A stretch of 64,000 bases of DNA, taken from assembly GCA_001179505.1 (NCBI GenBank), contig CDMY01000200.1, positions 105,801 through 169,800 of the forward strand. Reading direction: 5' to 3'. Shown one piece after another: positions 1 to 64,000 of this stretch (position 1 is its first letter; each line of letters opens with the position of its first letter). Position numbers and translations under genes: made by a program. Source of the DNA: Vitrella brassicaformis CCMP3155 (Eukaryota > Protista > Chromerida). The notes beneath the pieces were generated by a model that was not told where the DNA came from, did not search any database, and saw nothing but the letters and a program-made list of their open reading frames with translations.

Positions 1-63
1 CCGACCCGACTCCTCGCGAAATCGATCGCCCTTGTGTTGTGTTGCTCGCTGCGTGTGTGTCAG

Positions 64-228
64 AATGTTGGTGGGCGCGTGCGCATCGTCAAGGGTGTGC
101 ACAGGGGCGAGGAGGGTGTGCTCAAGGCCGTCCACCTGGAGCAGTTTTGCGCGACGGTCGAGACGGCCGCCGGGGTGCGGGAGGGCATGCAGTACGAACA
201 GGTCTGCAAACTCATGGCCGACGAGTAG
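64..228 (+). CDS. KIN17: Last exon of KIN17 DNA/RNA-binding protein (C-terminal KOW/SH3-like domain); gene starts upstream of the window
   Basis: After a (GT)n-CAG acceptor at 63 it reads NVGGRVRIVKGVHRGEEGVLKAVHLEQFCATVETAAGVREGMQYEQVCKLMADE*. This matches the KIN17 C-terminus pattern (GxRGxEGxL...EGIQYEDISKL). Confidence 0.75.
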   Translation, partial: NVGGRVRIVKGVHRGEEGVLKAVHLEQFCATVETAAGVREGMQYEQVCKLMADE

Positions 229-978
229 CGAGGGAAGGGGAGCTGGCTGGTTCGTTGGGGCGTCGGTAGGGAAAGGGAATTTTTCCTCTCTCACTTGCTT
301 GTGAATGTGTGTGTCCACCGTACGTGGATTGTGAAGTGTGCATATGACTGCCTGACGATGACCGATTGGTTCGATTCAATTGGTTCGTGTCGTGGATGCA
401 GTGAGTGCATCTCTCCTTATACACTGTACATGATCAATCAAGTGATCCATCAAACGCTATGATCGCGTGACAGCCCCAAAACCTTCTTGCATCTGGAGTG
501 AATTACGTTTGTGTCTCTTTGCTCTAACCCACAAACGGGGAGGGGACGCCGCTTCCTCTCGTCCTCCATGCTCTTTCTGCGTGAGCGGGTGTCACAACCA
601 CCAGCACTGGACAGACAAGTCCATTCATTCATTCATCGCTGTTGACGTTCCTCGTCGGACGGCAGCTGCTGGCGGCAGTGAACTGGCCTACCCTGTCTGA
701 CGAGCGAATTGATCATTGTGAGGCTTAACAGCGTTCACCGACGGTGAGTGCGACGCAATTGGCTCACCACGAGTCACAATGTGGCTTTGCGGCCTTTGTG
801 TGTCGGTGTGGTGTTCGGCCTTGGTGACGGGGCGGACTTATTGGGCGCCTTTGTACCATTTGACTCATAGCTAGGTGGGCGAGCACACACACGACACATG
901 CAGCAGGTGTCTGCCCATCTCTTGTCGCCTCTCTGTGTGTGTGTGGTCGGTGCAGCTGTTGGTGTCTGTTTTAGTGAG

Positions 979-3362
979 ATGTCTGAGTGTCACGACAGCC
1001 ACATGGCCTCGGCTGCCATGGCGGACGGTGACGGTGGCGATGCGGGTACGCCACACACAGATGAATGTGACACATCAAACACACAGCATCAGCGCCACAC
1101 GTGTGTGTGTGTCTTCGATGGTGTGCAGACGATGTGGCTGAGGAGGACAACAATGGCGGCGGGCAGCCAGACGGCCAAGACGACAATGACGCTGACAGTG
1201 GTGAGTCAACAGCACGCCACACAGACTGATCAGCACACCAGCAGCACAATCATGTTCGCGTTGTTGACGAATGTGTTGAAATGTCTTCGTTTCAGATTTG
1301 TCGCGAGAGGAGGACGGCGAGATGGCGGAGGAGGAGGGAGAAGGTCCACAGGCGGCAGCTGATAGCGAATCCGAATCGGTGAGTCACTCATTGACAGCAC
1401 CAACCGCCCCATGCGACGAGCGTCAGCAGTCTTTCTCACTCTTTCTCTTTGTTGTGGCAGGACGGTGTACAGGACGACAGTGATGACGACGGTGGGCCAC
1501 TGGGCGACGACATGGCTGACGACGACAACGACGGCATCGATGACGACGACTATAACGACGACGAAGCCGACCCCTATGAGGACGACGACGGCTATGAGGA
1601 GGACGGTACACCAGACAGACAGACAGTCAGACGCGAGAGGATGTGATCCTCACACACATTCCTTCACTGTGTGTGCCGTGTGGTGGCTGTGTGTGTGTGT
1701 TGCAGGCCATCCTGTGCTGGCGGCCACCACGGTTGAGGTGCCTGACGGCTGTGTGGGAGCCAACGACATCGAGGCTCGATTCCCCCTGGGCACCAACGAG
1801 GTCACCAAGCAGCTGGCATTGGGCGTCATCGGCCGTACCATCACCAGCCCCCAGCACGTGACCGACCTCATCGAGCAGGGTGCCGACCCCCATGTGGAGC
1901 CTCGACTGCGGCAGAAGGGCAGCGAGTGGGCTGGCGTTCCCTACTCGCTGGTCCATCTCGCCATCGACAACAGGTCGGGCTACACCGTCCCGACCATCGA
2001 CGCCGAAGACAATGATGATTGCCATTGCCGTCCCGTCGCCCTGCCACAGTGGTCGTCTGACGAGCTGCAGGCGGCCGTCCTGACCGCACTCCTCGACGGA
2101 GGAGCCGACCCCAATGCGGCAGCCGATCGGACCGGGGAGACGCCCCTCCGACTGGCGATTGCATCCGGCAATAAGACGGCATTCGAGCCGCTGATGGGTC
2201 GTCAAGACGTCGACCTGCACGCACAAGTCTTAGACGGCGCAGCAATGGTGATGGAGCTGCCGGTCCCCCTGCGTGACCCTCCTACTAACTTCCAAGAGGT
2301 GCTGCTGTCGATGTATCGTCAGCTCATCGAACGATACCCCACCATCGCTGCCGAACGACGCTTCGATGAAATGTGCACCTGGCAGCCATACAAGCGGAAG
2401 GGCGCTATCCCCAGCCCTTCATCGACAGCTACCTGGATCTCATCACGGCGAACGGGGCGGACATGACGGCAGCCGACGGCAACGGATGGACGCCACTGCA
2501 CCGGGCGGCAGGGTTTGGCTCCCCCCACGTGGCCGACTACCTCTGCCGCAAGCTGCCCGCTGACCAGATCAACAGACGGGACAACTACGGCGACATGCCC
2601 CTCGCCACAGCTGCCAGCAGCCTCGATATGCACACCCAAGAGCTGCAGAACCCGAACACACCCGAGCACATCAGGGAGCGGTATCGCGCCACGATTCCCA
2701 ACCACAAGCTGACCATCCGCAGCGTGCTGCGGGCGGGGGCCGACATCAGCACCATCCCCACAGCCACAGAGGGGGACTACCGTGGCCGCCAGCTGGTGCT
2801 GACCGAGTATGCCGGAGTGCTCAACGAGCTGCCCGCTGCCGTCATGGCGGCCGTCAACGCCGCCCTCGCCCCCCACCGCTCCCTCGCGGCCCTCCTGACC
2901 CCCCGGCTGGCCGTCGGCCCGCAGGAGGCCGCCATCTTCGGCTGGCGCATCGCGTCATACCTCTTCGACATGGATGCCGCCCAGGAGGCCATCAGTGAGG
3001 AGGCCGTCGGTGTGCGGCACAGCGACACGGCAGGGCGTGTGTGTGCGGCAGCCGAGCACTTTGTCAAGTCGGCAGTGTACCAGGCCAGCAGCAACAGGGA
3101 GGTGGTGGGCGGGACGAGGTATGAGCAGCAGAGCGACAAGCGGCTCAAGGTGACGGTGCCGCAGCTGCAGTGCTTTGTGGTGGGCGGTGTGGGTGGCCGC
3201 AAGATGGAGTTGCGTGAGGTGGTGCAGCGGGCCATCCTGGACGAGGCCGCAAAGTGGGGGCTGGTGGGGGACATCGACAACGGCTTCAGCAAGGATGTGG
3301 CTGCGGTGATGTGGGGGGCGGTGGGGTGGGTCGACAAGGGGCGGGACGGGAGGCAGACATAG
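979..3362 (+). pseudogene. Ankyrin-repeat family copy A (acidic N-tail exons + ankyrin repeats + constant C-terminal domain), frameshifted
   Basis: Phase-consistent exons 979-1045, 1129-1200, 1296-1378, 1461-1605 and 1706-3362. The main exon switches frame at ~2365-2375 (ORF 1411..2466 to ORF 2373..3362) where paralogues read continuously. The C-terminus is also shortened (GRQT*). Confidence 0.8.
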
Positions 3363-3811
3363 ACAGCTAAGGATGACATGAGACAGGCAAACAGATAGAT
3401 GAGGGCGGGCAGGCTGAGAGATTTCGATGTGTGTATGCGTGGCTGTTGCTCTTTGATCGATTGCTTCTGCTTCCTGCCTGCCGGTCCCTGATGTGTGTCA
3501 CCGGTGTATCAGGGAGGCAGACAGGCAGATGGGATGGGTGGAGAGATGTCATTGCTTACCTGCTGCCTGCATTTTTATCCTGACGTGTTGGTCTTGCATG
3601 TCGCTTCGTCCTTGCCCGTGAGTAAGTGCGGGAGACACGAAGCAAGCAGAGACTTGATGTATTGTCCCTTAAACTTCTTTGTATTCAAACGCACACCAAT
3701 GTCAATCAGACATCACACGCGCTCTTCCTGTCTAGGAGGCCCAAGAAGCACAAATCTTCATCATTTTGGGCCCACTCACACATAGCTACTTCAACAACAC
3801 TAAGAGACATA

Positions 3812-5110
3812 TCATCTGAGGCTTGAAGTGCTGGATGATGCGATGCTCGACGACGTGGACGACTCAGCCTCGTCGGCAGCGGCCTTATCAAGCAACAGTG
3901 ACGCCTGGTGTCTTCCTCGCCTGCTGCTGCTGTTGCTGCTGGTGGTGAGGGAGTATATGGTGTAGGAGTACAGGAGGGCCCCACACGTCGACACAACAAT
4001 GCCTGGACAAGAAGACATTAGGACAAGAGACACGAGGGGAGGGACGGGGCGAACCCACCTGATGTAAAGGAGGGCGTGAGAGCGATGTCTGGGAAAAGCA
4101 TCACGCCAAGCACATCACATATGGTGTTCTTGAAGTTGCTGAGGGTCACATGCAGCACACAGAGAGCAAAAAAGAGTCAAAAAATAGAGCAATCCTCCTC
4201 TCGTCCCCCACCTGCACACTCCCACAGTCATGGCGCTGGTATGATTTGTCGCCATGAAGTGGAAGTAATTCAGCGTCGCTGCCAGCACGGAGTTGACAGC
4301 CGCACATGTCAGGAAGAACGGGGACGTCAGGTCTTTGTAGCTCATGACCGTCTCGTATTCCCCAGCCAGCAGCACCCACACGCCGAGGTAGAAAGACATC
4401 CCGCACGACTGGTAGAAGAGGAGGCTCCACTCATTGTCATGGCCCCTCGAGAGCTCACGCTTGCTGATGACGCTGTACCACGATCCCGAGATCACACCCA
4501 TCAGAATCAAGGTCACGCCAATGGCCGAGAAGAACATGTCTCCCCTGCAATAGACGGATGGAGACAGCAGATTCTTCTTGCGGCGGCCTTTTTTTCCTTT
4601 GTGGCCCACCAGGCTGCCAGCAGTGCCCCAGCGGTCATGATGACGGCAGCAAAGACCACGCCCCAGGAAGGAATGCGGCCGAAGACCCAATACTCACAGG
4701 GCATGGTGAAGAGGCAACTCAGACGAAGAAGGGCTGAATGCATCGGCACATTCAAGTATCTGACCATAGTAACAAGTAGACGTCTTTGCACACTTCAGGT
4801 GCCACGATTCTTACTTGAGTGACGACAGTCCACAGAAAATGCGCAGCACGCTTATGAGCGACATTTCCATGAGCTGCCACTGCCGATGAAGCGTCAAGGG
4901 GGGAAGAGTTATCCACCCCAGCCAGCCGAACCGCCGAACAACCACAGCAGTGAGGAGCTGCTGGGCCAGACAAAGCGCTCCCGCCGCATGGAAGTGAGCC
5001 GTTGAGAAAATGGCCTTGTTGAAGGTCGTCTGCACATCAAACATTACTGCATTCATTCATCCCTGAACAGGACACACAGACACGACGATGAATGGCCCCA
5101 TGTCTCCCCT

Positions 5111-5145
<35 letters not shown>

Positions 5146-5266
5146 CGTAAGTACCTGATGCAGATTGTGCGTGCACGCATAGCTCCACCCAATGCAATGC
5201 GTGCACGCACCAGGCCAACGGAGGTCGCCATGTACGCGGCACAAGCGCCACACGCCGGCCCGACAT
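3812..5266 (-). CDS. Nucleotide-sugar transporter, SLC35D/UTr7-like (TPT/DMT superfamily), multi-exon; start uncertain
   Basis: Spliced motifs TTFNKAIFS, YLNVPMHSALLRLSCLFTMPCEY, LNYFHFMATNHTSAMTVGVCSNFKN and CGALLYSY, plus many hydrophobic helices. Stop at 3812. Confidence 0.8.
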
Positions 5267-5608
5267 GCCGGAACTCCTCTGGGTGGGTCGGGGGAGGCCC
5301 TCTTCGTGCAGCTGCGCCCTGCCTCACATGGGCACTCTGCACACATTGGCAGCACTGCATGCATAGTGGCTCTTTCTGTCCTCTGCATTGCAAAATGGGC
5401 GCACCTTGCGGATGTCGTGGAGGAACCCCACATCGCTCGCCAGCAGGGGCGACCCTTCGAAACGAGGTCTACGAGCAGCCGTGTTCATCCCGCTCATCCT
5501 TTCAGAACCCTTTTGTGTTTACGACAGCGAGCTTTTTGACAATCCCTCCCTGGTTTCTCCCCAAGGGGGCTGTGCTTTGTCTGGGTAGATCTGCCACATT
5601 GACTTAAG

Positions 5609-7244
5609 ATGGAGCCCATCACGCTGGACGAGAACATCTGTTACTATGTGCTCATCCCCATCTTCATCGTCTGCATCATGGTCTCATTCCTCCGGCAGAA
5701 GATCCTCGTCGTCCTCAAAAGCGACACCAAAGTCGACCTCAAGGAAGTCAAAAACTCGTGAGCACACACACTCACCAACGCACCCACAAGAAGCAGCAGA
5801 GATCTCTCTCTCCTTGTGATGATGACGATGTGACACTGATGGTTGATGCTGCAGGCAGCTGCTGACACGTGCGAAGGTGCTGCGTGTCAATGCCGACTTT
5901 CTGCCAGAGAAGGCGTTCCGCTCGCGGAAGGCCTTCTTCAACAAGAAGGACACGGGCGCCTTCTGGAACCCACCTGACACACCAAACCCCCTGCAAGCTA
6001 TGGCCACACAAGGTGGGGGCGGATGAGATGAGACCAGCAGATAAGGCAAGGCCTGTAGTGTGGGTGTGGTTGCGGTTGTGGTTGTGGTTGTGGTTGTGGT
6101 GTGTGGTCAGATCCGACTCAGGTAATGGGCATGCTCAAGTCGCAGATGGCGTTTGTCATCCTCAACGGCGGGCTGGCCTACTGGGTCCACTTCCTCTTCT
6201 CGGGCTTCCTCGTCGGTAAGCTCCCTGCCTACCAGGTTGAACCAACAGAGAGAGAGAGAGAGAGAGAGATGGCCTGTAGTGCTGGACATGTCTGTCTGAG
6301 AGCTGCCTTATGTATGCTGTGGTGTGGTGTGGTGTGGTGTGTGTCGTGTCGTGTCGTGTCGGGTGGGCACACAGCCAAGGCGCCGTTCCCCCTGACCTAC
6401 AAGTTCAAGTTTATGCTGCAGCGGGGGGTGGACCTCAGCTCCCTTGACGTCACATACGTCTCCTCACTCTCATGGTCAGTCAGTCAGTTGGTTAGGTGCG
6501 GTGGCAGACAGACAGAGAGACGGAGAGAGCTGAGGAGGGACACTGTTGACTGACAGCTGCATGCCGTCTGTTGCCGGCCGGGCCGGTGTGGTCATCACTC
6601 ACATCAATCGATCAGGTACTTCTTCATCTTGTTTGCGTCGGGTGGGATCGTCTCGCTGCTGCTGAATCTGCGCGGCGCACGTAAGACAGGCAGGCAGTCG
6701 AACGTTCAACAGAAGGCGACTCGACTCACCATCATCTGTCTGTCTGTCTCGATGCGTGTGTGCGTGTGTGTGTGGCTGTGATGTGCACTGCAGCGCAGCA
6801 CGAGCAGGAGGCGCAGGACATCCAGGCGATGGACATGATCAACCCAATGATGGGCGGCATGGCCGGACCAAGTGAGCCGAGCTGAGCTGAGCTGAGCCGA
6901 GCCAGGCCAGCAGCATCAATCCCTCTCGTATGTGTGTGACATCCCGGTGTTGTGTTGTGTTGTGGGTGGTGTGTGTGTTCAGCTGCGATGCCTGGTATGC
7001 CAGGCTCCCAGCCTGACTTGAAGAAGGTCTATCAGCAGGAGAGAGACAACCTAGACATCGTGGTACGGTCGGTCAGCAACTCCACCCAGCCAGCCCAGCC
7101 ACACTCATATACACTTTTCACGCCAGCACGAGTGCAGTGTGTGGCTGTCTGTGGTCGGTATGTATGTGTCAGTCTCACGACTTTGCCTTGGCGACTGTCG
7201 AGCAGAGGCTGGTACAAAAGTGGACCAAGCAGAAGCAGCACTGA
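5609..7244 (+). CDS. EMC3: ER membrane protein complex subunit 3 (TMEM111), multi-exon
   Basis: [21 protein letters not shown]..., [42 protein letters not shown]... are diagnostic EMC3 segments. Stop TGA at 7242-7244. Confidence 0.93.
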
Positions 7245-7798
7245 TGCGATGCGTGTGAAGAGAGGTGTCGCTGGCTGGTGACAGTGTGACTGACGATTAA
7301 ATGAATGGCCGGCCTTTAGTCGGATGAAGAGAGCTTACTTAGGCACACACACACACAGGAAGGTACTAGGTGTCAGGGTCTATACAAGAGTCACACACCA
7401 CACCACACCACACACCATCCTCGCACACACAACACACGTCACACCAGGCACACCCACCCAGATAGATCGAATGGGCCGGGTGAAAAATCATCTCATCAAC
7501 AGCCAGCACCATGTCCATGTCCAACCATCGACGGCGTTAAAGCAACCATCGTCTCGTACCAACCCATACCAATAAAGCATTAAAATCCGTCCAGCCGTCC
7601 AGCCGTCCATCCATCCATCCATCTCTGCCTCTGATCGATCGCTTCATTGTCAGACCGCATCGGCCAGCCATTCATCCAACGCACCAGCTCCCAGCTCGTC
7701 TGCGTTCCTTATGCCGTAAGGAAGAGACGGAGGAGGCCACGAAAAACCCAGCAGCATCTCACGCGGCAAAAATGCGGTTTGGGGACCCGCCTGCCGCG

Positions 7799-10700
7799 CT
7801 ATGTGTTGACTCCTACTGGTGCAGGCGATGCCTGTGCCTGTGTGCCGTTGGGCTGCTGCTGCTGCTGCTGGGAGGACTCTAGCTCTGCTGATGCGTGGGT
7901 GGGGGACGAGGGGGAAAGGTGGGAGGGGTCTTCTGATGGTGCTGGTGATGGTGCCGGGGGTCTTCTCAGTGACGGGGGCGGTGATGGCGCGGGTGAGCCG
8001 TTGACCGAGGTGAACCGCTTCAGCGTCTCCTGAGGTATCGACAGATACCTGCACACACACGCGCACACACACACACACACAGACACACGTGTCGATGGGC
8101 CGGGCCGTGTTGATGGTTTGATTGACCTTGCAAGCGTTGTCAGTTTCCGTTGCCGCTCGTCAGCCTCTGCCGGCGTGAAGGGCTTCAGCGCATATGACGA
8201 CAACTGACACACACACACACAAGAGGGCATGCATCCCATTCACCAGATTTACTGCCCTCCCTCTCACTCACCAATTGGAATCTCTCTGCGTAGTCCCCAA
8301 TGGCAGCGCCGGTCTCGTTGATGAGCGGCGTGATCTCCTCCTCGACGAGCAGCGGCGCCCAGGTGAAGAACTTGTCGAGGGCCGCCATGGCGTCCTTCCG
8401 CCTGTCGGACTTGATGCTCGTGCCCGCCTCACGCCATGACCACAACACCCTGCGAGATAATAATGAGATCATGCACAGCACACGTGTGTTCGGTGGTGGA
8501 CGGGGTGCGGCCGACTGACTTGTCTTTGACGGCTTGTTCGACTAATCGTGAGGCCTCCTCGTTGTCGAGACCTGGTGGATTGGGGGGAGGGAGAGTGCGG
8601 CGCGCATCAATCAAGCGTCTGTCTGTCTGCCTGTCTGTGTGGGTGTCTGTGTGGGTGTGGGTGGCTTGTGAGCGTACCCAGCTGTTCCTGCACGTCGGTG
8701 AGGTATTCCCTGCACGACTCGTCCAGAGTCCCATCGGCGGTCGGCTCCAGGATGTCCGATACCTCAGCACTGCACACACACACACACACACACATCAGTG
8801 GACGCACCCCATCCCCACCCCCATCACGGCCTCCCTCACTTGAAGTATCTTGTCCTGTCGCTGTCGTCGATCTCCAGGGTGTCGACGAGGTCCAGCCCCA
8901 GCCCGATGGCGCACTCCCGCAGCCGCCGCACGGCAGCGCCCGTCACGCCCTGCCCCACCGAGGTCTCCTGCTCGGCCTTGAGACGCGCGATCTTGACCTC
9001 CAGGATGTACCGCTGGACGTCGTCGTCTGACATGCGGAAGTCATCCTGATGCACACACACACACACACGCACACACAGAGGAAGAGCGACTGTGGGTGTT
9101 GGAGGGAGGGAGGGAGGGGGGGAGGGTGCGTGCGTGCCTTGAGTTGGTTGACGGCCCCCATGTCTGACGCTTCGAGAGCGAACTTGCCCTTGAAGACGTC
9201 GTCCAGGAAACGCCGCAAGATCTTGCCGCCTGAATGACATGACCCACAACACACAACAGACACACACACACACAACACATAAGCCAGCAGCCAGAGAGAA
9301 GGATGCCTTGGCGTACCGATTTCCGCTGACTTGGCCCGCAGCACCGGTCCGGTGAAGCCCACAATGGCGCCGAGCTTGGGCGCCACTTGCAGATGCCGAT
9401 CGCGCTTGGGACCAGCTGCCACACACAGAGACAGACACACACACAAGACAGAGAAAGGGGATGGGTCATTGGTCGGTCGGTCGATCGGCTGGTCGCTCTT
9501 TTTCTGGCTTACGCTCTTCAGTGAAGGCCCTGATGATGTACTGCTCGAAGAACTCGCTCAGTGTCTCGGGCTTGGCCAAACCGCTGCAGTCGAAGGCGAG
9601 TCTGTAGTCGGGCCACCGCTCGCCCTCGATGGGGATCTCCTCGATGAGATTGTTGTCCTCAAAGAAGGCCACGAAGTTGGTCGCCTCGTCCATGAAGTTG
9701 CCCTCCGACTCAAACCCTGCACCCACCCACACATCGCCCACAGACACACACACACAAGGGAGTGGCGTCGCGTGTGTGTCTGTGAAGGTCTGTCTGCTTG
9801 TCGTGCGTGCCTAGAGTGCCGGCGCCTCCCGAGCTGAGGACGAAGGGGTCCTCTCCCGTGTCCCTCTTGTAACGCCGATCGAGGTCTTTCCTGCATGGCA
9901 TAAGCGGAAATGGCGGCGTGTTTGTAACACATTCATGTGGCGTGGTTGTGTGACCTGCCTACCTGGACAGGGTGGCCTTGGCGAGCTCGTACTCGAGTGC
10001 GGGGACGAAGTTCGCCCCAAGGTACTCCCGCATGCCGTCAAAGGTGTACCGCAGCGCAGTGTCCTGCATACACACACAAACCACACACACATCCCCCTAT
10101 CCCATTCCATCCCATCCACCCCTCGAGCTTTCTCTGTTCCTCCCTCACCGGCTTGATGAAGAGCCACCGTCTCAAGGTCTCCAGCTCCCGCTTGACATAG
10201 TCGGTCATCAGCCCCGTCACCCCCAGTCCCTCCCTGACAGCCTGGATGAAGGGCGCCTTGCCGTACCGCTCGTTCAGGTGGTTGATCTGCGCCTGCCGCA
10301 GCCCCAGGGCGGCCCGCGTCTTGAGGAGGTCGGAGCGCTCGGCTGGCGTGGGGATGCGGCCGCCCTTGGTGAGGGTCTTGAGCTTAAAGGTGTAGATCTC
10401 GGTGGCGATGGAGGTGTAGTCCTGGGTGGCCAGCTGATACTTGGACAGCACGGCCGCCATTGACGATGCACTGACAGATACAGAACAGAGAGAGATACAG
10501 ACAGAGAGAGAGATGCGCCTGTGTTGGTGTGTGCTGGGAGGGGTTGGTTCGGTTACGTGGTTGCTGCATGCTGGTCTGCGCGCGTGACGTTCCAGGTGCC
10601 CTCGGGTGCCTTGTCGATGTTGTCCTGCAGCCGGGAGCGCACCTCGTCGAGGCACAGCTCCTTGCGCATCGCCTCCACGTCGGACGCTCTGTTGCCCGTC

Positions 10701-13573
10701 AGGTTGCCCCACATCACCAGATCGCTGTTCAGGTCGCTGCTGTAGGTCTGCACCAAGGCAATCGATCGATGGATGGATGGATCTGTTGTGTGTGGCGGGG
10801 GGAGGGGCTGGGGGGGTACCTGGTGTGTGGTGATGTATTCCTGTGCGACGTATCTGGCGAGGTCGAGGGCGTTCACGGAGTTGGCGCCCTCCCCGCTGAT
10901 GGGATTGCGGACAAAACTGACCACACACAGACAGACACACAGAGAGCGAGAGAGTATGCCCCGGAGGACGCACCTCTCCACGCCATGCTCACTCACTCGT
11001 ATTTGATTTTGTCGTGGAAAGCGTCCCGATCGACCACATTGATGGCATCGGCAAGGGCACCCACACTCTGGTATAACCACACACACACAGAGAGAGACAG
11101 AGAGAGATGCACACAACACAAGACAAGACAAGCATAGCGTTGTGTCTTTCTGTCTTTGCAGACCTGGTGGAACTCCAGGAGTCGGTAGACGAGCTCGACG
11201 GCGATGGCCGTGTTGCCCACCTCGAAGGAACGAACAGCCTCCTGCACACCACACCACCACACAGGCACGCACACAACCAGGGTGTCGCAGGATGATAATG
11301 GGGGCTGGATGAAGACCCACACACAAGGGGCTGCCTGGCTGGGTGGTTGTCTGGGGTGGCTTGGCTCGGCTTACCGAATAGATCTGGAAGGCCTTTTCGT
11401 TGACCCTGTTCTTCAACTCAACGTCCATCCGCTCGGGCTGGATGCGCGCAGAACTGCGCCGCCATCACACAGACACACACCACACACACAGACAGCTCAG
11501 ACGCCGTCACTTCGGTCTGTCTGTGTGGCAGACTGACCTCTGCAGCTGTTTGGCCCTCAAGCCGACGTCGATGATGGAGGTGGTCCTGTTGCCGTACTCG
11601 TCGAGCAGAGACGTCATCGCACGGCGGAACCGGGGCAGCTGACCGACCCAACCACACACACACACACACGGACACCATCCATACAGGCAGGCATCACATC
11701 TCTGTATCTCTGTGTGGCTCACTCACGCCCTCACTCACTCACCGTGTAGGTCTGGATCTCCTCATTGACCGCATACCGATTCACCCTGACCAACACACAG
11801 ACACACAGACACACACACTCAGAAGAGCACGACAACATCATCACCCCCCCCCCCCCCCCCCCCCCNNNNNNNNNNNNNNNNNNNNNNNNNNNNNNNNNNN
11901 NNNNNNNNNNNNNNNNNNNNNNNNNNNNNNNNNNNNNNNNNNNNNNNNNNNNNNNNNNNNNNNNNNNNNNNNNNNNNNNNNNNNNNNNNNNNNNNNNNNN
12001 NNNNNNNNNNNNNNNNNNNNNNNNNNNNNNNNNNNNNNNNNNNNNNNNNNNNNNNNNNNNNNNNNNNNNNNNNNNNNNNNNNNNNNNNNNNNNNNNNNNN
12101 NNNNNNNNNNNNNNNNNNNNNNNNNNNNNNNNNNNNNNNNNNNNNNNNNNNNNNNNNNNNNNNNNCCCCCCCCCCCCCCCCCCCCGCAACTCCCCTACCC
12201 ACCCCAGGACATCGACAAGCGCGTCGATGAGCTGGTTGTCGTTGTCGGACAGGTCGATGTCGAGCTCGTTCAGCCCCCCAACAGTGTCAGTCGAAGTGGC
12301 CGCCATCGATGCCTCGTACAGCTCCTGGATCGTCGGCTGCTTCTTCTCCTCTTTGTCCTGCTTGGTCCCATCACCGGCAGCAGGGGCAGCAGCAGCCCCG
12401 GCGTACTGCCGCGCGACGATGTTGATGTCGTATTTCTCGATGTCAAGGTCGCGCCGCCTTCTCTCCGTCTCTGTCGACGAGCGGCGGAGGTGCCGAATGT
12501 CGAAGTTGATGATCTGGCTCAGCTGACACACACCACACACCACACACACGGAGAGAGACAGAGAGAGAGAATGGATGGGTCTCCCCTCCCACCACTCACA
12601 CACACACACACCCCCCTTCGGCAGAGCGTACCATGATCTCGAAGTGTTTGTTGTGCGTCTCCTCGATGATCTCGTCGCTCACGCCGAAAGCGGCGATCCA
12701 CTCGCCCAGCTCGTCGCGGAGCCTCTGGACCTTGTCATCTGTGAGGCTGTCCATCGACGGCAGCGGGGTGGTGGGGAACATCTCGTTGAGCACCTGCTCG
12801 TACGCGTCGGTCACCAGGCTCTTAAGACGGGCCTGACCGACCTTCTTCTTTATCTGACAGACAGACAAGTGACAGAGAGAGGCCGATGTGTGTGTGTGTG
12901 TGTGTTGGGGGGCGGGGGGAGGAGCGGAGCGGAGCGTGCCTGCAGGTCGCCGATGGTCTCGTCGACTGAGAACTGGTACATGTCTTTGCCGGCCTTGACC
13001 GAGTCGACGTCGCCCTCGACCTCCTCACTCTTGGCCTGTACACACACACACACAGCCCCGCCACCACAACACACACACACATGTGCAACGTACGTCGCAT
13101 GGCATGGATGAGCGTCTCTCTCTCTCTCTCTCTGTGTGCGTGTGTGTGTGACCAGGTTGTCGAAGAGGCAGTGTGCGAAGAAGATGTACTTGTCGAGGAT
13201 TCTGCCGCCGAAGGTGTTGGTCCCCAGGTGCTCCTCCGACTCGTACTCGACGACGGGAGAGCACAGCCGCCTGACCCTGCTGGATGTCTTGGCCATGATG
13301 TCGAGCAGCCTGTCCTGGTCGATGCCCAGCACGTCCCGCCAGTCGAGGAGCTCCAGCAACTCGCGGCGCATGCTGCCCCTGCACACATAATGGACACATC
13401 GATGGATGGATGGCCGTTGTTTTGTGTGGCGCGGTGCGGTGTGTGGTTTGTTCTGTTGTGTGGTTGCTTACCGTTTGCACATGCAGGCGTATAGGAGGAT
13501 GTCCCTGAAGATCTGGTCGCACAACTCGCGAGTTTGCCTGAACGAAGAAACCGACCGACAAGCCGCACGCACA

Positions 13574-13608
<35 letters not shown>

Positions 13609-15269
13609 GCAATCATGACCCTCATATAGAGGTGTGTGGCGGACAGGCCGCCCACCCCCACACCCACCACACACGCACACCCCAACAGCCCCACCCACTC
13701 ACTCACCGTTTGTTGTAACCCCACCCGCCGCCCACATCCAGCAGCTCCTTCCGCTTGATATCCTTCGGCCCCCGCCGCGCCATCAGCCGAGCCAGGTCAC
13801 GCAAGGCGCGCTCTTCAAACTTATCACCCTCTCTGGTCCACAGCCGCAGCCCCAGCGCACCGGCCGGCAGAGCGAGGAGCAGTCTCCGCTGCAGAGGGCC
13901 CAGGAGTGACTGCAGGGTGGGGACCGACGGCAACAGCCGCGCTATGAGGGCCGGCGTACGGACGGGAGGGATGGCCAGGGCAGCGAGGAACAGGGCGGGG
14001 GTCACAGCTGATGTGTGTCAGACACAGAGAGAGGGAGAGAGGGTGGTACGGTGTGTGTGTGTGTGTGTGTGTGGTTGCTCCCTCACGCACCCTGTACGAG
14101 CAGTTTGAACTGTGCGGGTTTGAGGGGGCTGGAAGAGTTGGTCACCCGAAGCAAGGCCTCATCCACGGCTGCACTCCACCTCCACTGCCCACTGCGTTGC
14201 CGGCGAGGCCTCACAGGGTTGGCCATCTGAAGCAACCAACGCAGCGAAGCCATCTGATGCAGTTCTCGGCTGCTCCCCGCTCCTCTCCTCTCCTCTCCTC
14301 TCCTCTGACCTTTTCCAGAAGGGTCGCATTGGGGGGCTGCAGCAAATCCCTCACTGAGCCACACACACACACACACACACAAACACACAAGATGGGCACC
14401 TCTCTCTGCCCACGGTGAGGTGATCGATCCCCCGCTGTCTGCTCTGCCTTGGTTGCTCACGGAGGAAACGGAACTCGTGCGGCTCAGCGTCGAGGAGGAG
14501 CTTGATTGGCTCGCCTTCGTCGAGCGTCGAGTAGACCTCCAGGTTCTTGCGGATGTTCTCCTCGGTCTTCTCGGCCTGGGCCTCCTTCCGCTGCTCCTTG
14601 ATGTAGTCGAGCGGGCCCTTGTCCTCGGGGGGCGGCGACGGCTTCGCGCCCATCTTGATCAGCTGACATGACAACAGAGAGATGGATGGATGGATGGATG
14701 TGTGTGTGTGTGTGTGTGTGTCCATTCATATGGCTGACCACTTCTTGCTCCGAGTAGGAGTCCCGTGGCCATCCCTCGGGCCACAGGGTGAGGTCCTTGA
14801 TGCCCTTGCTTTCACGCTTGACGCGGTCACGGGCTGCCAACTCTTCCTCCAAGGCTGAACGAACCAACGAACCAACGAACCAACGAGCGAATAAGCCATA
14901 GACAATGCGCCTCCCTGTCTGTCTGTCTGTCTGGTCCGTGCATTCCTTGTCCCTCCCTCCCTGCCTTGCCGCCTGTCTGCCTGCCCACCGACCAGTCTTC
15001 ATCTCGTCCTCGTTCATGAGATCTCCAATGGCCATCCGCACACCCCCAGCACCGACAGCATGCCGCCTCGCCACCACCCTCCTCTGTGCATGCCGCACCC
15101 TCAGCGGCGCCACCAGAGGCGCGAACGCCGACGCACGGTGCCTCGTTGGTGTCAGCTGCAGTGCCGCTGCGAGTGCCAGGCCGCACAGAGCGATGGACAG
15201 TTTGCTCAGCAGCAGGTGGGTCAGACCTGACGCCGACGCCTTCTTCTGTTTGTTGGCGTGAGGTGGCAT
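7799..15269 (-). CDS. TIC110: Tic110-like plastid inner-envelope translocon component, more than 25 exons, with bipartite plastid-targeting leader
   Basis: N-terminal hydrophobic signal followed by RASAFAP, then hydrophobic helices (…LALPAGALGLRLW). Helical exons align by eye with plant Tic110: AFGVSDEIIEETHNKH ~ SFKLSDELAEDLFREH; VELVYRLLEF ~ VEELEKVLEF; IATEIYTFKLK…LLKTRAALGL…FIQAVREGL ~ IHEEIYRQKLQ…LLRLRVMLCI…FEKVVRDAI. Confidence 0.75.
11866..12165. other. Assembly gap (300 N) flanked by poly-C, inside a Tic110 intron
   Basis: Run of N with C homopolymers on both sides. Confidence 0.98.
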
Positions 15270-15555
15270 GGTTCATCTGCGATACGCGCGCTGAGTGAGG
15301 GGATAGGGGACGAGGGAAGAAGGGAGGGACAACAGGCGGATGGACCAAGACAAGAGAGCGACGAGCCGGTCTGGGAGATCTTGCACGAGCAGCTATCGGG
15401 AAGGCCTTGCAGTGTCAGCAGGCATCAGGCAGGGCCCAAAACAGCACGAAATCACGCCCCTTTCTGCGCGCTCAGCTCGCAGATTTGCGAGCTTGAGACC
15501 AGGGACAGAAAAGATCTGACAACGTGCACAGCTCAGCGCTCATTCACCAGTCAGG

Positions 15556-18506
15556 ATGGGCAAGAAGAGCCGCAAGTTGGTGTTTCTTGACGTGCTGATC
15601 TCCGGCACTCCCGCCGGCCGCGTCGTCATCGAGCTGTTCAATGACATCACGCCCAAGACGTGCGAGAACTTCAGGTCTCGGGGCGGTCAAGAAGGGCGAG
15701 AGGGATGGATGGGTGGTCTCATGCGTGGCATGCATGTCTGTGTGTGTCTGCGTCTGTGTGTGGGTGTTGATTCAGGTGTCTGTGCACCGGCGAGATGGGC
15801 ACGGGGAAGGCCACCCGCCTCCCGCTCACCTTCAGGGGTGAGTGAGCAAAGCCAGAGCAGAGCAGGGGGCATGGACCTCACGTCACTCGTACGGACGGGT
15901 GTCTCTGACATCCCGGGGGGCTCCACATGTAAGTACGTGGTGTGGTGTGCGGTGTCCCGTTCCTTGCGCAGGGAGTCCCTTCCACCGCGTCATCAAGGGT
16001 TTCATGATGCAGGGCGGGGACTTCCAGAACAAAAACGGCACCGGCGGCGAGAGCATCTACGGCGGCAAGTTCCCGGATGAGAACTTCAAGGCCAACCACG
16101 ACAAACGAGGCCTACTCAGCATGGCCAATGCAGGTACCTAGGTGAAACGTGGCGGGGGTGGACGAGTGGACGAGTGGATGAGGAAGATGTGTGTGTGCGT
16201 GTGTGTGTGTGCGTGTGGTTCCACCGCTGTCTGTCGATATATCAGGTCCTGGCACCAACGGCAGCCAGTTCTTCATTACCTTCGCCCCGTGCCCCCATCT
16301 CGACGGGAAGCACGTGGTCTTCGGCCGCGTTGTGGATGGCTTCGACGTGCTAGACGCCGTGGAGCAGATACCCCCAGAGGCAGGCAGCAAAGACAAGTAA
16401 GTGACCAGCAGACCGACAGGCAGACACGACACCAGCCCACATACAGTCTCCATGCGCAAACTCTGTCTCTCTCTGGCAACTCACCAGGCCAAGCGAGCCC
16501 ATTATCATTCGCAAGTGTGGCGAGCTGGTCCTCAACCCCGATACAGCACCGGCAGCAGCACCGGCAGCAGCAGCAGCAGCAGCGGCCGTGCAGCAGCCAG
16601 AAGAGCAGCCAGAAGAGGCCGACCGCCGCTCCCCCCGCACCAAACCCGACAAGAAGAAGAACAAGAAGAAGCGCAAGAAGACCAAAGAAGAGTCAGACGA
16701 GAGTGAGTCCAGCAGTGACGAGAGCAGCAGCAGCAGCAGCGAGTCGTCGTCCGACGAGTCTTCTTCATCCGAGTCCTCCTCGTCGAGTGAGGAGGAGCGT
16801 CGCCGGAGGCGCAGGAAGCGCAAGGCTAGGGGGAAGAAGAGGCGGCGCAAGGACAAGGACAAGGAGAACGAGGAGAAGGACAAGAAGAAGAAGCACAAGC
16901 GGGGCAAGAAGGACAAGGACGACAAGGACGCCATGGCCGAGGATGACCTACCGGACAACAAGCACGTCGAGGAGCCCGCAGACCAGAAGGACAACAAGGA
17001 GCAGGAGGAGCCCGCCGTCAAGCCAGTGGAGATCATACACAAAGGCCGCACCCTCAAAGGCCGGGTCAGCTCGGCCGTGGCTAAGCCCACCCATACACAC
17101 ACACACAGCGACGGACGGCAACATGGCATTCCTCATTGCATTGCATGCCTTCTCAGGGTCACACTGTCTTCAGGAGCAGCCGCTTCGACCCGATCGAGGC
17201 ACCAGTCGACCCCTGGAAGGCCACAGACTGCCCCTACGACGACAGAGGCCGCAAACGACGCCCACCGCCACCAGTCGACAAAGCGGCCAAAGACAGTGCC
17301 GCCCACCCCCCTCCCGACCGAGAGCAGCCCCAGGTTCCTCCGCCCCACTCGGCCGCCGAGCGCCGTGACCACTACTACAGTGCCACATCTCGTGCTGAGC
17401 GTGAGGAGGATGTGCCCATGTACCCTCTGTATGGCGATGAGGAGGAGAGGGGCCGCAAGCGCGCCAGGCCCCGCCAGCAGATGACGGCGGACCGCTGGGG
17501 TGGTGGGCCCTCTCGCGAGGGCGAGGACACCACCGAGCAGATCCGGTTGCACGCCAAGGCCTCGGTCAAGAATGTCCTCGACCAGCACCCGGAGAGGGAG
17601 GGCGACAAGCGGGGGCCTGACGATCGGCCGAGAGAACCGCGACGCCAGGAGCGAGACGACCGTAGGGATGATGATCGGCGGGGCCCCTACGACCGCCCGC
17701 CGCCACGAGACGACAGGGGCCGTGACGTCGACTGGCGCGATAGGCGTGGCGGCTATGGGTCTCGACGTGACGACAGAGATCGCGAGTGGTATCGTGAGAG
17801 GCGCGAGGAGAGGGGGGACATGCGGCGTGGTGGGTATCGTGAGAGGGAGAGGGAGGAGAGGGACCGGCGCGAGAGGGGGCGGTGGATGGACGGGGGGGCT
17901 GACGGTGGAGACCGTCGACATCGAGACGATGAGGTGAGGTAACAACACAGCACACACACAGACGACACAAGAAACCCATTCCATGGACACCCCCTCGTCT
18001 GTCTGTCCCCTGCTCTTTCACGCAGCGTGACCGAGATCGTGAGCAGGACCGTTCTGACAAGGATGGCAGGCGCATACCAGACTATCGAGATCTGGAGGAG
18101 GTGAGGACATCAAGACCCCACTCGAACGAGCAAAGCAGCCAGCTAAGACACCTCCACTGCCTGTCTCTCCCTGCAGGATGATCGTGATCGCGGCCGTGAC
18201 CGACGCGAGGCTGACAGAGACCGCCCCCCAGGGGCTCGCGATGAGGACGACCGACGCACAAGGGACATCCGTCGGCGCGAGAGGGACGGGAGGCAGGAGG
18301 ATGGCGAGCTGAATGACGCCAACTCTAAGAAAGGAGGACAGCGTGATGATGATGGCGATCGCCCTGGTGAGGAGAGGAGCCCTGACAGCGGCGGCGTGAA
18401 GGGCGGCGGGAAGAAAAGGTCTCGATGGGACATGACAGCTCCCCGGAAGGACGACAGGGAGGGAGGGGGGGAGGGGAAGGGGGACAAGGAGTACGTGCCC
18501 GAGTGA
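15556..18506 (+). CDS. PPIG: Multidomain nuclear cyclophilin (PPIG/SRcyp/Moca type): PPIase domain + Lys/Ser/Glu-rich and RD/RE-rich tail
   Basis: FLDV…[35 protein letters not shown]…[36 protein letters not shown]…[13 protein letters not shown]. These are followed by poly-K, poly-S/E, KGRG and RD dipeptide exons. Stop at 18504-18506. Confidence 0.9.
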
Positions 18507-19084
18507 GGGAGGGCAGAGAGAGAGAGAGACAAAGAGGCAGGCAGGCAGGCAGATAGACGGGGCTGTCTGTCTGTCTGTCTGTGTTGCGTAAGGTGGGCTA
18601 TGTGATGACGGGCGGCTGGTTGTTTGTTTGCTGATGTCCATGGTGATGCATAGGGGTGGGGTCTTTCTGACAGAAGCGGAAAGGGCCGTTGCTTCACCGC
18701 TGGCGAGAAGAAGCGACCTCAGACACGAGCAAACTGACGACAGACAGACAAACAGACAGACAGTGGCTCACTTGATGTGCACCGGTCCACTGCGTGAATG
18801 CGAGTCGCATCTGCCTACTTTTTCTCATCTGTCGTGCTCTGGATAATATGGCTGACTTGGGGACTGGGGTGTGGGTGGCGTGAGTGTGTTTAAGAGAGAC
18901 AGACGCCGCGCACACACATGACATGACATGGCCGGCGATGCGGTGTGTGACTCACGCGACAGATTGATGGATGGATCACATCAACCAACGAGCGATTCAA
19001 CACATACGTGATGATGTCGGATGCTATCAACGCCATGACTGACAAGTCGCCACACCCCACCATGTACAGTAGCCGGTCGGTCCA

Positions 19085-21834
19085 TCAGTCCAACTCAATC
19101 ACATCGGGCGAGCCTTGCAGCTGCTGGTCGTCGCCCGTCAGATCCATCGCTGCAGGGTTGTGCTGGGCGCTGCGCGCCACATTCTGCTGGCGCTGCCTCT
19201 GCTGCACTTGGGGTGCCAGCCGAGAGGGAAACATGGGCCACGCTGGGCGGGATGGGGGGACGCTGGCAGCAGCAGCACCACCACCAGCAGCAGCAGCAGC
19301 AGCAGCGGCATCCCCACGCCTTATCTAAAAGACGGAAGAGAGGATTGGGGCAGAGAGCGGTGAGAGAGACACCACACACGTCGGATGGCATTCTGCCTTT
19401 CATTTCATTCTCTCCTCTCACCAGATCGGCGAATGGGTCGGGTTTCCTTTCCTGTTCGCCAGGCAGCTTCCTGGCCTGCTCGTCGGCCGCCTTCTTAACC
19501 GCCACGAGGCCCTTGCGGACGGCCGATGACGACTGCAAGCCGCCCATCTTGGCCAGGATGTGGCCGAAGACGCAGCTGTCGTACCTCACTAGGAGGCGCT
19601 CGATCTCGACGTCAACCAGCCGCCGTAAGGCCTAAGGGAGAAGACAGCAGATGGAGAGGAAGGGCTGTGTCTGTATGAGGCAGGGACGTGTGTTGGTCTG
19701 TTGTACCTACCATGATGAGGTCGGTCTTCATCCTCTCCCCTGGGCTCACTGGGCCGCCATCTCTGCCGCCTTGACTCAGCTCCACCGGACGCACACCACT
19801 CGCCCGCCCCTCCCCACCTTCCTCCTCCCCATCACCCATACCCACACCCACGCTCATACTCACACAGCCGGCGACGAGGTCAGCCACGTCCCCGTGTGCG
19901 GCGTCTTGTGCCGGCCCCTCGGTCGTCGTGAGCATCTGGCCGAATGCGTGCAGCTGCTGGTCGCCAGTCGTCAGGACGAAAAGCAGGAGGGCTGCGTAGC
20001 TGTCTGTCGACTCCTTCATCGCCGCCAGCACTCGGGGCTCCACTGCCGATGGCATGCGCTTTTGACGCTGCTGGTGCTGCTGCTGGTGGTGATTTAGGGG
20101 CCAGATGAGGGGGATGTTGGGTGGGGGAGGGGACAAGGGCGATTGGCTGGCCTGGCCGCTGACCCGCTGCAGGATGGTGCGGCTGATGTTGCACTCGTGT
20201 GACGGGCAGAAGGTGTGCTCGCAGCTGGGCCTCTCCGCTGCTGCTGCTGCTGCTGCTGCCACTGCCCCAGCGGGTGTCTTCTTCTTTTTCCTCCCCGCGC
20301 CCCTCTCTTCTTCCTTCCGCCCGCCCGGCCACTCTTCGCCCGCATCCACCAGCGACACGGCCAAGTCAGCCCTGGGGAATTTGAGCTGCATTGACGAGCA
20401 GGCAGGAAGGCTCCGGTCCGAAAACCGCTGGAACCGCGGAAGAAAGTCGCTCCTGAGCTCGGGGGGGCCCCGTGGCCGCGCCAAGACGTACCTCAGCAGC
20501 AGTAGGTAGCACACCGTGGCCGGCTCGTCTCTGAGCATGAGGGACTGCACGAAGCTCTCCCAGATGCATTGTGCCACCCGGGCGAGCCGGATGAGGCAGT
20601 GGCTGCTGTCGGCGGGATCGATGTGGGGCAGGTTGCGACACCTGCAGCAGCAGCCACCGCAGATGTGCAGGCTGATCAGCACCATGAAGCCATCCACGTG
20701 CAAGGCCGCCGGCCCGCTCTTGACGATCGCCTTCACCAGCAGCCAGATGACATCAAACGGCACCATCTGGAGGTGCCTCTGCGCCACCCCCCACACCAGC
20801 TCCAGCCACCGCATCCGACCAGAAACGTTCTCGCCTGCTCTCTGCTTGAGCTTCTGGATGTGGTCCCGCAGGACCTGGAAGGACCCCGTCATCGAGAGCA
20901 CCAGCCGACGCACTGGGCGGCCAGAAGTGATCGCAGGCAGCGTCAGGAAGTGGCAGAGAAGTAGGAGGATGATCTCGCTCGTCACACGGCGCAGGGCGGC
21001 GAGAAAGGGGGGCTGCGATGTCGATGTCGATGGCGACGCCGACGCCGACGGGATGCCGTCGTCCATGCCTGTGATAGACGCCAGCCGGGCAGATTGCTCA
21101 ATCAGGCCCTCAAGCACGTCGTCATGCCACTCCATAGAGGCGAAATACACACCACTGCTGTCAGCCGGGCCAGCTGATGTCGCTTGATCTTCCTTGGCGG
21201 GCGGGGAGGGGACAGGGGCCTGCGGCGCGGCGATGGCTGCCTCCTCGGAGTGTGTGGTCGGGTCGGGCCAGTGCAAACGGACCATCTGCCGGCAGAGCTG
21301 ACGGATGAGTCGCTGCTGCTGCTCCCCAGTGAGGCACGAAGGGCTGCCCGTCGCGCCGGCGTCAATCTCCATGGGTGCAGCTGAGTCGCTCTGACGGTCA
21401 CGGATGGCCGACTGCCGGATGGATGGCAGCAGCGACGGGTCTGTCGAGTTGAGGAGCACCAGACGCAGGTGCATCCGGTGGAACAGGCGAAGCAAATCGG
21501 GTTTCGTGATGGTGCTGCTGCTGCTGTTGCCAGCGAGGACTCCATCTCCACTGCCGGCGGTCCTTCTCATCAGGCGGCGGATTTGCTCATCTCCTGCACC
21601 ATCCTTCCTGAGTTCCTCCTCCATCAGCCTGCGCAGCGCATCCCGCCCTGTCGGCACGATGCCTCGCTGCGGCAGGCCGCTCAGGCGGGCGTCCTGGATC
21701 TCACGCTGTCTGCCCTTCGTCTGGCGCAGGGCTTTGTGGATCTCGTGGACAATCGGGTCGATTGACGTTGCTGCCGCTGCCAGGAGGTCATCGAGGCCAC
21801 CGTCCTCACGCGCGGCCAACTCCAGGACGCTCAT
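19085..21834 (-). CDS. Hypothetical helical protein (long first exon + 2 small exons)
   Basis: 740-aa ORF 19612..21834 with coding-like composition. It splices to ALRRLVDVEIERLLVRYD…PDPFADL and to a last exon ending MDLTGDD…SPDVIELD* (TGA 19085-19087). Confidence 0.75.
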
Positions 21835-21959
21835 TTTGGGGCGAACGCAAGAGGGAACGAAGAATTTACAAATGATATTGCGAGCTTGACAAGCGACCCG
21901 GCATAGGAAAACCTCGTCTACAGCCTAATTGGTTTCTCAACAGGCCCAAGCAGCGTGTG

Positions 21960-23144
21960 ATGAGTAGCTCTTTGCCGCCTGCCGAGGATCCTCCGAAGCG
22001 CAAGACGCGCTGGAGGAGGGACAAGGGAGATAGCAAAGCAGGCGCAGCAGCACGCCCGGCGTCCCACTCGTCCCATCCCGTGAGTCACCAGCCATCTCCC
22101 AACCGCCCCATCGGCACCGTCGCGCTCCCCAATGCGGCCACCGCATCCATCCACAAGGCCATGCGCTCATCGCAGTTCCTCATGTGCGACTCCACTAGCT
22201 TCATGGACTTTTCAAGAGCATTGGAGGGGGGATCCCTCTATCTGCCGAGTTTCTTCGGTGACGCTGGAGATCTGTTTGAGCAGCTGAGTGAGGATGTGGT
22301 GTCACACGCTGAGGGAGAGGGCGGGTTGGTCAGCTGGTCGCAGCACCTCAAGGCAAGAAGGACCAAAGGGGCAAACAGTGCCAAACACACTCACTTATGC
22401 GCTCGGGTGTCCAACCGCGCGGTTTCCTCTCTCTGTCAGCTGGAGGACCCCGACTTCTCGCGAGCGTTTCAGAGTGTGCTGCAGCGGCTGTCTGACTACT
22501 TCGATTTGGAGGTCTACGCGTCGCGCCTCAACTTCTACCGCTGTGGGTCGGACTGGAAGCCCTACCACCACGACAGCCACGCATACAGCAAAGACAGAGG
22601 ACATGTAAGAAAGGACGTCAGGGAGCGAGCGAGCGGGCGGGCGGGCGTGCGGGCAACCACACAGATCAGCAACACACACACACACATCACCTCACATAAG
22701 CTGTAGTTGCACGTCTGTTTCCCTGTCTGGTCTGTGCTGTGTGTCTGTCTGTCTACCTGTGTGGTGTGGTGTGGTGTGTGTTGATGTGTGCGGGTCAGGT
22801 GCAGAAAGAGGATTTCACCGTGGGCGCCTCCTTCGGCGCGTCTCGTGAGCTGGCCTTCAAGCACAAGCCGTCAGGTGAATGCTCACAGCCTAGCGCCAGC
22901 AGCACCAGCACCAGCACAAGCACCGCTTTCTCCCTCTCAACTCAATGCAGGTTCGGTCTTCTCGTTCCCGCAGCAGTCGGGTGACATCTTCGCCTTCAAC
23001 TCGCTGGTCAACGAGCGGTTCAAGCATGGCGTGCCCAAGGTGGACAAGGACAAGGCCGGCCCGCGGATATCGGTCATCGCCTGGGGCAAGAGGCGGTCGC
23101 TCAACACGCGAAATGCGGGACTGTCTGAGCTGACGAATTCGTAG
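21960..23144 (+). CDS. AlkB-like 2OG-Fe(II) dioxygenase, 4 exons
   Basis: RLNFYRCGSDWKPYHHDSH (HxD), TVGASFGASRELAF, FKHGVP (distal His) and PRISVIAWG (2OG-binding Arg). Confidence 0.85.
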
Positions 23145-23837
23145 AAGAAAGGGAGAGGGTGTGTGTGTGTCTGTGTGTGCTGTGTGTGGGGATGGTCGTT
23201 CTTGTACAGCGTCTGCATGACAGACTCATTCATGGGTCGAATGGCGAATGGTTGCATTCAATTAAAACATGACCGTGGTGGGATGCAATTCAGTCCGTCC
23301 GTCCCTCATCGCGCGCATGGCATGGCATGGATGTGGTGTACCCAAGCCGCATGTAGCACACCACACCACACCACACCACCACCGTCACACACATCAAATC
23401 ACGTTGGCCAGTTGGAACTGGGCCCAGAAATCAATGATACCAAGGACATCTGTCTAACCGGTTGGTTGCACAACCTCACCCCAATGCCATCCACGCCCCA
23501 GCAAGTGCCGTGCTTATACACGAACGCTATGAATCGAATCACGCAAGTGGACATTCACCCAGCCACCCCAGCCATCCCATGGCATGGCAGGCATCCCTCC
23601 CTCCCTGCTGCCACGCCCTTTTCGCCCCAAAACGGCATGGCAGCACACACATCACATCCACACACATCATATGCACACACACACACACACGCGCATGCAG
23701 CCAGCTGCGCGCACCCACTCGGCCGCTGCCGCCCCCTGCAGACGGCTGAGCGGTGCGTGCGGCGTGCGCCCCCTGCATGGCGGTTGAAAACTTTATGAAA
23801 AAGACGACAGACAATACATTACCACACCGACGGCTAG

Positions 23838-25662
23838 CTACGATTGAAATGCGACGGCGGTCATGACAGCGGCGCCGATCCACACAGCGACGATCTTGTA
23901 CAGGCAGGCAAGACCCTGACAGACAGACAGACGGACAGACAGACAGATGGCAGAGAGATGGCACTTGTGCCAAGGAGTGAGTATCAGTCAGTCTGCAGTG
24001 CAGTGCAGTGCCGCCTGGTCCAGTCAAGTCAAGTCTCACCTGCACGCCTTCCCTCAGGCATTTTGGAATGATCTCATACAACGCCACGTAGAAAAATGTA
24101 CCTGCAACAACCAACCAGCCCACCCCACCACCGGCCATCCCATCCAGCCATGAGTGTGTTGTGCTGTATGATAGATAAGACCTTACCGGCAGCGAGGGCG
24201 GACAGGACGCCACAGGCGGTGGCGCCCGTGGCCGTGCCCTGGTTGACGTAGAGGATCGTCAGGCCCAGTGCGGCGCCCAGAGGGGTCATCAGGGAAAACG
24301 TCAGGACCGACGCAAGGAACTCTGCGACACAAACAACACAACAGACCCATCACACCACACCCGACCCGTCTTCGTCGCTGTCTCTTGTGTTTGTCGACTC
24401 ACGTCGTATTGGAAGTCCACTCGCCACGAGGCTGGTCCCTGGGGAAACAGTACAGCAGCAGCGAGGGGCGGGGCTGATGTAGGTAGCTAGCTAGCTAGTG
24501 CGTCCATTCCATCTCGCCTGCCTCGGCTGCCCTCTCCTCTCCTCTCACCAAGTGCGAATCCTGCGAGGGACTTGTGTGCGATGATGGCGATGCCCACACT
24601 GGCAACGCTCACAGTTGCTGACCCCAGACCCATCCCTGATCACACACACACACACACACGGACACACACACCCGACACAGAGAGAGAGCTTCATCGATGT
24701 GTCGCTCGTGGATGGGATGGTACCTACCCTCGATGAAGCTGTGTACGGAGATGGCGACGAACAGCACGAGGGCGGGGAACCAAGCGATGTCCTTCTCCCT
24801 CAGCGCGTGCCACTGCGTGTCCTCCACATCGCTGCCAACCAGGTTGCCAATGGCCCCAGGCACCTCCATCTTCGCCATGGCCCCTCCATCTTCTCCATGG
24901 CAGCACCCTGCTGCAGCTGCTGGATGCTCATGCGGATGCGGATGCGGATGCTGATGCGTATGCGTGTGGCCGAGGAGGCTCTCATGAAGGTGCTTGTTGG
25001 CCTTGTGGGACGAGAGGGGCGAGTCGCCGCCGCCGCCCGAGCGGTCGTTGGGTGCCTCGCTGTCGCCTGTGTGGAGGTGTTTGGAGGCGTGTGCGTCGAA
25101 GTGGAAGGGTACGGGCCTGCAGGGGGGGAGGTTCTGCCTCCTGTGGCGGATGAACTCGGCGATGTGCTCCAACGTGAGCATGAGCAGGAAGCCTATCCAC
25201 GAGAGCATCCCCGCAACAACAGCACGCTGGTCGCCGAACGCCTGGGCCAGCTGTGACGAGGCGTCCACGATCATGTCGCACACGGAGACCGCCAGGCAGA
25301 CACCTACATGACATGAAGAAGGAAGGCACAGAGGAGGCACAGGCATGGGCATGGTCCTCTGTTTTCTGTGTCGTCTGACAGGGTCAGACAAAATCTGTTC
25401 ACACGCACAGTACTCACCGCCAGCCATTGCGGTGAGGACCTCGAAGAGCAGCTCGGACACCTGGCCCTGCTTCATCACGCCTGCACACACAACACACGAC
25501 AGACAGACAGACAAGCAGCCCAGACAGACAGGGAGTGAAAGAGCGTCTGTCTGCCTGAGTGTGAGGATCGTCCATCTACCCACCCGGGAGTGCGGCACCA
25601 ACGATGGCGGCGACGAAGATGACCCCCATCCAAATGAACTTGTCCACGAACGCTGCCACCAT
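23838..25662 (-). CDS. ZIP (SLC39) metal transporter with His-rich loop, multi-exon
   Basis: AISVHSFIEG, AIIAHKSLAGFALG, FSLMTPLGAALG and SALAAGTFFYVALYEIIP are ZIP signature segments. His-rich loop HTHTHQHPHPHPHEH. Confidence 0.92.
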
Positions 25663-25774
25663 TGGGATTCACAAATCAGAAGCTTACGGGAGAATAGAAC
25701 AAGATGGATCTTTCAAAATGCCACTAGCTCTGAGTCCCCGAACCGACTGATAGGAAAATCGTTTGGGGAGAGGA

Positions 25775-25838
25775 GAATTAACCCTAGTCCTCCTCGCAGG
25801 GTTTCCGAATTAACCCTAGTCCTCCTCGCAGGGTTTCC
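25775..25838 (+). repeat. Perfect 32-bp tandem duplication containing telomere-like AACCCTA and AGGGTTT, upstream of the ZIP start
   Basis: GAATTAACCCTAGTCCTCCTCGCAGGGTTTCC occurs at 25775-25806 and 25807-25838. Confidence 0.9.
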
Positions 25839-26525
25839 GCTGTGGGGTTTGGGTTGGGCTTAGAGACGCGAGGGAGGAACGTTGCATCCCTCCTCACGCT
25901 GGACCTCGGAAGAGCAGCGCAGCGCCACGGCGGGAGACCTGTGAGGGACAAGGCCAACTCTTTGCAGGTCGAGTTGCAGGTGAGATGACAACGCTCATAT
26001 TTCCTTTCCTTACATAACACTGCAAAGACGACGATAAGGCCCCTCATGGCCGGCGCCTCCTACTCTGTGCACTACAGGACTCGCGAGCTTGCTCCGTGGG
26101 GGCTTCGCGTGAGGGCTTCGCATGCGTTACGGCGAAAGCGCAGCGAGTCCCGCCAGCCCGACGGAGGAGGGAAATTTCATTGAGTGGCGCCCTTACTGTG
26201 AGGGGGCGGGTGCCTTCCCTTCACATGATGGATGGATGGATGGATGTGTGGACACCTGTCTATGTCATCTATCCGTGGTGGTGTCATCCATCGGTCGACT
26301 GAAGCTCTGTGTGTATCTTGCAATGAGAAAGCTGTGATTCAACCAAGCCAAAAAAGCCACACATCTAACCAAGCCAAAAAGAGCTTCACACACATGCACC
26401 ATCCTGAATGGAATCGCGCATGCAGTCAGGTAGTCAGACAGTCAGACAGACAGTCATCCCATGCATTCTTCCAAAACAGTCAGTCAACCCATAACCCCGC
26501 CCTCTCCCACAGCCGTCTGACTCAC

Positions 26526-27996
26526 TCACTGCAGGTATGCGATCGCGAACCCCTCGATGTGCTTCTGACACACCGGGCACCGACCTCCCGCCGCCGAAGG
26601 CTGCGTCGTGATGTCAACATAGCACGACTGACACAGGCACACGTGACCCTGAAGCGAAACACATAAACATGCACACACACATTAACCGGGCAACCACAAT
26701 GTGGTCATCTTTCTGTGTGCTTACACAGGGCTTGAGCAGTACATTCTTCTCCTTGGCGAAGCACACGGAGCAGTTTAAGCCCTCCTCCCTCCCCTCTGTC
26801 TTGGCCTTCTCGATGGCATCCTTGATACGCCTCTCCGCTGACTCCTTTCGCCTGGCCTCCAGCCGCTCTTCGGTCTGGCAGACGAGGCGCTGCACGCTGA
26901 CCGCCTCGTTGGCGATGGCCGACTGCTTGTTCTTCAGCGTCTGCAAGAAACTCGCCAGGCCACTCTTGGTTTGCGTCATCGGCAGCTTAGCGGTCAAACT
27001 GCGCGCGGCGGGAAGGAAAAGAAGACGACAGATTTGTCTGACAGGGATCGGGATACGCTGACTGCCTACCTTTCGACCGTATTGCTGCGCCACGCGGTGA
27101 GCTTTCCCTCCGCCGCCTTTTTGCTGGTCTCTAGCGCCCCAATCTGTGCTCGCAGAGCGGTGATCTGCTGTTGGTAACGCTTCACCTCCGCCTGCTCATT
27201 CGTTGACACACAGCGCAGAGAGCGGGCTGGGCTGAGCAGTGCCGGAGAGCGTCAGATGTCTTATGTACCTCGAGGCGCTGGTTCTCCTGTCTCTTCTTGT
27301 CGTACTCGTGCACAACCTCACGGGACGCTCGCGTGCCAGGAGATGGAGAACCTGCAGACAGGCCGAGAAGCGACAAGCCTTTGCGTCACTGTGTGCGAGA
27401 GCGTCCCTCACCTCTGTGGCAGCAGCTGAAGCGGCCTCCTCCCGGAGTCGTCTTGCGAGGGGCTGGTCGATATACTGGCTGAGCTCCCGTTGCCGTACCT
27501 CCACGCAGGCATTGGACTGCTCAATGACGCACAATGCACAGACAAAGGGACGCGCGCGTTTCCACCGTATGGCACGTGTGTCGTCTCTGCTGACCTTGGG
27601 TTGCTTCGCACCCTTCTGTCCGCCTGCTGCGCCGTCCGCTTGGCGCTTCCTTTCATACAACGATCTTCTATCCTCCTGCAGACACGCACAACACCACACC
27701 AGCAAGGATGACCAACACAGAGAGGAGGATCGTGCCGTATCCACACGTCACGTCATGGAGGCCTTTTCCCGCACCTTGCCGCCATTCGGGCTGGCGACAG
27801 CAGCAGCAACAGCAGCAGCAGCAGCTGCAGCAGCGGGGGCAAGTGCCTGAAACAAGACATATGCAGCGGCAGATTGTGCGACTCTGTGTCGAAGTGGCAC
27901 ACACTACAGTCAGAAGCATGATCTCACCTTGCCGCTGGGACTTGCGGCCCCTGCGACAGCGCCGAGCATTGCCCTTGCGACAGCGCCGTTCAGCAT
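26526..27996 (-). CDS. Coiled-coil protein with C-terminal RING-HC finger (putative E3 ligase); start uncertain
   Basis: Spliced C-terminus CSVCFAKEKNVLLKPCGHVCLCQSCY…RCPVCQKHIEGFAIAYLQ*, preceded by heptad-rich exons. Confidence 0.85.
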
Positions 27997-28332
27997 TGGC
28001 AGCTGCAGACACACAAACGGCGAACAAGCCGCAGATCTTTAATGTGTCGCAACTCCGGCGTGTGATTAGCTCCTCTCTCCCGCACCTCACACGGCCCCTC
28101 ACAGCGCTTCACGGCGAGTCGATCCAGTGGATCGCCTGCTTTCGCCCATTTTGCCCCTTGGCCCCTGGAGGAGCTCCTGTGCGGCTTCTGTGCTTCGCCT
28201 GTAGGCTAATCACCTATCGAAATCCGACAAACCATAAGTCGGAGCGGTTTCAACGGCCTTCTTGGCCTTCTCGCCATCGCCGCGCAAGCACGGGCCTTCT
28301 CCTGGCTCCCTGCCTCATCGCCACCGACAGCC

Positions 28333-30050
28333 ATGCGGGACACCGTCCGGTGAGAACACCAAACAGCGCCATGCCATTCTTCTCACGCCGCCGTAATTGT
28401 TCATCTCGTTTCTGTGTGGTGTGGTGTGCTGCAGGTATCGGCGTGGGTATCCGGGTCAGCGTGATGGCCAGTCGACAGAGATGGTGCAGTTCTACCTCAA
28501 CCGCATCCCATCGACCCCCCGGGGCGCCAAGATAGAGGCCATACTGGCGGACTGGCGCGGCGACTACCACCTGCTGGAGAGGCACCATGGCTACATTCAG
28601 GTACCTGGCTGCGGTGCGACAGACAGACAGACAGACAGACAGCATGACGCACACTCTCACTGTCACAGCACTGCAAGTGGTTATGCTGTGTGGCTGGGTA
28701 TGGCTGTGTCTGTGTGTGGCTGGCCGTCAGTGGCTGTTCCCCATCCGCCAGAGTGGCCTGAATGATGATGCACCGCCGCTGACCAAGGTGGAGGCCGAGT
28801 ACATGGCGAAGAATGAGCAGGTCAAGGGCAGAGTGCTGCGCGCATACAAGATGATGCTAGGTCAGTCAGTCAGCCAGGCAGTCAGACGGGGAGGAGAGGG
28901 AGGACCACACACACACATGGCATGGTGGGGAGGGGCAGGGCAGGGCAGCAGCCATGCACCATGGCAGCCGCACCTTCATCTGTGCGCCGTTGGTGGTTCC
29001 TGCAGATTTCTACGGGTTTCGCCTGTGTGACGCCAGCGGTGAGGTCGAGCGCGGTGTCGAGTCGCACTACCGCCGCAGGATCAGCCACCTCAACAACTCA
29101 TTCCACAACTACCTGCGCATCACGCGAATCATCAAGTCCCTCGGCGAACTGGGCTACCAGCACTTCCAAAAGCCACTCGTCGAGACACTCATCAGCGGTG
29201 GGGGGATGGGAGGGTGGTGGGTGGGTTGTGGATGGGTCCATGAGAGTGTGCGTGTGTGTGGTGTGTGCGTGTGTGTGGTGTGTGCAGAGATCTACGAGGG
29301 TCGCCCGCCGCCTCTCCGCAACGCCGAGGAGTCGGCTGGTCGATTCTGGGTGCATGTCGTGAGGTACGATAGACACACACACACACACACAGACCACCCA
29401 GAGACCCTCACTGATTTGCGTGTGTGTGTGTGTGTGTGTGATTCTCAGGGACGAGCATGAGCGTCAGGCCATCTGCCGCATGGTCTTCCAGAAGTATCGT
29501 GAGGACATACGCGAGCCGGGGGACAGCTTCTCGCTCACAGGTATGTGCACACAGGCGGGAACACTCAGACACGTACAAACAGGCCAAACAATCCGATAGG
29601 TGATCTTGTCTTCTCCTCTGTCGTCCATCAGTAGCTGTGCCGCCCCCCCAGCCCTCCTCACTCCCCGCTCCCTCTGCGCAGCTCAACGGCGCACACGAGG
29701 CAGACACACACACGCAGACGACCGAAGAGACCATGAAGGAGGCCGCGATGCCCAAGGCCGAGCTCGCCAATGGTGTCGATCCGCAGACCAACGGAGAGAT
29801 CGGCCACCACCACCACCAGCAGAACCACGAGACGACAGACGGGCACGGACAGGGGGAGGGAGAGGGAGAGGGTGTGGGTGACGGGGGTGACCAGCCGCAG
29901 GCCAAGCGTGTGCAGCGGCATGAGCCGATGGATGTCGAGGGGGCCGAGGGGAGCATCGAGCACGGCGAGCCGCGCGCGGCTGCCGGACCGGCAGAGCCCC
30001 AGGAGAGCAAGAAGACTGTGCAGACAGACATCAGAAGGTACTTCTCGTAG
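28333..30050 (+). CDS. OGFR: OGFr (opioid growth factor receptor) conserved-domain protein with C-terminal PIP-box-like motif
   Basis: MRDTVRYRRGYP, LERHHGYIQWLFP, AYKMMLDFYG and HNYLRITRIIKSLGELG are OGFr_N hallmarks. It ends KKTVQTDIRRYFS*. An additional upstream exon is possible. Confidence 0.88.
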
Positions 30051-30283
30051 TTGTGCGTGTGTAAGGGGAGGGATGGGTTCCTGCCTGACCAATCAATTGG
30101 ATCGTGAACACGGGAGGGGTTTAGCGCTGCGGCCCGTTTTGTGGCGATTTTGACAAACGAAATGGCCGGCTGTTGATAGACAGACGTTTCGGTGTCTCTG
30201 GGACTCACACGTACACAAAACTGAATGAAATTCAGTGGTCTATTCACACCACCACGACCACCCACAGCACCTCCGGGCATCAA

Positions 30284-32310
30284 TCAGCGCACGAGGGGCA
30301 TGAAGTAGTCAGTGATCTTCTTCTGACATGGCGGGCAGAGGCCTCTCTTCTGAATGGCAACGCGACACTCGAAGCCAAGATGAGGCAGCTCCACCCACTC
30401 AAAGCTACGCACACGCAGCAAGTCCATGAACTCCACCCACTCAGCTTCGCCTCCCTCCGCTGTCTCGGCGTCAGTCGGAAACACATGGTGTGGGCAAGAT
30501 TGCATCTACCACAGGGGAACTCCCAAGACTATCTGGCTAAGATTTGGCAGCCAAGCCACTGCCTGCCCAATGGAGAGCACTGCACACTCGACGGAAAAGT
30601 CGTTGGTGTGGTCCGCCGTCACGGTGGCGGTGATGCGCGTAATGGGATCATCGACCGACCCCTCTCTCTCTTCCCCCTCCCTGCAAATGGTGAGTGTGGT
30701 GAGCGGAAGCTCCTCGCTATCCAGCCGATCCAAGCTAACATGAATCGACGGCCCCTTCCCTCGATTACCCCTCAGGAATGCAGGACAGAAACCGTCCTCA
30801 TGTGTGTCAACGTAGTAAGTGATGGTCTGCAGCTGTGTGAGCTGCCCCATGGCCGCATGCACCACTGTCTCGCCCAGCTCCTCTCCCTCAGAAAGATCGA
30901 GTGTGGTCACAGAAGGAAACAGCCGACCCATGCAATCCAAAAGCATGTCTGGCACAGGCAGCAGCTCGTCTGATCCCTCGGTAAGCTTAGTGGCACGAGG
31001 GAAGCTCAGACGGGCGACAAGCGAGTAGAAGCCCACCGAACACACCTGATGGTCACGAAGGCCACTCGGGAATGAGACCTCCGTGGCGTAAGACGCGACG
31101 AGTATCGCGGTGGTCGCACACTCATCGACGTGGCCACGCTCGTCGATGATGCGCCACAGCAGCGCAAACGGGAAGGTGAAGTCGCTGCCAGAATAGTCCT
31201 CGATCGCACCGGGCGCCAGAATCCGAGTGCGACTGTTGTGGAAACCCTGCAGAGAGCCACATTGCGCCAATTGATGTGCGCGCCAGCCATTGTGTGTGTG
31301 CGTGTGGAAGTGGACATCTGACCTGGAATTTGGCGTCGAAGCATAGCTTTGGCCCCACAATTGTGCCCCTCAGCTCGAGCAGCTGTGGTAGCGGCTCCAC
31401 CTCCTCATCCTCCCCCAGATACATGGGCATTTCGACGCCTGTCAGGCGCTTCAATGCCGGGTTCTCGCGAAGAGACTCGCGGATGACAGCATCCGCAGGG
31501 TCGGCAAACAGCCACATGTGGCGGGGCAGGGGGCGCTCGATCGTCACAGTGTGGAGGTCCGTAGAGTATGCCACCCACGCGCCCATTGGCGAGTCCCAGG
31601 AGGTGCTATGCAGGAAGGCGAAGACGTACAGGTGGTGCCTCTGCCGGCCGTGAAATACCTCCAGCGATCTGTAAGCAAACACACAATGGCACTCACTGGT
31701 GTGTTTCTGAGCACTTCCTCGCTCACCCAAGTCGCCAGTCTCGATCGAAGGCCACCTCTCCCCACGCGCCGGTCACCTTCACTGTCCGCAGCTGCGGGAA
31801 CAGCATCCCGTCGTCGGAGGAAGGGGAGCGCAGATCCACCTCGCACGAGTCCAGTGTCTCGCCCACCAGCTCCTCCAGAGTGTCCCTCGTCCCCTCCACC
31901 AGCTGTACCAGCCTCACGGTCAGCGGGCAGCGCATCGCAATGCGCTTGGTCCTGCTGAGCCGACGACGCTATGCGAGGAGCTGGTGCCGCCTCAGTGTAA
32001 ACCCCTCCTCGCTCTGCAGGTGGACCGCCTTGTGCGTGTTGGGGTGGGTGGCGAGCGTGTTGAGAGTCGGGTGGACACGGGCGAGCTTGGCGATGCAGGG
32101 AGTGCCGAGCAGGGGTGCCAGGATCTCGAATGCAAGCGCATCAGGGAGCGTGCAGAGAGGGGAGAGGACCAGCAACTGATACAGCAGCAGTCAAAGTGTC
32201 ATGAGAAAAGTAGGGAGGGATGCGTGCCTACGTGTGTGGCGCCTTCTTCTCACCTCCACTTGGAGCAGCTGCAGCAGCAGGTCGAGCTTGGCATTGGCCA
32301 ATAGGGTCGG
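30284..32310 (-). pseudogene. Orphan F-box-like/LRR-like gene with two in-frame TAG codons
   Basis: The frame continues through TAG 31969-31971 (HQLLA*RRRLSR) and TAG 30506-30508 (VPLW*MQSC). F-box-like start LCTLPDALAFEILAPLLG. The 5' end is unresolved. Confidence 0.65.
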
Positions 32311-32899
32311 CCATCGTCGTCAGGCGGACCATGGCTCCTGATCTTGGAGAGAGCGGACTGGCATACCTCATGGTGGGTATCGATGCTCTGAAGCAGGCGA
32401 AAGCAAAAAGAGAAAAAGCGTGTGCACTCACGGCAATGAATGCATTGGCACCTTGCGCAAGTGGGGGCACCCTCCATCTCGAAGAATGTAGGGCTTCTTC
32501 GACTGCTTGAGTGCCAACACATCTGACACCTGCAGGAGCCAAACAACGAGAGAAGCCAGGGGCAGAACCAGCGCATTGATCGCACCCAGCAGAGTCCTCC
32601 TTCTTTCCCTTCCTCCCCTCACCTTGTCTCGAGCTGCTCGATGGTGCTGGCCTGGTCCATCGGCCTGCGATTCATCACAAAACACAGCAGGTTTGATAAA
32701 TCTGCTTCGCCGTTCCCATGCCACATTGTGTGTGCTGACCGCATCTAGTGCAGCAGAGCAGCACTGACTCCTTCATCTATGGCAACATGGGCCCTCCTGA
32801 CGACACACCCCTCATCTGCCGTGCGGGGGACGGACCCAGCGAGGGGAAAAGAGGCAAATTTTGAACAGATCTCCAAGCTGATCGATCACTCCACCATTG

Positions 32900-33120
32900 T
32901 CCGTCCACCAGGCGAGCCCTTTGCTTGCATTCTTCTTTTTCTTCTTCTTTTGCGAGCTACCGTCGCACCATGCCGAAGGAAGGATACGACAGACGCGGTT
33001 TGAAGAGATCTATGACAGGCAGCACACGAGCAGGCAATCCCGACCGACAAAAAATGTAAAGTGATGGCGAAAAACCGACACACCCAGACCGACCCTGGCC
33101 GCCAAACAACCCAGCCGTCT
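32900..33120. repeat. Dispersed promoter-like cassette, also at ~36280-36480 and partially ~41660-41760
   Basis: The copies share the order pyrimidine tract-TGCGAGCT-AGAGATCT. Copies 1 and 2 also share CAGCACACGAGCAGGCAATCC.GACCGACAAAA…GGCGAAAAACCGACAC…GACCGACCCTGGCC. Confidence 0.75.
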
Positions 33121-33548
33121 CTAGAAGGCAGCAAAGGATGCGTTTTGAAGAAGTCGAAGACAGGAAGGCTATAAGCAGATAATCTGGGGCGACAAATGCT
33201 GAGCGTCGCGGCGAAAAACGACAGCGGCTTGGAGGGCTCCATACAACGGGATGAATCACATTAACTGAATTTCACACACAAGAGGTCATTCAGAAACACG
33301 TCCAATTGATTAAACCGGCAGTCCACCACGCAGTCAGGCAGCAGGTGAGTCATCACTGCGTTGTTCACGTGACATCTCCACATAAGTGGTGAGCACGTGA
33401 ACAGCGACGCCTCACCATCTGCCTGGTGAGCCGCGCGTGCACATACAACGGACAACACCTACATAGAGTGCGGCACGCATCGACAAGCATCCACCCCTAC
33501 ACCAAAATTCCCCCGTCTGCCTGCCACCTGCTTGCTATCTTTGGTCTC

Positions 33549-35881
33549 TCATGTGCGCGGCATCAATCTGAAGGCCTCCCTGCCGTCCCGCCCCTTGTCG
33601 ACCCACCCCAATTGCCCCCACTCGAAGGCAGCCACATCCTTGCTGAAGCCGTCGTCGATGGCCACTGCCAGCCCCCACTTTGCCGCCTCGTCCAGGATGG
33701 CCCGCCGCACCACCTCACGCAACTCCATCTTGCGGCCACCCACACCGCCCACCACAAAGCACTGCAGCTGCGGCACACGCACCACCTGGCCGCCCACATC
33801 GGCCGTCCCGCCCACCACCTCCCTGTTGCTGCTGGCCTGGTACACCGCCGACTTGACGAAGTGCTCTGCTGCCGCACACACACGGCGGGCCATGTCGGTG
33901 TGCCGCACACCGATGGCCTCACTGATGGCCTCCTGGGCGGCGTTCATGTCAAAGAGGTATGACGCGATGCGCCAGCCGAAGATGGGGGCCTCCTGCGGTC
34001 CGACGGCCAGCCAGGGGGTCAGGAGGGCCGCGAGGGAGCGGTGAGGGGCGAGAGCGGCGTTGATGGCACCCATGACGGCAGCGGGCAGCTCATTGAGCAC
34101 TCCGGCGTACTCGGTCAGCACCAACGGGCGCTGACGGCGGACCTCCTCTGTGGCTGTGGGGATGGTGCTGATGTCGGCCCCCGCCCGCAGCAGACTGCGG
34201 ATGGTCAGCTTGTAGTTGTCACACTGAGCGCGCCACTCCTCCTTGACGTGCTCGGGTGTGTTGGGGTGCTGCAGGTGTTGGGTGCGGCGATAGAGGTTGA
34301 TGGCAGCAATGGCGAGGGGCGTCCGGCCGGAGTCATGTATGTTGATCTCGGCAGCGGGCAGCTTGCGGCAGAGGTAGTCGGCCACGTGGGGAGAGGCCCA
34401 CTCTGCCGCTTCGTGCAGTGGCATCCATCCGTTGTAGTCGGCTGCCGTCATGTCGGCCCCGTTCGCCGTGATGAGATCCAGGTAGCCGACGATGAAGGAC
34501 TGGGGGTAGTGGCCGCGTGCGTTCATGGCTGCCTGGTACACCAGGCCCCAGACGTCTCGTTGGGTTGCGAAGGTGCGGTCCCGTCGGACGAGTCGCCGAT
34601 ACATCGACAGCAGCACCTGGTAGTCAGCAGGAGGGTCACGCAGGGGGCGGGGCAGCGCCATCACCATTACTGCGCCGTCTAAGACTTGTGCGTGCAGGTC
34701 GATGTCTTGACGAGCCATCAGCGGTTCGAATGCCGTCTTATTGCCGGATGCAATCGCCACTCGGAGGGGCGTCTCCCCGGTCTGATACTCTGCCGCATTG
34801 GGGTCGGCGCCTCCGTCGATGAGTGCGGTCAGGACGGCCGCCTGCAGCTCGTCAGACGACCACTGGGGCAGGGCGACGGGACGGTTATCATCATTGTTTT
34901 CGGCTTCGATGGTCGGGACGGTGTAGCCCGACTTGTTGTCGATGGCGAGATGGACCAGCGAGTAGGGAACGCCAGCCCACCCGCTGCCCTTCTGCCGCAG
35001 CCGAGGCACCACATGGGGGTCGGCACCCTGCTCGATGAGGTCGGTCGCGTTCTGCGGGGCGGAGATGGTGCGGCCGATGATGCCCAGCGTCAGCTCCTTG
35101 GTGAGGTTGTCCGTGCCGTGGGGGAATCGAGCCTCGATGTCGTTGGCTCCCCCGAAGCCGTCAGGCACCTCAACCGTGGTGGCCACCAGCACAGGATGGC
35201 CTGCAACACACACACACACAGCCACCACACGACACACACTGTGAAGGAATGTGTGTGCGGATCACATTTTCTCGCGTCTGTCTGTCTGTCTGTCTGGCGT
35301 ACCGTCCTCCTCATAGCTGTCGTCGTCCTCATAGTCGTCGTCGTCGTCGTCATCGATGCCGTCGCCCAGCCACCCGTCGTCATCACTGCCATCCTGCACA
35401 CAACAAAGAGGAACAGGGAGGAAAACCGCTGACGCTCGTCGCATGGGGCGGTTGGTGCTGTCAATGAGTGACTCACCGATTCGGATTCGCTATCAGCTGC
35501 CGCCTGTAGACCTTCTCCCTCCTCCTCGACCATCTCGCCGTCCTCCTCCTCACGCAACAAATCTGAAACGAAGGCATACCAACACATTCGTCAACAACGC
35601 GAGAATGAGTGTGCTACTGGTGTGTTGATCAGTCTGTGTGGCGTGCCGTTGACTCACCCCTGTCAGCGCCATTGTCGTCTTGCCCGTCTGGCTGCCCGCT
35701 GCCATTGTTATCCTCCTCAGCCACATCGTCTGCACACACCATCGAAGGCACACACACACGTGTGGCGCTGATGCTGTGTGTTTGATGTGTCACATTCATC
35801 TGTGTGTGGCGTACCCGCATCGCCACCGTCACCGTCCGCCATGGCAGCGGAGGCCATGCGGCTGTCGTGACCTCCAGACAT
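33549..35881 (-). CDS. Ankyrin-repeat family copy B (intact, 5 exons)
   Basis: Same exon/phase layout as copy A. ATG 35881 (MSGGHDSRMASAAMADGDGGDA). Uninterrupted main exon in ORF 33549..35237 with GETPLRVA, WMPLHEAA and GRTPLAIA repeats. Confidence 0.88.
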
Positions 35882-36501
35882 CTCACTCCAACACACACCA
35901 ACAGCTGCACCGACCACACACACAGAGAGGCGACAAGAGATGGGCAGACACCTGCTGCATGTGTCGTGTGTGTGCTCGCCCACCTAGCTATGAGTCAAAT
36001 GGTACAATGACGCTCAATCTGTCCGCCCCGTCACCAAGGCCGACCTGCACAACACGACACCGACACACAGAGGCCGCAACTCACCTGATGACTAGTGGCG
36101 AACGAATCGCATCTGCGCGTACCGTCGGGTGGCTCTCTCTTCTAAGCGCCGCGATGATTAATTCCCCAGAGAAGGCCTCCAGCGACAGAGAGGAAGGAGG
36201 CCCTTCTGTCCGAGAGAAATGTCAGAGTGATAGCCAAACGGATGGGCGGAGGGATGGACGTGACATCAGTGAGTCCCTCCCTTCGTCACTTTCATTCCCT
36301 TCCTCCTCTCTCTTTTCCTCGTCTGCGAGCTTTTCGGTGGGCCCCAGAAAAGTCGATAAAGGACCCTTTTTCAGAGATCTGAGAGACAGCACACGAGCAG
36401 GCAATCCGGACCGACAAAAGTTCAAAGTGACGGCGAAAAACCGACACGACCGACCCTGGCCACGAACAACCTAGCCTTCCTTCGTCATTTTGGTTCCCGC
36501 G

Positions 36502-37500
36502 ATGGCGCAGCCCCAGCCCGAAGGTATCAATGCGCAAATGGGTCGACGGTTACGTGCCGGGCTACGCTACGCCCTTCACGAGCATGCCCGGCTACTTCGC
36601 TTACCCGACAGGTACATGGCCCTCCCCCCTCTCCCCCTCCCCATCCCCGCACACACACACATGTCCGTGTGCGTCGATCCCATCCACCCCTGTGTGTGTG
36701 TGTGCGCATGTGTGTAGATGCTGACGAGAAGGCCAAGGTGATAAGGAAGTTGTCGAGCGCCACCGCCCCTGCCGACATCAGAGCGGCGGTGCAGGAGTAC
36801 ATCCAGCCCATTCTGCCCGTTGCCTGGGTATCCAAAGTCTGCGCCAACATGGTCATCGAATACTGCAAAGCCAAAGTAAGCCTGGATGGATGGATGGACA
36901 CAAGAGACCGAGACACATTGCGTGTGTTGGCTTCCCCCTTCCCTCCCTCAGCTGACGTCTGAGGTGCTGGTGGGTCTGGGGAGGGACCCCGCTCCCCCGG
37001 CCAAGGCCATCGCACTCGTGCAGGGGCTCTCCGCCGCCCTGCCGTCGCTCACCGAGACCGCCCCGCCCACCGACAGCAACACGCCCCTGGCCATCCTGAC
37101 ACTGCCCGCATTCCACAAGGCCATCGCCGACGTAGACATCGACGCCATCGACGAGAAGACATACACAAAGCTGCGGGACCTCCTCATGTCCGAGTAAGGA
37201 ACTAACAAAGAGGTCACTGTGGTCATTGTGTCCCAGCCTGTGTGTGCATGTTGTCACTGCAGTTCTGAGTTGGTCAACACGCCGTACCTGTACATGTATC
37301 TGCTGGCGCTGGTGTGGGTGGCGGTGATGCACCTGCACACGACCAAGTACACCAACATCCCCCTGCAGCAGGAGGCTCTGGAGCTGTCCACGGACGGCAT
37401 CGTGGGGGTGGGGCTGGAGGCGTGCTTCGCCTCACTGCCAGTGGGCGGCGGCACGGCCGACAAAGATAAGAATGGCGGCGAGGGGGAGGGGGACAAGTGA
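36502..37500 (+). CDS. Hypothetical 4-exon protein, head-to-head with ankyrin copy B; first exon ambiguous (36502 or 36530)
   Basis: Phase-consistent exons DADEKAKVIRKLSS…YCKAK | LTSEVLVG…LLMS | DSELVNTPYLYMYLLALVWVAV…GEGDK*. Confidence 0.65.
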
Positions 37501-37774
37501 GTGTCTCTCACACACACACACATCACACACGTAAGGGGCAGGGGGTATCGGGGGAGATTAGCCAGACGGACGGTAGCCTCTCGGCAGTTTTTGAATCAGA
37601 CCACCTATGTGCCCATTGCTTCAGGTGTGTGCGCTACTTGAGACACCGATCTCCACCGCATGTATGGGGGATGAATGTGTGTGTTTCTTATCTGCCTCGC
37701 CGCCCTGCCTGCCAATCGATTGCCGTGTCTTTTGTTTTGACCCATACAGAGCGACGCTGCCCGTCTGCCCGTCT

Positions 37775-37935
37775 GCCTGCCTTCTGTGTATTCCCGTCTT
37801 TTTTTGGCTGGCTAAGTCGTTCATGTGTGTGGTTTGGGGGGTGTGTGTGTGCGTGTGTGCGGACCGTTTGCCGACACTTTGGCATGGAGCTACTGGATGA
37901 ATGGAATGAAAATTGGTTGACGCACAAAGCTCACA
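37775..37935. repeat. ~160-bp segment duplicated at ~42527-42690 (right edge of a tandem segmental duplication)
   Basis: CTTCTGTGTATTCCC.TC.TTTTTGGCTGGCTAAGTCGTTCATGTGTGTGGTTTGGGG…GTTTGCCGACACTTTGGC…CTGGATGAATGGA.TGAAAATTG.TTGACGCACA is present in both. Confidence 0.85.
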
Positions 37936-38411
37936 CACGCCCAGATTGCGTGAATGTGTGGGCAATCGATGCATGCAACAAATTGAGAAGCACCGTTGAA
38001 TGCAGGCACACACACGCCATGGCCATGAATCCATCCACATATTCGTGAGCGCATCCATCAGCCATATGCACAATGTAGGCACAGCCACGAGAGAGACACA
38101 GGAGGAGTCCCTCCACACGCACAACACACACGCACACAAACTGAACACCCTCCAGCAAGCCAGCGGGCTACCGTGTCAACCAAGTCACCTACAGGCAGCA
38201 GGTGAGGCGTCACTCGTGTGAATGAGTGAATGAACACACGATGACATCTCTCCACCTGTCTGTCTGTCTGTCTGTCCATTACCCGCCCGCCCCCCTCTCT
38301 CTGCAGCAACGCTTGTGTGCCACCCCGCCGCACCAACCATCGTGCCGGCCAACCAGAAAGCAGTCGATCAGGCGGCGACAACCATCCATCAATCCTTTCT
38401 AAAGCCCCCCC

Positions 38412-38711
38412 NNNNNNNNNNNNNNNNNNNNNNNNNNNNNNNNNNNNNNNNNNNNNNNNNNNNNNNNNNNNNNNNNNNNNNNNNNNNNNNNNNNNNNNNN
38501 NNNNNNNNNNNNNNNNNNNNNNNNNNNNNNNNNNNNNNNNNNNNNNNNNNNNNNNNNNNNNNNNNNNNNNNNNNNNNNNNNNNNNNNNNNNNNNNNNNNN
38601 NNNNNNNNNNNNNNNNNNNNNNNNNNNNNNNNNNNNNNNNNNNNNNNNNNNNNNNNNNNNNNNNNNNNNNNNNNNNNNNNNNNNNNNNNNNNNNNNNNNN
38701 NNNNNNNNNNN
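38412..38711. other. Assembly gap (300 N) flanked by poly-C
   Basis: Run of N with C tracts on both sides. Confidence 0.98.
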
Positions 38712-38814
38712 CCCCCCCGCCTGTCTACCTGCCTGCCTCCCTCATTCATCTATGTCGTCCACTATTCCTCCATCACATCGTCCCCGCCGCTATCCAAATC
38801 CCCCTCAGAGTCAG

Positions 38815-41248
38815 CTACTGGAATGCGGCCCCCAGCTGCTGCCATGTGAACTGGCAGTCGGCATCGCCCAGGTGGGCGTTGAAGCCCTTGACCACCGCCC
38901 CATCCGCCAGCCCCCACTTGGCCGCCTCGTCCAGCCTGGCCCGATGCACCACCTCACGCAAACCCACACGGCCATGAGTGTGCACCGCCTCACGCGGACG
39001 GCTGTCGTAGTTCAGCTCGAAGCACTGCAGCTGCGGGCGCCTCACCACCTGGCCCTCGCTGTCCCGCTTCCTACCCCCGTTGCCTACCACCTCCTCGTTG
39101 CCCACCACCTGCAGCGACGCTGCGGCCTCCACGAATCGCGCCATGGCGGTGTTGATGCGGCGACCGACCTCAGTCGCATTCTGCACGAAGCGGGGGCGCT
39201 GCTCGAGCACCGATGGGTCGACGAAGAATGACGCCACGCGCCACGCCACAGCCGACATGTCCCGGTTGGCCAGGGGCGTCTCGTCGTCCTGCCAGGGGGC
39301 CGCCGGGGTGACGTGGGGGGGCAGGGGAGGAGGGTGCAGGGAGTCGAGCGATGGGTCGAATGAGGGGAAGGCGGCCTTGAGCTGCTGAGCGGTGCCGTTG
39401 TGGAATGCCTTGGTCAGCGCGTCAGCTATCTCGCGAAGATCTCGCAGTGCGGCGTTGACGGCTGCCATGACGGCAGCGGGCAGCTCGTTCAGCACTGTGG
39501 CGTACTCCGTCAGGACCAGCTGGCGCTGATGGCGGTTCTCTTCTGTGGCTGTGGGGATGAGATTGATGTCGCCTCCCGCCCGCAGCAGGGAATGGATGAT
39601 CCGCTTGTACTTGTCACTCGCAGCGCGATGCCGATCCTTGGCATCCTCGGGTGTGTCGGGGAGCTGAAGCTGTTGGGTGTTGTCATCGAGCTCCTCGGCA
39701 GACAGGGCCAGGGGCGTCTTGTAGAATACGTTCAGTCTGTTGATCTGGTCAGCGGGCAGCTTGCGGCAGAGGTAGTCGGCCACTGGGGGAGAGCCATCCA
39801 GTGCCGCGAAGTGCAGTGGCGTCCATCTAATGCCGGCCTCTGCCGTCATGTCGGCCCCGTTCGCCGTGATGAGGTCGAGGTAGGCGTCGATGAACGACTG
39901 GGGATAGAGCCCTTTCGCCCGCTCGGCTGCCTGGTGCACCAGGTTGTAGTCATAGCGTTCTTCGGTGGCGAGGGTGGGGTCTCGTGTGATGAGTTGCCGA
40001 TACATCGACATGAGCACCTGCAGATACTCGGAGGGAGGCGGACGCAGGGCATAGGGCAGCTCCATCACCATGTGTGGGGATGATGCGCGCAGGTCGATGC
40101 CTTGACGAGCCATCAGTATGTGGAAGGCTATCTCGTTGCCGCATGCAATCGCCACTTGGATGGGGGTCTGTTGGGTCTCGTCAGCTGCCGCATTAATGTC
40201 TGCCCTTCCGTCGAGCAGTGCGGTCAGGACGGCCCTCTGCAGCTCATTCGACGACCACTGGGGCAGTGCGACGGGACGGAGGACAGCATAACCATCATCG
40301 TCTTCGGCTTCGATGGTCGGGACGGTGTAGTCCGACTTGTTGTCAATGGCGAGACACAAGAGTGGGTAGCCGTAGACGACACCACTGCTGTCCCTGCCCA
40401 CCAGCCCGGTCATGACACCCGGGTCGGCCCGCTGCTGCCGGATGAGGTCGGTCACTTCTCGGGCACTGGTGAAGCGGCGGCCAATGATCCACCGTGACAG
40501 CTCCCTGGTGGCGTCGCTGGTGCCTTCGGGGAAACGAGCCTCCAGCTCATCGAGCCCGAAATGGCCGTCCGGCACAGGGACAGTGGGATCTGCTAGGTCA
40601 CTGAGAGGATGACCTGCCACACACACAGCCACACAACGGGCAGTGATTGTGCGCGTGGGATCCTCTCTCGCGTCTGCCTGGCGTACCGTCACAGATATCG
40701 TCGGAGTCTCTGTCATCGATATCGTCATCTTGGTCATCATCGCCATCCTCGTCCTGCATGCCATCCTGACACACAACAAAAAGAGGCAGAGGGCGGAAAA
40801 TGACTCGAGGGCCTCCATCACATGGACCAGTGTTGGTGTCGATGAGTGCCTCACCGATTCGTCTCCATCGGCTGCCTGCGGACCATCATCACCGTCGGCC
40901 ATCTCATCGGCCATCGCGCCCTCCTGCTGCTGGCCGCCTGGGCACCAACACACACACACCCTCACTGACCCGGCGTGAGTGTGCTGCTTGTGTGTGTGTG
41001 CGTCGAATGGTCTGTGTGGCAGGTCTGGTCACTCACCGCTGTCTGCGCCATTGCGATCTGAGTCCTCCGCCTGTCCACTGCCGCTATGCTCCTCCTCTGC
41101 ACACACCATCGAAGGCACACACACACGTGTGGCGCTGATGCTGTGTGTTTGATGTGTCACATTCATCTGTGTGTGGCGTACCCGCATCGCCACCGTCACC
41201 GTCCGCCATGGCAGCGGAGGCCATGCGGCTGTCGTGACCTCCAGACAT
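38815..41248 (-). CDS. Ankyrin-repeat family copy C (intact) with a divergent C-terminal domain
   Basis: ORF 38815..40965 has the same ankyrin framework (YLDLITANGADMTA, VADYLCRKLPADQI). After MAAVNAAL the C-terminal region differs from the other copies. ATG 41248. Confidence 0.87.
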
Positions 41249-41949
41249 CTCACTCCAACACACACCAACAGCTGCACCGACCACACACACAGAGAGGCGA
41301 CAAGAGATGGGCAGACACCTGCTGCATGTGTCGTGTGTGTGCTCGCCCACCTAGCTATGAGTCAAATGGTATACAAAGGCGCTCAATCAGTCCGCCCCGT
41401 CACCGAGGCCGACCTGCACAACACCGACACCGACACACAAAGGCCGCAAAGCCACATCATGGCATTGACTCGTGGCGAACCAATCGCGTGTGCGCGTACC
41501 GTCGGATGGCTCGAGAGGGACTGCCAAGCGCCGCGATGACTAATTCCCTGAAGGCCTCGACAGCGACAGAGGATACGTCAAGAGTGATAATGCAACGGAC
41601 GGACAGACGGGAAAGGAGGACGTGACGTCTTTCCGCCATCTTTCCGTCATCTTTCGTCGTCTTTCCTTCCCTTCTTCTTTTGGTTTCGGTGCGAGCTTCT
41701 GGTTGGATCGCTGTCGACGAAAAAGGCCACGAAAGCCGCCCTTTCAAGAGATCTATTGCGAGCAGTATATCCGGAGGCATCCTGGAGAAACAATAGCTGA
41801 AAGCGATGGCAAAAAAACAGGCAGAGCCGTGAGCCGACTCTCCCATGTGACAAGAAAAGACCGGGATTGACGAATGGATTGACGAAACACCGGTTTGTTG
41901 CCTTCGTGGTCTCTGTCAGATTAGATTGTCGACGAATGGCGGGGAGAGG

Positions 41950-42347
41950 ATGAATGCGGTGGCTCCCCTCCCCGCCCCATTTGAGCAGCGGCAGTGCCAC
42001 CCAACCGCTGCACACAGCCGAGAGGCCTCCGCTTCCCCGTCCCCTTCCCGCGCACCCACCCCCGGCCTCTCTCGATGAGGCGGGGTGGGTGGAGCGGGTG
42101 GCCGTCAACATGGCCAAGTGGGAGAGGGACGGCAAGCCCAACTGGCCGGGCGAGCGAGTTGGCGAGGGAGGCGGCCATGCTGGTGTGGCAGAACCAGGCC
42201 TGGCTGAGATGGCCGCAGGAGAACAAGGAGCCGGTGGCGGAGACCGACGCTAAGGTACGCGAGATGAACAAGCGAACCAAGAGGCAGATGGAGCAGCAGA
42301 GCCAGGAGGTAAGAAAAAGCTTAGCTAGTGAGTCACAAAGATGGTAA
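41950..42347 (+). pseudogene. Possible frameshifted gene fragment in the position occupied by the partner gene in the copy-B unit
   Basis: Coding-like stretches in two frames: LDEAGWVERVAVNMAKWERDGKPNWP and ELAREAAMLVWQNQAWLRWPQENKEPV…. No complete model could be built. Confidence 0.3.
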
Positions 42348-42963
42348 CCTAGCTGCCGAATTTGTGTGTCTGCTGCAATGATCAGGCTGCCGGTGGTGGT
42401 GGTGCACCCGAGCAGCCTCTAGTGAGCCCCACGTGGGCGGTCCACCAGTGATCGGGCAGAGGTGCGGCGATTGGTTGAGCCGGCAGCCAACCCGGAAGTC
42501 TCGCTTCAAGAGTGAGCAGATCTTCCTGCCTGTCTTCTGTGTATTCCCATCATTTTTTGGCTGGCTAAGTCGTTCATGTGTGTGGTTTGGGGTGTGGGTG
42601 TGTATGTGGGTGTGCTGAATGTTTGCCGACACTTTGGCCTGAAGCGACTGGATGAATGGAGTGAAAATTGATTGACGCACAGCAAGTCACACGAACGCAT
42701 AGACACCACAGTTCGCACAGCCCCTCCCTGTCTACTCAGATGGATCAAGATCGTCATGCAGATGACTACACATACATACAAAGGCAGCCCGAGGGAAACA
42801 CACAATGCGTCCACGGACGCCCTTCGTATACAAATAGAGACTTAAACCAGCACCAGGACCCCTCGTGGCACTAGACGTACCCACCCACCTGCAGTCAGTC
42901 ACTTCCCCTCCCTCCCTCGCTCCCTCCCTCTCTGTGCGTGTGTCTATGGCCGAATGCCGAGGC

Positions 42964-44830
42964 CTATGCAGCTACCACCTTCTGGTGGATAAGAGCAGCT
43001 GTCTGAGGGTACCGCTCATCTGGGCGGCGCTTCCGAGGAACGGGGCGCTCAGTGGTGCAGATCTTCAGGCCAAAGTCGACGCGGACCAGGAAATCATCGG
43101 CCGCCTTTTTCCCACACAGAATGAAGCGCGGCGCCTGCCACAGCACATTTGCCTCGTCGACCCGCCAGTAGGCCGCTTTGCGGCAGCCGTTCCACTCCCC
43201 CCTTGCGTGCAGCATGACGTCTTGGGTGAGCTGGTACTCGCTGGGAGGCGGATTGAGGAGGTCACTTGGGTGGGTGAAGTGGGGCCGCAGACGAAAGTCG
43301 TTCCCGTCCACGAAATGCGCGTCGATCAAAAAGACTATCAAGTCTGTGAAGGAAGAGTATACGTACCTGTCACCTGCAGACAGACAGCTGACATAAGGAA
43401 ACGGTTTGCACATTCAAACTGCTCTGCTCACATTTGGTTGGCGGGTCGGATTCGGTCAAATCGATGCTGACGTAGGTCAAGGGGTGTGTCAGTGATGAGG
43501 GTCCCACATAGTCCCGGCCGTTGACACAGCTCAGATCCACATGCTCGCGGATACGGTGACTGAATAGCGAGTACTGGCGCACCGCCGGGGGCCGCGTGTC
43601 GAAGACCGCCCGGCTGCCCACTTGCTGCAGCTCATGTGCCGTGATGGTGATGGGCAGAGAGGGGAGGAGGCGGCAGTTCCTGAGGTAGTGGATAAGCGAA
43701 ACACACCGGTCCCAGCGGCCGCCCTCCTCAATCACGTACAGCAGCCGCAACAGATAACTCGCCCTGGTGTCGGCCAGCCGCAGCACCAGCTCACTCCAGC
43801 GCAGATGGAGGAGATGGCATACAATGACCAGGCAGATGAGCGATAATAAGATGCAGGGCACTACCCATCTTGTGGCGACAATGATGAGTGGCGGGGTCAC
43901 GCCCAGCTGAAGCAGAAACCTCTTCCCGCTCGGGGACCGAAGCCATGCGATGCAGGTGCCAGGGGTGGCTGCAGAGCCGAGGAATAGCTTGCCGATCGAC
44001 AGCGCCACACGCAGCCCACTCACGACAGAGCGAGCGACGGACCACAGAAGGTCACATACGCCGTCCCTCGCCACCCAGAACTGCCTATACGCTCGCACGA
44101 CGAAGGATGCCTCCCCAAGCAATCGAATGGCCTCTGTGATCACAAAAACCGGGACCACCAATAAGAGTAGGAGAGAGTAGAGAGTCATGTAAAAAACTAC
44201 GATAGGCCTGTGAATCCAGTGAGGGAATCCAGCCAGCGGCTCCAGAAAGTCGGCCAGCCCACGGGTCATGACGAGGGTACAGAGGAGGATGGGCATATAA
44301 AGGACGACGAGAACGATCCCGCCCACGGCAATTGGAACGAGAAGGGAGACCGCGCTGAGAGTGGCCGTGATCCACTGCCGCAGAAGCAGCAGGACCGTCA
44401 CGCACCGCTTCTGGTACGTGAACACGCCAGTGAGGCCCTCCTCGCGAATGGCAGCATCGATGCGGTGCGTCAGGTAGGCCTCATTGACCAGCTGGCAGCC
44501 GACACTCTTGGACGAGGCGCGGAAGTGGCCACAATCCTCCGCCGTGAGAAAGGCCAGCAGTTGCCTCTCCACATCCTCGGGCAAGCCGACCAACCAACAC
44601 GCATTGGCGTCCGACTGATGTGGACAAACACACACACAGACCCGGCGCACGTGCGCAATGGATGCACGTGCGGTCATGTATGAGTGCCCACTCACCGGCG
44701 GTCTCCCTTCGCTCGTATACGCCTCGCTGTCCACCGGCTGCTGCAGACCCTGCATACACACGGCCAGCTGAACGTGCTGTTCGTGCTCGTGTTCGTCGTG
44801 CCCCACGGGCAATGTGTTGCGCACGGGCAT
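42964..44830 (-). CDS. Lineage-specific F-box-like protein with an internal multi-transmembrane block, 3 exons
   Basis: ORF 43370..44830 (LVGLPEDVERQLLAFLTAEDCGHFRASSK; several long hydrophobic helices; YLLRLLYVIEEGGRWDRC) splices to ORF 42964..43413. Confidence 0.72.
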
Positions 44831-45616
44831 CTGCCGCGACAGAGGATGGGTCAGAGGGCGTGCATCACTCGTGCATCATCACTCTCCCAGGTATCATCAC
44901 GCTCGACAGCCAGATCCGATCAGCCGCGTGCAATGCGCGTCAGATCTCCCTTCTCCACTCCGGAGAGAGCGGTTTCACGGAATGTCGACCCCTCCTCCCG
45001 GCCGGGAAGGAGGCGAACAGCAGACCTTCCTGAGAAGATATAAGACGACCAGCGGGTAAGGAGGCAAACGGAAGCGAGAAACATTCATTCGATTCATTCC
45101 TTCTATGGATCCGGACGTTATTCCTGACGTTAGGTTGCGCATGTCAGCCTTGACACGTTTTATGAGAGACCGACAGACTCTGCCTGCCGTTGCGCTATGA
45201 GTTAACTTGTCCGTCTATTCAGTCCACAAGTTGCTTGCTCAACCGATTCGCGTCTACACCACGCAGCCCGATGCATGCATCTTGAAAAGCAAGCTCCAAT
45301 AAGCAAAGGAACCCGTATGCACGCGCCTCTGCTCATACATGTACCATCCTTTCATCACGTTCCCTGCCCAAGACATACACTACTCTTGAAACACAGCACA
45401 CCAATGAATACACATACATACCTGCCCACATGGTGCACAGAGAAAGAGAGACACCTTCATGCCATTCACGGCTGCCTGGTCTTGTGCTGCGTCTGTCTGC
45501 CTATGCGTCTGTCAGCCATGTCATCCCTCCCTCCCTCCCTCCCACGCACGCAAAAATGGCATGCGCATACATACAGACAAACCTTTGCCATGGCAATGCA
45601 AAGCAATGCATGAGCC

Positions 45617-46748
45617 TCACCTGGCTGCCTTTCCACCCTCCTCCACCTTCCCTGTCCCCTCCCCTGACACACGCATGGCCTCCCGCAGTGCATCAGCTTC
45701 CTGGCCACCACGGATGGCCTCAAGCAGATACGACGCAAAAACAAGCGCCACGGCAATTCCTATCTGCTCCGGGAGTTTGCCCATGTTCGCGTCACCGTCC
45801 AGAATTGCCATCACGGTATTCCACAGGTCTTTGAGGGCCAGGAAACTAAATATAGTGAGGAGAACTTGGAGAAGGTCCGTCAGGCGGTAGTTGTTCGACC
45901 GGAGGAGGGCCAGCTTCTTACCTGTCAGTCAGTCACTCACTCAATCATCCAAGAGTGCAAACCACAAGGCGCTGCTTGATCTCCTTCGTCGAGGGCGATA
46001 GAGTGTTCCTCCCGCACCTTGTTTGCCGAGACCCACAGACACGAAAGAGCACAGAAGTTAGAGCGGACTGCGTGCCCAAGGATCTTGTGTGCGTGCCTGT
46101 CTGGGTGGCTTTGCGTACTTTGTGGAACGGGCTTGACGTCGAGAATGAGCGGTTTGTCGTCGGTGCTGCCCGCCTTCTCCAGCACCTTGTCCACGGTGGC
46201 GCTGAGACGCAGCTCCTCCCCTTCGAAGATAAACCTCTTGGCCAGCAGCCGCTTGGGCGTCAACCCACGGTCCTCTATCAGGCTCGCCACATCGACGAGC
46301 ATTGCGTCCTTCGGGCACTCGACCAGGACTATGTTGCCACCGGCGCCATTTTCCGTTATCTTCACCCACACTCCCACAGAAGATGTCGCGTCAGCATCAT
46401 CAGCAGCGTCAGCATCATCAGCAGTCGAGTGAGCATCAGCTGCGAGTGCCGTTGTGGAGCTGGGCACCGCCACGAAGGGCTCGTGGCTGGTGATGCGATG
46501 CAGTGACGAGGGCACGGCGATGGGCACGCTGGGGCGACGAACGTGCACGAAGACCGACTGCACACACGACATCATGAGGAGGCGCACAAGCCCTTGATGG
46601 TTGCCCGACTCGTGTGTCCTGCCGTCTGTCTGTCTGTCTGTCTGTCTGTGTGCTGACTGACCGGCAACACGCGTACCTGTGTGCCAGCCGCTGTCGACAG
46701 GGTCCCCAGCAGCACCAGCCACACGCTGGCGATACTTCCAGGTGTCAT
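45617..46748 (-). CDS. Hypothetical protein: signal peptide, Ser/Ala-rich leader, ubiquitin-like beta-grasp segment, two C-terminal TM helices
   Basis: Exon 1 MTPGSIASVWLVLLGTLSTAAGTQ. Exon 2 contains VWVKITENG…RFIFEGEELRLSATVDKVLEKAGSTDDKPLILDVKP. The last exon has LLQVLLTIFSFLAL and IGIAVALVFASYLL. The middle splice is uncertain. Confidence 0.6.
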
Positions 46749-46956
46749 GGTGGAGAGATGAGCACAAGATCTGTCAATTCCGCGGCTATACAAGCTTCAC
46801 TCTCGAAATGCACTGCCATTTCCGTCATTTGTGTGCTTACGAAGAGCGAACTTGAGAGCGGTTTCACGAAATGTCTTACTGAGGTCGCCTGGTCGCTGCA
46901 CTGTCACTCATCTGAGGAACACTTCGCGCACACTTCTTAGCTCGCCATGCAGGGTG

Positions 46957-46972
46957 TAGGGTTCAAACCCTA
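46957..46972. promoter_or_regulatory. Telo-box palindrome TAGGGTT-CA-AACCCTA in the divergent promoter upstream of ankyrin copy D
   Basis: Perfect 7-bp inverted repeat. The AAACCCTA half is conserved at the homologous site upstream of copy E (TAGGGTTT, ~53534-53541). Confidence 0.45.
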
Positions 46973-47456
46973 ACTTCAACCACTCACGAATGACGGAAAT
47001 GGAGAAATGCTCCGCCTCCATTCAGGTAGAGCACTCATTCATTCGTAATCGTGAAGCCGCCTTGACTCATCGGCTGCCTTACCCATCCTCCGCTCGTGAG
47101 TCACGTACGTTCTCTCCGGTGCGGCGGCAGCAGCTCCAGCGGCATACTGAGTGTGGTCAGAGCAGCTGCTCGACTCGGCTATAGCCGCTTTATACGACGG
47201 TGAGTGGTGGACGCGATTGACTCATCACGAGTCACCATGTGATTCGCTGCTTCTGTTGCCGCTATAATTGTGTTGTGCAGTCTGCCTTATCGGCGTGGCG
47301 GACCGATTGGCAATTTGCTCGTCTGTGTCCATAATTCGACACACAATAGGTGGGCAGGCACAGACACAAAGCTTCCACCAGGTGCATGTGCCCATCTGTC
47401 TCATGGCTCTCTCTCTATGTGGTGGATGCAGCTGCTAATTGGGGTGTGTTTGAGTG

Positions 47457-49732
47457 ATGTCTGAGCCTTACGGCATCGGCATGCCCTCTGCTGCCACGGC
47501 AGACGATGCCGACGGCGATGCAGGTACGCCACACACAAGTGCATCCCGCCACATGCGTTCATGTGGTTGTCGTTGTGCGGTTCATCGTGTCTGCAGGCGA
47601 CGTAGACGAGGAGGGGCATGGCGGCGGCGGGCCAGGAGAGGAAAACAATCGCAACGGCGTTGATGGTGAGTGACTGACCAATCATGCTATACAGACCAGT
47701 CGACACACCAGCAGCACAGCACACCCTATGTGCTCTCCGTCGGTGCGTCGCCTGTGTCTGTGGTCAGACGAGCAGCAGCAGGAGGAGGGCGGGATGGCCG
47801 ACGAGGAGCCAGACCCTCAAGCAGCAGCAGGAGCCGATAGCGAACCGGTGAGGCGCTTATGAACACACTCCCCGTCGATATGATGTCCGTCACGTTTTCC
47901 CTTGCCCTCTTGTGGTGTCGGGATGCCATGCAGGAGGCGGATGGTGCTGGCGACGCCAGTGAGGACTCATCCGACGACAGTGAGGTGGCGTACGAGGAGC
48001 ATGGTACGCCTGACAGACAGATGTGACAATGCTACACACACACACACTCGCTATGTACCTCCCTCGTGTGGTGGCTCTGTGCACTGCAGGTCATCCTGTG
48101 GTGGCGGCCACTGGCGTGACTGTCGCAGACGGCTGTGTGGGCGTCAATGACATCGAGGCTCGATTCCCTCTCGGCACCAACGAGGCCAGCAAGCAGCTGG
48201 GGCTGGGCATAATCGGCCGCACCATCATGGACCCACGCCAAGTGACCGACCTCATCCAGCAGGAAGGAGCCGACCCAGACGTCAAGCCTCGGCTGAGCGA
48301 CAAGGGCAGCAAGCGTCCTGGGTTCCGCTACCCGCTGCTCTGTCTCGCCATTGACAACCTGTCAGACAATGCGATATCGACCATCCAAGCAGACGACCGT
48401 CCCGCTGTCCTACCGCAGTGGTCGTCTGCTGGGCTGCAGGCGGAGATCCTCACCGCACTGCTCGACGGAGGAGCCGACATCAACACGCCAAGCTGGTTCT
48501 GGTCGGGGCCCCTCCAACTGGCAATTTCGGCAGGCAACGCGACGGCCTTCGAGCTGCTAATGGAGCGGCCCGACATCGGCCTGCAGGGGCACGGCGATAT
48601 GGAGCTGCCCCGTCCCCTGCGTGCGCCTCCCCTCGAGTATGTGCAGGTGCTCATGTCGATGTATGAGCGACTCATCACACGAGACCGCACCCTCGCAACC
48701 CAACGACTCTTTGGCTACAACCTGGTGCATCGAGCAGCCATGCGAGCGAAATGGCACTATCCCCAGTCCTTCATCGACAGCTACCTCGACCTCATCACGG
48801 CGAACGGGGCCGACATAACGGCAGCCGACGGCATTCGGCTGACGCCACTGCACTGGGCGGCACAGTGCGGCTCTCCCTACGTGGCCGACTACCTCTGCCG
48901 CAAGCTGCCCGCTGACAACATCGACAGACGGACAGTCTTCGACGACACGCCCCTCGCCATGGCTGCCGAGGAGCTCGATCGCCGCACTCAAGAGCTTCAG
49001 GACCTGGAGACGCCCGAGGCCACCAAGGAACGGCATCGCGCCGAGAGTGACAAGTACAAGCGGATCATCCGTTCGCTGCTGCGGGTGGGAGGCGACATCA
49101 GCAGCATCCCCACAGCCACAGAGGAGGTCCGCCGTCAGCGCCAGCTGGTGCTCACCGAGTATGCGACGGTGCTCAACGAGATGGGCCCTGCTGTCATGGC
49201 GGCCGTCAACGCCGCCCTCGCCCCCCACCGCTCCCTCGCGGCCCTCCTGGCCCCCCGGCTGGCTGTCGGCCCGCAGGAGGCCCCCATCTTCGGCTGGCGC
49301 ATCGCGTCATACCTCTTCGACATGGATGCCGCCAAGGAGCCCACCAGTGAGGCCATCGGTGTGCGGCACACCGACATGGCCCGCCGTGTGTGTGCGGCAG
49401 CGGAGCACTTTGTCAAGTCGGCAGTGTACCAGGCCAGCAGCAACAGGGAGGTGGTGGGCGGGACGAGGCATGAGCAGCAGGGCGACAAGCGGCTCAAGGT
49501 GACGGTGCCGCAGCTGCAGTGCTTTGTGGTGGGCGGTGTGGGCGGCCGCAAGATGGAGTTGCGTGAGGTGGTGCAGCGGGCCATCCTGGACGAGGCGGCC
49601 AAGTGGGGGCTGGCGAGGGAGATCGACAACGGCTTCAGCAAGGATGTGGCTGCGGTGGTGTGGGGGGCGGTGGGGTGGGTCGAGAGGGGGCGGGACGGCA
49701 GGGAGACATTCAGGTCGCTGCAGATGACGTGA
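47457..49732 (+). CDS. Ankyrin-repeat family copy D (intact, 5 exons)
   Basis: ATG 47457 (MSEPYGIGMPSAATADDADGDA), three acidic micro-exons, main exon from 48090 in ORF 48023..49732. Confidence 0.88.
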
Positions 49733-50739
49733 GATGCGGACATAGACAGGTTTGGGTGGCAGGGATGGGTGGACTTTGATGTGTGGATGGGACGGTTGTC
49801 GCCGTCTGACTCAGTCGAGTGCTTCCCTGTCGCGCGGCCCTAACATGTATATGTGCTAGATACTGCATTTCTGGCTGGACGGCTCGACACATGGGTGGGG
49901 GGTGGATGGATGGATGGATGGGCTGAGGTGGAGAGCTGTCACGATCATGTGTTCACTGACGCATCCACTGAGGTGCCACGTGAACGGACGAATGTGGTGG
50001 TGGTGGCTCACCTGATGCCTGCACGTCAATGGAGAGACGGCGGCTGCCTGGCTGGCGGACGGGTGGTGTGATGGTCTTGGAATTCATTGCCTTCTGCTGC
50101 TATTGCCTCGCTGTGTGGGCGTGTGTTGCTGTCTGACCTTTCGTCTGAGAGATTCTGCGTGCCCAATTACCTTGATCATTTGAAGGGCTTACACGACATT
50201 GGTGTGTGTGGGGGGGGGCATTTTGTCGACGAACTGGTGATACGAGTCGAGTTCGGTCGACAAGATGCATGCCAGACCACCTCCGTTCAGTCCTCCACTC
50301 ACTCCTTCATTGATAAAAGCGACAACGCTATGCACTCAGTGAATGAGTCTGACAAAGAAGTAATAGCGACCTTCACCCATTCGTCCATGGACGGATACAT
50401 TAGCAAAGCCATTCAAAGCCATTCAAACGCACTCTGTCCCCCTCCACGACCCACACACTGTCCACTCAGCATACGTCAACACAGCAGCTATCGATCCAGC
50501 AGCACTCACCACAGCATGATGAGGTCGCTGAGTGCTGTTGGATGACTGAGTGAGTGATGACAATAAAACATGCAAACACCCCAGCCAAGGGTGAAAAAAT
50601 GCCAAGATGGCACACAGGGAAGCTGCAAAGAAGCACTCAAATGAGTCAGGCAGCGACCACCATCCATCCCCACATCAAAATCACCCCACCTTGTCTGCCA
50701 CCACAATCAACCCTGCCCTCATCTATCTGTTTGCCTGTC

Positions 50740-53050
50740 TCATGTCATCCGCAGCAATTTGAATGTCTCCCTGCCGTCCCGCCCCCTCTCGGCCCACCCC
50801 ACCGCCCCCCACTCCACCGCAGCCACATCCTTGCTGAAGCCGTTGTCGATCTCCCCCGCCATCTCCCACTTGGCCGCCTCGTCCAGGATGGCCCGCTGCA
50901 CCACCTCACGCAACTCCATCTTGCGGCCACCCACACCGCCCACCACAAAGCACTGCAGCTGCGGCACACGCACCACATGGCCGCCCACATCGGCCGTCCC
51001 GCCCACCACCTCCCTGTTGCTGTTGATCTGGTACACTGCCGACTTGACGAAGTGCTCCGCTGCCGCACAGACTCGGCGGGCCATGTCGCTGTGCCGCACA
51101 CCGATGGCTTCACCGATGGCCTCCTGGGCGGCATCCATGTCGAAGAGGTATGAGGCGATGCGCCAGCCGAAGATGGGGGCCTCCTGCGGGCCGACGGCCA
51201 GCCGGGGGGTCAGGAGGGCCGCGAGGGAGCGGTGGGGGGCGAGGGCGGCGTTGACGGCGGCCATGACGGCAGTGGGCAGCTCGTTGAGCACTGCAGCGTA
51301 CTCGGTCAGCACCAGCTGGCGCTGACGGCGACGCCCCTCTATGGCCGCAGGAAGCCATAGAAAAGCAGAGCTGGTTGTGGTGATGCTGGTGATGTCGGCC
51401 CCGGTGATGTCGGCCCCCGCCCGCAGCAGCGTGCGGATGGTCATCTTGCGGTTGGCCATCTCGGCGTCGTCCTCATTCTGGGCCTGCAGGCGCTTATCGA
51501 GCTCGTAGGCAGCCCTGGCGAGGGGCGTGTCGCCGCCGTTTTCGGCCCGTCTGTCGATCTGGTCAGCGGGCAGCTTGCGGCAGAGGTAGTCGGCCACGTA
51601 GGGAGAGCCATACTCTGCCGCGTAGTGCATTGGCGTCTCCCCAAAGCCGGCATCGACTGCCGTCATGTCGGCGCCGTTCGCGGTGATGAGGTCCAGGTAG
51701 CTGTCGATGAAGGGCTGGGGATATTGCCCTCGCGTCAACATGGCTGCCGCGTCCACCAGGTTCTCGCCATAGCTTTCTTCGGTGGCGAGGGTGGGGTCTC
51801 GTGTGATGAGTCGCTCATACATCGACAGCAGCACCTGCAGATACTCGGCGGTGGGCTCACGCCGGGGACGGGGCAGCTGCAACACCATGTCTGTGCCGTC
51901 TGCTGCGCGCAGGTCAATGTCGTGACGAGCCACCAGCAGGAACACGTCAAATGCCCTTCGGTTGCCCAGTGCGATCGCCACCCACAAGGGCTTGCTGCAC
52001 TGTGGGTGAGCGTCTGTTGTGTTGATGTCGGCGCCTCCGTCGAGCAGTGCGGTGAGGATCTCCGCCTGCAGCCCATCTGACGACCACTTTGGCAGGGCCA
52101 CGAAAGCGCAAGCACCACTGCCTGCTGCATCGATGGTCATTACGCTGTAGGCCGTCTGGTTGTCAACGGCGAGACAGAGCAGTGAGTGGGCGAACCCATG
52201 ACGCTTGCTGCCCTTCTTCCGCAGCCGAGGCATGACATCTGGGTCGGCGCCGTCCTGCCGGATGAGGGCGGTCACTCGGTGTGGGTCGATGATGGTGCGG
52301 CCGATGACGCCCAATGCCAGCTGCTTTGTGGCCTCGTTGGTGCCGAGGGGGAAGCGCGCCTCGATGTCAGTGGGGCCCACACAGCCGTCAGGGACAGTCA
52401 CGCCAGTGGCCACCACCACATGGTGACCTGCAGTGCACAGCCACCACACGACGGAGGCACACAGTGAGTGTGTGTATAGCATTGTCACATCTGTCTGTCG
52501 TCGTCGGATGAGTCACCCTCCGCCTCACCATCATCACCATCCGCCTCCTGCATGGCATCCCGACACCACAAAGGGGCAAGCACAAACGTGACGGACATCG
52601 AATCGCATTGACTCGTGTTGTGTTCGTGAGTGATTGAATGAGTGCCTCACCGGTTCGCTCTCAGCTGCTGCTGCTCCTGCCTGTGCATTTCGCTCCTCGT
52701 CAGCCATCCCGCCCTGCTGCTGCTGCTGCTGCTGCTGCTCGTCTGACCGCAGACACAGGCGACGCACCGACAGAGAACACATGAGTGTGCTGTGCTGCTG
52801 GTGTGTCGACTGATCTGTGTGGCATGATCTGTCAGTTACTGACCATCGACGCCATTGCGATTGTCGTCCTCTGCTGGTCCGCCGCCGCCATGCCCCTCCT
52901 CGTCTACGTCGCCTGCAGACACAGTGAAACGCACGACCGCATGAAACGCATCATGTGGCGGGATGTATTTGGTTGTGGTGTACCTGCATCGCCATCGGCA
53001 TCGTCCGCCGTGGCAGCAGAGGGCACGCCGATGCCGTAAGACTCAGACAT
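50740..53050 (-). CDS. Ankyrin-repeat family copy E (intact, 5 exons), inverted sister of copy D
   Basis: ATG 53050 (MSESYGIGVPSAATADDADGDA), main exon in ORF 50740..52488. The upstream ~500 bp is homologous to that of D. Confidence 0.88.
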
Positions 53051-53737
53051 CACTCAAACACGCACCTATTAACCGCTGCATCCACCACACAAAGAGAAAA
53101 CCATGAAATGGGCTTATGCCCCCCTGGAAGCTTTGTGTCTGTGCCTGCCCACCTATCGTGTGTCGAATTATGGACGCAGACGAGCAAACTGCCAATCGGT
53201 CCGTGCCGCCGATAAGGCAGACCTGCGCAACACAAGTATACCGACACACAGAGGCAGCGAATCACATGGTGTCTCGTGATGAGTCAATTCGGATCCCCAC
53301 TCACCGTCGGACGCCGCTAGGCAATGCTAACACGGTGATCCGAGCCAGGCAGCAGGAGGCCGCATCCACTCCGCTGCTGTTGCCGGACCAGCGGAGAGAA
53401 TGTGACTCACGAGGGGATGGGTAGGAATCCGATGAATCAAGGACGGCGGCTGCACGATGAGCAATGAGTGGGTGCTCCACCTGAATAAGGCGGAGCATTT
53501 CTCCATTCCCGTCATTCGTGAGAGCTTTGAAGATAGGGTTTGACAAGATCGCGTGCGCGGCCGGTGAGAAAGCTCGCGTATGGTTTCACGGAAGGGGGTA
53601 GGGGCGATTCATTGCGTCACACAAAAGAGGGCGATTCATTGGGTCTCTCATCCTGTGTTGTCGTCGGTTCTTCTTGTTGTGTTCAGATCAAGTGAGATCT
53701 TTGACCTGTTCGTTGAGTTCCATTTGCTGTTGTGGTG

Positions 53738-55818
53738 ATGGAGAGTGCTGGTGAGAAGCGCGACGTCATGGAGGCGATGGGAGAGGCAGTAGACCCTGAG
53801 CCTGAGGCTGGTACGCACGTGAAGGGGATGAGTGATCATTGTGTGCTGACATGTGCTCGCCGTGTGTCGCTGTGTGCAGTTGGAACTGGTGCTGCGTCTT
53901 CGAGCAACGCTGACGTGTCGGAGGAGCGTAAGAAGCTGGAGGCGGGGTTGGTGGACGCTCTGAGTGAGGGTGATTGGCGACGCGTACGCAAGGGTGGAGG
54001 GTGGCGAGTTCGTGTGTGTCGTGATGTGTGAGTGTGTGTGTGTAGGTGTCGGAGTTGGCTCATGAGCTGCTCGGTCACGGCAGTGAGAGCAAAGAAGTGA
54101 AGAGAAAGAAGGTAACGAAGCGGTTTGTCTGCCTGCTTTTGTATTTGTGGTTTGTGTCGTGTAGGATGTCGAGAAGGGGAGCGATGACGACACAGACAAA
54201 GAGGGGCTGCGGAAGCGATCAAAGCGACGCAAGAAGGTATGTTAGATGGGAAGACTTTCGTGGGCTTCGGTTGTGTGTGTGTGATGTGTTGGTGCTATTG
54301 CGTGCTGTAGTGTGTCGCGTCATCCGCGTCTGAGGAAGAGGGGTCAGCGTCAGAGGCGGCTGAGAGCGATGCGGACGACAGCGACCCGTTTCGTGGCATC
54401 AGCCTCAAGCCCAAACGCAGCAGGGCACGTCGCATGCGCCGCAAGTCGAGCACGCGTGCTCGGTCGTCTCGCGACTTGTCCGACAGCGAAGAAGAATCCG
54501 TAAGTGCGGGATGAAATGGGAGTGGACAGATGTGTTGATGGCTGTGCTTGTTCCTCTTGCAGGAGTCGTCGAATAAATTGTTCGATGATGAGGCGATTGA
54601 GTGCGAGGTGGGAAGCCACAGAAACATGGGTGTACGCATAGTGGGTGTGTTTGATGGGTCGTGTGTGTGTGTGTGTGTGTGTGTTGCGCCTCCGAGAAAT
54701 GTGTGAAGGTGATTCTGCGTAAGCGAGAGCGTCTGGCCAGCGGCCGAGTGGCCTTCGATCCTCCGAAGAAGCTCGAGACGAACTGGGCGGACGCCGAGTG
54801 CTCTAGCTGCAAAGCGGGGGAGCTCAGCAAGCCGGGGCACTCAGGTAACACGGACAGTCAGGTTCACATGCTTGTGTCATCATAACGTGATCTGGCGGCG
54901 TGTGTCATGCACTCACTGATACAGATATGCGTTGCCCAGTGAAAAACTTCGAGGAGCAGTTGACTTTCGAGGCGCTGCAGGAGCGCACGTCCAAAAAGCC
55001 TGACCAATACGGAGCTCACGCTTGTGACTAGGTCATCCAGCCATTGGTGAGTGAATGAAGCACCATGGCCTGGCGTGTCTCACTTCTGTGTGGATGTTGA
55101 CTGATCTGGTCAGAACACGAAGGCGGACGTTGAGAGGTGGAAGGCGGATATGATGAAGTGCGTCAAGCTGATCCCACAGGTACAGAGCGCTCGCCTGTCC
55201 TGTTCGCTCGAGGGGGATAAGGGAAATAAGCTAGTCGTGCGGCAGGAAAAAAAGGTCTACACACAACACCACACACAACAACACACATGCATGCAGCGCC
55301 ACTTACAGGTCATCAAAGGTGGACCTTTTCGTTTTACAGTCGTTTCTCCAGAAGAAAAACTACAGACGCAGGAGGGTGAGTGGGGAGGGAGACTGGGTAG
55401 ATTTGTATGTGATATGTGATCTGTGTGTGCTCTCTGTGTGCTCTCTCTCTCTGTGGCTATAGATATTCGGGGAGATGGATGTCCTGGAGGTGTTGCGTTT
55501 GCACCCCGCTCGGTGCTTCAAGTGCAGAGCGTGGATGAAGGGGTTTCCAGCAAAGGTGAGCAGAAATGCATTTTCTATCGATGATCGATGTGTATCTTTG
55601 TCATGTGCGCTTGTGTGAATGTGCAGTATAAAGTCACCGACTCGCGCAAGGTCGAGAGCCACCTGGGATATGCAGGCATGCAGTGCGGTAACACCTCGTC
55701 GCAGCCGGGCGGCAAGTGCACGAACGAGAGATTCAAGGTTGAGACCAACTTGTCGGTCATCTGGACCGATGACTATTTGCTCGCCGTGTTGGCTTTCTAT
55801 GGAGTTCTGCCTTTCTGA
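53738..55818 (+). pseudogene. 12-exon hypothetical gene (charged/NLS-rich N-half, Cys-containing C-half) with one in-frame TAG; convergent with the Helitron
   Basis: All exons join in phase from MESAGEKRD… to …LAFYGVLPF*. TAG 55029-55031 interrupts exon 8 (AHACD*VIQPL), and one acceptor is GAG rather than YAG. Confidence 0.62.
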
Positions 55819-55929
55819 ACACCTGTGTTTGTTGTGAATGAATGTTTGTTGATCAACTGACGTGTGTGCACACACGCATGTGTGTCGACTTTGCTGGTTG
55901 CTCTGCGGTTGGCCGTGGTGTGTGCACGT

Positions 55930-56562
55930 GCGGTTGCTTGCGCGTGTCGATGAGTGGTCTGCACCTGTTCTATAGCATCTTTTTCGATGACCGCTCATCG
56001 GCATTTGGTCTCGTGTGTGCGTGGCTGCTTGGATGAGTGGCCTGTACCTGTTCTTTGGCGTCTTTTTCTATGGCCGCTCGTCGGCACTTGGTCTTGTGTG
56101 TGCGTGGCTGTTGGATGAGTGGTCTGCACCTGTTGTCTGGCGTCATTTTTCGATAACCATTCATCGGCATTTGTTCGTGTGTGCGTGGCTGCTTGGATGA
56201 GTGGTCTGCACTTGTTATCTGGCGTCTTTTTTAATGATCGCTCGTCGGCATTTGGTCTTGTGTGTGCGTGGCTGTTGGATGAGTGGTCTGCACCTTTTGT
56301 CTGGCGTCTTTTTCGATAACCGTTCATCGGCATTTGTTCGTGTGTGCGTGGCTGCTTGGATGAGTGGCCTGCACCTGTTCTCTGGCGTCTTTTTCTATGA
56401 CCGCTCGTCGGCATTTGGTCTTGTGTGTGCGTGGCTGTTGGATGAGTGGTCTGCAGCTGTTGTCTGGCGTCTTTTTCGATAACCGTTCATCGGCATTTGT
56501 TCGTGTGTGCGTGGCTGCTTGGATGAGTGGCCTGCACCTATTCTCTGGCGTCTTTTTCGATC
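55930..56562. repeat. Minisatellite with alternating A (83 bp) and B (80-81 bp) monomers
   Basis: Units start at 56013(A), 56096(B), 56177(A), 56260(B), 56340(A), 56423(B) and 56503(A, partial), with a degenerate unit from ~55930. All begin GTGTGTGCGTGGCTG(C)TTGGATGAGTGG. Confidence 0.95.
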
Positions 56563-57069
56563 CTTGGCTGTCTTTTTTGATGAGGGTCGGTGTACATACC
56601 TGCATGTATTCCATGTGGGAGGGCGGGAGGGACAGCCACAGACAGCGAAGGAGTGGAGGAGGGGGAGGTGAGTTGTCACATGTGAATCGTCACATCCATC
56701 TAGCGTTACACACATGGAATGGACACATGGACAGAGACATTGAGCAGACACTGAAACATAGCAGACACTCAAACATGTCAACCAAATGATCAATCGGGCC
56801 GATCAGTTCTATCCATCATTATCCATGCATCCATCTAGCAAAGGGGAGCATCCGTCTACTCTCACAGGTGTTTTGATGAGTCCATTCATCCGCGGATTTC
56901 TTGCGATTGGAAGGCGTGGCGCGCGGCACCGGCTTCTTCCGTGTTGTATGCGTGCAGGCACACATTGTGCAATGCTATTTAGTGATTTTTGTTTCGGACG
57001 GACGAACAAATGCATGAACGGATGTAAAAATGTCACAATACAAAAATGTCACACGTCAGGCGAGTTCGT

Positions 57070-58030
57070 TCATTCAAGTAATTTGCGATAGACAATATTG
57101 CGACAGATCGGCGGGCCGTCACAGATACGCTCAGGCGACGTGAGCAAGAGCATATCGCACCCGTAACGCACACGAGTGAGGGCCGTGTAGAGGTGGCCAT
57201 GCTGGAAGAAGTGGTGACGAATCTCGATCACGATCTTTTCCAGTGTTTGTCCTTGACTCTTGTGGACCGTCTCAGCGTATGCCGGCTTGACCTGCACACA
57301 TTAAGAGACGCGTATGCAGCTTGCGTGTCTGTCTGTCTGTCTCTCTGTCTCTCTCTCTCTCTCTCTGTCTGTGTGTGTCTATGCATGTCTAACCGGATAT
57401 TGACAGCGGTTAAACTTCAGGCCACGCACGTTGCGTGGCTGGATAGTGAAGTTGATGCGTGGTAGCACGAATGTCTGCCATGGTGAGGCGCCCCCATTCA
57501 CCTTCTTGACCTCGATCATCCCCTCGCCGCGGGGCCCTTTATAGATCACCTTCTCGTTGTTGTACAACTCGTAGCGGCGTGACATGTTCCGCAGCACCAG
57601 ACATACCACGCCCGGCTTGAGCTGCAGCTTGTGTGGGGGCTTTGGCGACTCTTCTTGTGCGGCAAGGAACTCCTCGTCGTGGTGACCGGCCTGCTGGTCG
57701 TTCTGCAGGAATCTCTCAAAGGCCGTGTGGGTGTACTCCTTGCCGTTCATGCGTTGAATGATGGTGTCATTCAGCGCGTCCACCGCCTTGTTGACTGGAC
57801 AGAGGATGGCGCGTGTGGCACACGCTTCTGGGTCGCGGTTGTAGAGCTCGTCGGGGAAAGCGAATTCGATGGCGTCTTGCTCGCTGAAGGTGTGTTGGTG
57901 GTTGAGCTTGATCCAATGGGTCTCGTCACCGCGGCGAAGAGAAGGGTCGCTCTGAGGGTCGATGCAAAAAGTGGGCACCTCGCAAGGCACATCCACAGAC
58001 TGGTATGTGAGCATACGCAGCGAACACACA

Positions 58031-58062
<32 letters not shown>

Positions 58063-61000
58063 AGAGCGACACCACACACACAGACAGGAGCTGGTCCACA
58101 GGGGTTCTACTGCCACCTCTACTCATTTGTCTTAGCTCTTGTTGTCGCTGTGCTTGTTGCACGCATCGAGACGCCTGTCTTTTGGGCTCGACGCGTCGCA
58201 ACATTTGTGCGTAGGGGCAGTGAACACTCGAACCACTGAGACACTCACTGCACAGGGCACTCACCCTCTCTTGGCAGTGAACGTACCTTCAAACACATGT
58301 CTGTATAGGCAGCATCGTTTGCTGAACGCTGCACGCGCTTGAGCTCTCGCCGATTGAGTTGACCGTAGAGGTCCGAGCCGCGAAGGGAGGCCTTCAGTGT
58401 TGTTGTTTCATTCGATTCCTCGCTGCGTGGAAGGACGGGGGGCAGCTGGCGAAAGTCACCCGCAAAGATGAAGACCTTGCCGCCGAAGGGCAGCTTGCTT
58501 TTCATGACGTCTTGCAGCATGAGGTCAACAGCTTCAATACACTTGCGGTGCGCCATGCTGAACCAAAGACGCACGTTGCAGTCTATGTGTGTGTGTGTCT
58601 CTGTGTGTATGGCACCTGATCTCATCCCACACGATGACCTTCGCTTTTCGCAGCAGGTCCGCTTTGGGCGAGTTAACGCTCATGGTGCATCGAACCTCCT
58701 CGCGAGTGATGTTATCGACGACGGGGATCTTGTGGAGGCCGTGTGCAGTGTGGCCGCCGATATAGTTGAGTGCAGCGAGTGCTGTTGTTGCGGTTGCCAG
58801 AGCGATGTCGCCGCGGCTGCGCACCGCAGAGAGCACGCATCGCAGTAGCGTGGTCTTGCCAGCACCACCTAAACGATACGCATGCGGACTTGTGTCATTT
58901 GTTCACACCAGTGGTTGTGTGAGTCGATGTGTACCGGGAGCTTTGATGAGACCCGCGAACGGAACAGGGTCGCCACCCCCTCTCGGATAGATGTGCTGCA
59001 TGATGTCGTCAAACAGGTCGCTCTGCTCCCTGACGTTCTTGACCATGTTGTACAGCTCCTCGTAGTAGCGCTTGATGGCAGTTCGACTGCCGTAGGCTCT
59101 GCGCTCGCTCTGCTCCTCGGCAGTGAGGTTCTCGGGCTCTGGCAGACCACAGTCGGTGTTCGACTTGCCGTTCTCCTGCAGGTCCTCAGAAATCTCCCGC
59201 AATAGACGCTCGCGCGCTGCCTCAGGATCGTCGACTTCCTCGTAGTCGTCCACCATGAATGGCAGGTACTGATTGAAGATGCTCTTCGCTGAGCACTCGT
59301 GGTTGAGGATCAGGATCATGAACAGAAACCGCAGCTGGTATGGAAAGACGGCCTGCTCCTCCACAGCCTCTCGCATCACGTTCTCCACATATGTGTGTCC
59401 CTCCAGCAGCCCCGCCGCCTTTGCTGCCTCGCCGTACGTGTCGTATGTGACGTCGTTGATCGTTCGAATGCTCTGCAACCAAGCAAAACAATGCTCATGT
59501 GTCATGTACTGGTGTCCGAGCTTGAGTGTGTGTATGCGTGTCTCACCTCAAATGTGTGTCGCGCGACGGAGCTCTTCAGCAGCAATCGCAGGTAGTACCT
59601 CTCGCCCTGGCTCGGATAGGAGCTGCCCAGCCGCGTGCAGTGGCGCTGCCATCCCTCTCGCTGGTAGAAGGTGTGGCCCGTCAGCGTTTGGAACTTCTCC
59701 AGCTTCGCAGGGACTGTTTGGGTGCCGCGCTTCATGGCGAAGCGCTGGAAGAACTGCTGGTAGGTCAGCTTAGTGAGGTCCATCTCTTCACCCTTGATAG
59801 AAACCGAGGACGGTCGCTGCAGCCAGTGCTCGATGAGGCTGGGGCCGGGAGGGAAGATCTTGCCCCGCTCGTCCTTGCCGTGCACTCTCTGCACTGCTGC
59901 CCGATGAGATGGAAGGTCGACAGTAGGGCTGTCACGGACGGCTCGGCTCGGTCCAGTGGATTTGATGGCCGCAGATGCGGTGGCACGCCTCGCTTGCACA
60001 CAGCACCCGGCCCTGCTGGTAGTCACGCACCTCGTCTCGTCCTGGTTGCTTGGTGGGCTCTTGAGTGTGGGTGCTTGTGAGAAGGCTCGCCATGCGTCTT
60101 GCGGTATGCCGCTGTCGCTGTCGCTTCGCTGAAGGTTGCTCGTCGTCGGGTGGCGAGTCGCCGTCGTCCGCTCCCCGCTTGCGCTTCCTGTCGGCTTCTT
60201 GATGCACACTGACGCGAAAGGCGCTCTTCTCGGGCTTGTACATGTACTTGTATCTGCGGCGCAGCGAGGAGCCAAACACAACCACATTTGTGCGTGGGCG
60301 ATTTCTTGCTGCTTCATCCATTTTCCTTTTGGCTGCTTACAGGTAAGCGATGACGTTGGTCGATGCAGCACAGTCCACATAGAGGTGACAATTGAACTCT
60401 GCCAGCAGCTGCGGGCAGTAGGGTGCCACCCAACGGTCTTCCTCTTGTCTGCGGCGATAGATGCAGTGGCCGCGGGCGTCGAACTGCGTCTCGGCGCTGA
60501 GCGGCTGTGGGAACCCATACTTGCAACGCTCCACAACGGGCTCGTGAGCCCTCAAGCAGCGGTGATACTCCTTCAGGCTGTCCTCGTCTCGGCACCGAGC
60601 GCTGCACTTGTGGATCATGAACGTCTCCACGAGCTTGCGGAGCCGTCGATTGTGTCTGGGGACCTCCGCACACACGAACAGGTCGACGTCTGGTCCGGTC
60701 AGTGGGTGACGATCATGGCGAACGGTGATGTGGGCGTGGCTAAGACCGCGCTTCTGGTACTCGATGACGGACATCAGGTACACCGACTTGCCCAATGGGC
60801 CATTGCGTAGGCGTTTGAGCAGGGCACGTAGCTTCAGATGGAACACACGGCTGGTCAGGTCAGGGCGGTCGTACGCGTTCTGCCCTGCAAACACGAGCGA
60901 AAGCACAGCCACCCAGAACGCACAACGACATGCTAGACTGCTGTGCTGCTCGGCTCGTTGACTGTGTTTCTCACCTTGCTCCAGATTTTCATGAATTTCT

Positions 61001-62476
61001 TTCCAGCTTCCATTGCAGGTAATTGTGATGAACCATGAGGGCTTGCCATACTGCGCCACGATAGCAAACGCGTCTTGACACAGCTTTTTGTAGTAGCGCT
61101 CTGACCCGAGGAAACTGCTTGGAAGCAGAACAAAGCCAGCCTTGGCGTGATCCTCCATGTCCTCATTCTCCGCGAGAAGCTGCTGGTACTCGGGGTCTTC
61201 CTCTCGCTGTAGCTCACTCAGCTTAAGCAGGCGAAGCTGGTTGTTGCGGATGAAGTTGAGTCGCTCGTCTTCGATACGCGAGAACATATCGAGCGTGTAC
61301 CCCTGCCCAAGCCGAGGCATGGTGTGCAGCAGCGGCTCCTTGAGTAGCCGCTGGCGCATGTACTTTAGCTGTGTCCAGAATCGCTCGCAACGTCTCGCGG
61401 TGCCCTCTAAGACGTCTGGCTCGTGCCACGCGCGAGTGTAGAACCGCCGATCGATCATGTTCTTGATGTAAGTGCTCTCAGCAAACAGATGGAAGTTGCC
61501 CCTGCCACACACACAACAACACACATACATGCAGCGCCACTTACAGCGAATGCCCTGTCAGCGACACGCACCTGGATTCGATGGGCATGGACGGATACCA
61601 GCCAGGCGTCCCTTGAGCAAAGAGCAGGGGATACTGCAACGGCTCGTAGACCGGCGATAGCACGTCCACGAACTCTGTCGACTCGCCTCTACGTGTCGAC
61701 TTCTTGAGCGAGATGCACACCTTGCGCTGCTGTGGAAGATAGGCGGAGCTCGAACACGGCAGGACCAAGCACACGTCGTCGGCCTCTTCTTTGAACTTGA
61801 ACTCGAGAATTATGTCCTTTCTCCCGTGTTCGACCAGCCGCCCGAAGGCGCGCAAGTCACGGACGAAGGGGTTGTTTTCGCGAAGGATTTCCTGACCAAC
61901 AAATAGATACAGCCATGAATGCCGCAGTTCCTTATGCTATTCGGTGTGTCGTTTGCTTACTTTCAGCTCTGTAACGAGGTACTCGTAAGCTTGCCGTTCC
62001 CTGTCGTGCGCTGCTGCGCTGCCCGTCTCCTTGCACATCTGGTCGACGCGCTTTTTGAGCTCCGTCTCAGCTGCCTTGTTGTCAAACATCAGCCACACAA
62101 TCGGGTTGTCCTCTGCAGAGATGATGCGATGGTACACACGACCATGAATCCTCACGTTGCCCCAGTCTTGTGGAAGGGATGCGGCGAGGTCTGAACTGGT
62201 ATCGTAGCCGATAGCTGTCATGGCAAAGGTGTTGTTGAGATAAAGCGACTTTGCACGCAGCTCCTTGCCGTAGCGTGACGCAAGCAGGCTACGCAGCTCA
62301 TCAGGCACGGAAAGGTTGTCCAGCACTGTCTTGCCCTGCTGGCAGCAAAACGATCCACCTTCGCCCTCCCACACGAGAGCGTCGCAGTAGTCACAGGCGG
62401 TGCGCTTCGGCAACACGTGCTCGTCAGGCAGTTCGACGGTCGGGTCCAGCAAGGGTTGGTCACACGCACCGCTCTC
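57070..62476 (-). pseudogene. Helitron Rep/Helicase coding region, intron-rich, with a net +1 frameshift at ~59930-59950
   Basis: Exons splice in phase except at IHWTEPSRP* (TGA 59932-59934). The downstream frame (…TVDLPSHRAAVQRVHG…GERYYLRLLL) is offset, and a GAGCC duplication is visible there. Confidence 0.85.
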
Positions 62477-62590
62477 TGTACACAGTAAGCGTCACCCTTG
62501 TCTCTCTTCGCTCTCTCTTCGCTCTCCTGTGTCTGTCTGCATGTGTCGTGTCTCTCTCAGGTCACCTGGAAAATGAAGACACAGTAGCTC

Positions 62591-63876
62591 TCAAAACCGT
62601 CCTGCTCGCTGGAACGCCGCCTTCACCTCCTTGCGCGTCGCTCGCTCGATGCGGAAGCCCTCCATGACTGGTCTGCCCGTTGCCTCTTTGGGTCGCACGT
62701 GCACCTCGAAGCAGCCCCGCCCCGCGCCGTTGAAGTTCACTCTCATCCAGCAGAGCTTCCGATTCACGCCCTGTGACCGCTCGTGCTCTCGCAGCAGCTC
62801 GTGCGCGAAGCGACTGACGCCATTGCGCGTGAGCAGCGGCTCTCGTGTTGTCTCGTCCTCGCCGCTTGCCTGCTCCGTCTTGGCAGGCTGTTTGTCCTCC
62901 TCCGTCACCACGAAACACTCCAGCTCAGCGTCAGCTTCGCAGCGCTCTCGGATTCTCTCAAAGGCACTCGTGATATCGTCCTGCGTGAGTTTGCGTGGCT
63001 TGCTGCAGCGCGTCTGCCTCCTCCCCTCAAACTTCGCTCGGAATAGTGCAGACTCCCAGCTCCACCGAATGCGGGGAGGCGGGTCGATTCGACACACGTG
63101 GCCATATGCATCAATCAGCGAATTTGCATGCGCTTTCGCCTCTGCGAAAAGCAAACAGACAGATCATTTGCAATTCGCCCAACGCAACACAGAGACATAC
63201 ATACATACGTACCTTCCTCACTCAGATAACAGACCCTTTTTGTTTCGGGCTCTGCATCATTCTCGAAACACGCTCGGAGAGGTCGGGACACAGTGAGCGG
63301 TGCGAAGCGTCCAGTGGATCTTCCTCGCTTTTTCCCTTTCCGTGCTCCCTTTCTCGCGCCCACATCAGGATCCCCACTGCCGTGCTCTTCCGTCTGAGCT
63401 TGTGTCTTTTCTCCATTCCCTGTCGGTTCACCCATCGTCGCATCGTGTGGTGCTCCTGCCGATAGCACTGTGTCCCTCACGTCAGCGACGATAGCACTCA
63501 GCCGCACCACCACCCGCCGCTCGACGTCCTGCCGCCCACCCAGCCACCCCCACACCTCGCCAGGCACAGTGAGGTGTCGAATCTCCCCGACAGACATCAG
63601 CAGCAGCGCCTCTCTCAGCCAGTCCGACAGCGTGTCATCATTGACTGCACACGTCACGTCACCATAGCCTGTCGTGTGGCCGTGGTTGGTGCTAAGGTCG
63701 TCCCAGAAAGTGACCGAGAACGTGACCCGAGCGTCAGCGGTGGGGCGACGGCCGTCCCCATCACACACAATCTGGTGGCGCACAGCAAGTGGGGTCACCA
63801 CTATCGCTTGTCTGAGGGATGCCTGCCCCTCAGAGACACGCCGTCGCCGGCGAGCCGGCTCTCCACTGCGGTCCCG

Positions 63877-63913
<37 letters not shown>

Positions 63914-63994
63914 GCGCACACCAGACAACAACGCACATGAGATGCATGCAGTCATTCCCCTCCGCAAGCCCTCTCACCTGCTGTTGCACGACAT
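62591..63994 (-). CDS. FKBP-like domain + two AP2-like domains; probable N-terminal part of the Helitron RepHel protein
   Basis: ATG 63994 micro-exon joins in phase 2 to the exon with RHQIVCDGDGRRPT…VTFSVTFWDD…LREALLLMSVGEIRHLTVP. This joins in phase 1 to ORF 62591..63154. TGA 62591-62593 is followed by an in-phase GT donor leading to RepHel. Confidence 0.6.
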
Positions 63995-64000
63995 GCTAGT

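Follow-up and report, generated by a model that had tools for sequence, protein, structure and literature searches.

Five ankyrin-repeat paralogues, A to E, lie in the terminal 64 kb of contig CDMY01000200.1 of the coral-reef alga Vitrella brassicaformis (the window, that is, the whole 64,000-nucleotide stretch that was analysed); they share one framework and differ at positions randomised in libraries of designed ankyrin repeat proteins (DARPins). The question raised by this locus is whether such variability reflects mere tolerance of change or positive selection on a binding surface, and what kind of system a family with this surface would form. The five copies and all of the strings quoted from them in an earlier note are present where that note had placed them. 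The five copies share the framework segments YLDLITANGAD(M/I)TA and SPxVADYLCRKLPA without change. Each copy has its own hairpin and helix-1 sequence in that repeat and in the following one, and the hairpins carry indels. A tblastn search of the window found no further copy, and the family as a whole has about 90 members.

Paralogue D (47481-49732, plus strand; P0001, 634 aa) has 5' introns at 47347-47430, 47518-47592 and 47664-47767, followed by a seven-repeat ankyrin solenoid at 48089-49114 (model residues 4-345; AF2 and Foldseek), in which repeats 5-7, where positive selection is concentrated, occupy 48692-49114, and by a C-terminal domain at 49115-49729. Paralogue E (50740-53050, minus strand; P0011, 644 aa) has introns at 52425-52527 and 52546-52650, its ankyrin domain at 51346-52428 (repeats 5-7 at 51346-51789) and its C-terminal domain at 50743-51345. 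Both genes are transcribed and spliced: GT..AG-spliced contigs of D and E are present in two runs and absent from two runs that have no spliced joints and look like DNA runs. Paralogue B (33549-35881, minus strand), whose exon 2 is identical to P0014, has its ankyrin domain at 34155-35201, with the hypervariable repeats 5-7 at 34155-34571, and its C-terminal domain at 33552-34154. Paralogue C (38815-41248, minus strand), identical to P0032, has its ankyrin domain at 39550-40614, repeats 5-7 at 39550-39972, and a C-terminal domain at 38818-39549 that belongs to the divergent majority type and has an insertion of about 55 aa. The segment carrying C is bracketed by direct repeats of about 165 bp (37773-37936 and 42526-42692, plus strand; 88% identical). 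Paralogue A (979-3362, plus strand; annotated as P0017, 635 aa) consists of several small acidic 5' exons and a large exon from about 1705, and is likely a pseudogene, since its reading frame is broken within repeat 5 by the loss of 4 nt near 2366-2372; the annotation spans the frame break with an intron. Two assembly gaps lie outside every family copy, at 11866-12165 and at 38412-38711, the latter starting 104 nt downstream of the stop codon of C, so that no reading frame needs to be carried across a gap, and the end of C resembles full-length relatives from other contigs.

Duplication has copied only the gene itself, a unit of about 2.7-3 kb that has spliceosomal introns and lacks terminal repeats. 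We rejected an origin from a mobile element or a virus because homology between copies reaches no further than about 250 bp on the upstream and about 80 bp on the downstream side of the gene, splicing of the introns is seen and housekeeping genes surround the family; the C-terminal domain also has no match among the viral structures of BFVD. The family thus differs from the ankyrin families of giant viruses and transposons in having neither a viral or mobile context nor viral relatives of its tail.

The encoded proteins have an acidic, disordered N-terminus, a solenoid of seven ankyrin repeats and a C-terminal domain of about 200 aa. Pfam matches to Ank, Ank_2 and Ank_4 exceed the gathering scores, with Ank_2 at 32-41 bits (cut-off 27.3) and Ank at 29-35 bits (cut-off 21.1) in B-E. 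An AF2 model of D (pLDDT 91.8, pTM 0.89) resembles ankyrin solenoids over residues 1-345, and Foldseek aligns about 350 residues at a probability of 1.00 with ankyrin-1, AnkB, EHMT1, FEM1C and DARPins. The N-termini are acidic, disordered and of low complexity and do not begin with a hydrophobic, signal-like segment, which makes an intracellular location plausible; no transmembrane helix is predicted, and the proteins are probably cytosolic.

As far as sequence searches reach, the family is so far confined to Vitrella, where it is large, lineage-specific and clustered. Among 91 strong matches, all that carry an organism name come from Vitrella brassicaformis, and the remaining ones are a few metagenome contigs and one MMETSP transcript. 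A search of 1.84 billion representatives with an HMM of the C-terminal domain gave 79 matches, and every named one that was checked is from Vitrella; the profile search of this set returned no remote relatives beyond Vitrella and a few environmental contigs. A literature search found no published description of the ankyrin family, the Vitrella genome paper (PMC4501334) makes no mention of ankyrin families, and, judged by title or abstract, none of the other papers that a search for Vitrella and ankyrins returned appears to concern such a family.

To assess selection at the codon level, we used 19 of the about 90 paralogues and fitted site models with our own GY94 code, which gives an M0 likelihood identical to that of IQ-TREE, with relative branch lengths fixed and one common scale factor. 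Models that allow positive selection are strongly favoured [M2a -11431.64 against M1a -11595.13, 2dlnL 327; M8 against M7, 2dlnL 328; M8 against M8a, 2dlnL 277], M2a placing 10.8% of sites at omega 4.35, and a null simulation, once converged, gave a 2dlnL of 0.03. Within repeats 5-7, 16% of codons have an omega of 5.1. About half of all sites have an omega near 0.15, and the repeat framework is under purifying selection.

The earlier note had identified the variable positions with those randomised in DARPins and had expected dN/dS to be raised at the hairpin and helix-1 sites, and both points are borne out. For position classes fixed beforehand (the six DARPin-randomised positions in six repeats), omega is 1.60 at the DARPin positions (p=2e-10 against 1) and 2.26 at position 10 (p=4e-8), compared with about 0.51 in the outer helices and 0.27 in the helix-1 framework, and Fisher odds ratios in the predefined-class test are 11 (p=1e-7) and 23. 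Column entropy in 84 paralogues averages 2.98 bits at ankyrin positions 2, 3, 5, 13, 14 and 33 and 1.22-1.94 bits elsewhere (outer helices 1.69, helix-1 framework 1.22; Mann-Whitney p=6e-11), and this pattern of variation is not due to chance. Nor does the variation extend over the convex face: posterior probabilities above 0.95 are found at 14 of 42 concave-class sites and at 2 of 94 outer-helix sites, where the concave face is defined by repeat register and established ankyrin geometry. A convex-face class set by residue number was dropped, since with the insertions the register of helix 2 is ambiguous, and the outer helices were instead taken in full, as assigned by DSSP. About ten selected sites lie beyond the predefined class (100, 103, 170, 171, 178, 200, 224, 301, 319 and others). 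Trp (6x), Phe, Arg, Tyr and His, residues typical of binding hot spots, are over-represented at the selected sites. These results show that selection at positions 2, 3, 5, 10, 13 and 14 acts mainly in repeats 5-7 and less in the hairpins of repeats 2-4, and with an omega of 1.6-2.3 at positions fixed beforehand and 11-16% of sites at omega 4-5, the variability of the binding surface is due to positive selection and goes beyond mere tolerance.

Recombination among paralogues can inflate such tests. In AU tests each half of the gene rejects the tree of the other (p=3e-7 and 8e-5), and this conflict between the tail tree and the ankyrin tree shows that the binder and tail halves exchange among paralogues by recombination or gene conversion. 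We countered the effect with short segments and pairwise counts. Segments and single repeats, each analysed with a tree of its own, remain significant (S3 213.9, R5 66.9, R6 57.2, R7 58.3), and the pooled pairwise NG86 estimate, which uses no tree, is 1.75 for repeats 5-7 (bootstrap 1.18-2.62).

The same exchange bears on the description of the C-terminal domain as constant, of which one part stands: the domain is mostly conserved and most of it is under purifying selection, but it is divergent in C, and its sameness elsewhere comes partly from gene conversion or recombination. In the model of D the tail is built from a helix of 46 residues, a bundle of helices and a small beta sheet, and modelled alone the domain reaches a pLDDT of 87.8. 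Searches for a related fold returned a best E of 0.3 with Foldseek against the PDB, a TM of at most 0.44 in the ESM Atlas by shape and features, and no match at E up to 10 for the tail HMM against PDB sequences. Niban2, the best VIA-align candidate across the PDB (Z 7.6), was set aside as a generic helical bundle below that tool's noise level for helical proteins. As modelled, therefore, the domain has no known or recognisable fold. A distant Vitrella relative, P0143, has the same C-terminal domain (hhalign probability 98.7%), preceded by a RING-like finger that scores 26.0 bits against a cut-off of 27 and is thus sub-threshold.

We consider it probable that this expressed, so far Vitrella-only family of about 90 members, with its diversified grooves, is a set of variable binders attached to a common module. 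The ankyrin groove of each paralogue would take up a protein ligand of its own, the C-terminal domain would couple the bound ligand to one shared activity, and the outcome would be a repertoire in which the binder varies and the module does not. A close parallel in design is that of the DARPins, whose chains are among the best Foldseek matches and whose library-randomised positions (2, 3, 5, 13, 14 and 33) are those that vary here on a fixed framework. Unlike DARPins, this is a natural multigene family whose seven repeats are dissimilar, in part degenerate and, in the case of repeats 2 and 4, interrupted by long insertions; it varies also at position 10 and in an extension of helix 1 (294/297/301/305), its hairpins differ in length, and it adds an acidic N-terminus and a 200-aa tail.

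Repeat families with a diversifying binding surface usually mark recognition systems, as in plant and fungal NLRs and the VLRs of lampreys, and by this analogy an immune or conflict role is plausible for the Vitrella family, which has in common with NLR and STAND proteins a sensor-type repeat domain under diversifying selection. One possibility, which we hold tentatively, is that the proteins are intracellular, immune-like sensors of non-self, in which the groove reads fast-evolving proteins of viruses, bacteria or parasites and the tail triggers a common defence output. The strong site-specific positive selection on the binding surface, the size, lineage specificity and clustering of the family, and the recombination between binder and tail modules are consistent with this. 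In fungal NOD-like receptors the concave surface of the ankyrin domain (inner helices and hairpin loops) is likewise positively selected, within a large, fast-changing and recombining family (Dyrka et al. 2014, PMC4986451). However, the Vitrella proteins lack the NACHT or NB-ARC NTPase and the known N-terminal effector domains of those receptors: neither NACHT nor NB-ARC has a Pfam match at E up to 1, the model contains no alpha/beta NTPase domain, and Pfam and fold searches found neither a death-fold, TIR or nuclease domain nor any other known effector domain. The mode of diversification also differs, since in the fungal receptors near-identical repeat arrays shuffle and change in number within a locus, whereas in Vitrella the diversity lies between paralogues and the repeat number is fixed. 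Moreover, non-immune conflicts and co-evolving endogenous partners yield the same signature of selection.

Such partners are central to another explanation, possible if doubtful, in which the proteins are substrate or cargo adaptors whose groove picks endogenous or selfish-element proteins and whose tail docks to a shared machine, for example a ubiquitin ligase. Ankyrin repeats at the N-terminus and a conserved module at the C-terminus are also the layout of ASB, FEM1 and poxvirus ankyrin/PRANC proteins, and FEM1C is among the fold matches of the ankyrin part. Poxvirus ankyrin families are multi-copy and fast-evolving. The ubiquitin pathway is also suggested by the RING-like finger in front of the same tail in P0143 and by a RING-ubiquitin fusion gene that lies within a segmentally duplicated block shared with family members. 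The tail differs from those of the adaptor families, however, in being a 200-aa, Vitrella-only domain without known fold, and SOCS box, F-box and PRANC have no Pfam match at E up to 1. The RING link consists of one sub-threshold match in one distant paralogue, and gene neighbourhood is weak evidence in eukaryotic genomes.

Ankyrin families are typical of the effector sets of symbionts, and one could regard the Vitrella proteins as secreted or host-directed effectors that manipulate a coral or another host, as the ankyrin effectors of bacterial symbionts do. Although the association of Vitrella with corals (PMC4501334) fits this explanation, we judge it very improbable given the acidic, low-complexity N-termini, with neither a signal-like segment nor a predicted transmembrane helix. 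Some members may be decaying, as NG86 gives a high dN/dS over the whole gene (0.68-0.95) and A, one of the five, is broken. That there was no adaptive diversification at all, and that relaxed constraint in a decaying family, misalignment around hairpin indels and gene-conversion artefacts produced the signal, would fit these dN/dS values, the frameshift in A, the demonstrated recombination and the hairpin indels, but it is hardly credible when an omega of 4-8 is beyond the reach of relaxed constraint, positions 10, 13 and 14 are flanked by invariant residues and align unambiguously, about half of the sites are strongly constrained, D and E exist as spliced transcripts, the null simulation gives no signal, and the signal is kept on single-repeat trees.

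The preferred reading, that of variable binders sharing a common module, could be taken further, to an intracellular recognition system based on ankyrin repeats and independent of NLRs, in which about 90 germline-encoded binders, remodelled by positive selection and recombined with their tails, signal through a novel tail domain, possibly into the ubiquitin pathway; in this full form we regard it as rather unlikely. Chromerid algae are the free-living sister lineage of the malaria and Toxoplasma parasites and the closest photosynthetic relatives of Apicomplexa, and to our knowledge no innate-immune-like receptor repertoire has been described in the chromerid lineage. If true, an NLR-independent ankyrin repertoire would add a new type of innate immune or conflict system, so far present only in Vitrella. 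The Vitrella-restricted tail, having no known fold in our models, may lead to a new module for signalling or adaptor function, and the family would be a natural counterpart of the design principle of DARPins, with about 90 evolved ankyrin binders built on one scaffold.

Six-frame searches with the framework motifs that the earlier note had described as nearly invariant in five ankyrin genes recover exactly five occurrences in the window. These are paralogues A (979-3362, forward strand; database protein P0017), B (33549-35881, reverse; P0014), C (38815-41248, reverse; P0032), D (47481-49732, forward; P0001) and E (50740-53050, reverse; P0011), and tblastn over the whole window found no sixth copy. 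In every copy the ankyrin repeats exceed the Pfam gathering scores, and no other Pfam domain was found in A-E. The nearest database proteins of all five come from Vitrella brassicaformis CCMP3155. The family comprises 91 strong matches (E below 1e-38); those bearing an organism name are Vitrella in all cases, and the remainder are a few metagenome contigs and one MMETSP transcript. In each gene, several small exons encode an acidic, low-complexity N-terminus and are followed by a single large exon that starts with a conserved GHPV motif. One database protein, P0002 (856 aa; fetched locus L006, 14842-17867), joins a C-terminal half to a complete copy behind it, making 1.5 family members head to tail; it reflects either partial duplication in tandem or the merging of gene models.

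The window is the final 64 kb of contig CDMY01000200.1 and contains two assembly gaps. The gap at 11866-12165 lies outside every family copy, and that at 38412-38711 begins 104 nt past the stop codon of C, whose 3' end resembles those of full-length relatives from other contigs; thus no reading frame has to be continued through a gap. Paralogue A lacks 4 nt near 2366-2372, within helix 1 of repeat 5, a deletion that the public annotation masks with an intron; we read through it, placing an unknown codon at the break. Contigs from sequencing runs X1 and X6 show GT..AG joints at the three 5' introns of D and the two introns of E, while contigs from runs X3 and X4 span this DNA with no such joints, the pattern expected of DNA runs. 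It follows that both D and E are transcribed and spliced, the contigs showing the presence of transcripts and not their levels. The 1-kb spacer between the convergent D and E (49784-50744) is wholly covered in both splicing runs, so their 3' UTRs may overlap or abut.

Across 84 paralogues, three consecutive repeats have their peaks of column entropy at positions 2, 3, 5, 10, 13 and 14, and the other repeats have theirs at the hairpins. We fetched ten further loci and aligned 19 paralogue coding sequences. Pooled pairwise NG86 estimates, in which dN at each repeat position was divided by the region-wide dS, gave dN/dS of 1.1-2.7 at positions 33, 1-5, 10, 13 and 14 and of 0.2-0.8 at positions 6-9, 11, 12, 15 and 19, a profile that reproduces the randomisation scheme of designed ankyrin repeat proteins (DARPins). 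Among the residues found in the selected columns, Trp (6x), Phe, Arg, Tyr and His are over-represented.

Site models of the kind the earlier note called for were fitted to the ankyrin region of the 19 paralogues (342 codons) with purpose-written GY94 maximum-likelihood code, branch lengths being fixed up to one scale factor. The code reproduced the IQ-TREE M0 likelihood (-12102.29) and, with a restarted optimiser, returned 2dlnL of 0.03 on a null simulation. Models with a class at omega > 1 had the higher likelihoods [M1a, lnL -11595.13; M2a, -11431.64, 10.8% of sites at omega 4.35; M7, -11588.07; M8a, -11562.50; M8, -11424.00, 11.8% of sites at omega 3.7]. Because recombination is real in this family, we repeated the M1a-M2a comparison on segments, each on its own tree, a treatment by segmentation and not by a formal breakpoint search [2dlnL = 42.7 for residues 4-120, 37.2 for residues 121-204, 213.9 for repeats 5-7 jointly (16% of sites at omega 5.1), 66.9, 57.2 and 58.3 for repeats 5, 6 and 7 alone, and 31.5 for the C-terminal domain (6.7% of sites)]. 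Sites with posterior >0.95 in the whole-region fit are positions 1, 3, 5, 10, 14 and 16 of repeat 5, positions 5, 10, 13 and 14 of repeat 6, positions 3, 5, 10, 13 and 17 of repeat 7, hairpin residues of repeats 2-4, and a few others, e.g. residues 100, 103, 200 and 319. The helical periodicity of residues 294, 297, 301 and 305 in repeat 7 places them along a single side of the long inner helix, although for residue 305 the posterior reaches 0.95 in no fit but that of the repeats 5-7 segment; residues 349, 353 and 363 show the same periodicity on one face of the first C-terminal helix.

For site classes set before the rates were seen, with tree, kappa and synonymous rate common to all, omega was 1.60 at the six DARPin positions in six repeats [36 sites; against omega = 1, 2dlnL 40.1, p = 2e-10] and 2.26 at position 10 [6 sites; p = 4e-8], versus 0.27 in the helix-1 framework (42 sites), 0.51 in the outer helices, or helix 2 (94 sites), and 0.52 in the remainder (164 sites). 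With faces assigned from repeat register, high-posterior sites make up 14/42 of the concave class, compared with 13/300 for all other sites (odds ratio 11, p = 1e-7) and 2/94 for the outer helices (odds ratio 23, p = 9e-7). Selection is therefore concentrated on the concave side, as the earlier note had predicted, and not scattered over the convex face. These results show that positive selection at the canonical ligand-binding positions is strong and site-specific, and that the scaffold and most of the C-terminal tail are under purifying selection.

An AlphaFold2 model of D, minus its acidic tail and from an alignment of 84 paralogues, has pLDDT 91.8 and pTM 0.89. Residues 1-345 form an ankyrin solenoid, which Foldseek matches to ankyrin-1, AnkB, EHMT1, FEM1C and DARPins, all with probability 1.00. 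Seven repeats can be counted, with discernible helix pairs in repeats 1, 3, 5, 6 and 7, a 25-residue insertion in repeat 2 and an extended segment replacing helix 1 in repeat 4. Residues 346-550 comprise a 46-residue helix, a helical bundle and a small beta sheet. Folded in isolation, this C-terminal domain has pLDDT 87.8, and searches of PDB structures and sequences, the ESM Atlas and BFVD yielded no credible match to it. When 1.84 billion representative proteins were searched with a profile, 79 matched, each named one that was checked being Vitrella. A distant relative, P0143, shares the domain (hhalign probability 98.7%) and carries ahead of it a RING-like finger scoring slightly below the Pfam cut-off.

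The ankyrin-half and C-terminal-half trees reject one another (AU p = 3e-7 and 8e-5), and synonymous divergence along the gene is uneven, being low in residues 184-303 and 364-513; gene halves have therefore been reassorted or homogenised among paralogues. The tail earlier described as constant is indeed alike in A, B, D and E, partly through concerted evolution, but C has the other, majority tail type. Homology between copies stops ~250 bp upstream and ~80 bp downstream of the gene, and the copies are set among housekeeping genes in either orientation, some of them dispersed within multi-gene segmental duplications.

Such duplications on the same contig include window 42561-44955 (-) and 36548-37926, with L008 (another fetched locus) 5284-7787 and 15875-19420. 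Genes of ~500 aa (window ORF 43370-44830; no Pfam match) and ~441 aa are co-duplicated with family members, and the L008 copy also contains both a gene fusing RING to ubiquitin and a ubiquitin-only copy. A direct repeat of 165 bp with 88% identity between its copies (37773-37936 and 42526-42692) brackets a 4.6-kb segment carrying C; the segment is missing from the otherwise collinear block in L008 and so looks like an insertion or unequal-exchange footprint. Elsewhere in the window are an ORF with a Helitron helicase-like N-terminal (Rep) domain (60337-61530 (-), upstream to ~63994; E 2e-42), a tandem array with an 82-bp unit in 7.5 copies with 84% matches, or alternatively with a 163-bp unit, in a stretch of strong GC skew (55949-56561), and an ORF carrying a ZIP zinc-transporter domain (24609-25601 (-)). 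On another contig, a gene close to family members has cNMP-binding and weak ZIP hits (L001 20794-22361), and a second family present in several copies, which gives weak TLD-domain hits, repeatedly adjoins members on two other contigs (L001 1-521, L002 13220-15686, L010 4820-7482).

The Vitrella genome paper makes no mention of ankyrin proteins, and none of the publications retrieved by a literature search on Vitrella and ankyrin seems, by title and abstract, to deal with a family of this kind. Among described systems, the closest precedent for its pattern of selection is found in the ankyrin domain of fungal NLRs, which diversifies by within-locus shuffling of near-identical repeats (PMC4986451), whereas the Vitrella family diversifies by divergence between paralogues. 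It also differs from NLRs in that their defining NTPase domain was not found in the family, and we regard an immune-like role as a tentative reading. That the proteins are ubiquitin adaptors seems slightly less probable still. The family differs from SOCS-box and F-box ankyrin receptors in that neither motif was found in it. The family is expressed and lineage-restricted, and recombination has occurred between its gene halves; distinct paralogues would bind distinct protein ligands and may share a single downstream activity via the tail.

What the first reader, a model, noticed from the sequence alone, without database searches (positions are those of the whole stretch)
62470..63994. FKBP-like domain at the N-terminus of a putative FKBP-AP2-AP2-ZnF-Rep-helicase polyprotein
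Seen: 63786-63487 encodes VRHQIVCDGDGRRPTADARVTFSVTFWDD…VTCAVNDDTLSDWLREALLLMSVGEIRHLTVPGEVWG, matching the FKBP pattern (GDG-x-x-P…V-x-V-x-Y…EAL-x-x-M-x-VGE…L-x-I-P) but lacking several active-site aromatics. It splices in phase to the AP2-like exon. That frame hits TGA (62591-62593) in the context TTT TGA GAG, explicable as a CGA-to-TGA CpG transition. It then continues ELLCLHFP to a phase-1 GT donor (~62566) that joins the phase-1 acceptor of the RepHel zinc-finger exon, which has no usable ATG of its own. Established: Helitron accessory domains include RPA, OTU protease and AP endonuclease; FKBP is not one I know. Inference: one ancestral ORF with a catalytically dead FKBP used as a chaperone or histone/protein-interaction module.
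Basis: partly seen in the sequence, partly recalled or inferred. Interest (0 to 1): 0.82.

Follow-up and report, generated by a model that had tools for sequence, protein, structure and literature searches.

The report
FKBP-like exon fused to broken Helitron
In the alga Vitrella brassicaformis, a copy of the genome's own amplified, enzyme-dead FKBP-like domain is spliced in frame onto a Helitron transposase gene that is still transcribed but broken, so this is a one-off domain capture and not a standard part of Helitrons.

Summary
Window 63813-63475 (minus strand) encodes a true FKBP fold: AlphaFold pLDDT 86.8, all top PDB matches are FKBPs, and the family profile scores E 6.5e-8 against them. 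Most pocket residues are lost.

A spliced RNA contig from one public run joins this exon to the next exon. All introns are GT-AG. The TGA at 62593-62591 is present in the RNA.

A diverged sibling Helitron on contig C326 has introns at the same two positions and phases and reads without a stop there. The TGA therefore interrupts a once-continuous frame.

Three parts of the reading fail:
- The sibling has a different N-terminus, and none of about 66 other FKBP-like copies lies near a Helitron. FKBP is a single-locus acquisition from a host family.
- RepHel also carries two frame changes near 59950-59918, so the copy is dead.
- "AP2" is unsupported. There is no Pfam hit, and only two Vitrella proteins match among 1.84 billion.

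The gene's 5' end lies beyond the contig end. Earlier notes of this scan described the FKBP-like family on other DNA of this genome.

The parts
63873..64000 (-). Unresolved 5' region. The window ends at the contig end.
   Evidence: The annotated model CEL93983.1 is 5'-partial.
63213..63872 (-). Exon carrying the FKBP-like domain and a 91-codon linker. It is contiguous in RNA.
   Evidence: X4 record 6, 0 differences. The frame is open.
63475..63813 (-). FKBP-fold domain (113 aa modelled), a member of the host's amplified FKBP-like family. It lacks the family's stop codon right after the domain.
63142..63212 (-). Intron 1 (71 nt, GT..AG, phase 1). The sibling C326 has a candidate intron at the same position and phase.
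62566..63141 (-). It is shared only with the C326 sibling, at 36-42% amino-acid identity depending on the alignment.
   Evidence: 2 matches among 1.84e9 proteins, both Vitrella; no AP2; pLDDT 45.8.
62591..62593 (-). In-frame TGA, present in DNA and RNA, 25 nt before the exon's end.
62476..62565 (-). Intron 2 (90 nt, GT..AG, phase 1). The acceptor is conserved in C326.
61961..62475 (-). RepHel N-terminal zinc-finger exon. It has no in-frame ATG before the Cys cluster. It is 69-71% identical to C326 at the amino-acid level, with dN/dS 0.085.
60341..61891 (-). Three exons (61891-61572, 61501-60975, 60884-60341) encoding the Rep (HUH) domain.
   Evidence: Helitron_like_N, E 2.1e-42.
59547..60253 (-). 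Exon with two frame changes (about 59951-59938 and 59921-59918) and the resulting TGA at 59934-59932. The sibling keeps a single frame here.
   Evidence: RNA contigs of two studies (X4, X6) cover it without differences.
57070..59472 (-). Remaining exons encoding the PIF1-type helicase. The RNA-supported exons are 59472-58935, 58868-58616 and 58557-58074. Further coding frames lie at 58116-57379 and 57297-57070, with the stop at 57072-57070.
   Evidence: PIF1 1.3e-16, Pif1_2B, UvrD_C_2.

Best explanation
This is the 5' part of a single-copy, transcribed and correctly spliced but dead Helitron transposase gene of Vitrella brassicaformis.

In this copy, the N-terminal part normally carried by this Helitron lineage has been replaced. 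(The sibling on C326 has a different region there, possibly OTU-like.) The replacement is one copy of the host's own amplified FKBP-like domain.

That domain normally ends small host proteins, with a stop codon directly after it. Here the stop is missing, and the frame runs on in this order:
1. a 91-codon linker;
2. a GT-AG intron;
3. a lineage-specific orphan module;
4. the RepHel zinc finger, Rep and helicase.

So a fused frame, FKBP-like / orphan module / RepHel, probably existed once as a local capture or recombination event.

The frame is now cut by a TGA (62593-62591) and by two frame changes near 59950-59918. The main mRNA can therefore give at most a protein of about 415 aa (FKBP-like plus orphan module), counted from the in-frame ATG at 63909.

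The FKBP-like part lacks most pocket residues. It could act only as a protein-binding module, not as a prolyl isomerase.

Shown here: the fold, the paralogy, the splicing, the lesions and the absence from the sibling. Inferred: the order of events, and any function of the fusion.
For: FKBP fold.

Host origin of the domain:
- About 66 genomic paralogues lie in tandem clusters. The nearest (53% amino-acid identity) are on C842, C485 and C481, and none is near a RepHel hit.
- Family members, including complete MMETSP transcript ORFs, end right after the domain.

One spliced RNA contig joins the FKBP exon, exon 2 and the ZnF/Rep exons.

Sibling C326:
- Exon 2 and the zinc finger lie in one open frame.
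- It has candidate introns at the same positions and phases.
- Protein homology with the window starts at exon 2.
- There is only a weak hint of homology in the last 45-90 nt of exon 1 (7 of 1000 shuffles).

The linker is open for 91 codons and in phase.

Lesions.

Strong constraint on the ZnF exon (dN/dS 0.085) against 0.61 on the FKBP-like part.

The HELIANO survey lists 20 domains stably captured by Helitrons. FKBP and AP2 do not occur in its main text (PMC11417382).
Against: - The junctions linking the FKBP exon to the Helitron exons come from one contig of one run. A k-mer contig cannot prove that both junctions sit on the same molecule.
- Element termini could not be found, and the contig ends at 64000. 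Whether the FKBP exon lies inside the Helitron is therefore unknown.
- Homology of the exon 1 tail with the sibling is not significant at protein level (z 1.6).
- The nearest FKBP paralogue is only 53% identical, so no recent donor is identified.
- The annotated model CEL93983.1 uses other splice sites that skip the TGA. A minor isoform without the stop is not excluded.
Confidence: 0.55

Rival explanations
1. FKBP-like is a true accessory domain of a once-autonomous Helitron family. One polyprotein (FKBP / orphan modules / ZnF / Rep / helicase) transposed with it, and this is simply the last decayed copy.
For: In-frame architecture on one spliced RNA contig. A continuous frame across exon 2 and the ZnF in the sibling. 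An open 91-codon linker. Helitrons are known to fix captured domains upstream of RepHel (PMC11417382).
Against: No second copy carries the domain. The only close sibling has another N-terminus. None of about 66 FKBP-like loci is near a RepHel. The exon 2 profile finds only two proteins in 1.84e9, so the lineage is tiny. dN/dS on the FKBP-like part is 0.61.
Confidence: 0.15
2. Domesticated or host gene. The functional product is the protein of about 415 aa (FKBP-like plus orphan module) ending at the TGA. The RepHel exons are a decaying, still spliced 3' UTR.
For: The first frame is fully open to the TGA and is transcribed. RepHel downstream is broken in two more places. FKBP-like domains are combined with many different partners in this genome (P0006, P0008 and P0019; earlier notes).
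Against: A stop followed by eight spliced introns would normally expose the mRNA to nonsense-mediated decay (general knowledge). Constraint on the FKBP-like part is weak (0.61) and on exon 2 moderate (0.36, with dS saturated). No orthologue is available to test conservation.
Confidence: 0.12
3. Two independent genes. A host FKBP-like gene ends at the TGA, and a Helitron sits next to it with its own start. The single RNA contig merges overlapping transcripts.
For: Contigs cannot prove a single molecule (tool warning). The FKBP-like family is a host family.
Against: Exon 2, which carries the TGA, is Helitron-lineage sequence shared with C326, where it is in frame with the zinc finger. The junction 62566|62475 is present in RNA. 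The ZnF exon has no in-frame ATG before the Cys cluster.
Confidence: 0.1
4. The TGA is decoded, by programmed read-through or selenocysteine, as a Gag-Pol-like device to set the ratio of short and long products.
For: The stop is in frame, and the downstream frame stays open for 750 codons.
Against: The sibling has sense codons throughout this linker. Two frame changes further down break the long product anyway. The TGA is followed by GAG CTA, which is not the read-through context I know of (UGA CUAG; my recollection, not tested).
Confidence: 0.03

Closest known systems
Helitron RepHel genes with captured extra domains (OTU, RPA, AP endonuclease and 17 others in the HELIANO survey, PMC11417382)
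   Same: A host-derived protein domain sits upstream of the Rep and helicase domains, in the same transcript and reading frame. The sibling copy shows a weak OTU-like Cys motif at that place.
   Different: FKBP is not among the domains listed in that paper's main text. Here the domain is in one copy only, not at a conserved place in a family of copies, and the transposase is broken.
Canonical FKBP-type prolyl isomerases (FKBP12, bacterial Mip; Pfam PF00254)
   Same: Same fold, a five- to six-stranded sheet around one helix. The conserved Trp and the M-x-x-G-E motif are kept.
   Different: The window copy is below Pfam's threshold. The equivalents of Tyr26, Phe36, Asp37 and Phe99 (FKBP12 numbering, from my knowledge) are replaced, and the loop carrying Tyr82 is shortened. 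It is probably not an isomerase.
Vitrella's own amplified FKBP-like domain family (about 66 loci; earlier scan notes speak of 150 or more)
   Same: Clear paralogy: 25-53% amino-acid identity, the same invariant positions and the same degraded pocket.
   Different: In family members the domain ends the protein, with a stop directly after it. Here the stop is absent and the frame continues into Helitron exons.
Chimeric transcripts of gene fragments captured by Helitrons (known from maize and other plants; my knowledge)
   Same: Host coding sequence and Helitron sequence sit on one spliced mRNA.
   Different: Those are mostly non-autonomous elements carrying fragments of several genes. Here the host domain is fused in frame to the transposase itself.
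AP2/ERF and ApiAP2 DNA-binding domains (PF00847)
   Same: The only similarity is a predicted pattern of two strands and then a helix, seen twice in exon 2 of a low-confidence model.
   Different: There is no profile match, although the genome holds at least 150 recognisable AP2 domains.

Membership tests
FKBP-type domain (PF00254) | FKBP fold | tested here: met
   AlphaFold pLDDT 86.8. The top Foldseek matches in the PDB are all FKBPs, TM 0.73-0.77.
FKBP-type domain (PF00254) | Profile match above Pfam's gathering score | tested here: not met
   The window copy scores 13.9 bits against a cut-off of 21.1. Only 4 of 25 paralogues reach E 0.01. The family profile does match solved FKBPs at E 6.5e-8.
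FKBP-type domain (PF00254) | Conserved aromatic ligand and catalytic pocket | tested here: not met
   Only the Trp is kept. The Tyr of the V-H-Y-T-G motif, the Phe-Asp pair and the last-strand Phe are replaced in the window copy.
FKBP-type domain (PF00254) | Prolyl isomerase activity | not testable with these tools
   Needs an enzyme assay.
Helitron RepHel transposase | Rep (HUH) domain followed by a PIF1-type helicase | tested here: met
   Helitron_like_N E 2.1e-42; PIF1 E 1.3e-16; Pif1_2B; UvrD_C_2.
Helitron RepHel transposase | Intact reading frame (autonomous element) | tested here: not met
   TGA at 62593-62591 and two frame changes near 59950-59918, all present in RNA contigs.
Helitron RepHel transposase | Element termini (5' TC, 3' hairpin plus CTRR) and insertion site | tested here: inconclusive
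   No close copies exist to define the ends. The contig ends at 64000. CTAG motifs downstream of the stop prove nothing.
Stably captured Helitron domain (sense of PMC11417382) | The same domain at a conserved place in the copies of one Helitron family | tested here: not met
   Sibling C326 lacks it. No other FKBP-like locus lies near a RepHel match.
AP2 / ApiAP2 (PF00847) | Profile match to the AP2 domain | tested here: not met
   No hit at E up to 1. The genome scan lists 150 AP2 domains but not this exon or its sibling. No solved AP2 structure is matched.
AP2 / ApiAP2 (PF00847) | Three-stranded sheet packed on a helix | tested here: inconclusive
   The model from two sequences has pLDDT 45.8. 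It shows strand-strand-helix twice but is not reliable.
Vitrella FKBP-like family | Sequence paralogy | tested here: met
   66 matches, the best at 53% identity.
Vitrella FKBP-like family | Domain at the C-terminal end, with a stop right after it | tested here: not met
   Family members stop 1-6 residues after the last strand. The window copy reads on for 91 codons.

The most novel reading that the evidence does not exclude
The link is not an accident. A recently active Helitron lineage carried the host's fast-evolving FKBP-like recognition module at the front of its transposase. Helitron capture is the mechanism that shuffled this module onto many unrelated Vitrella genes, and this locus is the only surviving physical link between cassette and vehicle.
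Probability: 0.05. Interest if true: 0.8.

Novelty: new variant of a known kind. Interest (0 to 1): 0.38.

Why it matters
Helitrons are known to pick up host domains, but how a captured piece becomes part of the transposase is rarely caught in the act. Here RNA evidence shows an in-frame, correctly spliced fusion of a host protein-binding fold to RepHel. A sibling copy preserves the state before the swap.

The locus also flags two lineage-specific features of a chromerid alga, a relative of the apicomplexan parasites:
- an orphan module at the front of its Helitron transposases;
- a large family of pocket-less FKBP-like domains.

The value is limited, because the fusion is single-copy and dead. 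It says little about how living Helitrons work.

Tried and rejected
- Aligning siblings at the TGA. The only sibling (C326) is 69-73% identical in DNA and cannot be aligned in the 16-18-residue linker around the stop. CGA-to-TGA stays untested.
- Element ends. Searches with the upstream 1.5 kb and the downstream 3.9 kb found no further copies, only simple repeats and FKBP paralogues.
- Homology of the exon 1 linker with the sibling. It is not significant at protein level (z 1.6 and 1.1) and marginal in the last 45 nt of DNA.
- Word search with the 273-aa FKBP frame: no hits.
- AP2 tests: Pfam, a PDB profile search, an Atlas feature search and a fold model all gave nothing usable. The low-confidence model was not sent to fold search.
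- OTU in the sibling: Pfam gave nothing. There is only a motif-level match to viral OTU domains at E 0.17.
- Literature: no paper links FKBP with Helitron proteins, and none treats Helitrons of Vitrella.
- The spliced model was joined only inside scripts, to check frames. Searches were run exon by exon, by reference.
An AP2 profile-to-profile comparison was therefore left out.
Full report
**Source**

The window is contig C200:105801-169800 of a 72.7-Mb, 1064-contig genome, and it ends at the contig end. An exact look-up of the annotated protein names the organism as Vitrella brassicaformis CCMP3155. The local gene model is CEL93983.1, an 'unnamed protein product, partial' of 1044 aa.

**Observation**

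The minus-strand frame 63936-63115 is open and holds the FKBP-like stretch. The TGA is at 62593-62591. Eight codons later there is a GT at 62565-62564.

Pfam finds, downstream on the same strand, Helitron_like_N (E 2.1e-42), PIF1 (1.3e-16), Pif1_2B and UvrD_C_2. A Helitron RepHel gene therefore runs from about 62475 to 57070.

**Is it an FKBP domain?**

- Alone, the window copy is below Pfam's threshold (13.9 bits against 21.1).
- The genome holds about 66 paralogous stretches, many in tandem clusters on C1000, C364, C748, C373 and C225.
- A profile of 25 of them (A1) matches solved FKBP/Mip structures at E 6.5e-8. In the large protein collection it reaches PF00254-bearing proteins at about 1e-7.
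- With this alignment, AlphaFold gives pLDDT 86.8 and pTM 0.80.
- The best Foldseek matches in the PDB are all FKBP domains (TM 0.73-0.77).

The fold is settled.

The pocket is not kept. The Trp and the M-x-x-G-E motif remain. In the window copy the Tyr of the V-H-Y-T-G motif, the Phe-Asp pair and the last-strand Phe are replaced, and the loop that carries Tyr82 in FKBP12 is short (residue numbering from my knowledge).

**Where the domain comes from**

Family members are small proteins in which the domain is the C-terminal end, with a stop 1-6 residues after the last strand. This holds in six-frame reads, in annotated Vitrella proteins and in complete MMETSP transcript ORFs.

The nearest relatives (53% amino-acid identity, 68-79% DNA identity over about 220 nt) lie on C842, C485 and C481. 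They sit in a duplicated segment with unrelated genes and without Helitron sequence.

No FKBP-like locus lies near any of the RepHel matches on C326, C227, C571, C115 or C366.

Earlier notes of this scan, on other DNA of the same genome, describe the same family as a shuffled, fast-evolving FKBP-like last-exon cassette. I confirmed only the C-terminal position and the varied N-terminal partners.

**RNA**

Of the public runs that hold the stretch, X4 and X6 give spliced contigs and X1 gives unspliced ones.

One X4 contig of 3361 nt lies on these blocks:
- 63872-63213
- 63141-62566
- 62475-61960
- 61500-60974
- 60883-60341

The table of pieces is truncated and lists no block between 61960 and 61500. 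Joints at 61890|61960 and 61500|61571 imply a further exon at about 61890-61571.

Another X4 contig, and an X6 contig from a different study, cover 60245-59547, 59472-58933 and 58866-58616. The X6 contig alone adds 58557-58074.

After the one- or two-base shifts that the tool itself indicates, all nine introns are GT..AG on the minus strand. There are no letter differences, so the TGA is in the RNA.

Limits: the two key junctions come from one contig of one run, and a k-mer contig does not prove that both lie on one molecule.

**The sibling**

The only Helitron close enough to compare is on C326. DNA identity is 69-73% from window 57407 to 62846.

There, the homologue of exon 2 and the zinc-finger region lie in one 769-aa open frame. 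Its DNA shows GT..AG intervals at exactly the positions and phases of window introns 1 and 2. Both are of in-frame length, so the frame reads through them.

Between the end of the exon 2 homology and the conserved E-S-x-A-C-D-Q start of the zinc-finger exon, the sibling has 18 sense codons. The window has 16 positions, one of which is the TGA.

It cannot show which codon stood there.

**What the sibling does not share**

Protein homology begins at the first residue of exon 2. Upstream, the sibling has an unrelated region of about 340 aa. Pfam finds nothing there. There is a motif-level match (E 0.17) of its D-x-x-C-F-F-H-C-L-A stretch to viral OTU proteases.

The last 30 codons of window exon 1 show hints of homology only. 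There is the same T-V-S-R word at nearly the same distance from the donor, and 7 of 1000 shuffles reach the observed DNA score over the last 45 nt. The protein z-score is only 1.6.

My reading is that the front of the gene was swapped within exon 1. This step is inferred.

**The gene is dead**

In the spliced sequence, which I joined only in scripts to check frames and never sent to a search or fold tool, the frames run as follows:

| Stretch | State |
|---|---|
| 63870 to 62594 | open, 402 codons |
| 62593-62591 | TGA |
| 62590 to 59935 | open, 750 codons |
| about 59951-59938 | first frame change |
| 59934-59932 | resulting TGA |
| about 59921-59918 | second frame change |
| 60551 to 58248 | another frame open, 673 codons |

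The sibling keeps a single frame through the same 40 nt. RNA contigs of two studies agree with the genome there.

The annotated model avoids the first TGA by using other splice sites than the RNA contig shows, and it ends at the stop caused by the first frame change. From the in-frame ATG at 63909, the major mRNA would give 415 aa.

**Constraint**

By the Nei-Gojobori method, dN/dS is 0.085 for the zinc-finger exon and 0.36 for exon 2 (with dS saturated), both against the sibling. It is 0.61 for the FKBP-like part against its nearest paralogue, much like the 0.67 between two host paralogues.

**'AP2'**

- Pfam AP2 does not hit exon 2 at E up to 1.
- A PF00847 scan of the genome lists 150 AP2 domains but not this exon or its sibling.
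- A two-sequence profile finds no solved relative.
- In 1.84 billion representative proteins, that profile finds only the two Vitrella models themselves.
- The fold model is poor (pLDDT 45.8). It shows strand-strand-helix twice, which is compatible with many small DNA-binding folds.

I therefore call exon 2 an orphan, lineage-specific module. AP2 is a lead, not a finding.

**Known context**

The HELIANO survey of 404 genomes reports 20 extra domains stably included in Helitron-like elements, among them OTU, RPA, endonuclease, B3, HSP20 and UCH. Its criterion is a conserved position in all copies of a family. FKBP and AP2 do not occur in its main text (PMC11417382). No paper in the library links FKBP with Helitron proteins or treats Helitrons of Vitrella.

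**Verdict**

The biological claim shrinks. This is a single-locus fusion of a host cassette to a Helitron gene that has since decayed, not a new standard accessory domain. The 'AP2' label is unsupported. Where the protein starts is unknown, because the contig ends.

Interest is moderate: a clean, RNA-backed snapshot of domain acquisition by a Helitron, in a little-studied lineage.

Noticed in passing
G000 contigs C1000, C364, C748, C373, C225, C485 (loci L009-L024, L029:5210-5500): About 66 copies of a short FKBP-like domain, many in tandem clusters on both strands. Most end a small protein, with the stop directly after the last strand. dN/dS between two close copies is 0.67. Earlier notes of this scan describe the family.
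   Followed up: partly
L035:546-2855 (C326, minus strand): The sibling Helitron has a 769-aa open frame that reads through two in-frame candidate introns. Its N-terminal 340 aa are unrelated to the window and carry a Cys motif resembling viral OTU proteases (E 0.17 only).
   Followed up: partly
window 55949-56561: Tandem array of an 82-nt unit (7.5 copies, 84% matches; a 163-nt double unit at 92%), about 500 nt downstream of the RepHel stop. It may or may not belong to the element.
   Followed up: no
window 62470-63490: The GenBank model CEL93983.1 skips the 91-codon linker and the TGA by using a donor right after the FKBP domain (about 63487|63486) and a donor near 62624. The RNA contig instead shows exons 63872-63213 and 63141-62566 uncut. 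This is either a minor isoform or a predictor's workaround.
   Followed up: partly
window 61508-61546: A 39-nt stretch inside an intron also occurs on a different contig in all four runs, with unrelated flanks on both sides. It is a short dispersed repeat.
   Followed up: no
G000 contigs C290, C269, C488, C781, C708, C367: At least 150 recognisable AP2 (PF00847) domains, many in dense clusters of neighbouring frames. This is a large local expansion of AP2 genes.
   Followed up: no
window 58074-58284: The X6 RNA contig runs uncut through a stretch that has no counterpart in the sibling and borders an (AC)12 repeat at 58024-58048. It is probably a retained or unrecognised intron in the helicase part.
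   Followed up: no

What the first reader, a model, noticed from the sequence alone, without database searches (positions are those of the whole stretch)
62594..63073. Two AP2-like DNA-binding domains upstream of, and probably fused to, the Helitron Rep
Seen: two segments with the same three-strand-plus-helix pattern, RIRWSWESALFRAKFEGRRQTRCSKPRKLTQDDITSAFERIRE (~63073-62942) and RVNFNGAGRGCFEVHVRPKEATGRPVMEGFRIERATRKEVKAAFQRAGRF (~62749-62594). By eye they resemble alveolate AP2 domains (V-x-W/F…W/F-x-A/V…F-x-P-x-x-x-T-x-E-E-V/I-x-x-A). Established: ApiAP2 proteins are the main apicomplexan/chromerid transcription factors, and AP2 domains are proposed to derive from mobile elements (HNH endonucleases, integrases). 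Inference: a rolling-circle transposon carrying AP2 domains would be a candidate vehicle for ApiAP2 spread, or a case of capture for target-site choice. I know of no described Helitron with this architecture.
Basis: inference. Interest (0 to 1): 0.85.

Follow-up and report, generated by a model that had tools for sequence, protein, structure and literature searches.

The report
Orphan N-terminal modules of a Helitron
The two "AP2-like" segments are real, conserved protein modules at the front of a rolling-circle transposon (Helitron) gene in the alga Vitrella brassicaformis, but no test identifies them as AP2 DNA-binding domains, and in this copy a stop codon separates them from the transposase.

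Summary
They lie in one exon (63141-62566) of a spliced transcript that continues into a Helitron RepHel gene of Vitrella brassicaformis.

**Real domains.** A second, diverged Helitron copy on another contig (L001) carries the same region. Amino-acid identity there is 39-40%, against 70-78% for the zinc-finger-like and Rep parts. dN/dS is about 0.3 for each unit and 0.9 for the acidic linker between them.

**Fusion.** The exon is in the same frame as the zinc-finger-like/Rep exons. In this copy an in-frame TGA (62593-62591), also present in the RNA contig, ends the frame 25 nt before the splice donor. The sibling has a frameshift in the same ~50 nt. Both copies carry further defects, so fusion is the likely ancestral state but is not intact here.

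**AP2 not supported.**
- No PF00847 hit on either unit of either copy; PDB-sequence, PHROGs and NCBIfam searches were also blank.
- Among 1.84 billion proteins, only the two Vitrella loci are true relatives.
- Two low-confidence AlphaFold models (pLDDT 48 and 53) both give helix-strand-strand-(strand)-helix twice.
- Structural neighbours are weak: dsRBD and HPF-type sandwiches. None is an AP2.

The scan had one earlier first-reader note on this same stretch (s1-215924), and none on other DNA.

The parts
63978..63994 (-). Putative first mini-exon with the start codon (ATG 63994-63992). This is an inference.
   Evidence: The sequence reads ATGTCGTGCAACAGCAG|GTGAGA. The phase (2 bases) fits the acceptor at 63878/63877. 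It is not covered by laid contigs, because that region was skipped as repeat.
63878..63977 (-). Putative intron holding a (TG)n microsatellite. This is an inference.
   Evidence: GT..AG ends and a consistent phase. The annotated protein P0001 starts right after this acceptor.
63213..63877 (-). Exon with a weak FKBP-like region followed by a basic, NLS-like stretch. It is spliced in frame to the exon of the finding.
   Evidence: RNA-type contig junction 63213|63141 and frame continuity. FKBP_C scores E=0.008, 16.9 bits, below the 21.1 cut-off. The Atlas lead to FKBP_C scores 0.86.
63142..63212 (-). Intron of 71 nt (GT..AG). Its position is conserved in the sibling copy.
   Evidence: Junction in an X4 contig, splice sites, and the sibling ORF reading through the equivalent intron.
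62930..63139 (-). Predicted as helix, two strands, a possible third strand, then helix.
   Evidence: AlphaFold secondary structure in both copies. Identity to the sibling is 38% and dN/dS is 0.30.
62837..62929 (-). Acidic linker, predicted disordered.
   Evidence: pLDDT below 50 and dN/dS 0.88.
62594..62836 (-). Predicted as helix, three strands, then helix.
   Evidence: AlphaFold block-mean pLDDT of about 50-72 and about 49-66. Identity to the sibling is 47% and dN/dS is 0.32.
62591..62593 (-). In-frame TGA that ends the N-terminal frame, 25 nt before the exon's donor site.
   Evidence: It is present in the spliced contig with no differing letters. It aligns to GGA in the sibling.
62566..62590 (-). 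Tail of the exon after the TGA. It is in the same frame and homologous to coding sequence in the sibling (LHFPE versus RHYPE).
62476..62565 (-). Intron of 90 nt (GT..AG).
   Evidence: Junction in an X4 contig and splice sites.
61961..62475 (-). Exon with a zinc-finger-like motif (CxxC ... CCxxGK) in the stretch upstream of the Rep domain.
   Evidence: Identity to the sibling is 70% and dN/dS is 0.08. This stretch is included in a query region that aligns with Helitron proteins of fungi, plants and insects at 24-30% identity over most of its length.
60341..61891 (-). Three exons encoding the Rep (HUH) domain. The introns lie at about 61502-61571 and 60885-60974.
   Evidence: Helitron_like_N at E=2.1e-42, junctions, and 78% identity to the sibling.
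59920..59960 (-). Frameshift in this copy, apparently a 5-nt tandem duplication of CGAGC relative to the sibling.
57070..59472 (-). PIF1-type helicase exons running to the stop codon at about 57070.
   Evidence: PIF1 at E=1.3e-16 and Pif1_2B, junctions, and translation.

Best explanation
The finding is the second coding exon (63141-62566, minus strand) of a transcribed, spliced and slightly decayed Helitron RepHel gene of Vitrella brassicaformis. The exon encodes two lineage-specific alpha/beta modules of about 70-80 residues, separated by an acidic disordered linker. Each module is predicted as helix-strand-strand-strand-helix.

In the ancestral element these modules were most likely part of one polyprotein, in this order:
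1. A variable N-terminal domain (FKBP-like here, OTU-like in the sibling).
2. A basic, NLS-like stretch.
3. Module 1, linker, module 2.
4. The zinc-finger-like motif.
5. The Rep HUH nuclease.
6. The PIF1-type helicase.

My inference is that the modules act as accessory nucleic-acid-binding or protein-docking modules that help the transposase find its ends or targets. They are not demonstrably AP2 domains. This copy is broken by a TGA between module 2 and the zinc-finger-like exon and by a frameshift further downstream. Its main transcript can therefore only give a protein of about 410 residues without Rep.
For: - **Splicing.** Spliced contigs from two runs give eight GT..AG junctions. These keep one frame from the FKBP-like exon through Rep, apart from one TGA.
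- **Sibling.** A sibling copy on another contig has the same order of parts, with protein homology starting at the same exon boundary.
- **Selection.** dN/dS is 0.30 and 0.32 for the modules, 0.88 for the linker, and 0.08 for the zinc-finger-like and Rep parts.
- **Coding after the stop.** The stretch after the TGA is homologous to coding sequence in the sibling, and the TGA aligns to GGA.
- **Helitron identity.** Helitron_like_N scores 2.1e-42 and PIF1 scores 1.3e-16. Relatives are Helitrons of fungi, plants and insects.
- **Fold.** Both AlphaFold runs give the same order of secondary-structure elements for both modules.
- **Accessory domains are expected.** RepHel proteins are said to often carry them (PMC10288648).
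Against: - Only two copies are known, and both are defective, so no intact fusion protein has been seen.
- The main RNA isoform retains the TGA.
- A binding function is pure inference.
- The runs with spliced contigs are not labelled as RNA in the record.
Confidence: 0.6

Rival explanations
1. One reading: the two segments are AP2-type (three strands plus a helix) sequence-specific DNA-binding domains, related to ApiAP2 or to integrase and HNH-associated AP2 domains, fused to the Helitron transposase.
For: - The predicted strand-strand-(strand)-helix order is compatible with AP2.
- Conserved aromatic residues sit on the predicted strands.
- The host lineage is rich in ApiAP2 genes, including one cluster of 50 homologous genes in Vitrella (PMC4501334).
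Against: - No PF00847 hit was reported on four unit sequences or on the whole exon (listing threshold E<=10; the filters drop most matches above about 0.1).
- No PDB sequence hit at E<=10, and nothing relevant in PHROGs or NCBIfam.
- Precomputed Pfam domains for the annotated protein list only Helitron families.
- No AP2/ERF or integrase arm-binding domain appears among the listed top 50 rows of five searches of solved structures.
- A conserved N-terminal helix is part of each unit, and AP2 has none.
- The basic residues on the strands of unit 1 are not conserved in the sibling.
Confidence: 0.08
2. The modules are a tandem pair of dsRBD-like (alpha-beta-beta-beta-alpha) domains. They would bind structured nucleic acid such as the Helitron 3' hairpin, RNA:DNA hybrids or double-stranded RNA, and might even counter RNA silencing.
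For: - Both models give alpha-beta-beta-(beta)-alpha twice, with a linker between.
- By my own count of the listed rows, proteins containing dsRBDs make up about 17 of 50 rows for this copy and about 32 of 50 for the sibling. Many are tandem-dsRBD proteins aligned over about 175-190 columns.
- By eye, unit 2 has ATRKEVKAAF / ATRRAVKAA at the start of its last helix. From my own knowledge this resembles the dsRBD KKxAK motif.
- The best VIA matches (HPF/YfiA) have, from my own knowledge, a related two-layer alpha+beta topology.
Against: - All Foldseek E-values are >=0.07.
- No dsrm Pfam hit.
- The models are low-confidence, and the motif match is by eye only.
Confidence: 0.2
3. The stop is not decay. 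The element normally makes a short N-terminal protein (about 410 residues, ending at the TGA). It makes the RepHel fusion only when an upstream alternative donor (GAG|GTGAAG, last exon base 62627) is joined to an acceptor 2 nt further on (first exon base 62473).
For: - That donor/acceptor pair is canonical and in frame, and it is what the public annotation used for P0001.
- The same donor (GCG|GTGAAA) and acceptor exist in the sibling and would also restore its frame.
- Both copies have their disruption inside the ~50 nt that this splice would remove. I estimate such a coincidence at a few percent if defects fall at random.
Against: - No contig shows this junction; the only junction seen is 62566|62475.
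- Conservation of the donor is explained by the conserved Val-Lys codons.
- Both copies have other inactivating defects.
- The TGA aligns to a sense codon in the sibling.
Confidence: 0.15
4. The ORF is chance or non-coding sequence, or a host exon unrelated to the Helitron.
For: - There are no homologues outside two Vitrella loci.
- The Atlas recognition score is low, at 1569.
Against: - The region is conserved at a second locus with different flanking genes.
- dN/dS is about 0.3, and second codon positions are more conserved than third positions.
- The exon is spliced in frame on both sides.
Confidence: 0.03

Closest known systems
Helitron RepHel transposases with N-terminal accessory regions (for example Helraiser, and OTU-bearing Helitrons)
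   Same: - The order zinc-finger-like motif, Rep HUH nuclease, then PIF1-type helicase is the same.
- The region from the zinc-finger-like exon into Rep aligns with Helitron proteins of fungi, plants and insects at 24-30% identity over most of its length.
- One such relative carries an OTU domain (P0008).
- Accessory domains are said to be common in RepHel proteins (PMC10288648).
   Different: - The two modules ahead of the zinc-finger-like motif have true relatives only in the two Vitrella loci, among 1.84 billion proteins.
- The gene has at least eight introns.
- The most N-terminal domain differs between the two copies: FKBP-like here, OTU-like in the sibling.
AP2/ERF and ApiAP2 DNA-binding domains (PF00847)
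   Same: They are small, about 60-residue units with beta strands followed by a helix. They are abundant in the host lineage (PMC4501334).
   Different: - No HMM match.
- No structural match among the listed rows.
- Each unit has an extra, conserved N-terminal helix.
Tandem double-stranded-RNA-binding domains (dsRBD, PF00035), as in DGCR8, TRBP, DRB4 and NF90
   Same: The predicted alpha-beta-beta-beta-alpha order occurs twice with a flexible linker. These proteins dominate the weak Foldseek lists.
   Different: - No sequence match.
- E-values are >=0.07.
- I know of no link between dsRBDs and rolling-circle transposases.

Membership tests
AP2/ERF - ApiAP2 (PF00847) | A significant match to the AP2 profile. 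Woo et al. defined chromerid ApiAP2 with an AP2-derived HMM at E<1e-3 (PMC4501334). | tested here: not met
   No PF00847 hit was reported at a listing threshold of E<=10 for either unit of either copy, or at E<=1 for the whole 187-aa ORF. HMMER filters drop most hits above about 0.1.
AP2/ERF - ApiAP2 (PF00847) | A three-stranded antiparallel sheet packed on one C-terminal helix, structurally matching solved AP2 domains. | tested here: inconclusive
   A strand-strand-(strand)-helix order is predicted, but with an added conserved N-terminal helix. No AP2 entry appears in the listed rows of five PDB searches. The models have pLDDT 48-53.
AP2/ERF - ApiAP2 (PF00847) | Conserved Arg and Trp DNA-contact residues on the sheet. 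| tested here: inconclusive
   W26, W28 and F33 of unit 1 and W30 of unit 2 are conserved. The Arg and Lys residues of unit 1's strands are not. Only two sequences are available.
AP2/ERF - ApiAP2 (PF00847) | Sequence-specific binding to double-stranded DNA. | not testable with these tools
   This needs EMSA or a protein-binding microarray.
Helitron RepHel | A Rep (HUH, Y2) nuclease domain. | tested here: met
   Helitron_like_N at E=2.1e-42, and REP_ORF2-G2P at 5.6e-4.
Helitron RepHel | A C-terminal SF1B PIF1-type helicase on the same gene. | tested here: met
   PIF1 at E=1.3e-16 and Pif1_2B at 5.3e-4. The exons are colinear and joined by spliced contigs.
Helitron RepHel | Element termini (5' TC, 3' hairpin plus CTRR) and insertion at AT. 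| tested here: inconclusive
   No conserved terminal sequence was found between the two copies past the helicase. The 5' end lies at or beyond the window edge.
dsRBD (PF00035) | A significant profile match. | tested here: not met
   No dsrm-type hit.
dsRBD (PF00035) | An alpha-beta-beta-beta-alpha fold matching solved dsRBDs. | tested here: inconclusive
FKBP_C (PF00254), upstream exon | A profile match above the gathering score. | tested here: not met
   16.9 bits against a cut-off of 21.1, E=0.008. The Atlas lead scores 0.86.

The most novel reading that the evidence does not exclude
A chromerid Helitron family carries a pair of previously unseen nucleic-acid-binding modules, possibly dsRBD-like, ahead of its transposase. 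It uses alternative 5' splice-site choice to make either the N-terminal protein alone or the full RepHel fusion. The N-terminal protein could bind the element's hairpin or double-stranded RNA, for example to aid end recognition or to blunt RNA silencing.
Probability: 0.1. Interest if true: 0.6.

Novelty: new variant of a known kind. Interest (0 to 1): 0.3.

Why it matters
If the AP2 reading had held, it would have linked a mobile element to the spread of the main apicomplexan family of transcription factors. The evidence does not support that link.

What remains is more modest. A Helitron family in a close relative of apicomplexans has a modular N-terminus:
- An enzyme-like domain that differs between copies.
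- Two orphan modules that have been kept under selection.

The gene is transcribed and correctly spliced although broken. This gives a concrete pair of domains to test for end or target recognition in rolling-circle transposition. It also shows that the public gene model (P0001) avoids a real stop codon by using a splice site that the assembled transcripts do not show.

Tried and rejected
**Sequence searches that found no family for the units**
- Pfam at a listing threshold of E<=10 on each unit and on the sibling: no AP2, no dsrm, only chance rows.
- PHROGs and NCBIfam: nothing relevant.
- PDB sequence profile search at E<=10: zero hits.
- Word-indexed protein search with the 187-aa ORF: none.
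- The same search with P0001 residues 120-330: only P0001 itself.
- Exhaustive phmmer search: only P0001, P0002 and a spurious repetitive bacterial protein.
- ESM Atlas, by features: no usable hit for the ORF.

**Structure-based searches that found nothing informative**
- ESM Atlas, by shape: nothing informative.
- BFVD viral fold search: nothing informative.

**Other checks**
- Internal duplication of the two units: not significant.
- Other copies within the window: none.
- Conserved 3' terminus between the two copies: not found.
- Literature on Helitrons with AP2 domains, or on Helitrons in Vitrella: nothing relevant.
- OTU in the sibling's N-terminus: no Pfam hit, only an Atlas lead.
- I first read "ttttccag" at 62566 as a splice acceptor. 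The contigs showed it is the end of the exon, followed by a GT donor.
- I did not type an AP2 or dsRBD sequence from memory for a direct alignment. That profile-to-profile test is still undone.

Full report
**Observation**

Downstream on the same strand lie a Helitron Rep (Helitron_like_N, E=2.1e-42) and PIF1-type helicase pieces (E=1.3e-16). The organism is Vitrella brassicaformis CCMP3155. The annotated protein of this locus, P0001, carries that name, and earlier scan notes say the same.

**Gene structure**

I laid the contigs of four public runs on 58001-64000. Two runs (X4 and X6) hold contigs that skip eight short segments, all with GT..AG ends on the minus strand. Run X1 holds the unspliced form. 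X4 and X6 therefore behave as RNA assemblies, although their records do not say so.

The junctions place the finding in one exon, 63141-62566. It is flanked by:
- a 71-nt intron (63212-63142), and
- a 90-nt intron (62565-62476).

Joining the exons keeps a single reading frame through four parts: an upstream exon (63877-63213), this exon, a zinc-finger-like exon (CxxC...CCxxGK) and the three Rep exons. The one exception is an in-frame TGA at 62593-62591, 25 nt before the exon's donor site. The spliced contig shows no differing letters, so the stop is in the RNA too.

The public model P0001 avoids the stop by using an upstream donor (last exon base 62627) and an acceptor 2 nt further on (first exon base 62473). 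No contig shows that junction.

A second defect, a frameshift near 59940, looks like a 5-nt duplication relative to the sibling. A likely start codon (63994) and a first intron containing (TG)n are inferred from phase and splice signals only.

**Relatives**

An exhaustive phmmer search of 1.84 billion representative proteins with the 187-aa ORF found only three hits:
- P0001, which is this locus;
- P0002, at 40% identity;
- a spurious repetitive protein.

P0002 lies on another Vitrella contig (L001) among TLD-domain genes and directly upstream of a RepHel gene. tblastn shows that the two loci are colinear from the first residue of this exon through Rep.

| Region | Amino-acid identity | NG86 dN/dS |
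|---|---|---|
| Unit 1 | 38% | 0.30 |
| Acidic linker | about 32% | 0.88 |
| Unit 2 | 47% | 0.32 |
| Zinc-finger-like exon | 70% | 0.08 |
| Rep exon | 78% | 0.08 |

dS is saturated, so these ratios are rough. Even so, the units are real coding modules that travel with this Helitron lineage, and they evolve faster than the catalytic core. The intron at the exon's 5' edge is at the same position in the sibling.

**Is it fused to Rep?**

After the TGA, this copy reads ELLCLHFPE and then, after the splice, SGACDQ. The sibling reads LGELVKRHYPE followed by SAACDQ, with GGA where this copy has TGA. However, the sibling has a 2-nt length difference just upstream, which puts its unit 2 in another frame.

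Both copies are therefore interrupted within the same ~50 nt. Both also have other defects:
- the sibling has a stop inside a Rep exon;
- this copy has the frameshift near 59940.

The simplest reading is an ancestral single polyprotein that has since decayed independently in each copy.

A less likely reading is that this ~50-nt segment is optional. An alternative donor that is conserved in both copies would remove it and restore the frame in both. I could not test this with raw reads.

**Is it AP2?**

- No PF00847 hit was reported on each unit of each copy at a listing threshold of E<=10 (filters drop most matches above about 0.1), or at E<=1 for the whole ORF.
- A profile search of PDB sequences gave nothing.
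- PHROGs and NCBIfam gave nothing relevant.
- The two units are not significantly similar to each other.

AlphaFold on the two-sequence alignment gave low confidence: mean pLDDT 48.2 for this copy and 52.7 for the sibling. Both runs gave the same order of elements for both units: a long helix, two to three strands, then a helix. The leading helices contain some of the best-conserved residues (ANxLIxAY and ELLREH..QG). AP2 domains have no such helix.

Fold searches gave no significant match:
- Foldseek's weak lists are dominated by dsRBD proteins. The best E-values are 0.067 and 0.082, and by my count about 17 and 32 of the 50 listed rows contain dsRBDs.
- No AP2/ERF or integrase arm-binding domain was listed anywhere.

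I therefore treat AP2 as untested-negative by sequence and unsupported by structure, but not excluded. I treat the dsRBD-like topology as a lead only.

**Neighbouring parts**

- The upstream exon of this copy has a sub-threshold FKBP_C match (E=0.008) and an Atlas lead to FKBP (0.86).
- The sibling instead has an upstream region with OTU-like motifs by eye, no Pfam hit and an Atlas lead to OTU (0.90).
- Both copies then have a basic stretch and a short shared motif (K..YL..EE) before the modules.
- Distant relatives of the zinc-finger-like/Rep region are ordinary Helitrons of fungi, plants and insects, and one of them carries an OTU domain.

**Verdict**

The sequence observation holds, and the link to the Helitron gene is real. 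The AP2 assignment and the ApiAP2-spread idea are not supported.

The best description is a pair of orphan alpha/beta accessory modules in the N-terminal part of a Vitrella Helitron protein. They are conserved under moderate constraint, and a nucleic-acid-binding or docking role is plausible but unproven. In this copy a stop codon cuts them off from Rep.

Noticed in passing
window 62473-62627 (minus strand): The public gene model P0001 skips the in-frame TGA by joining donor 62627 to acceptor 62473. The assembled transcripts instead show 62566|62475, which keeps the stop. The annotation is therefore probably wrong for the main isoform.
   Followed up: partly
window 59920-59960 (minus strand): An apparent 5-nt tandem duplication (CGAGC) relative to the sibling shifts the RepHel frame between Rep and the helicase. 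This is a second inactivating defect in a gene that is still transcribed and spliced.
   Followed up: partly
L001 9440-10252 (+): The sibling Helitron has an OTU-protease-like region (by eye DNHCFFHCLAQQL ... NHHFDYV) ahead of the modules, where this copy has an FKBP-like region. There is no Pfam hit, and the Atlas lead to OTU scores 0.90.
   Followed up: partly
window 63214-63873 (minus strand): An FKBP-like exon is spliced in frame to the modules. Pfam FKBP_C scores E=0.008, below its cut-off, and the Atlas lead scores 0.86.
   Followed up: partly
window 55949-56561: A tandem array of an 82-bp unit (7.5 copies, 84% matches) lies about 0.5 kb past the helicase stop codon. It may be a satellite associated with the Helitron's 3' side.
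   Followed up: no
window 61508-61546: A 39-nt TG-rich piece inside the intron at 61502-61571 also occurs in another contig with unrelated flanks in all four runs. It is a short dispersed repeat.
   Followed up: no
window 63878-63994 (minus strand): A probable start codon (63994) and a 100-nt first intron filled with a (TG)n microsatellite. Both are inferred from GT..AG ends and phase only, because the read tool skipped this repeat.
   Followed up: partly
L001 12050-12100 (+): The sibling copy has an in-frame stop inside a Rep exon (KR*DRYW). This is why its annotation is split into two genes, P0002 and P0010.
   Followed up: partly
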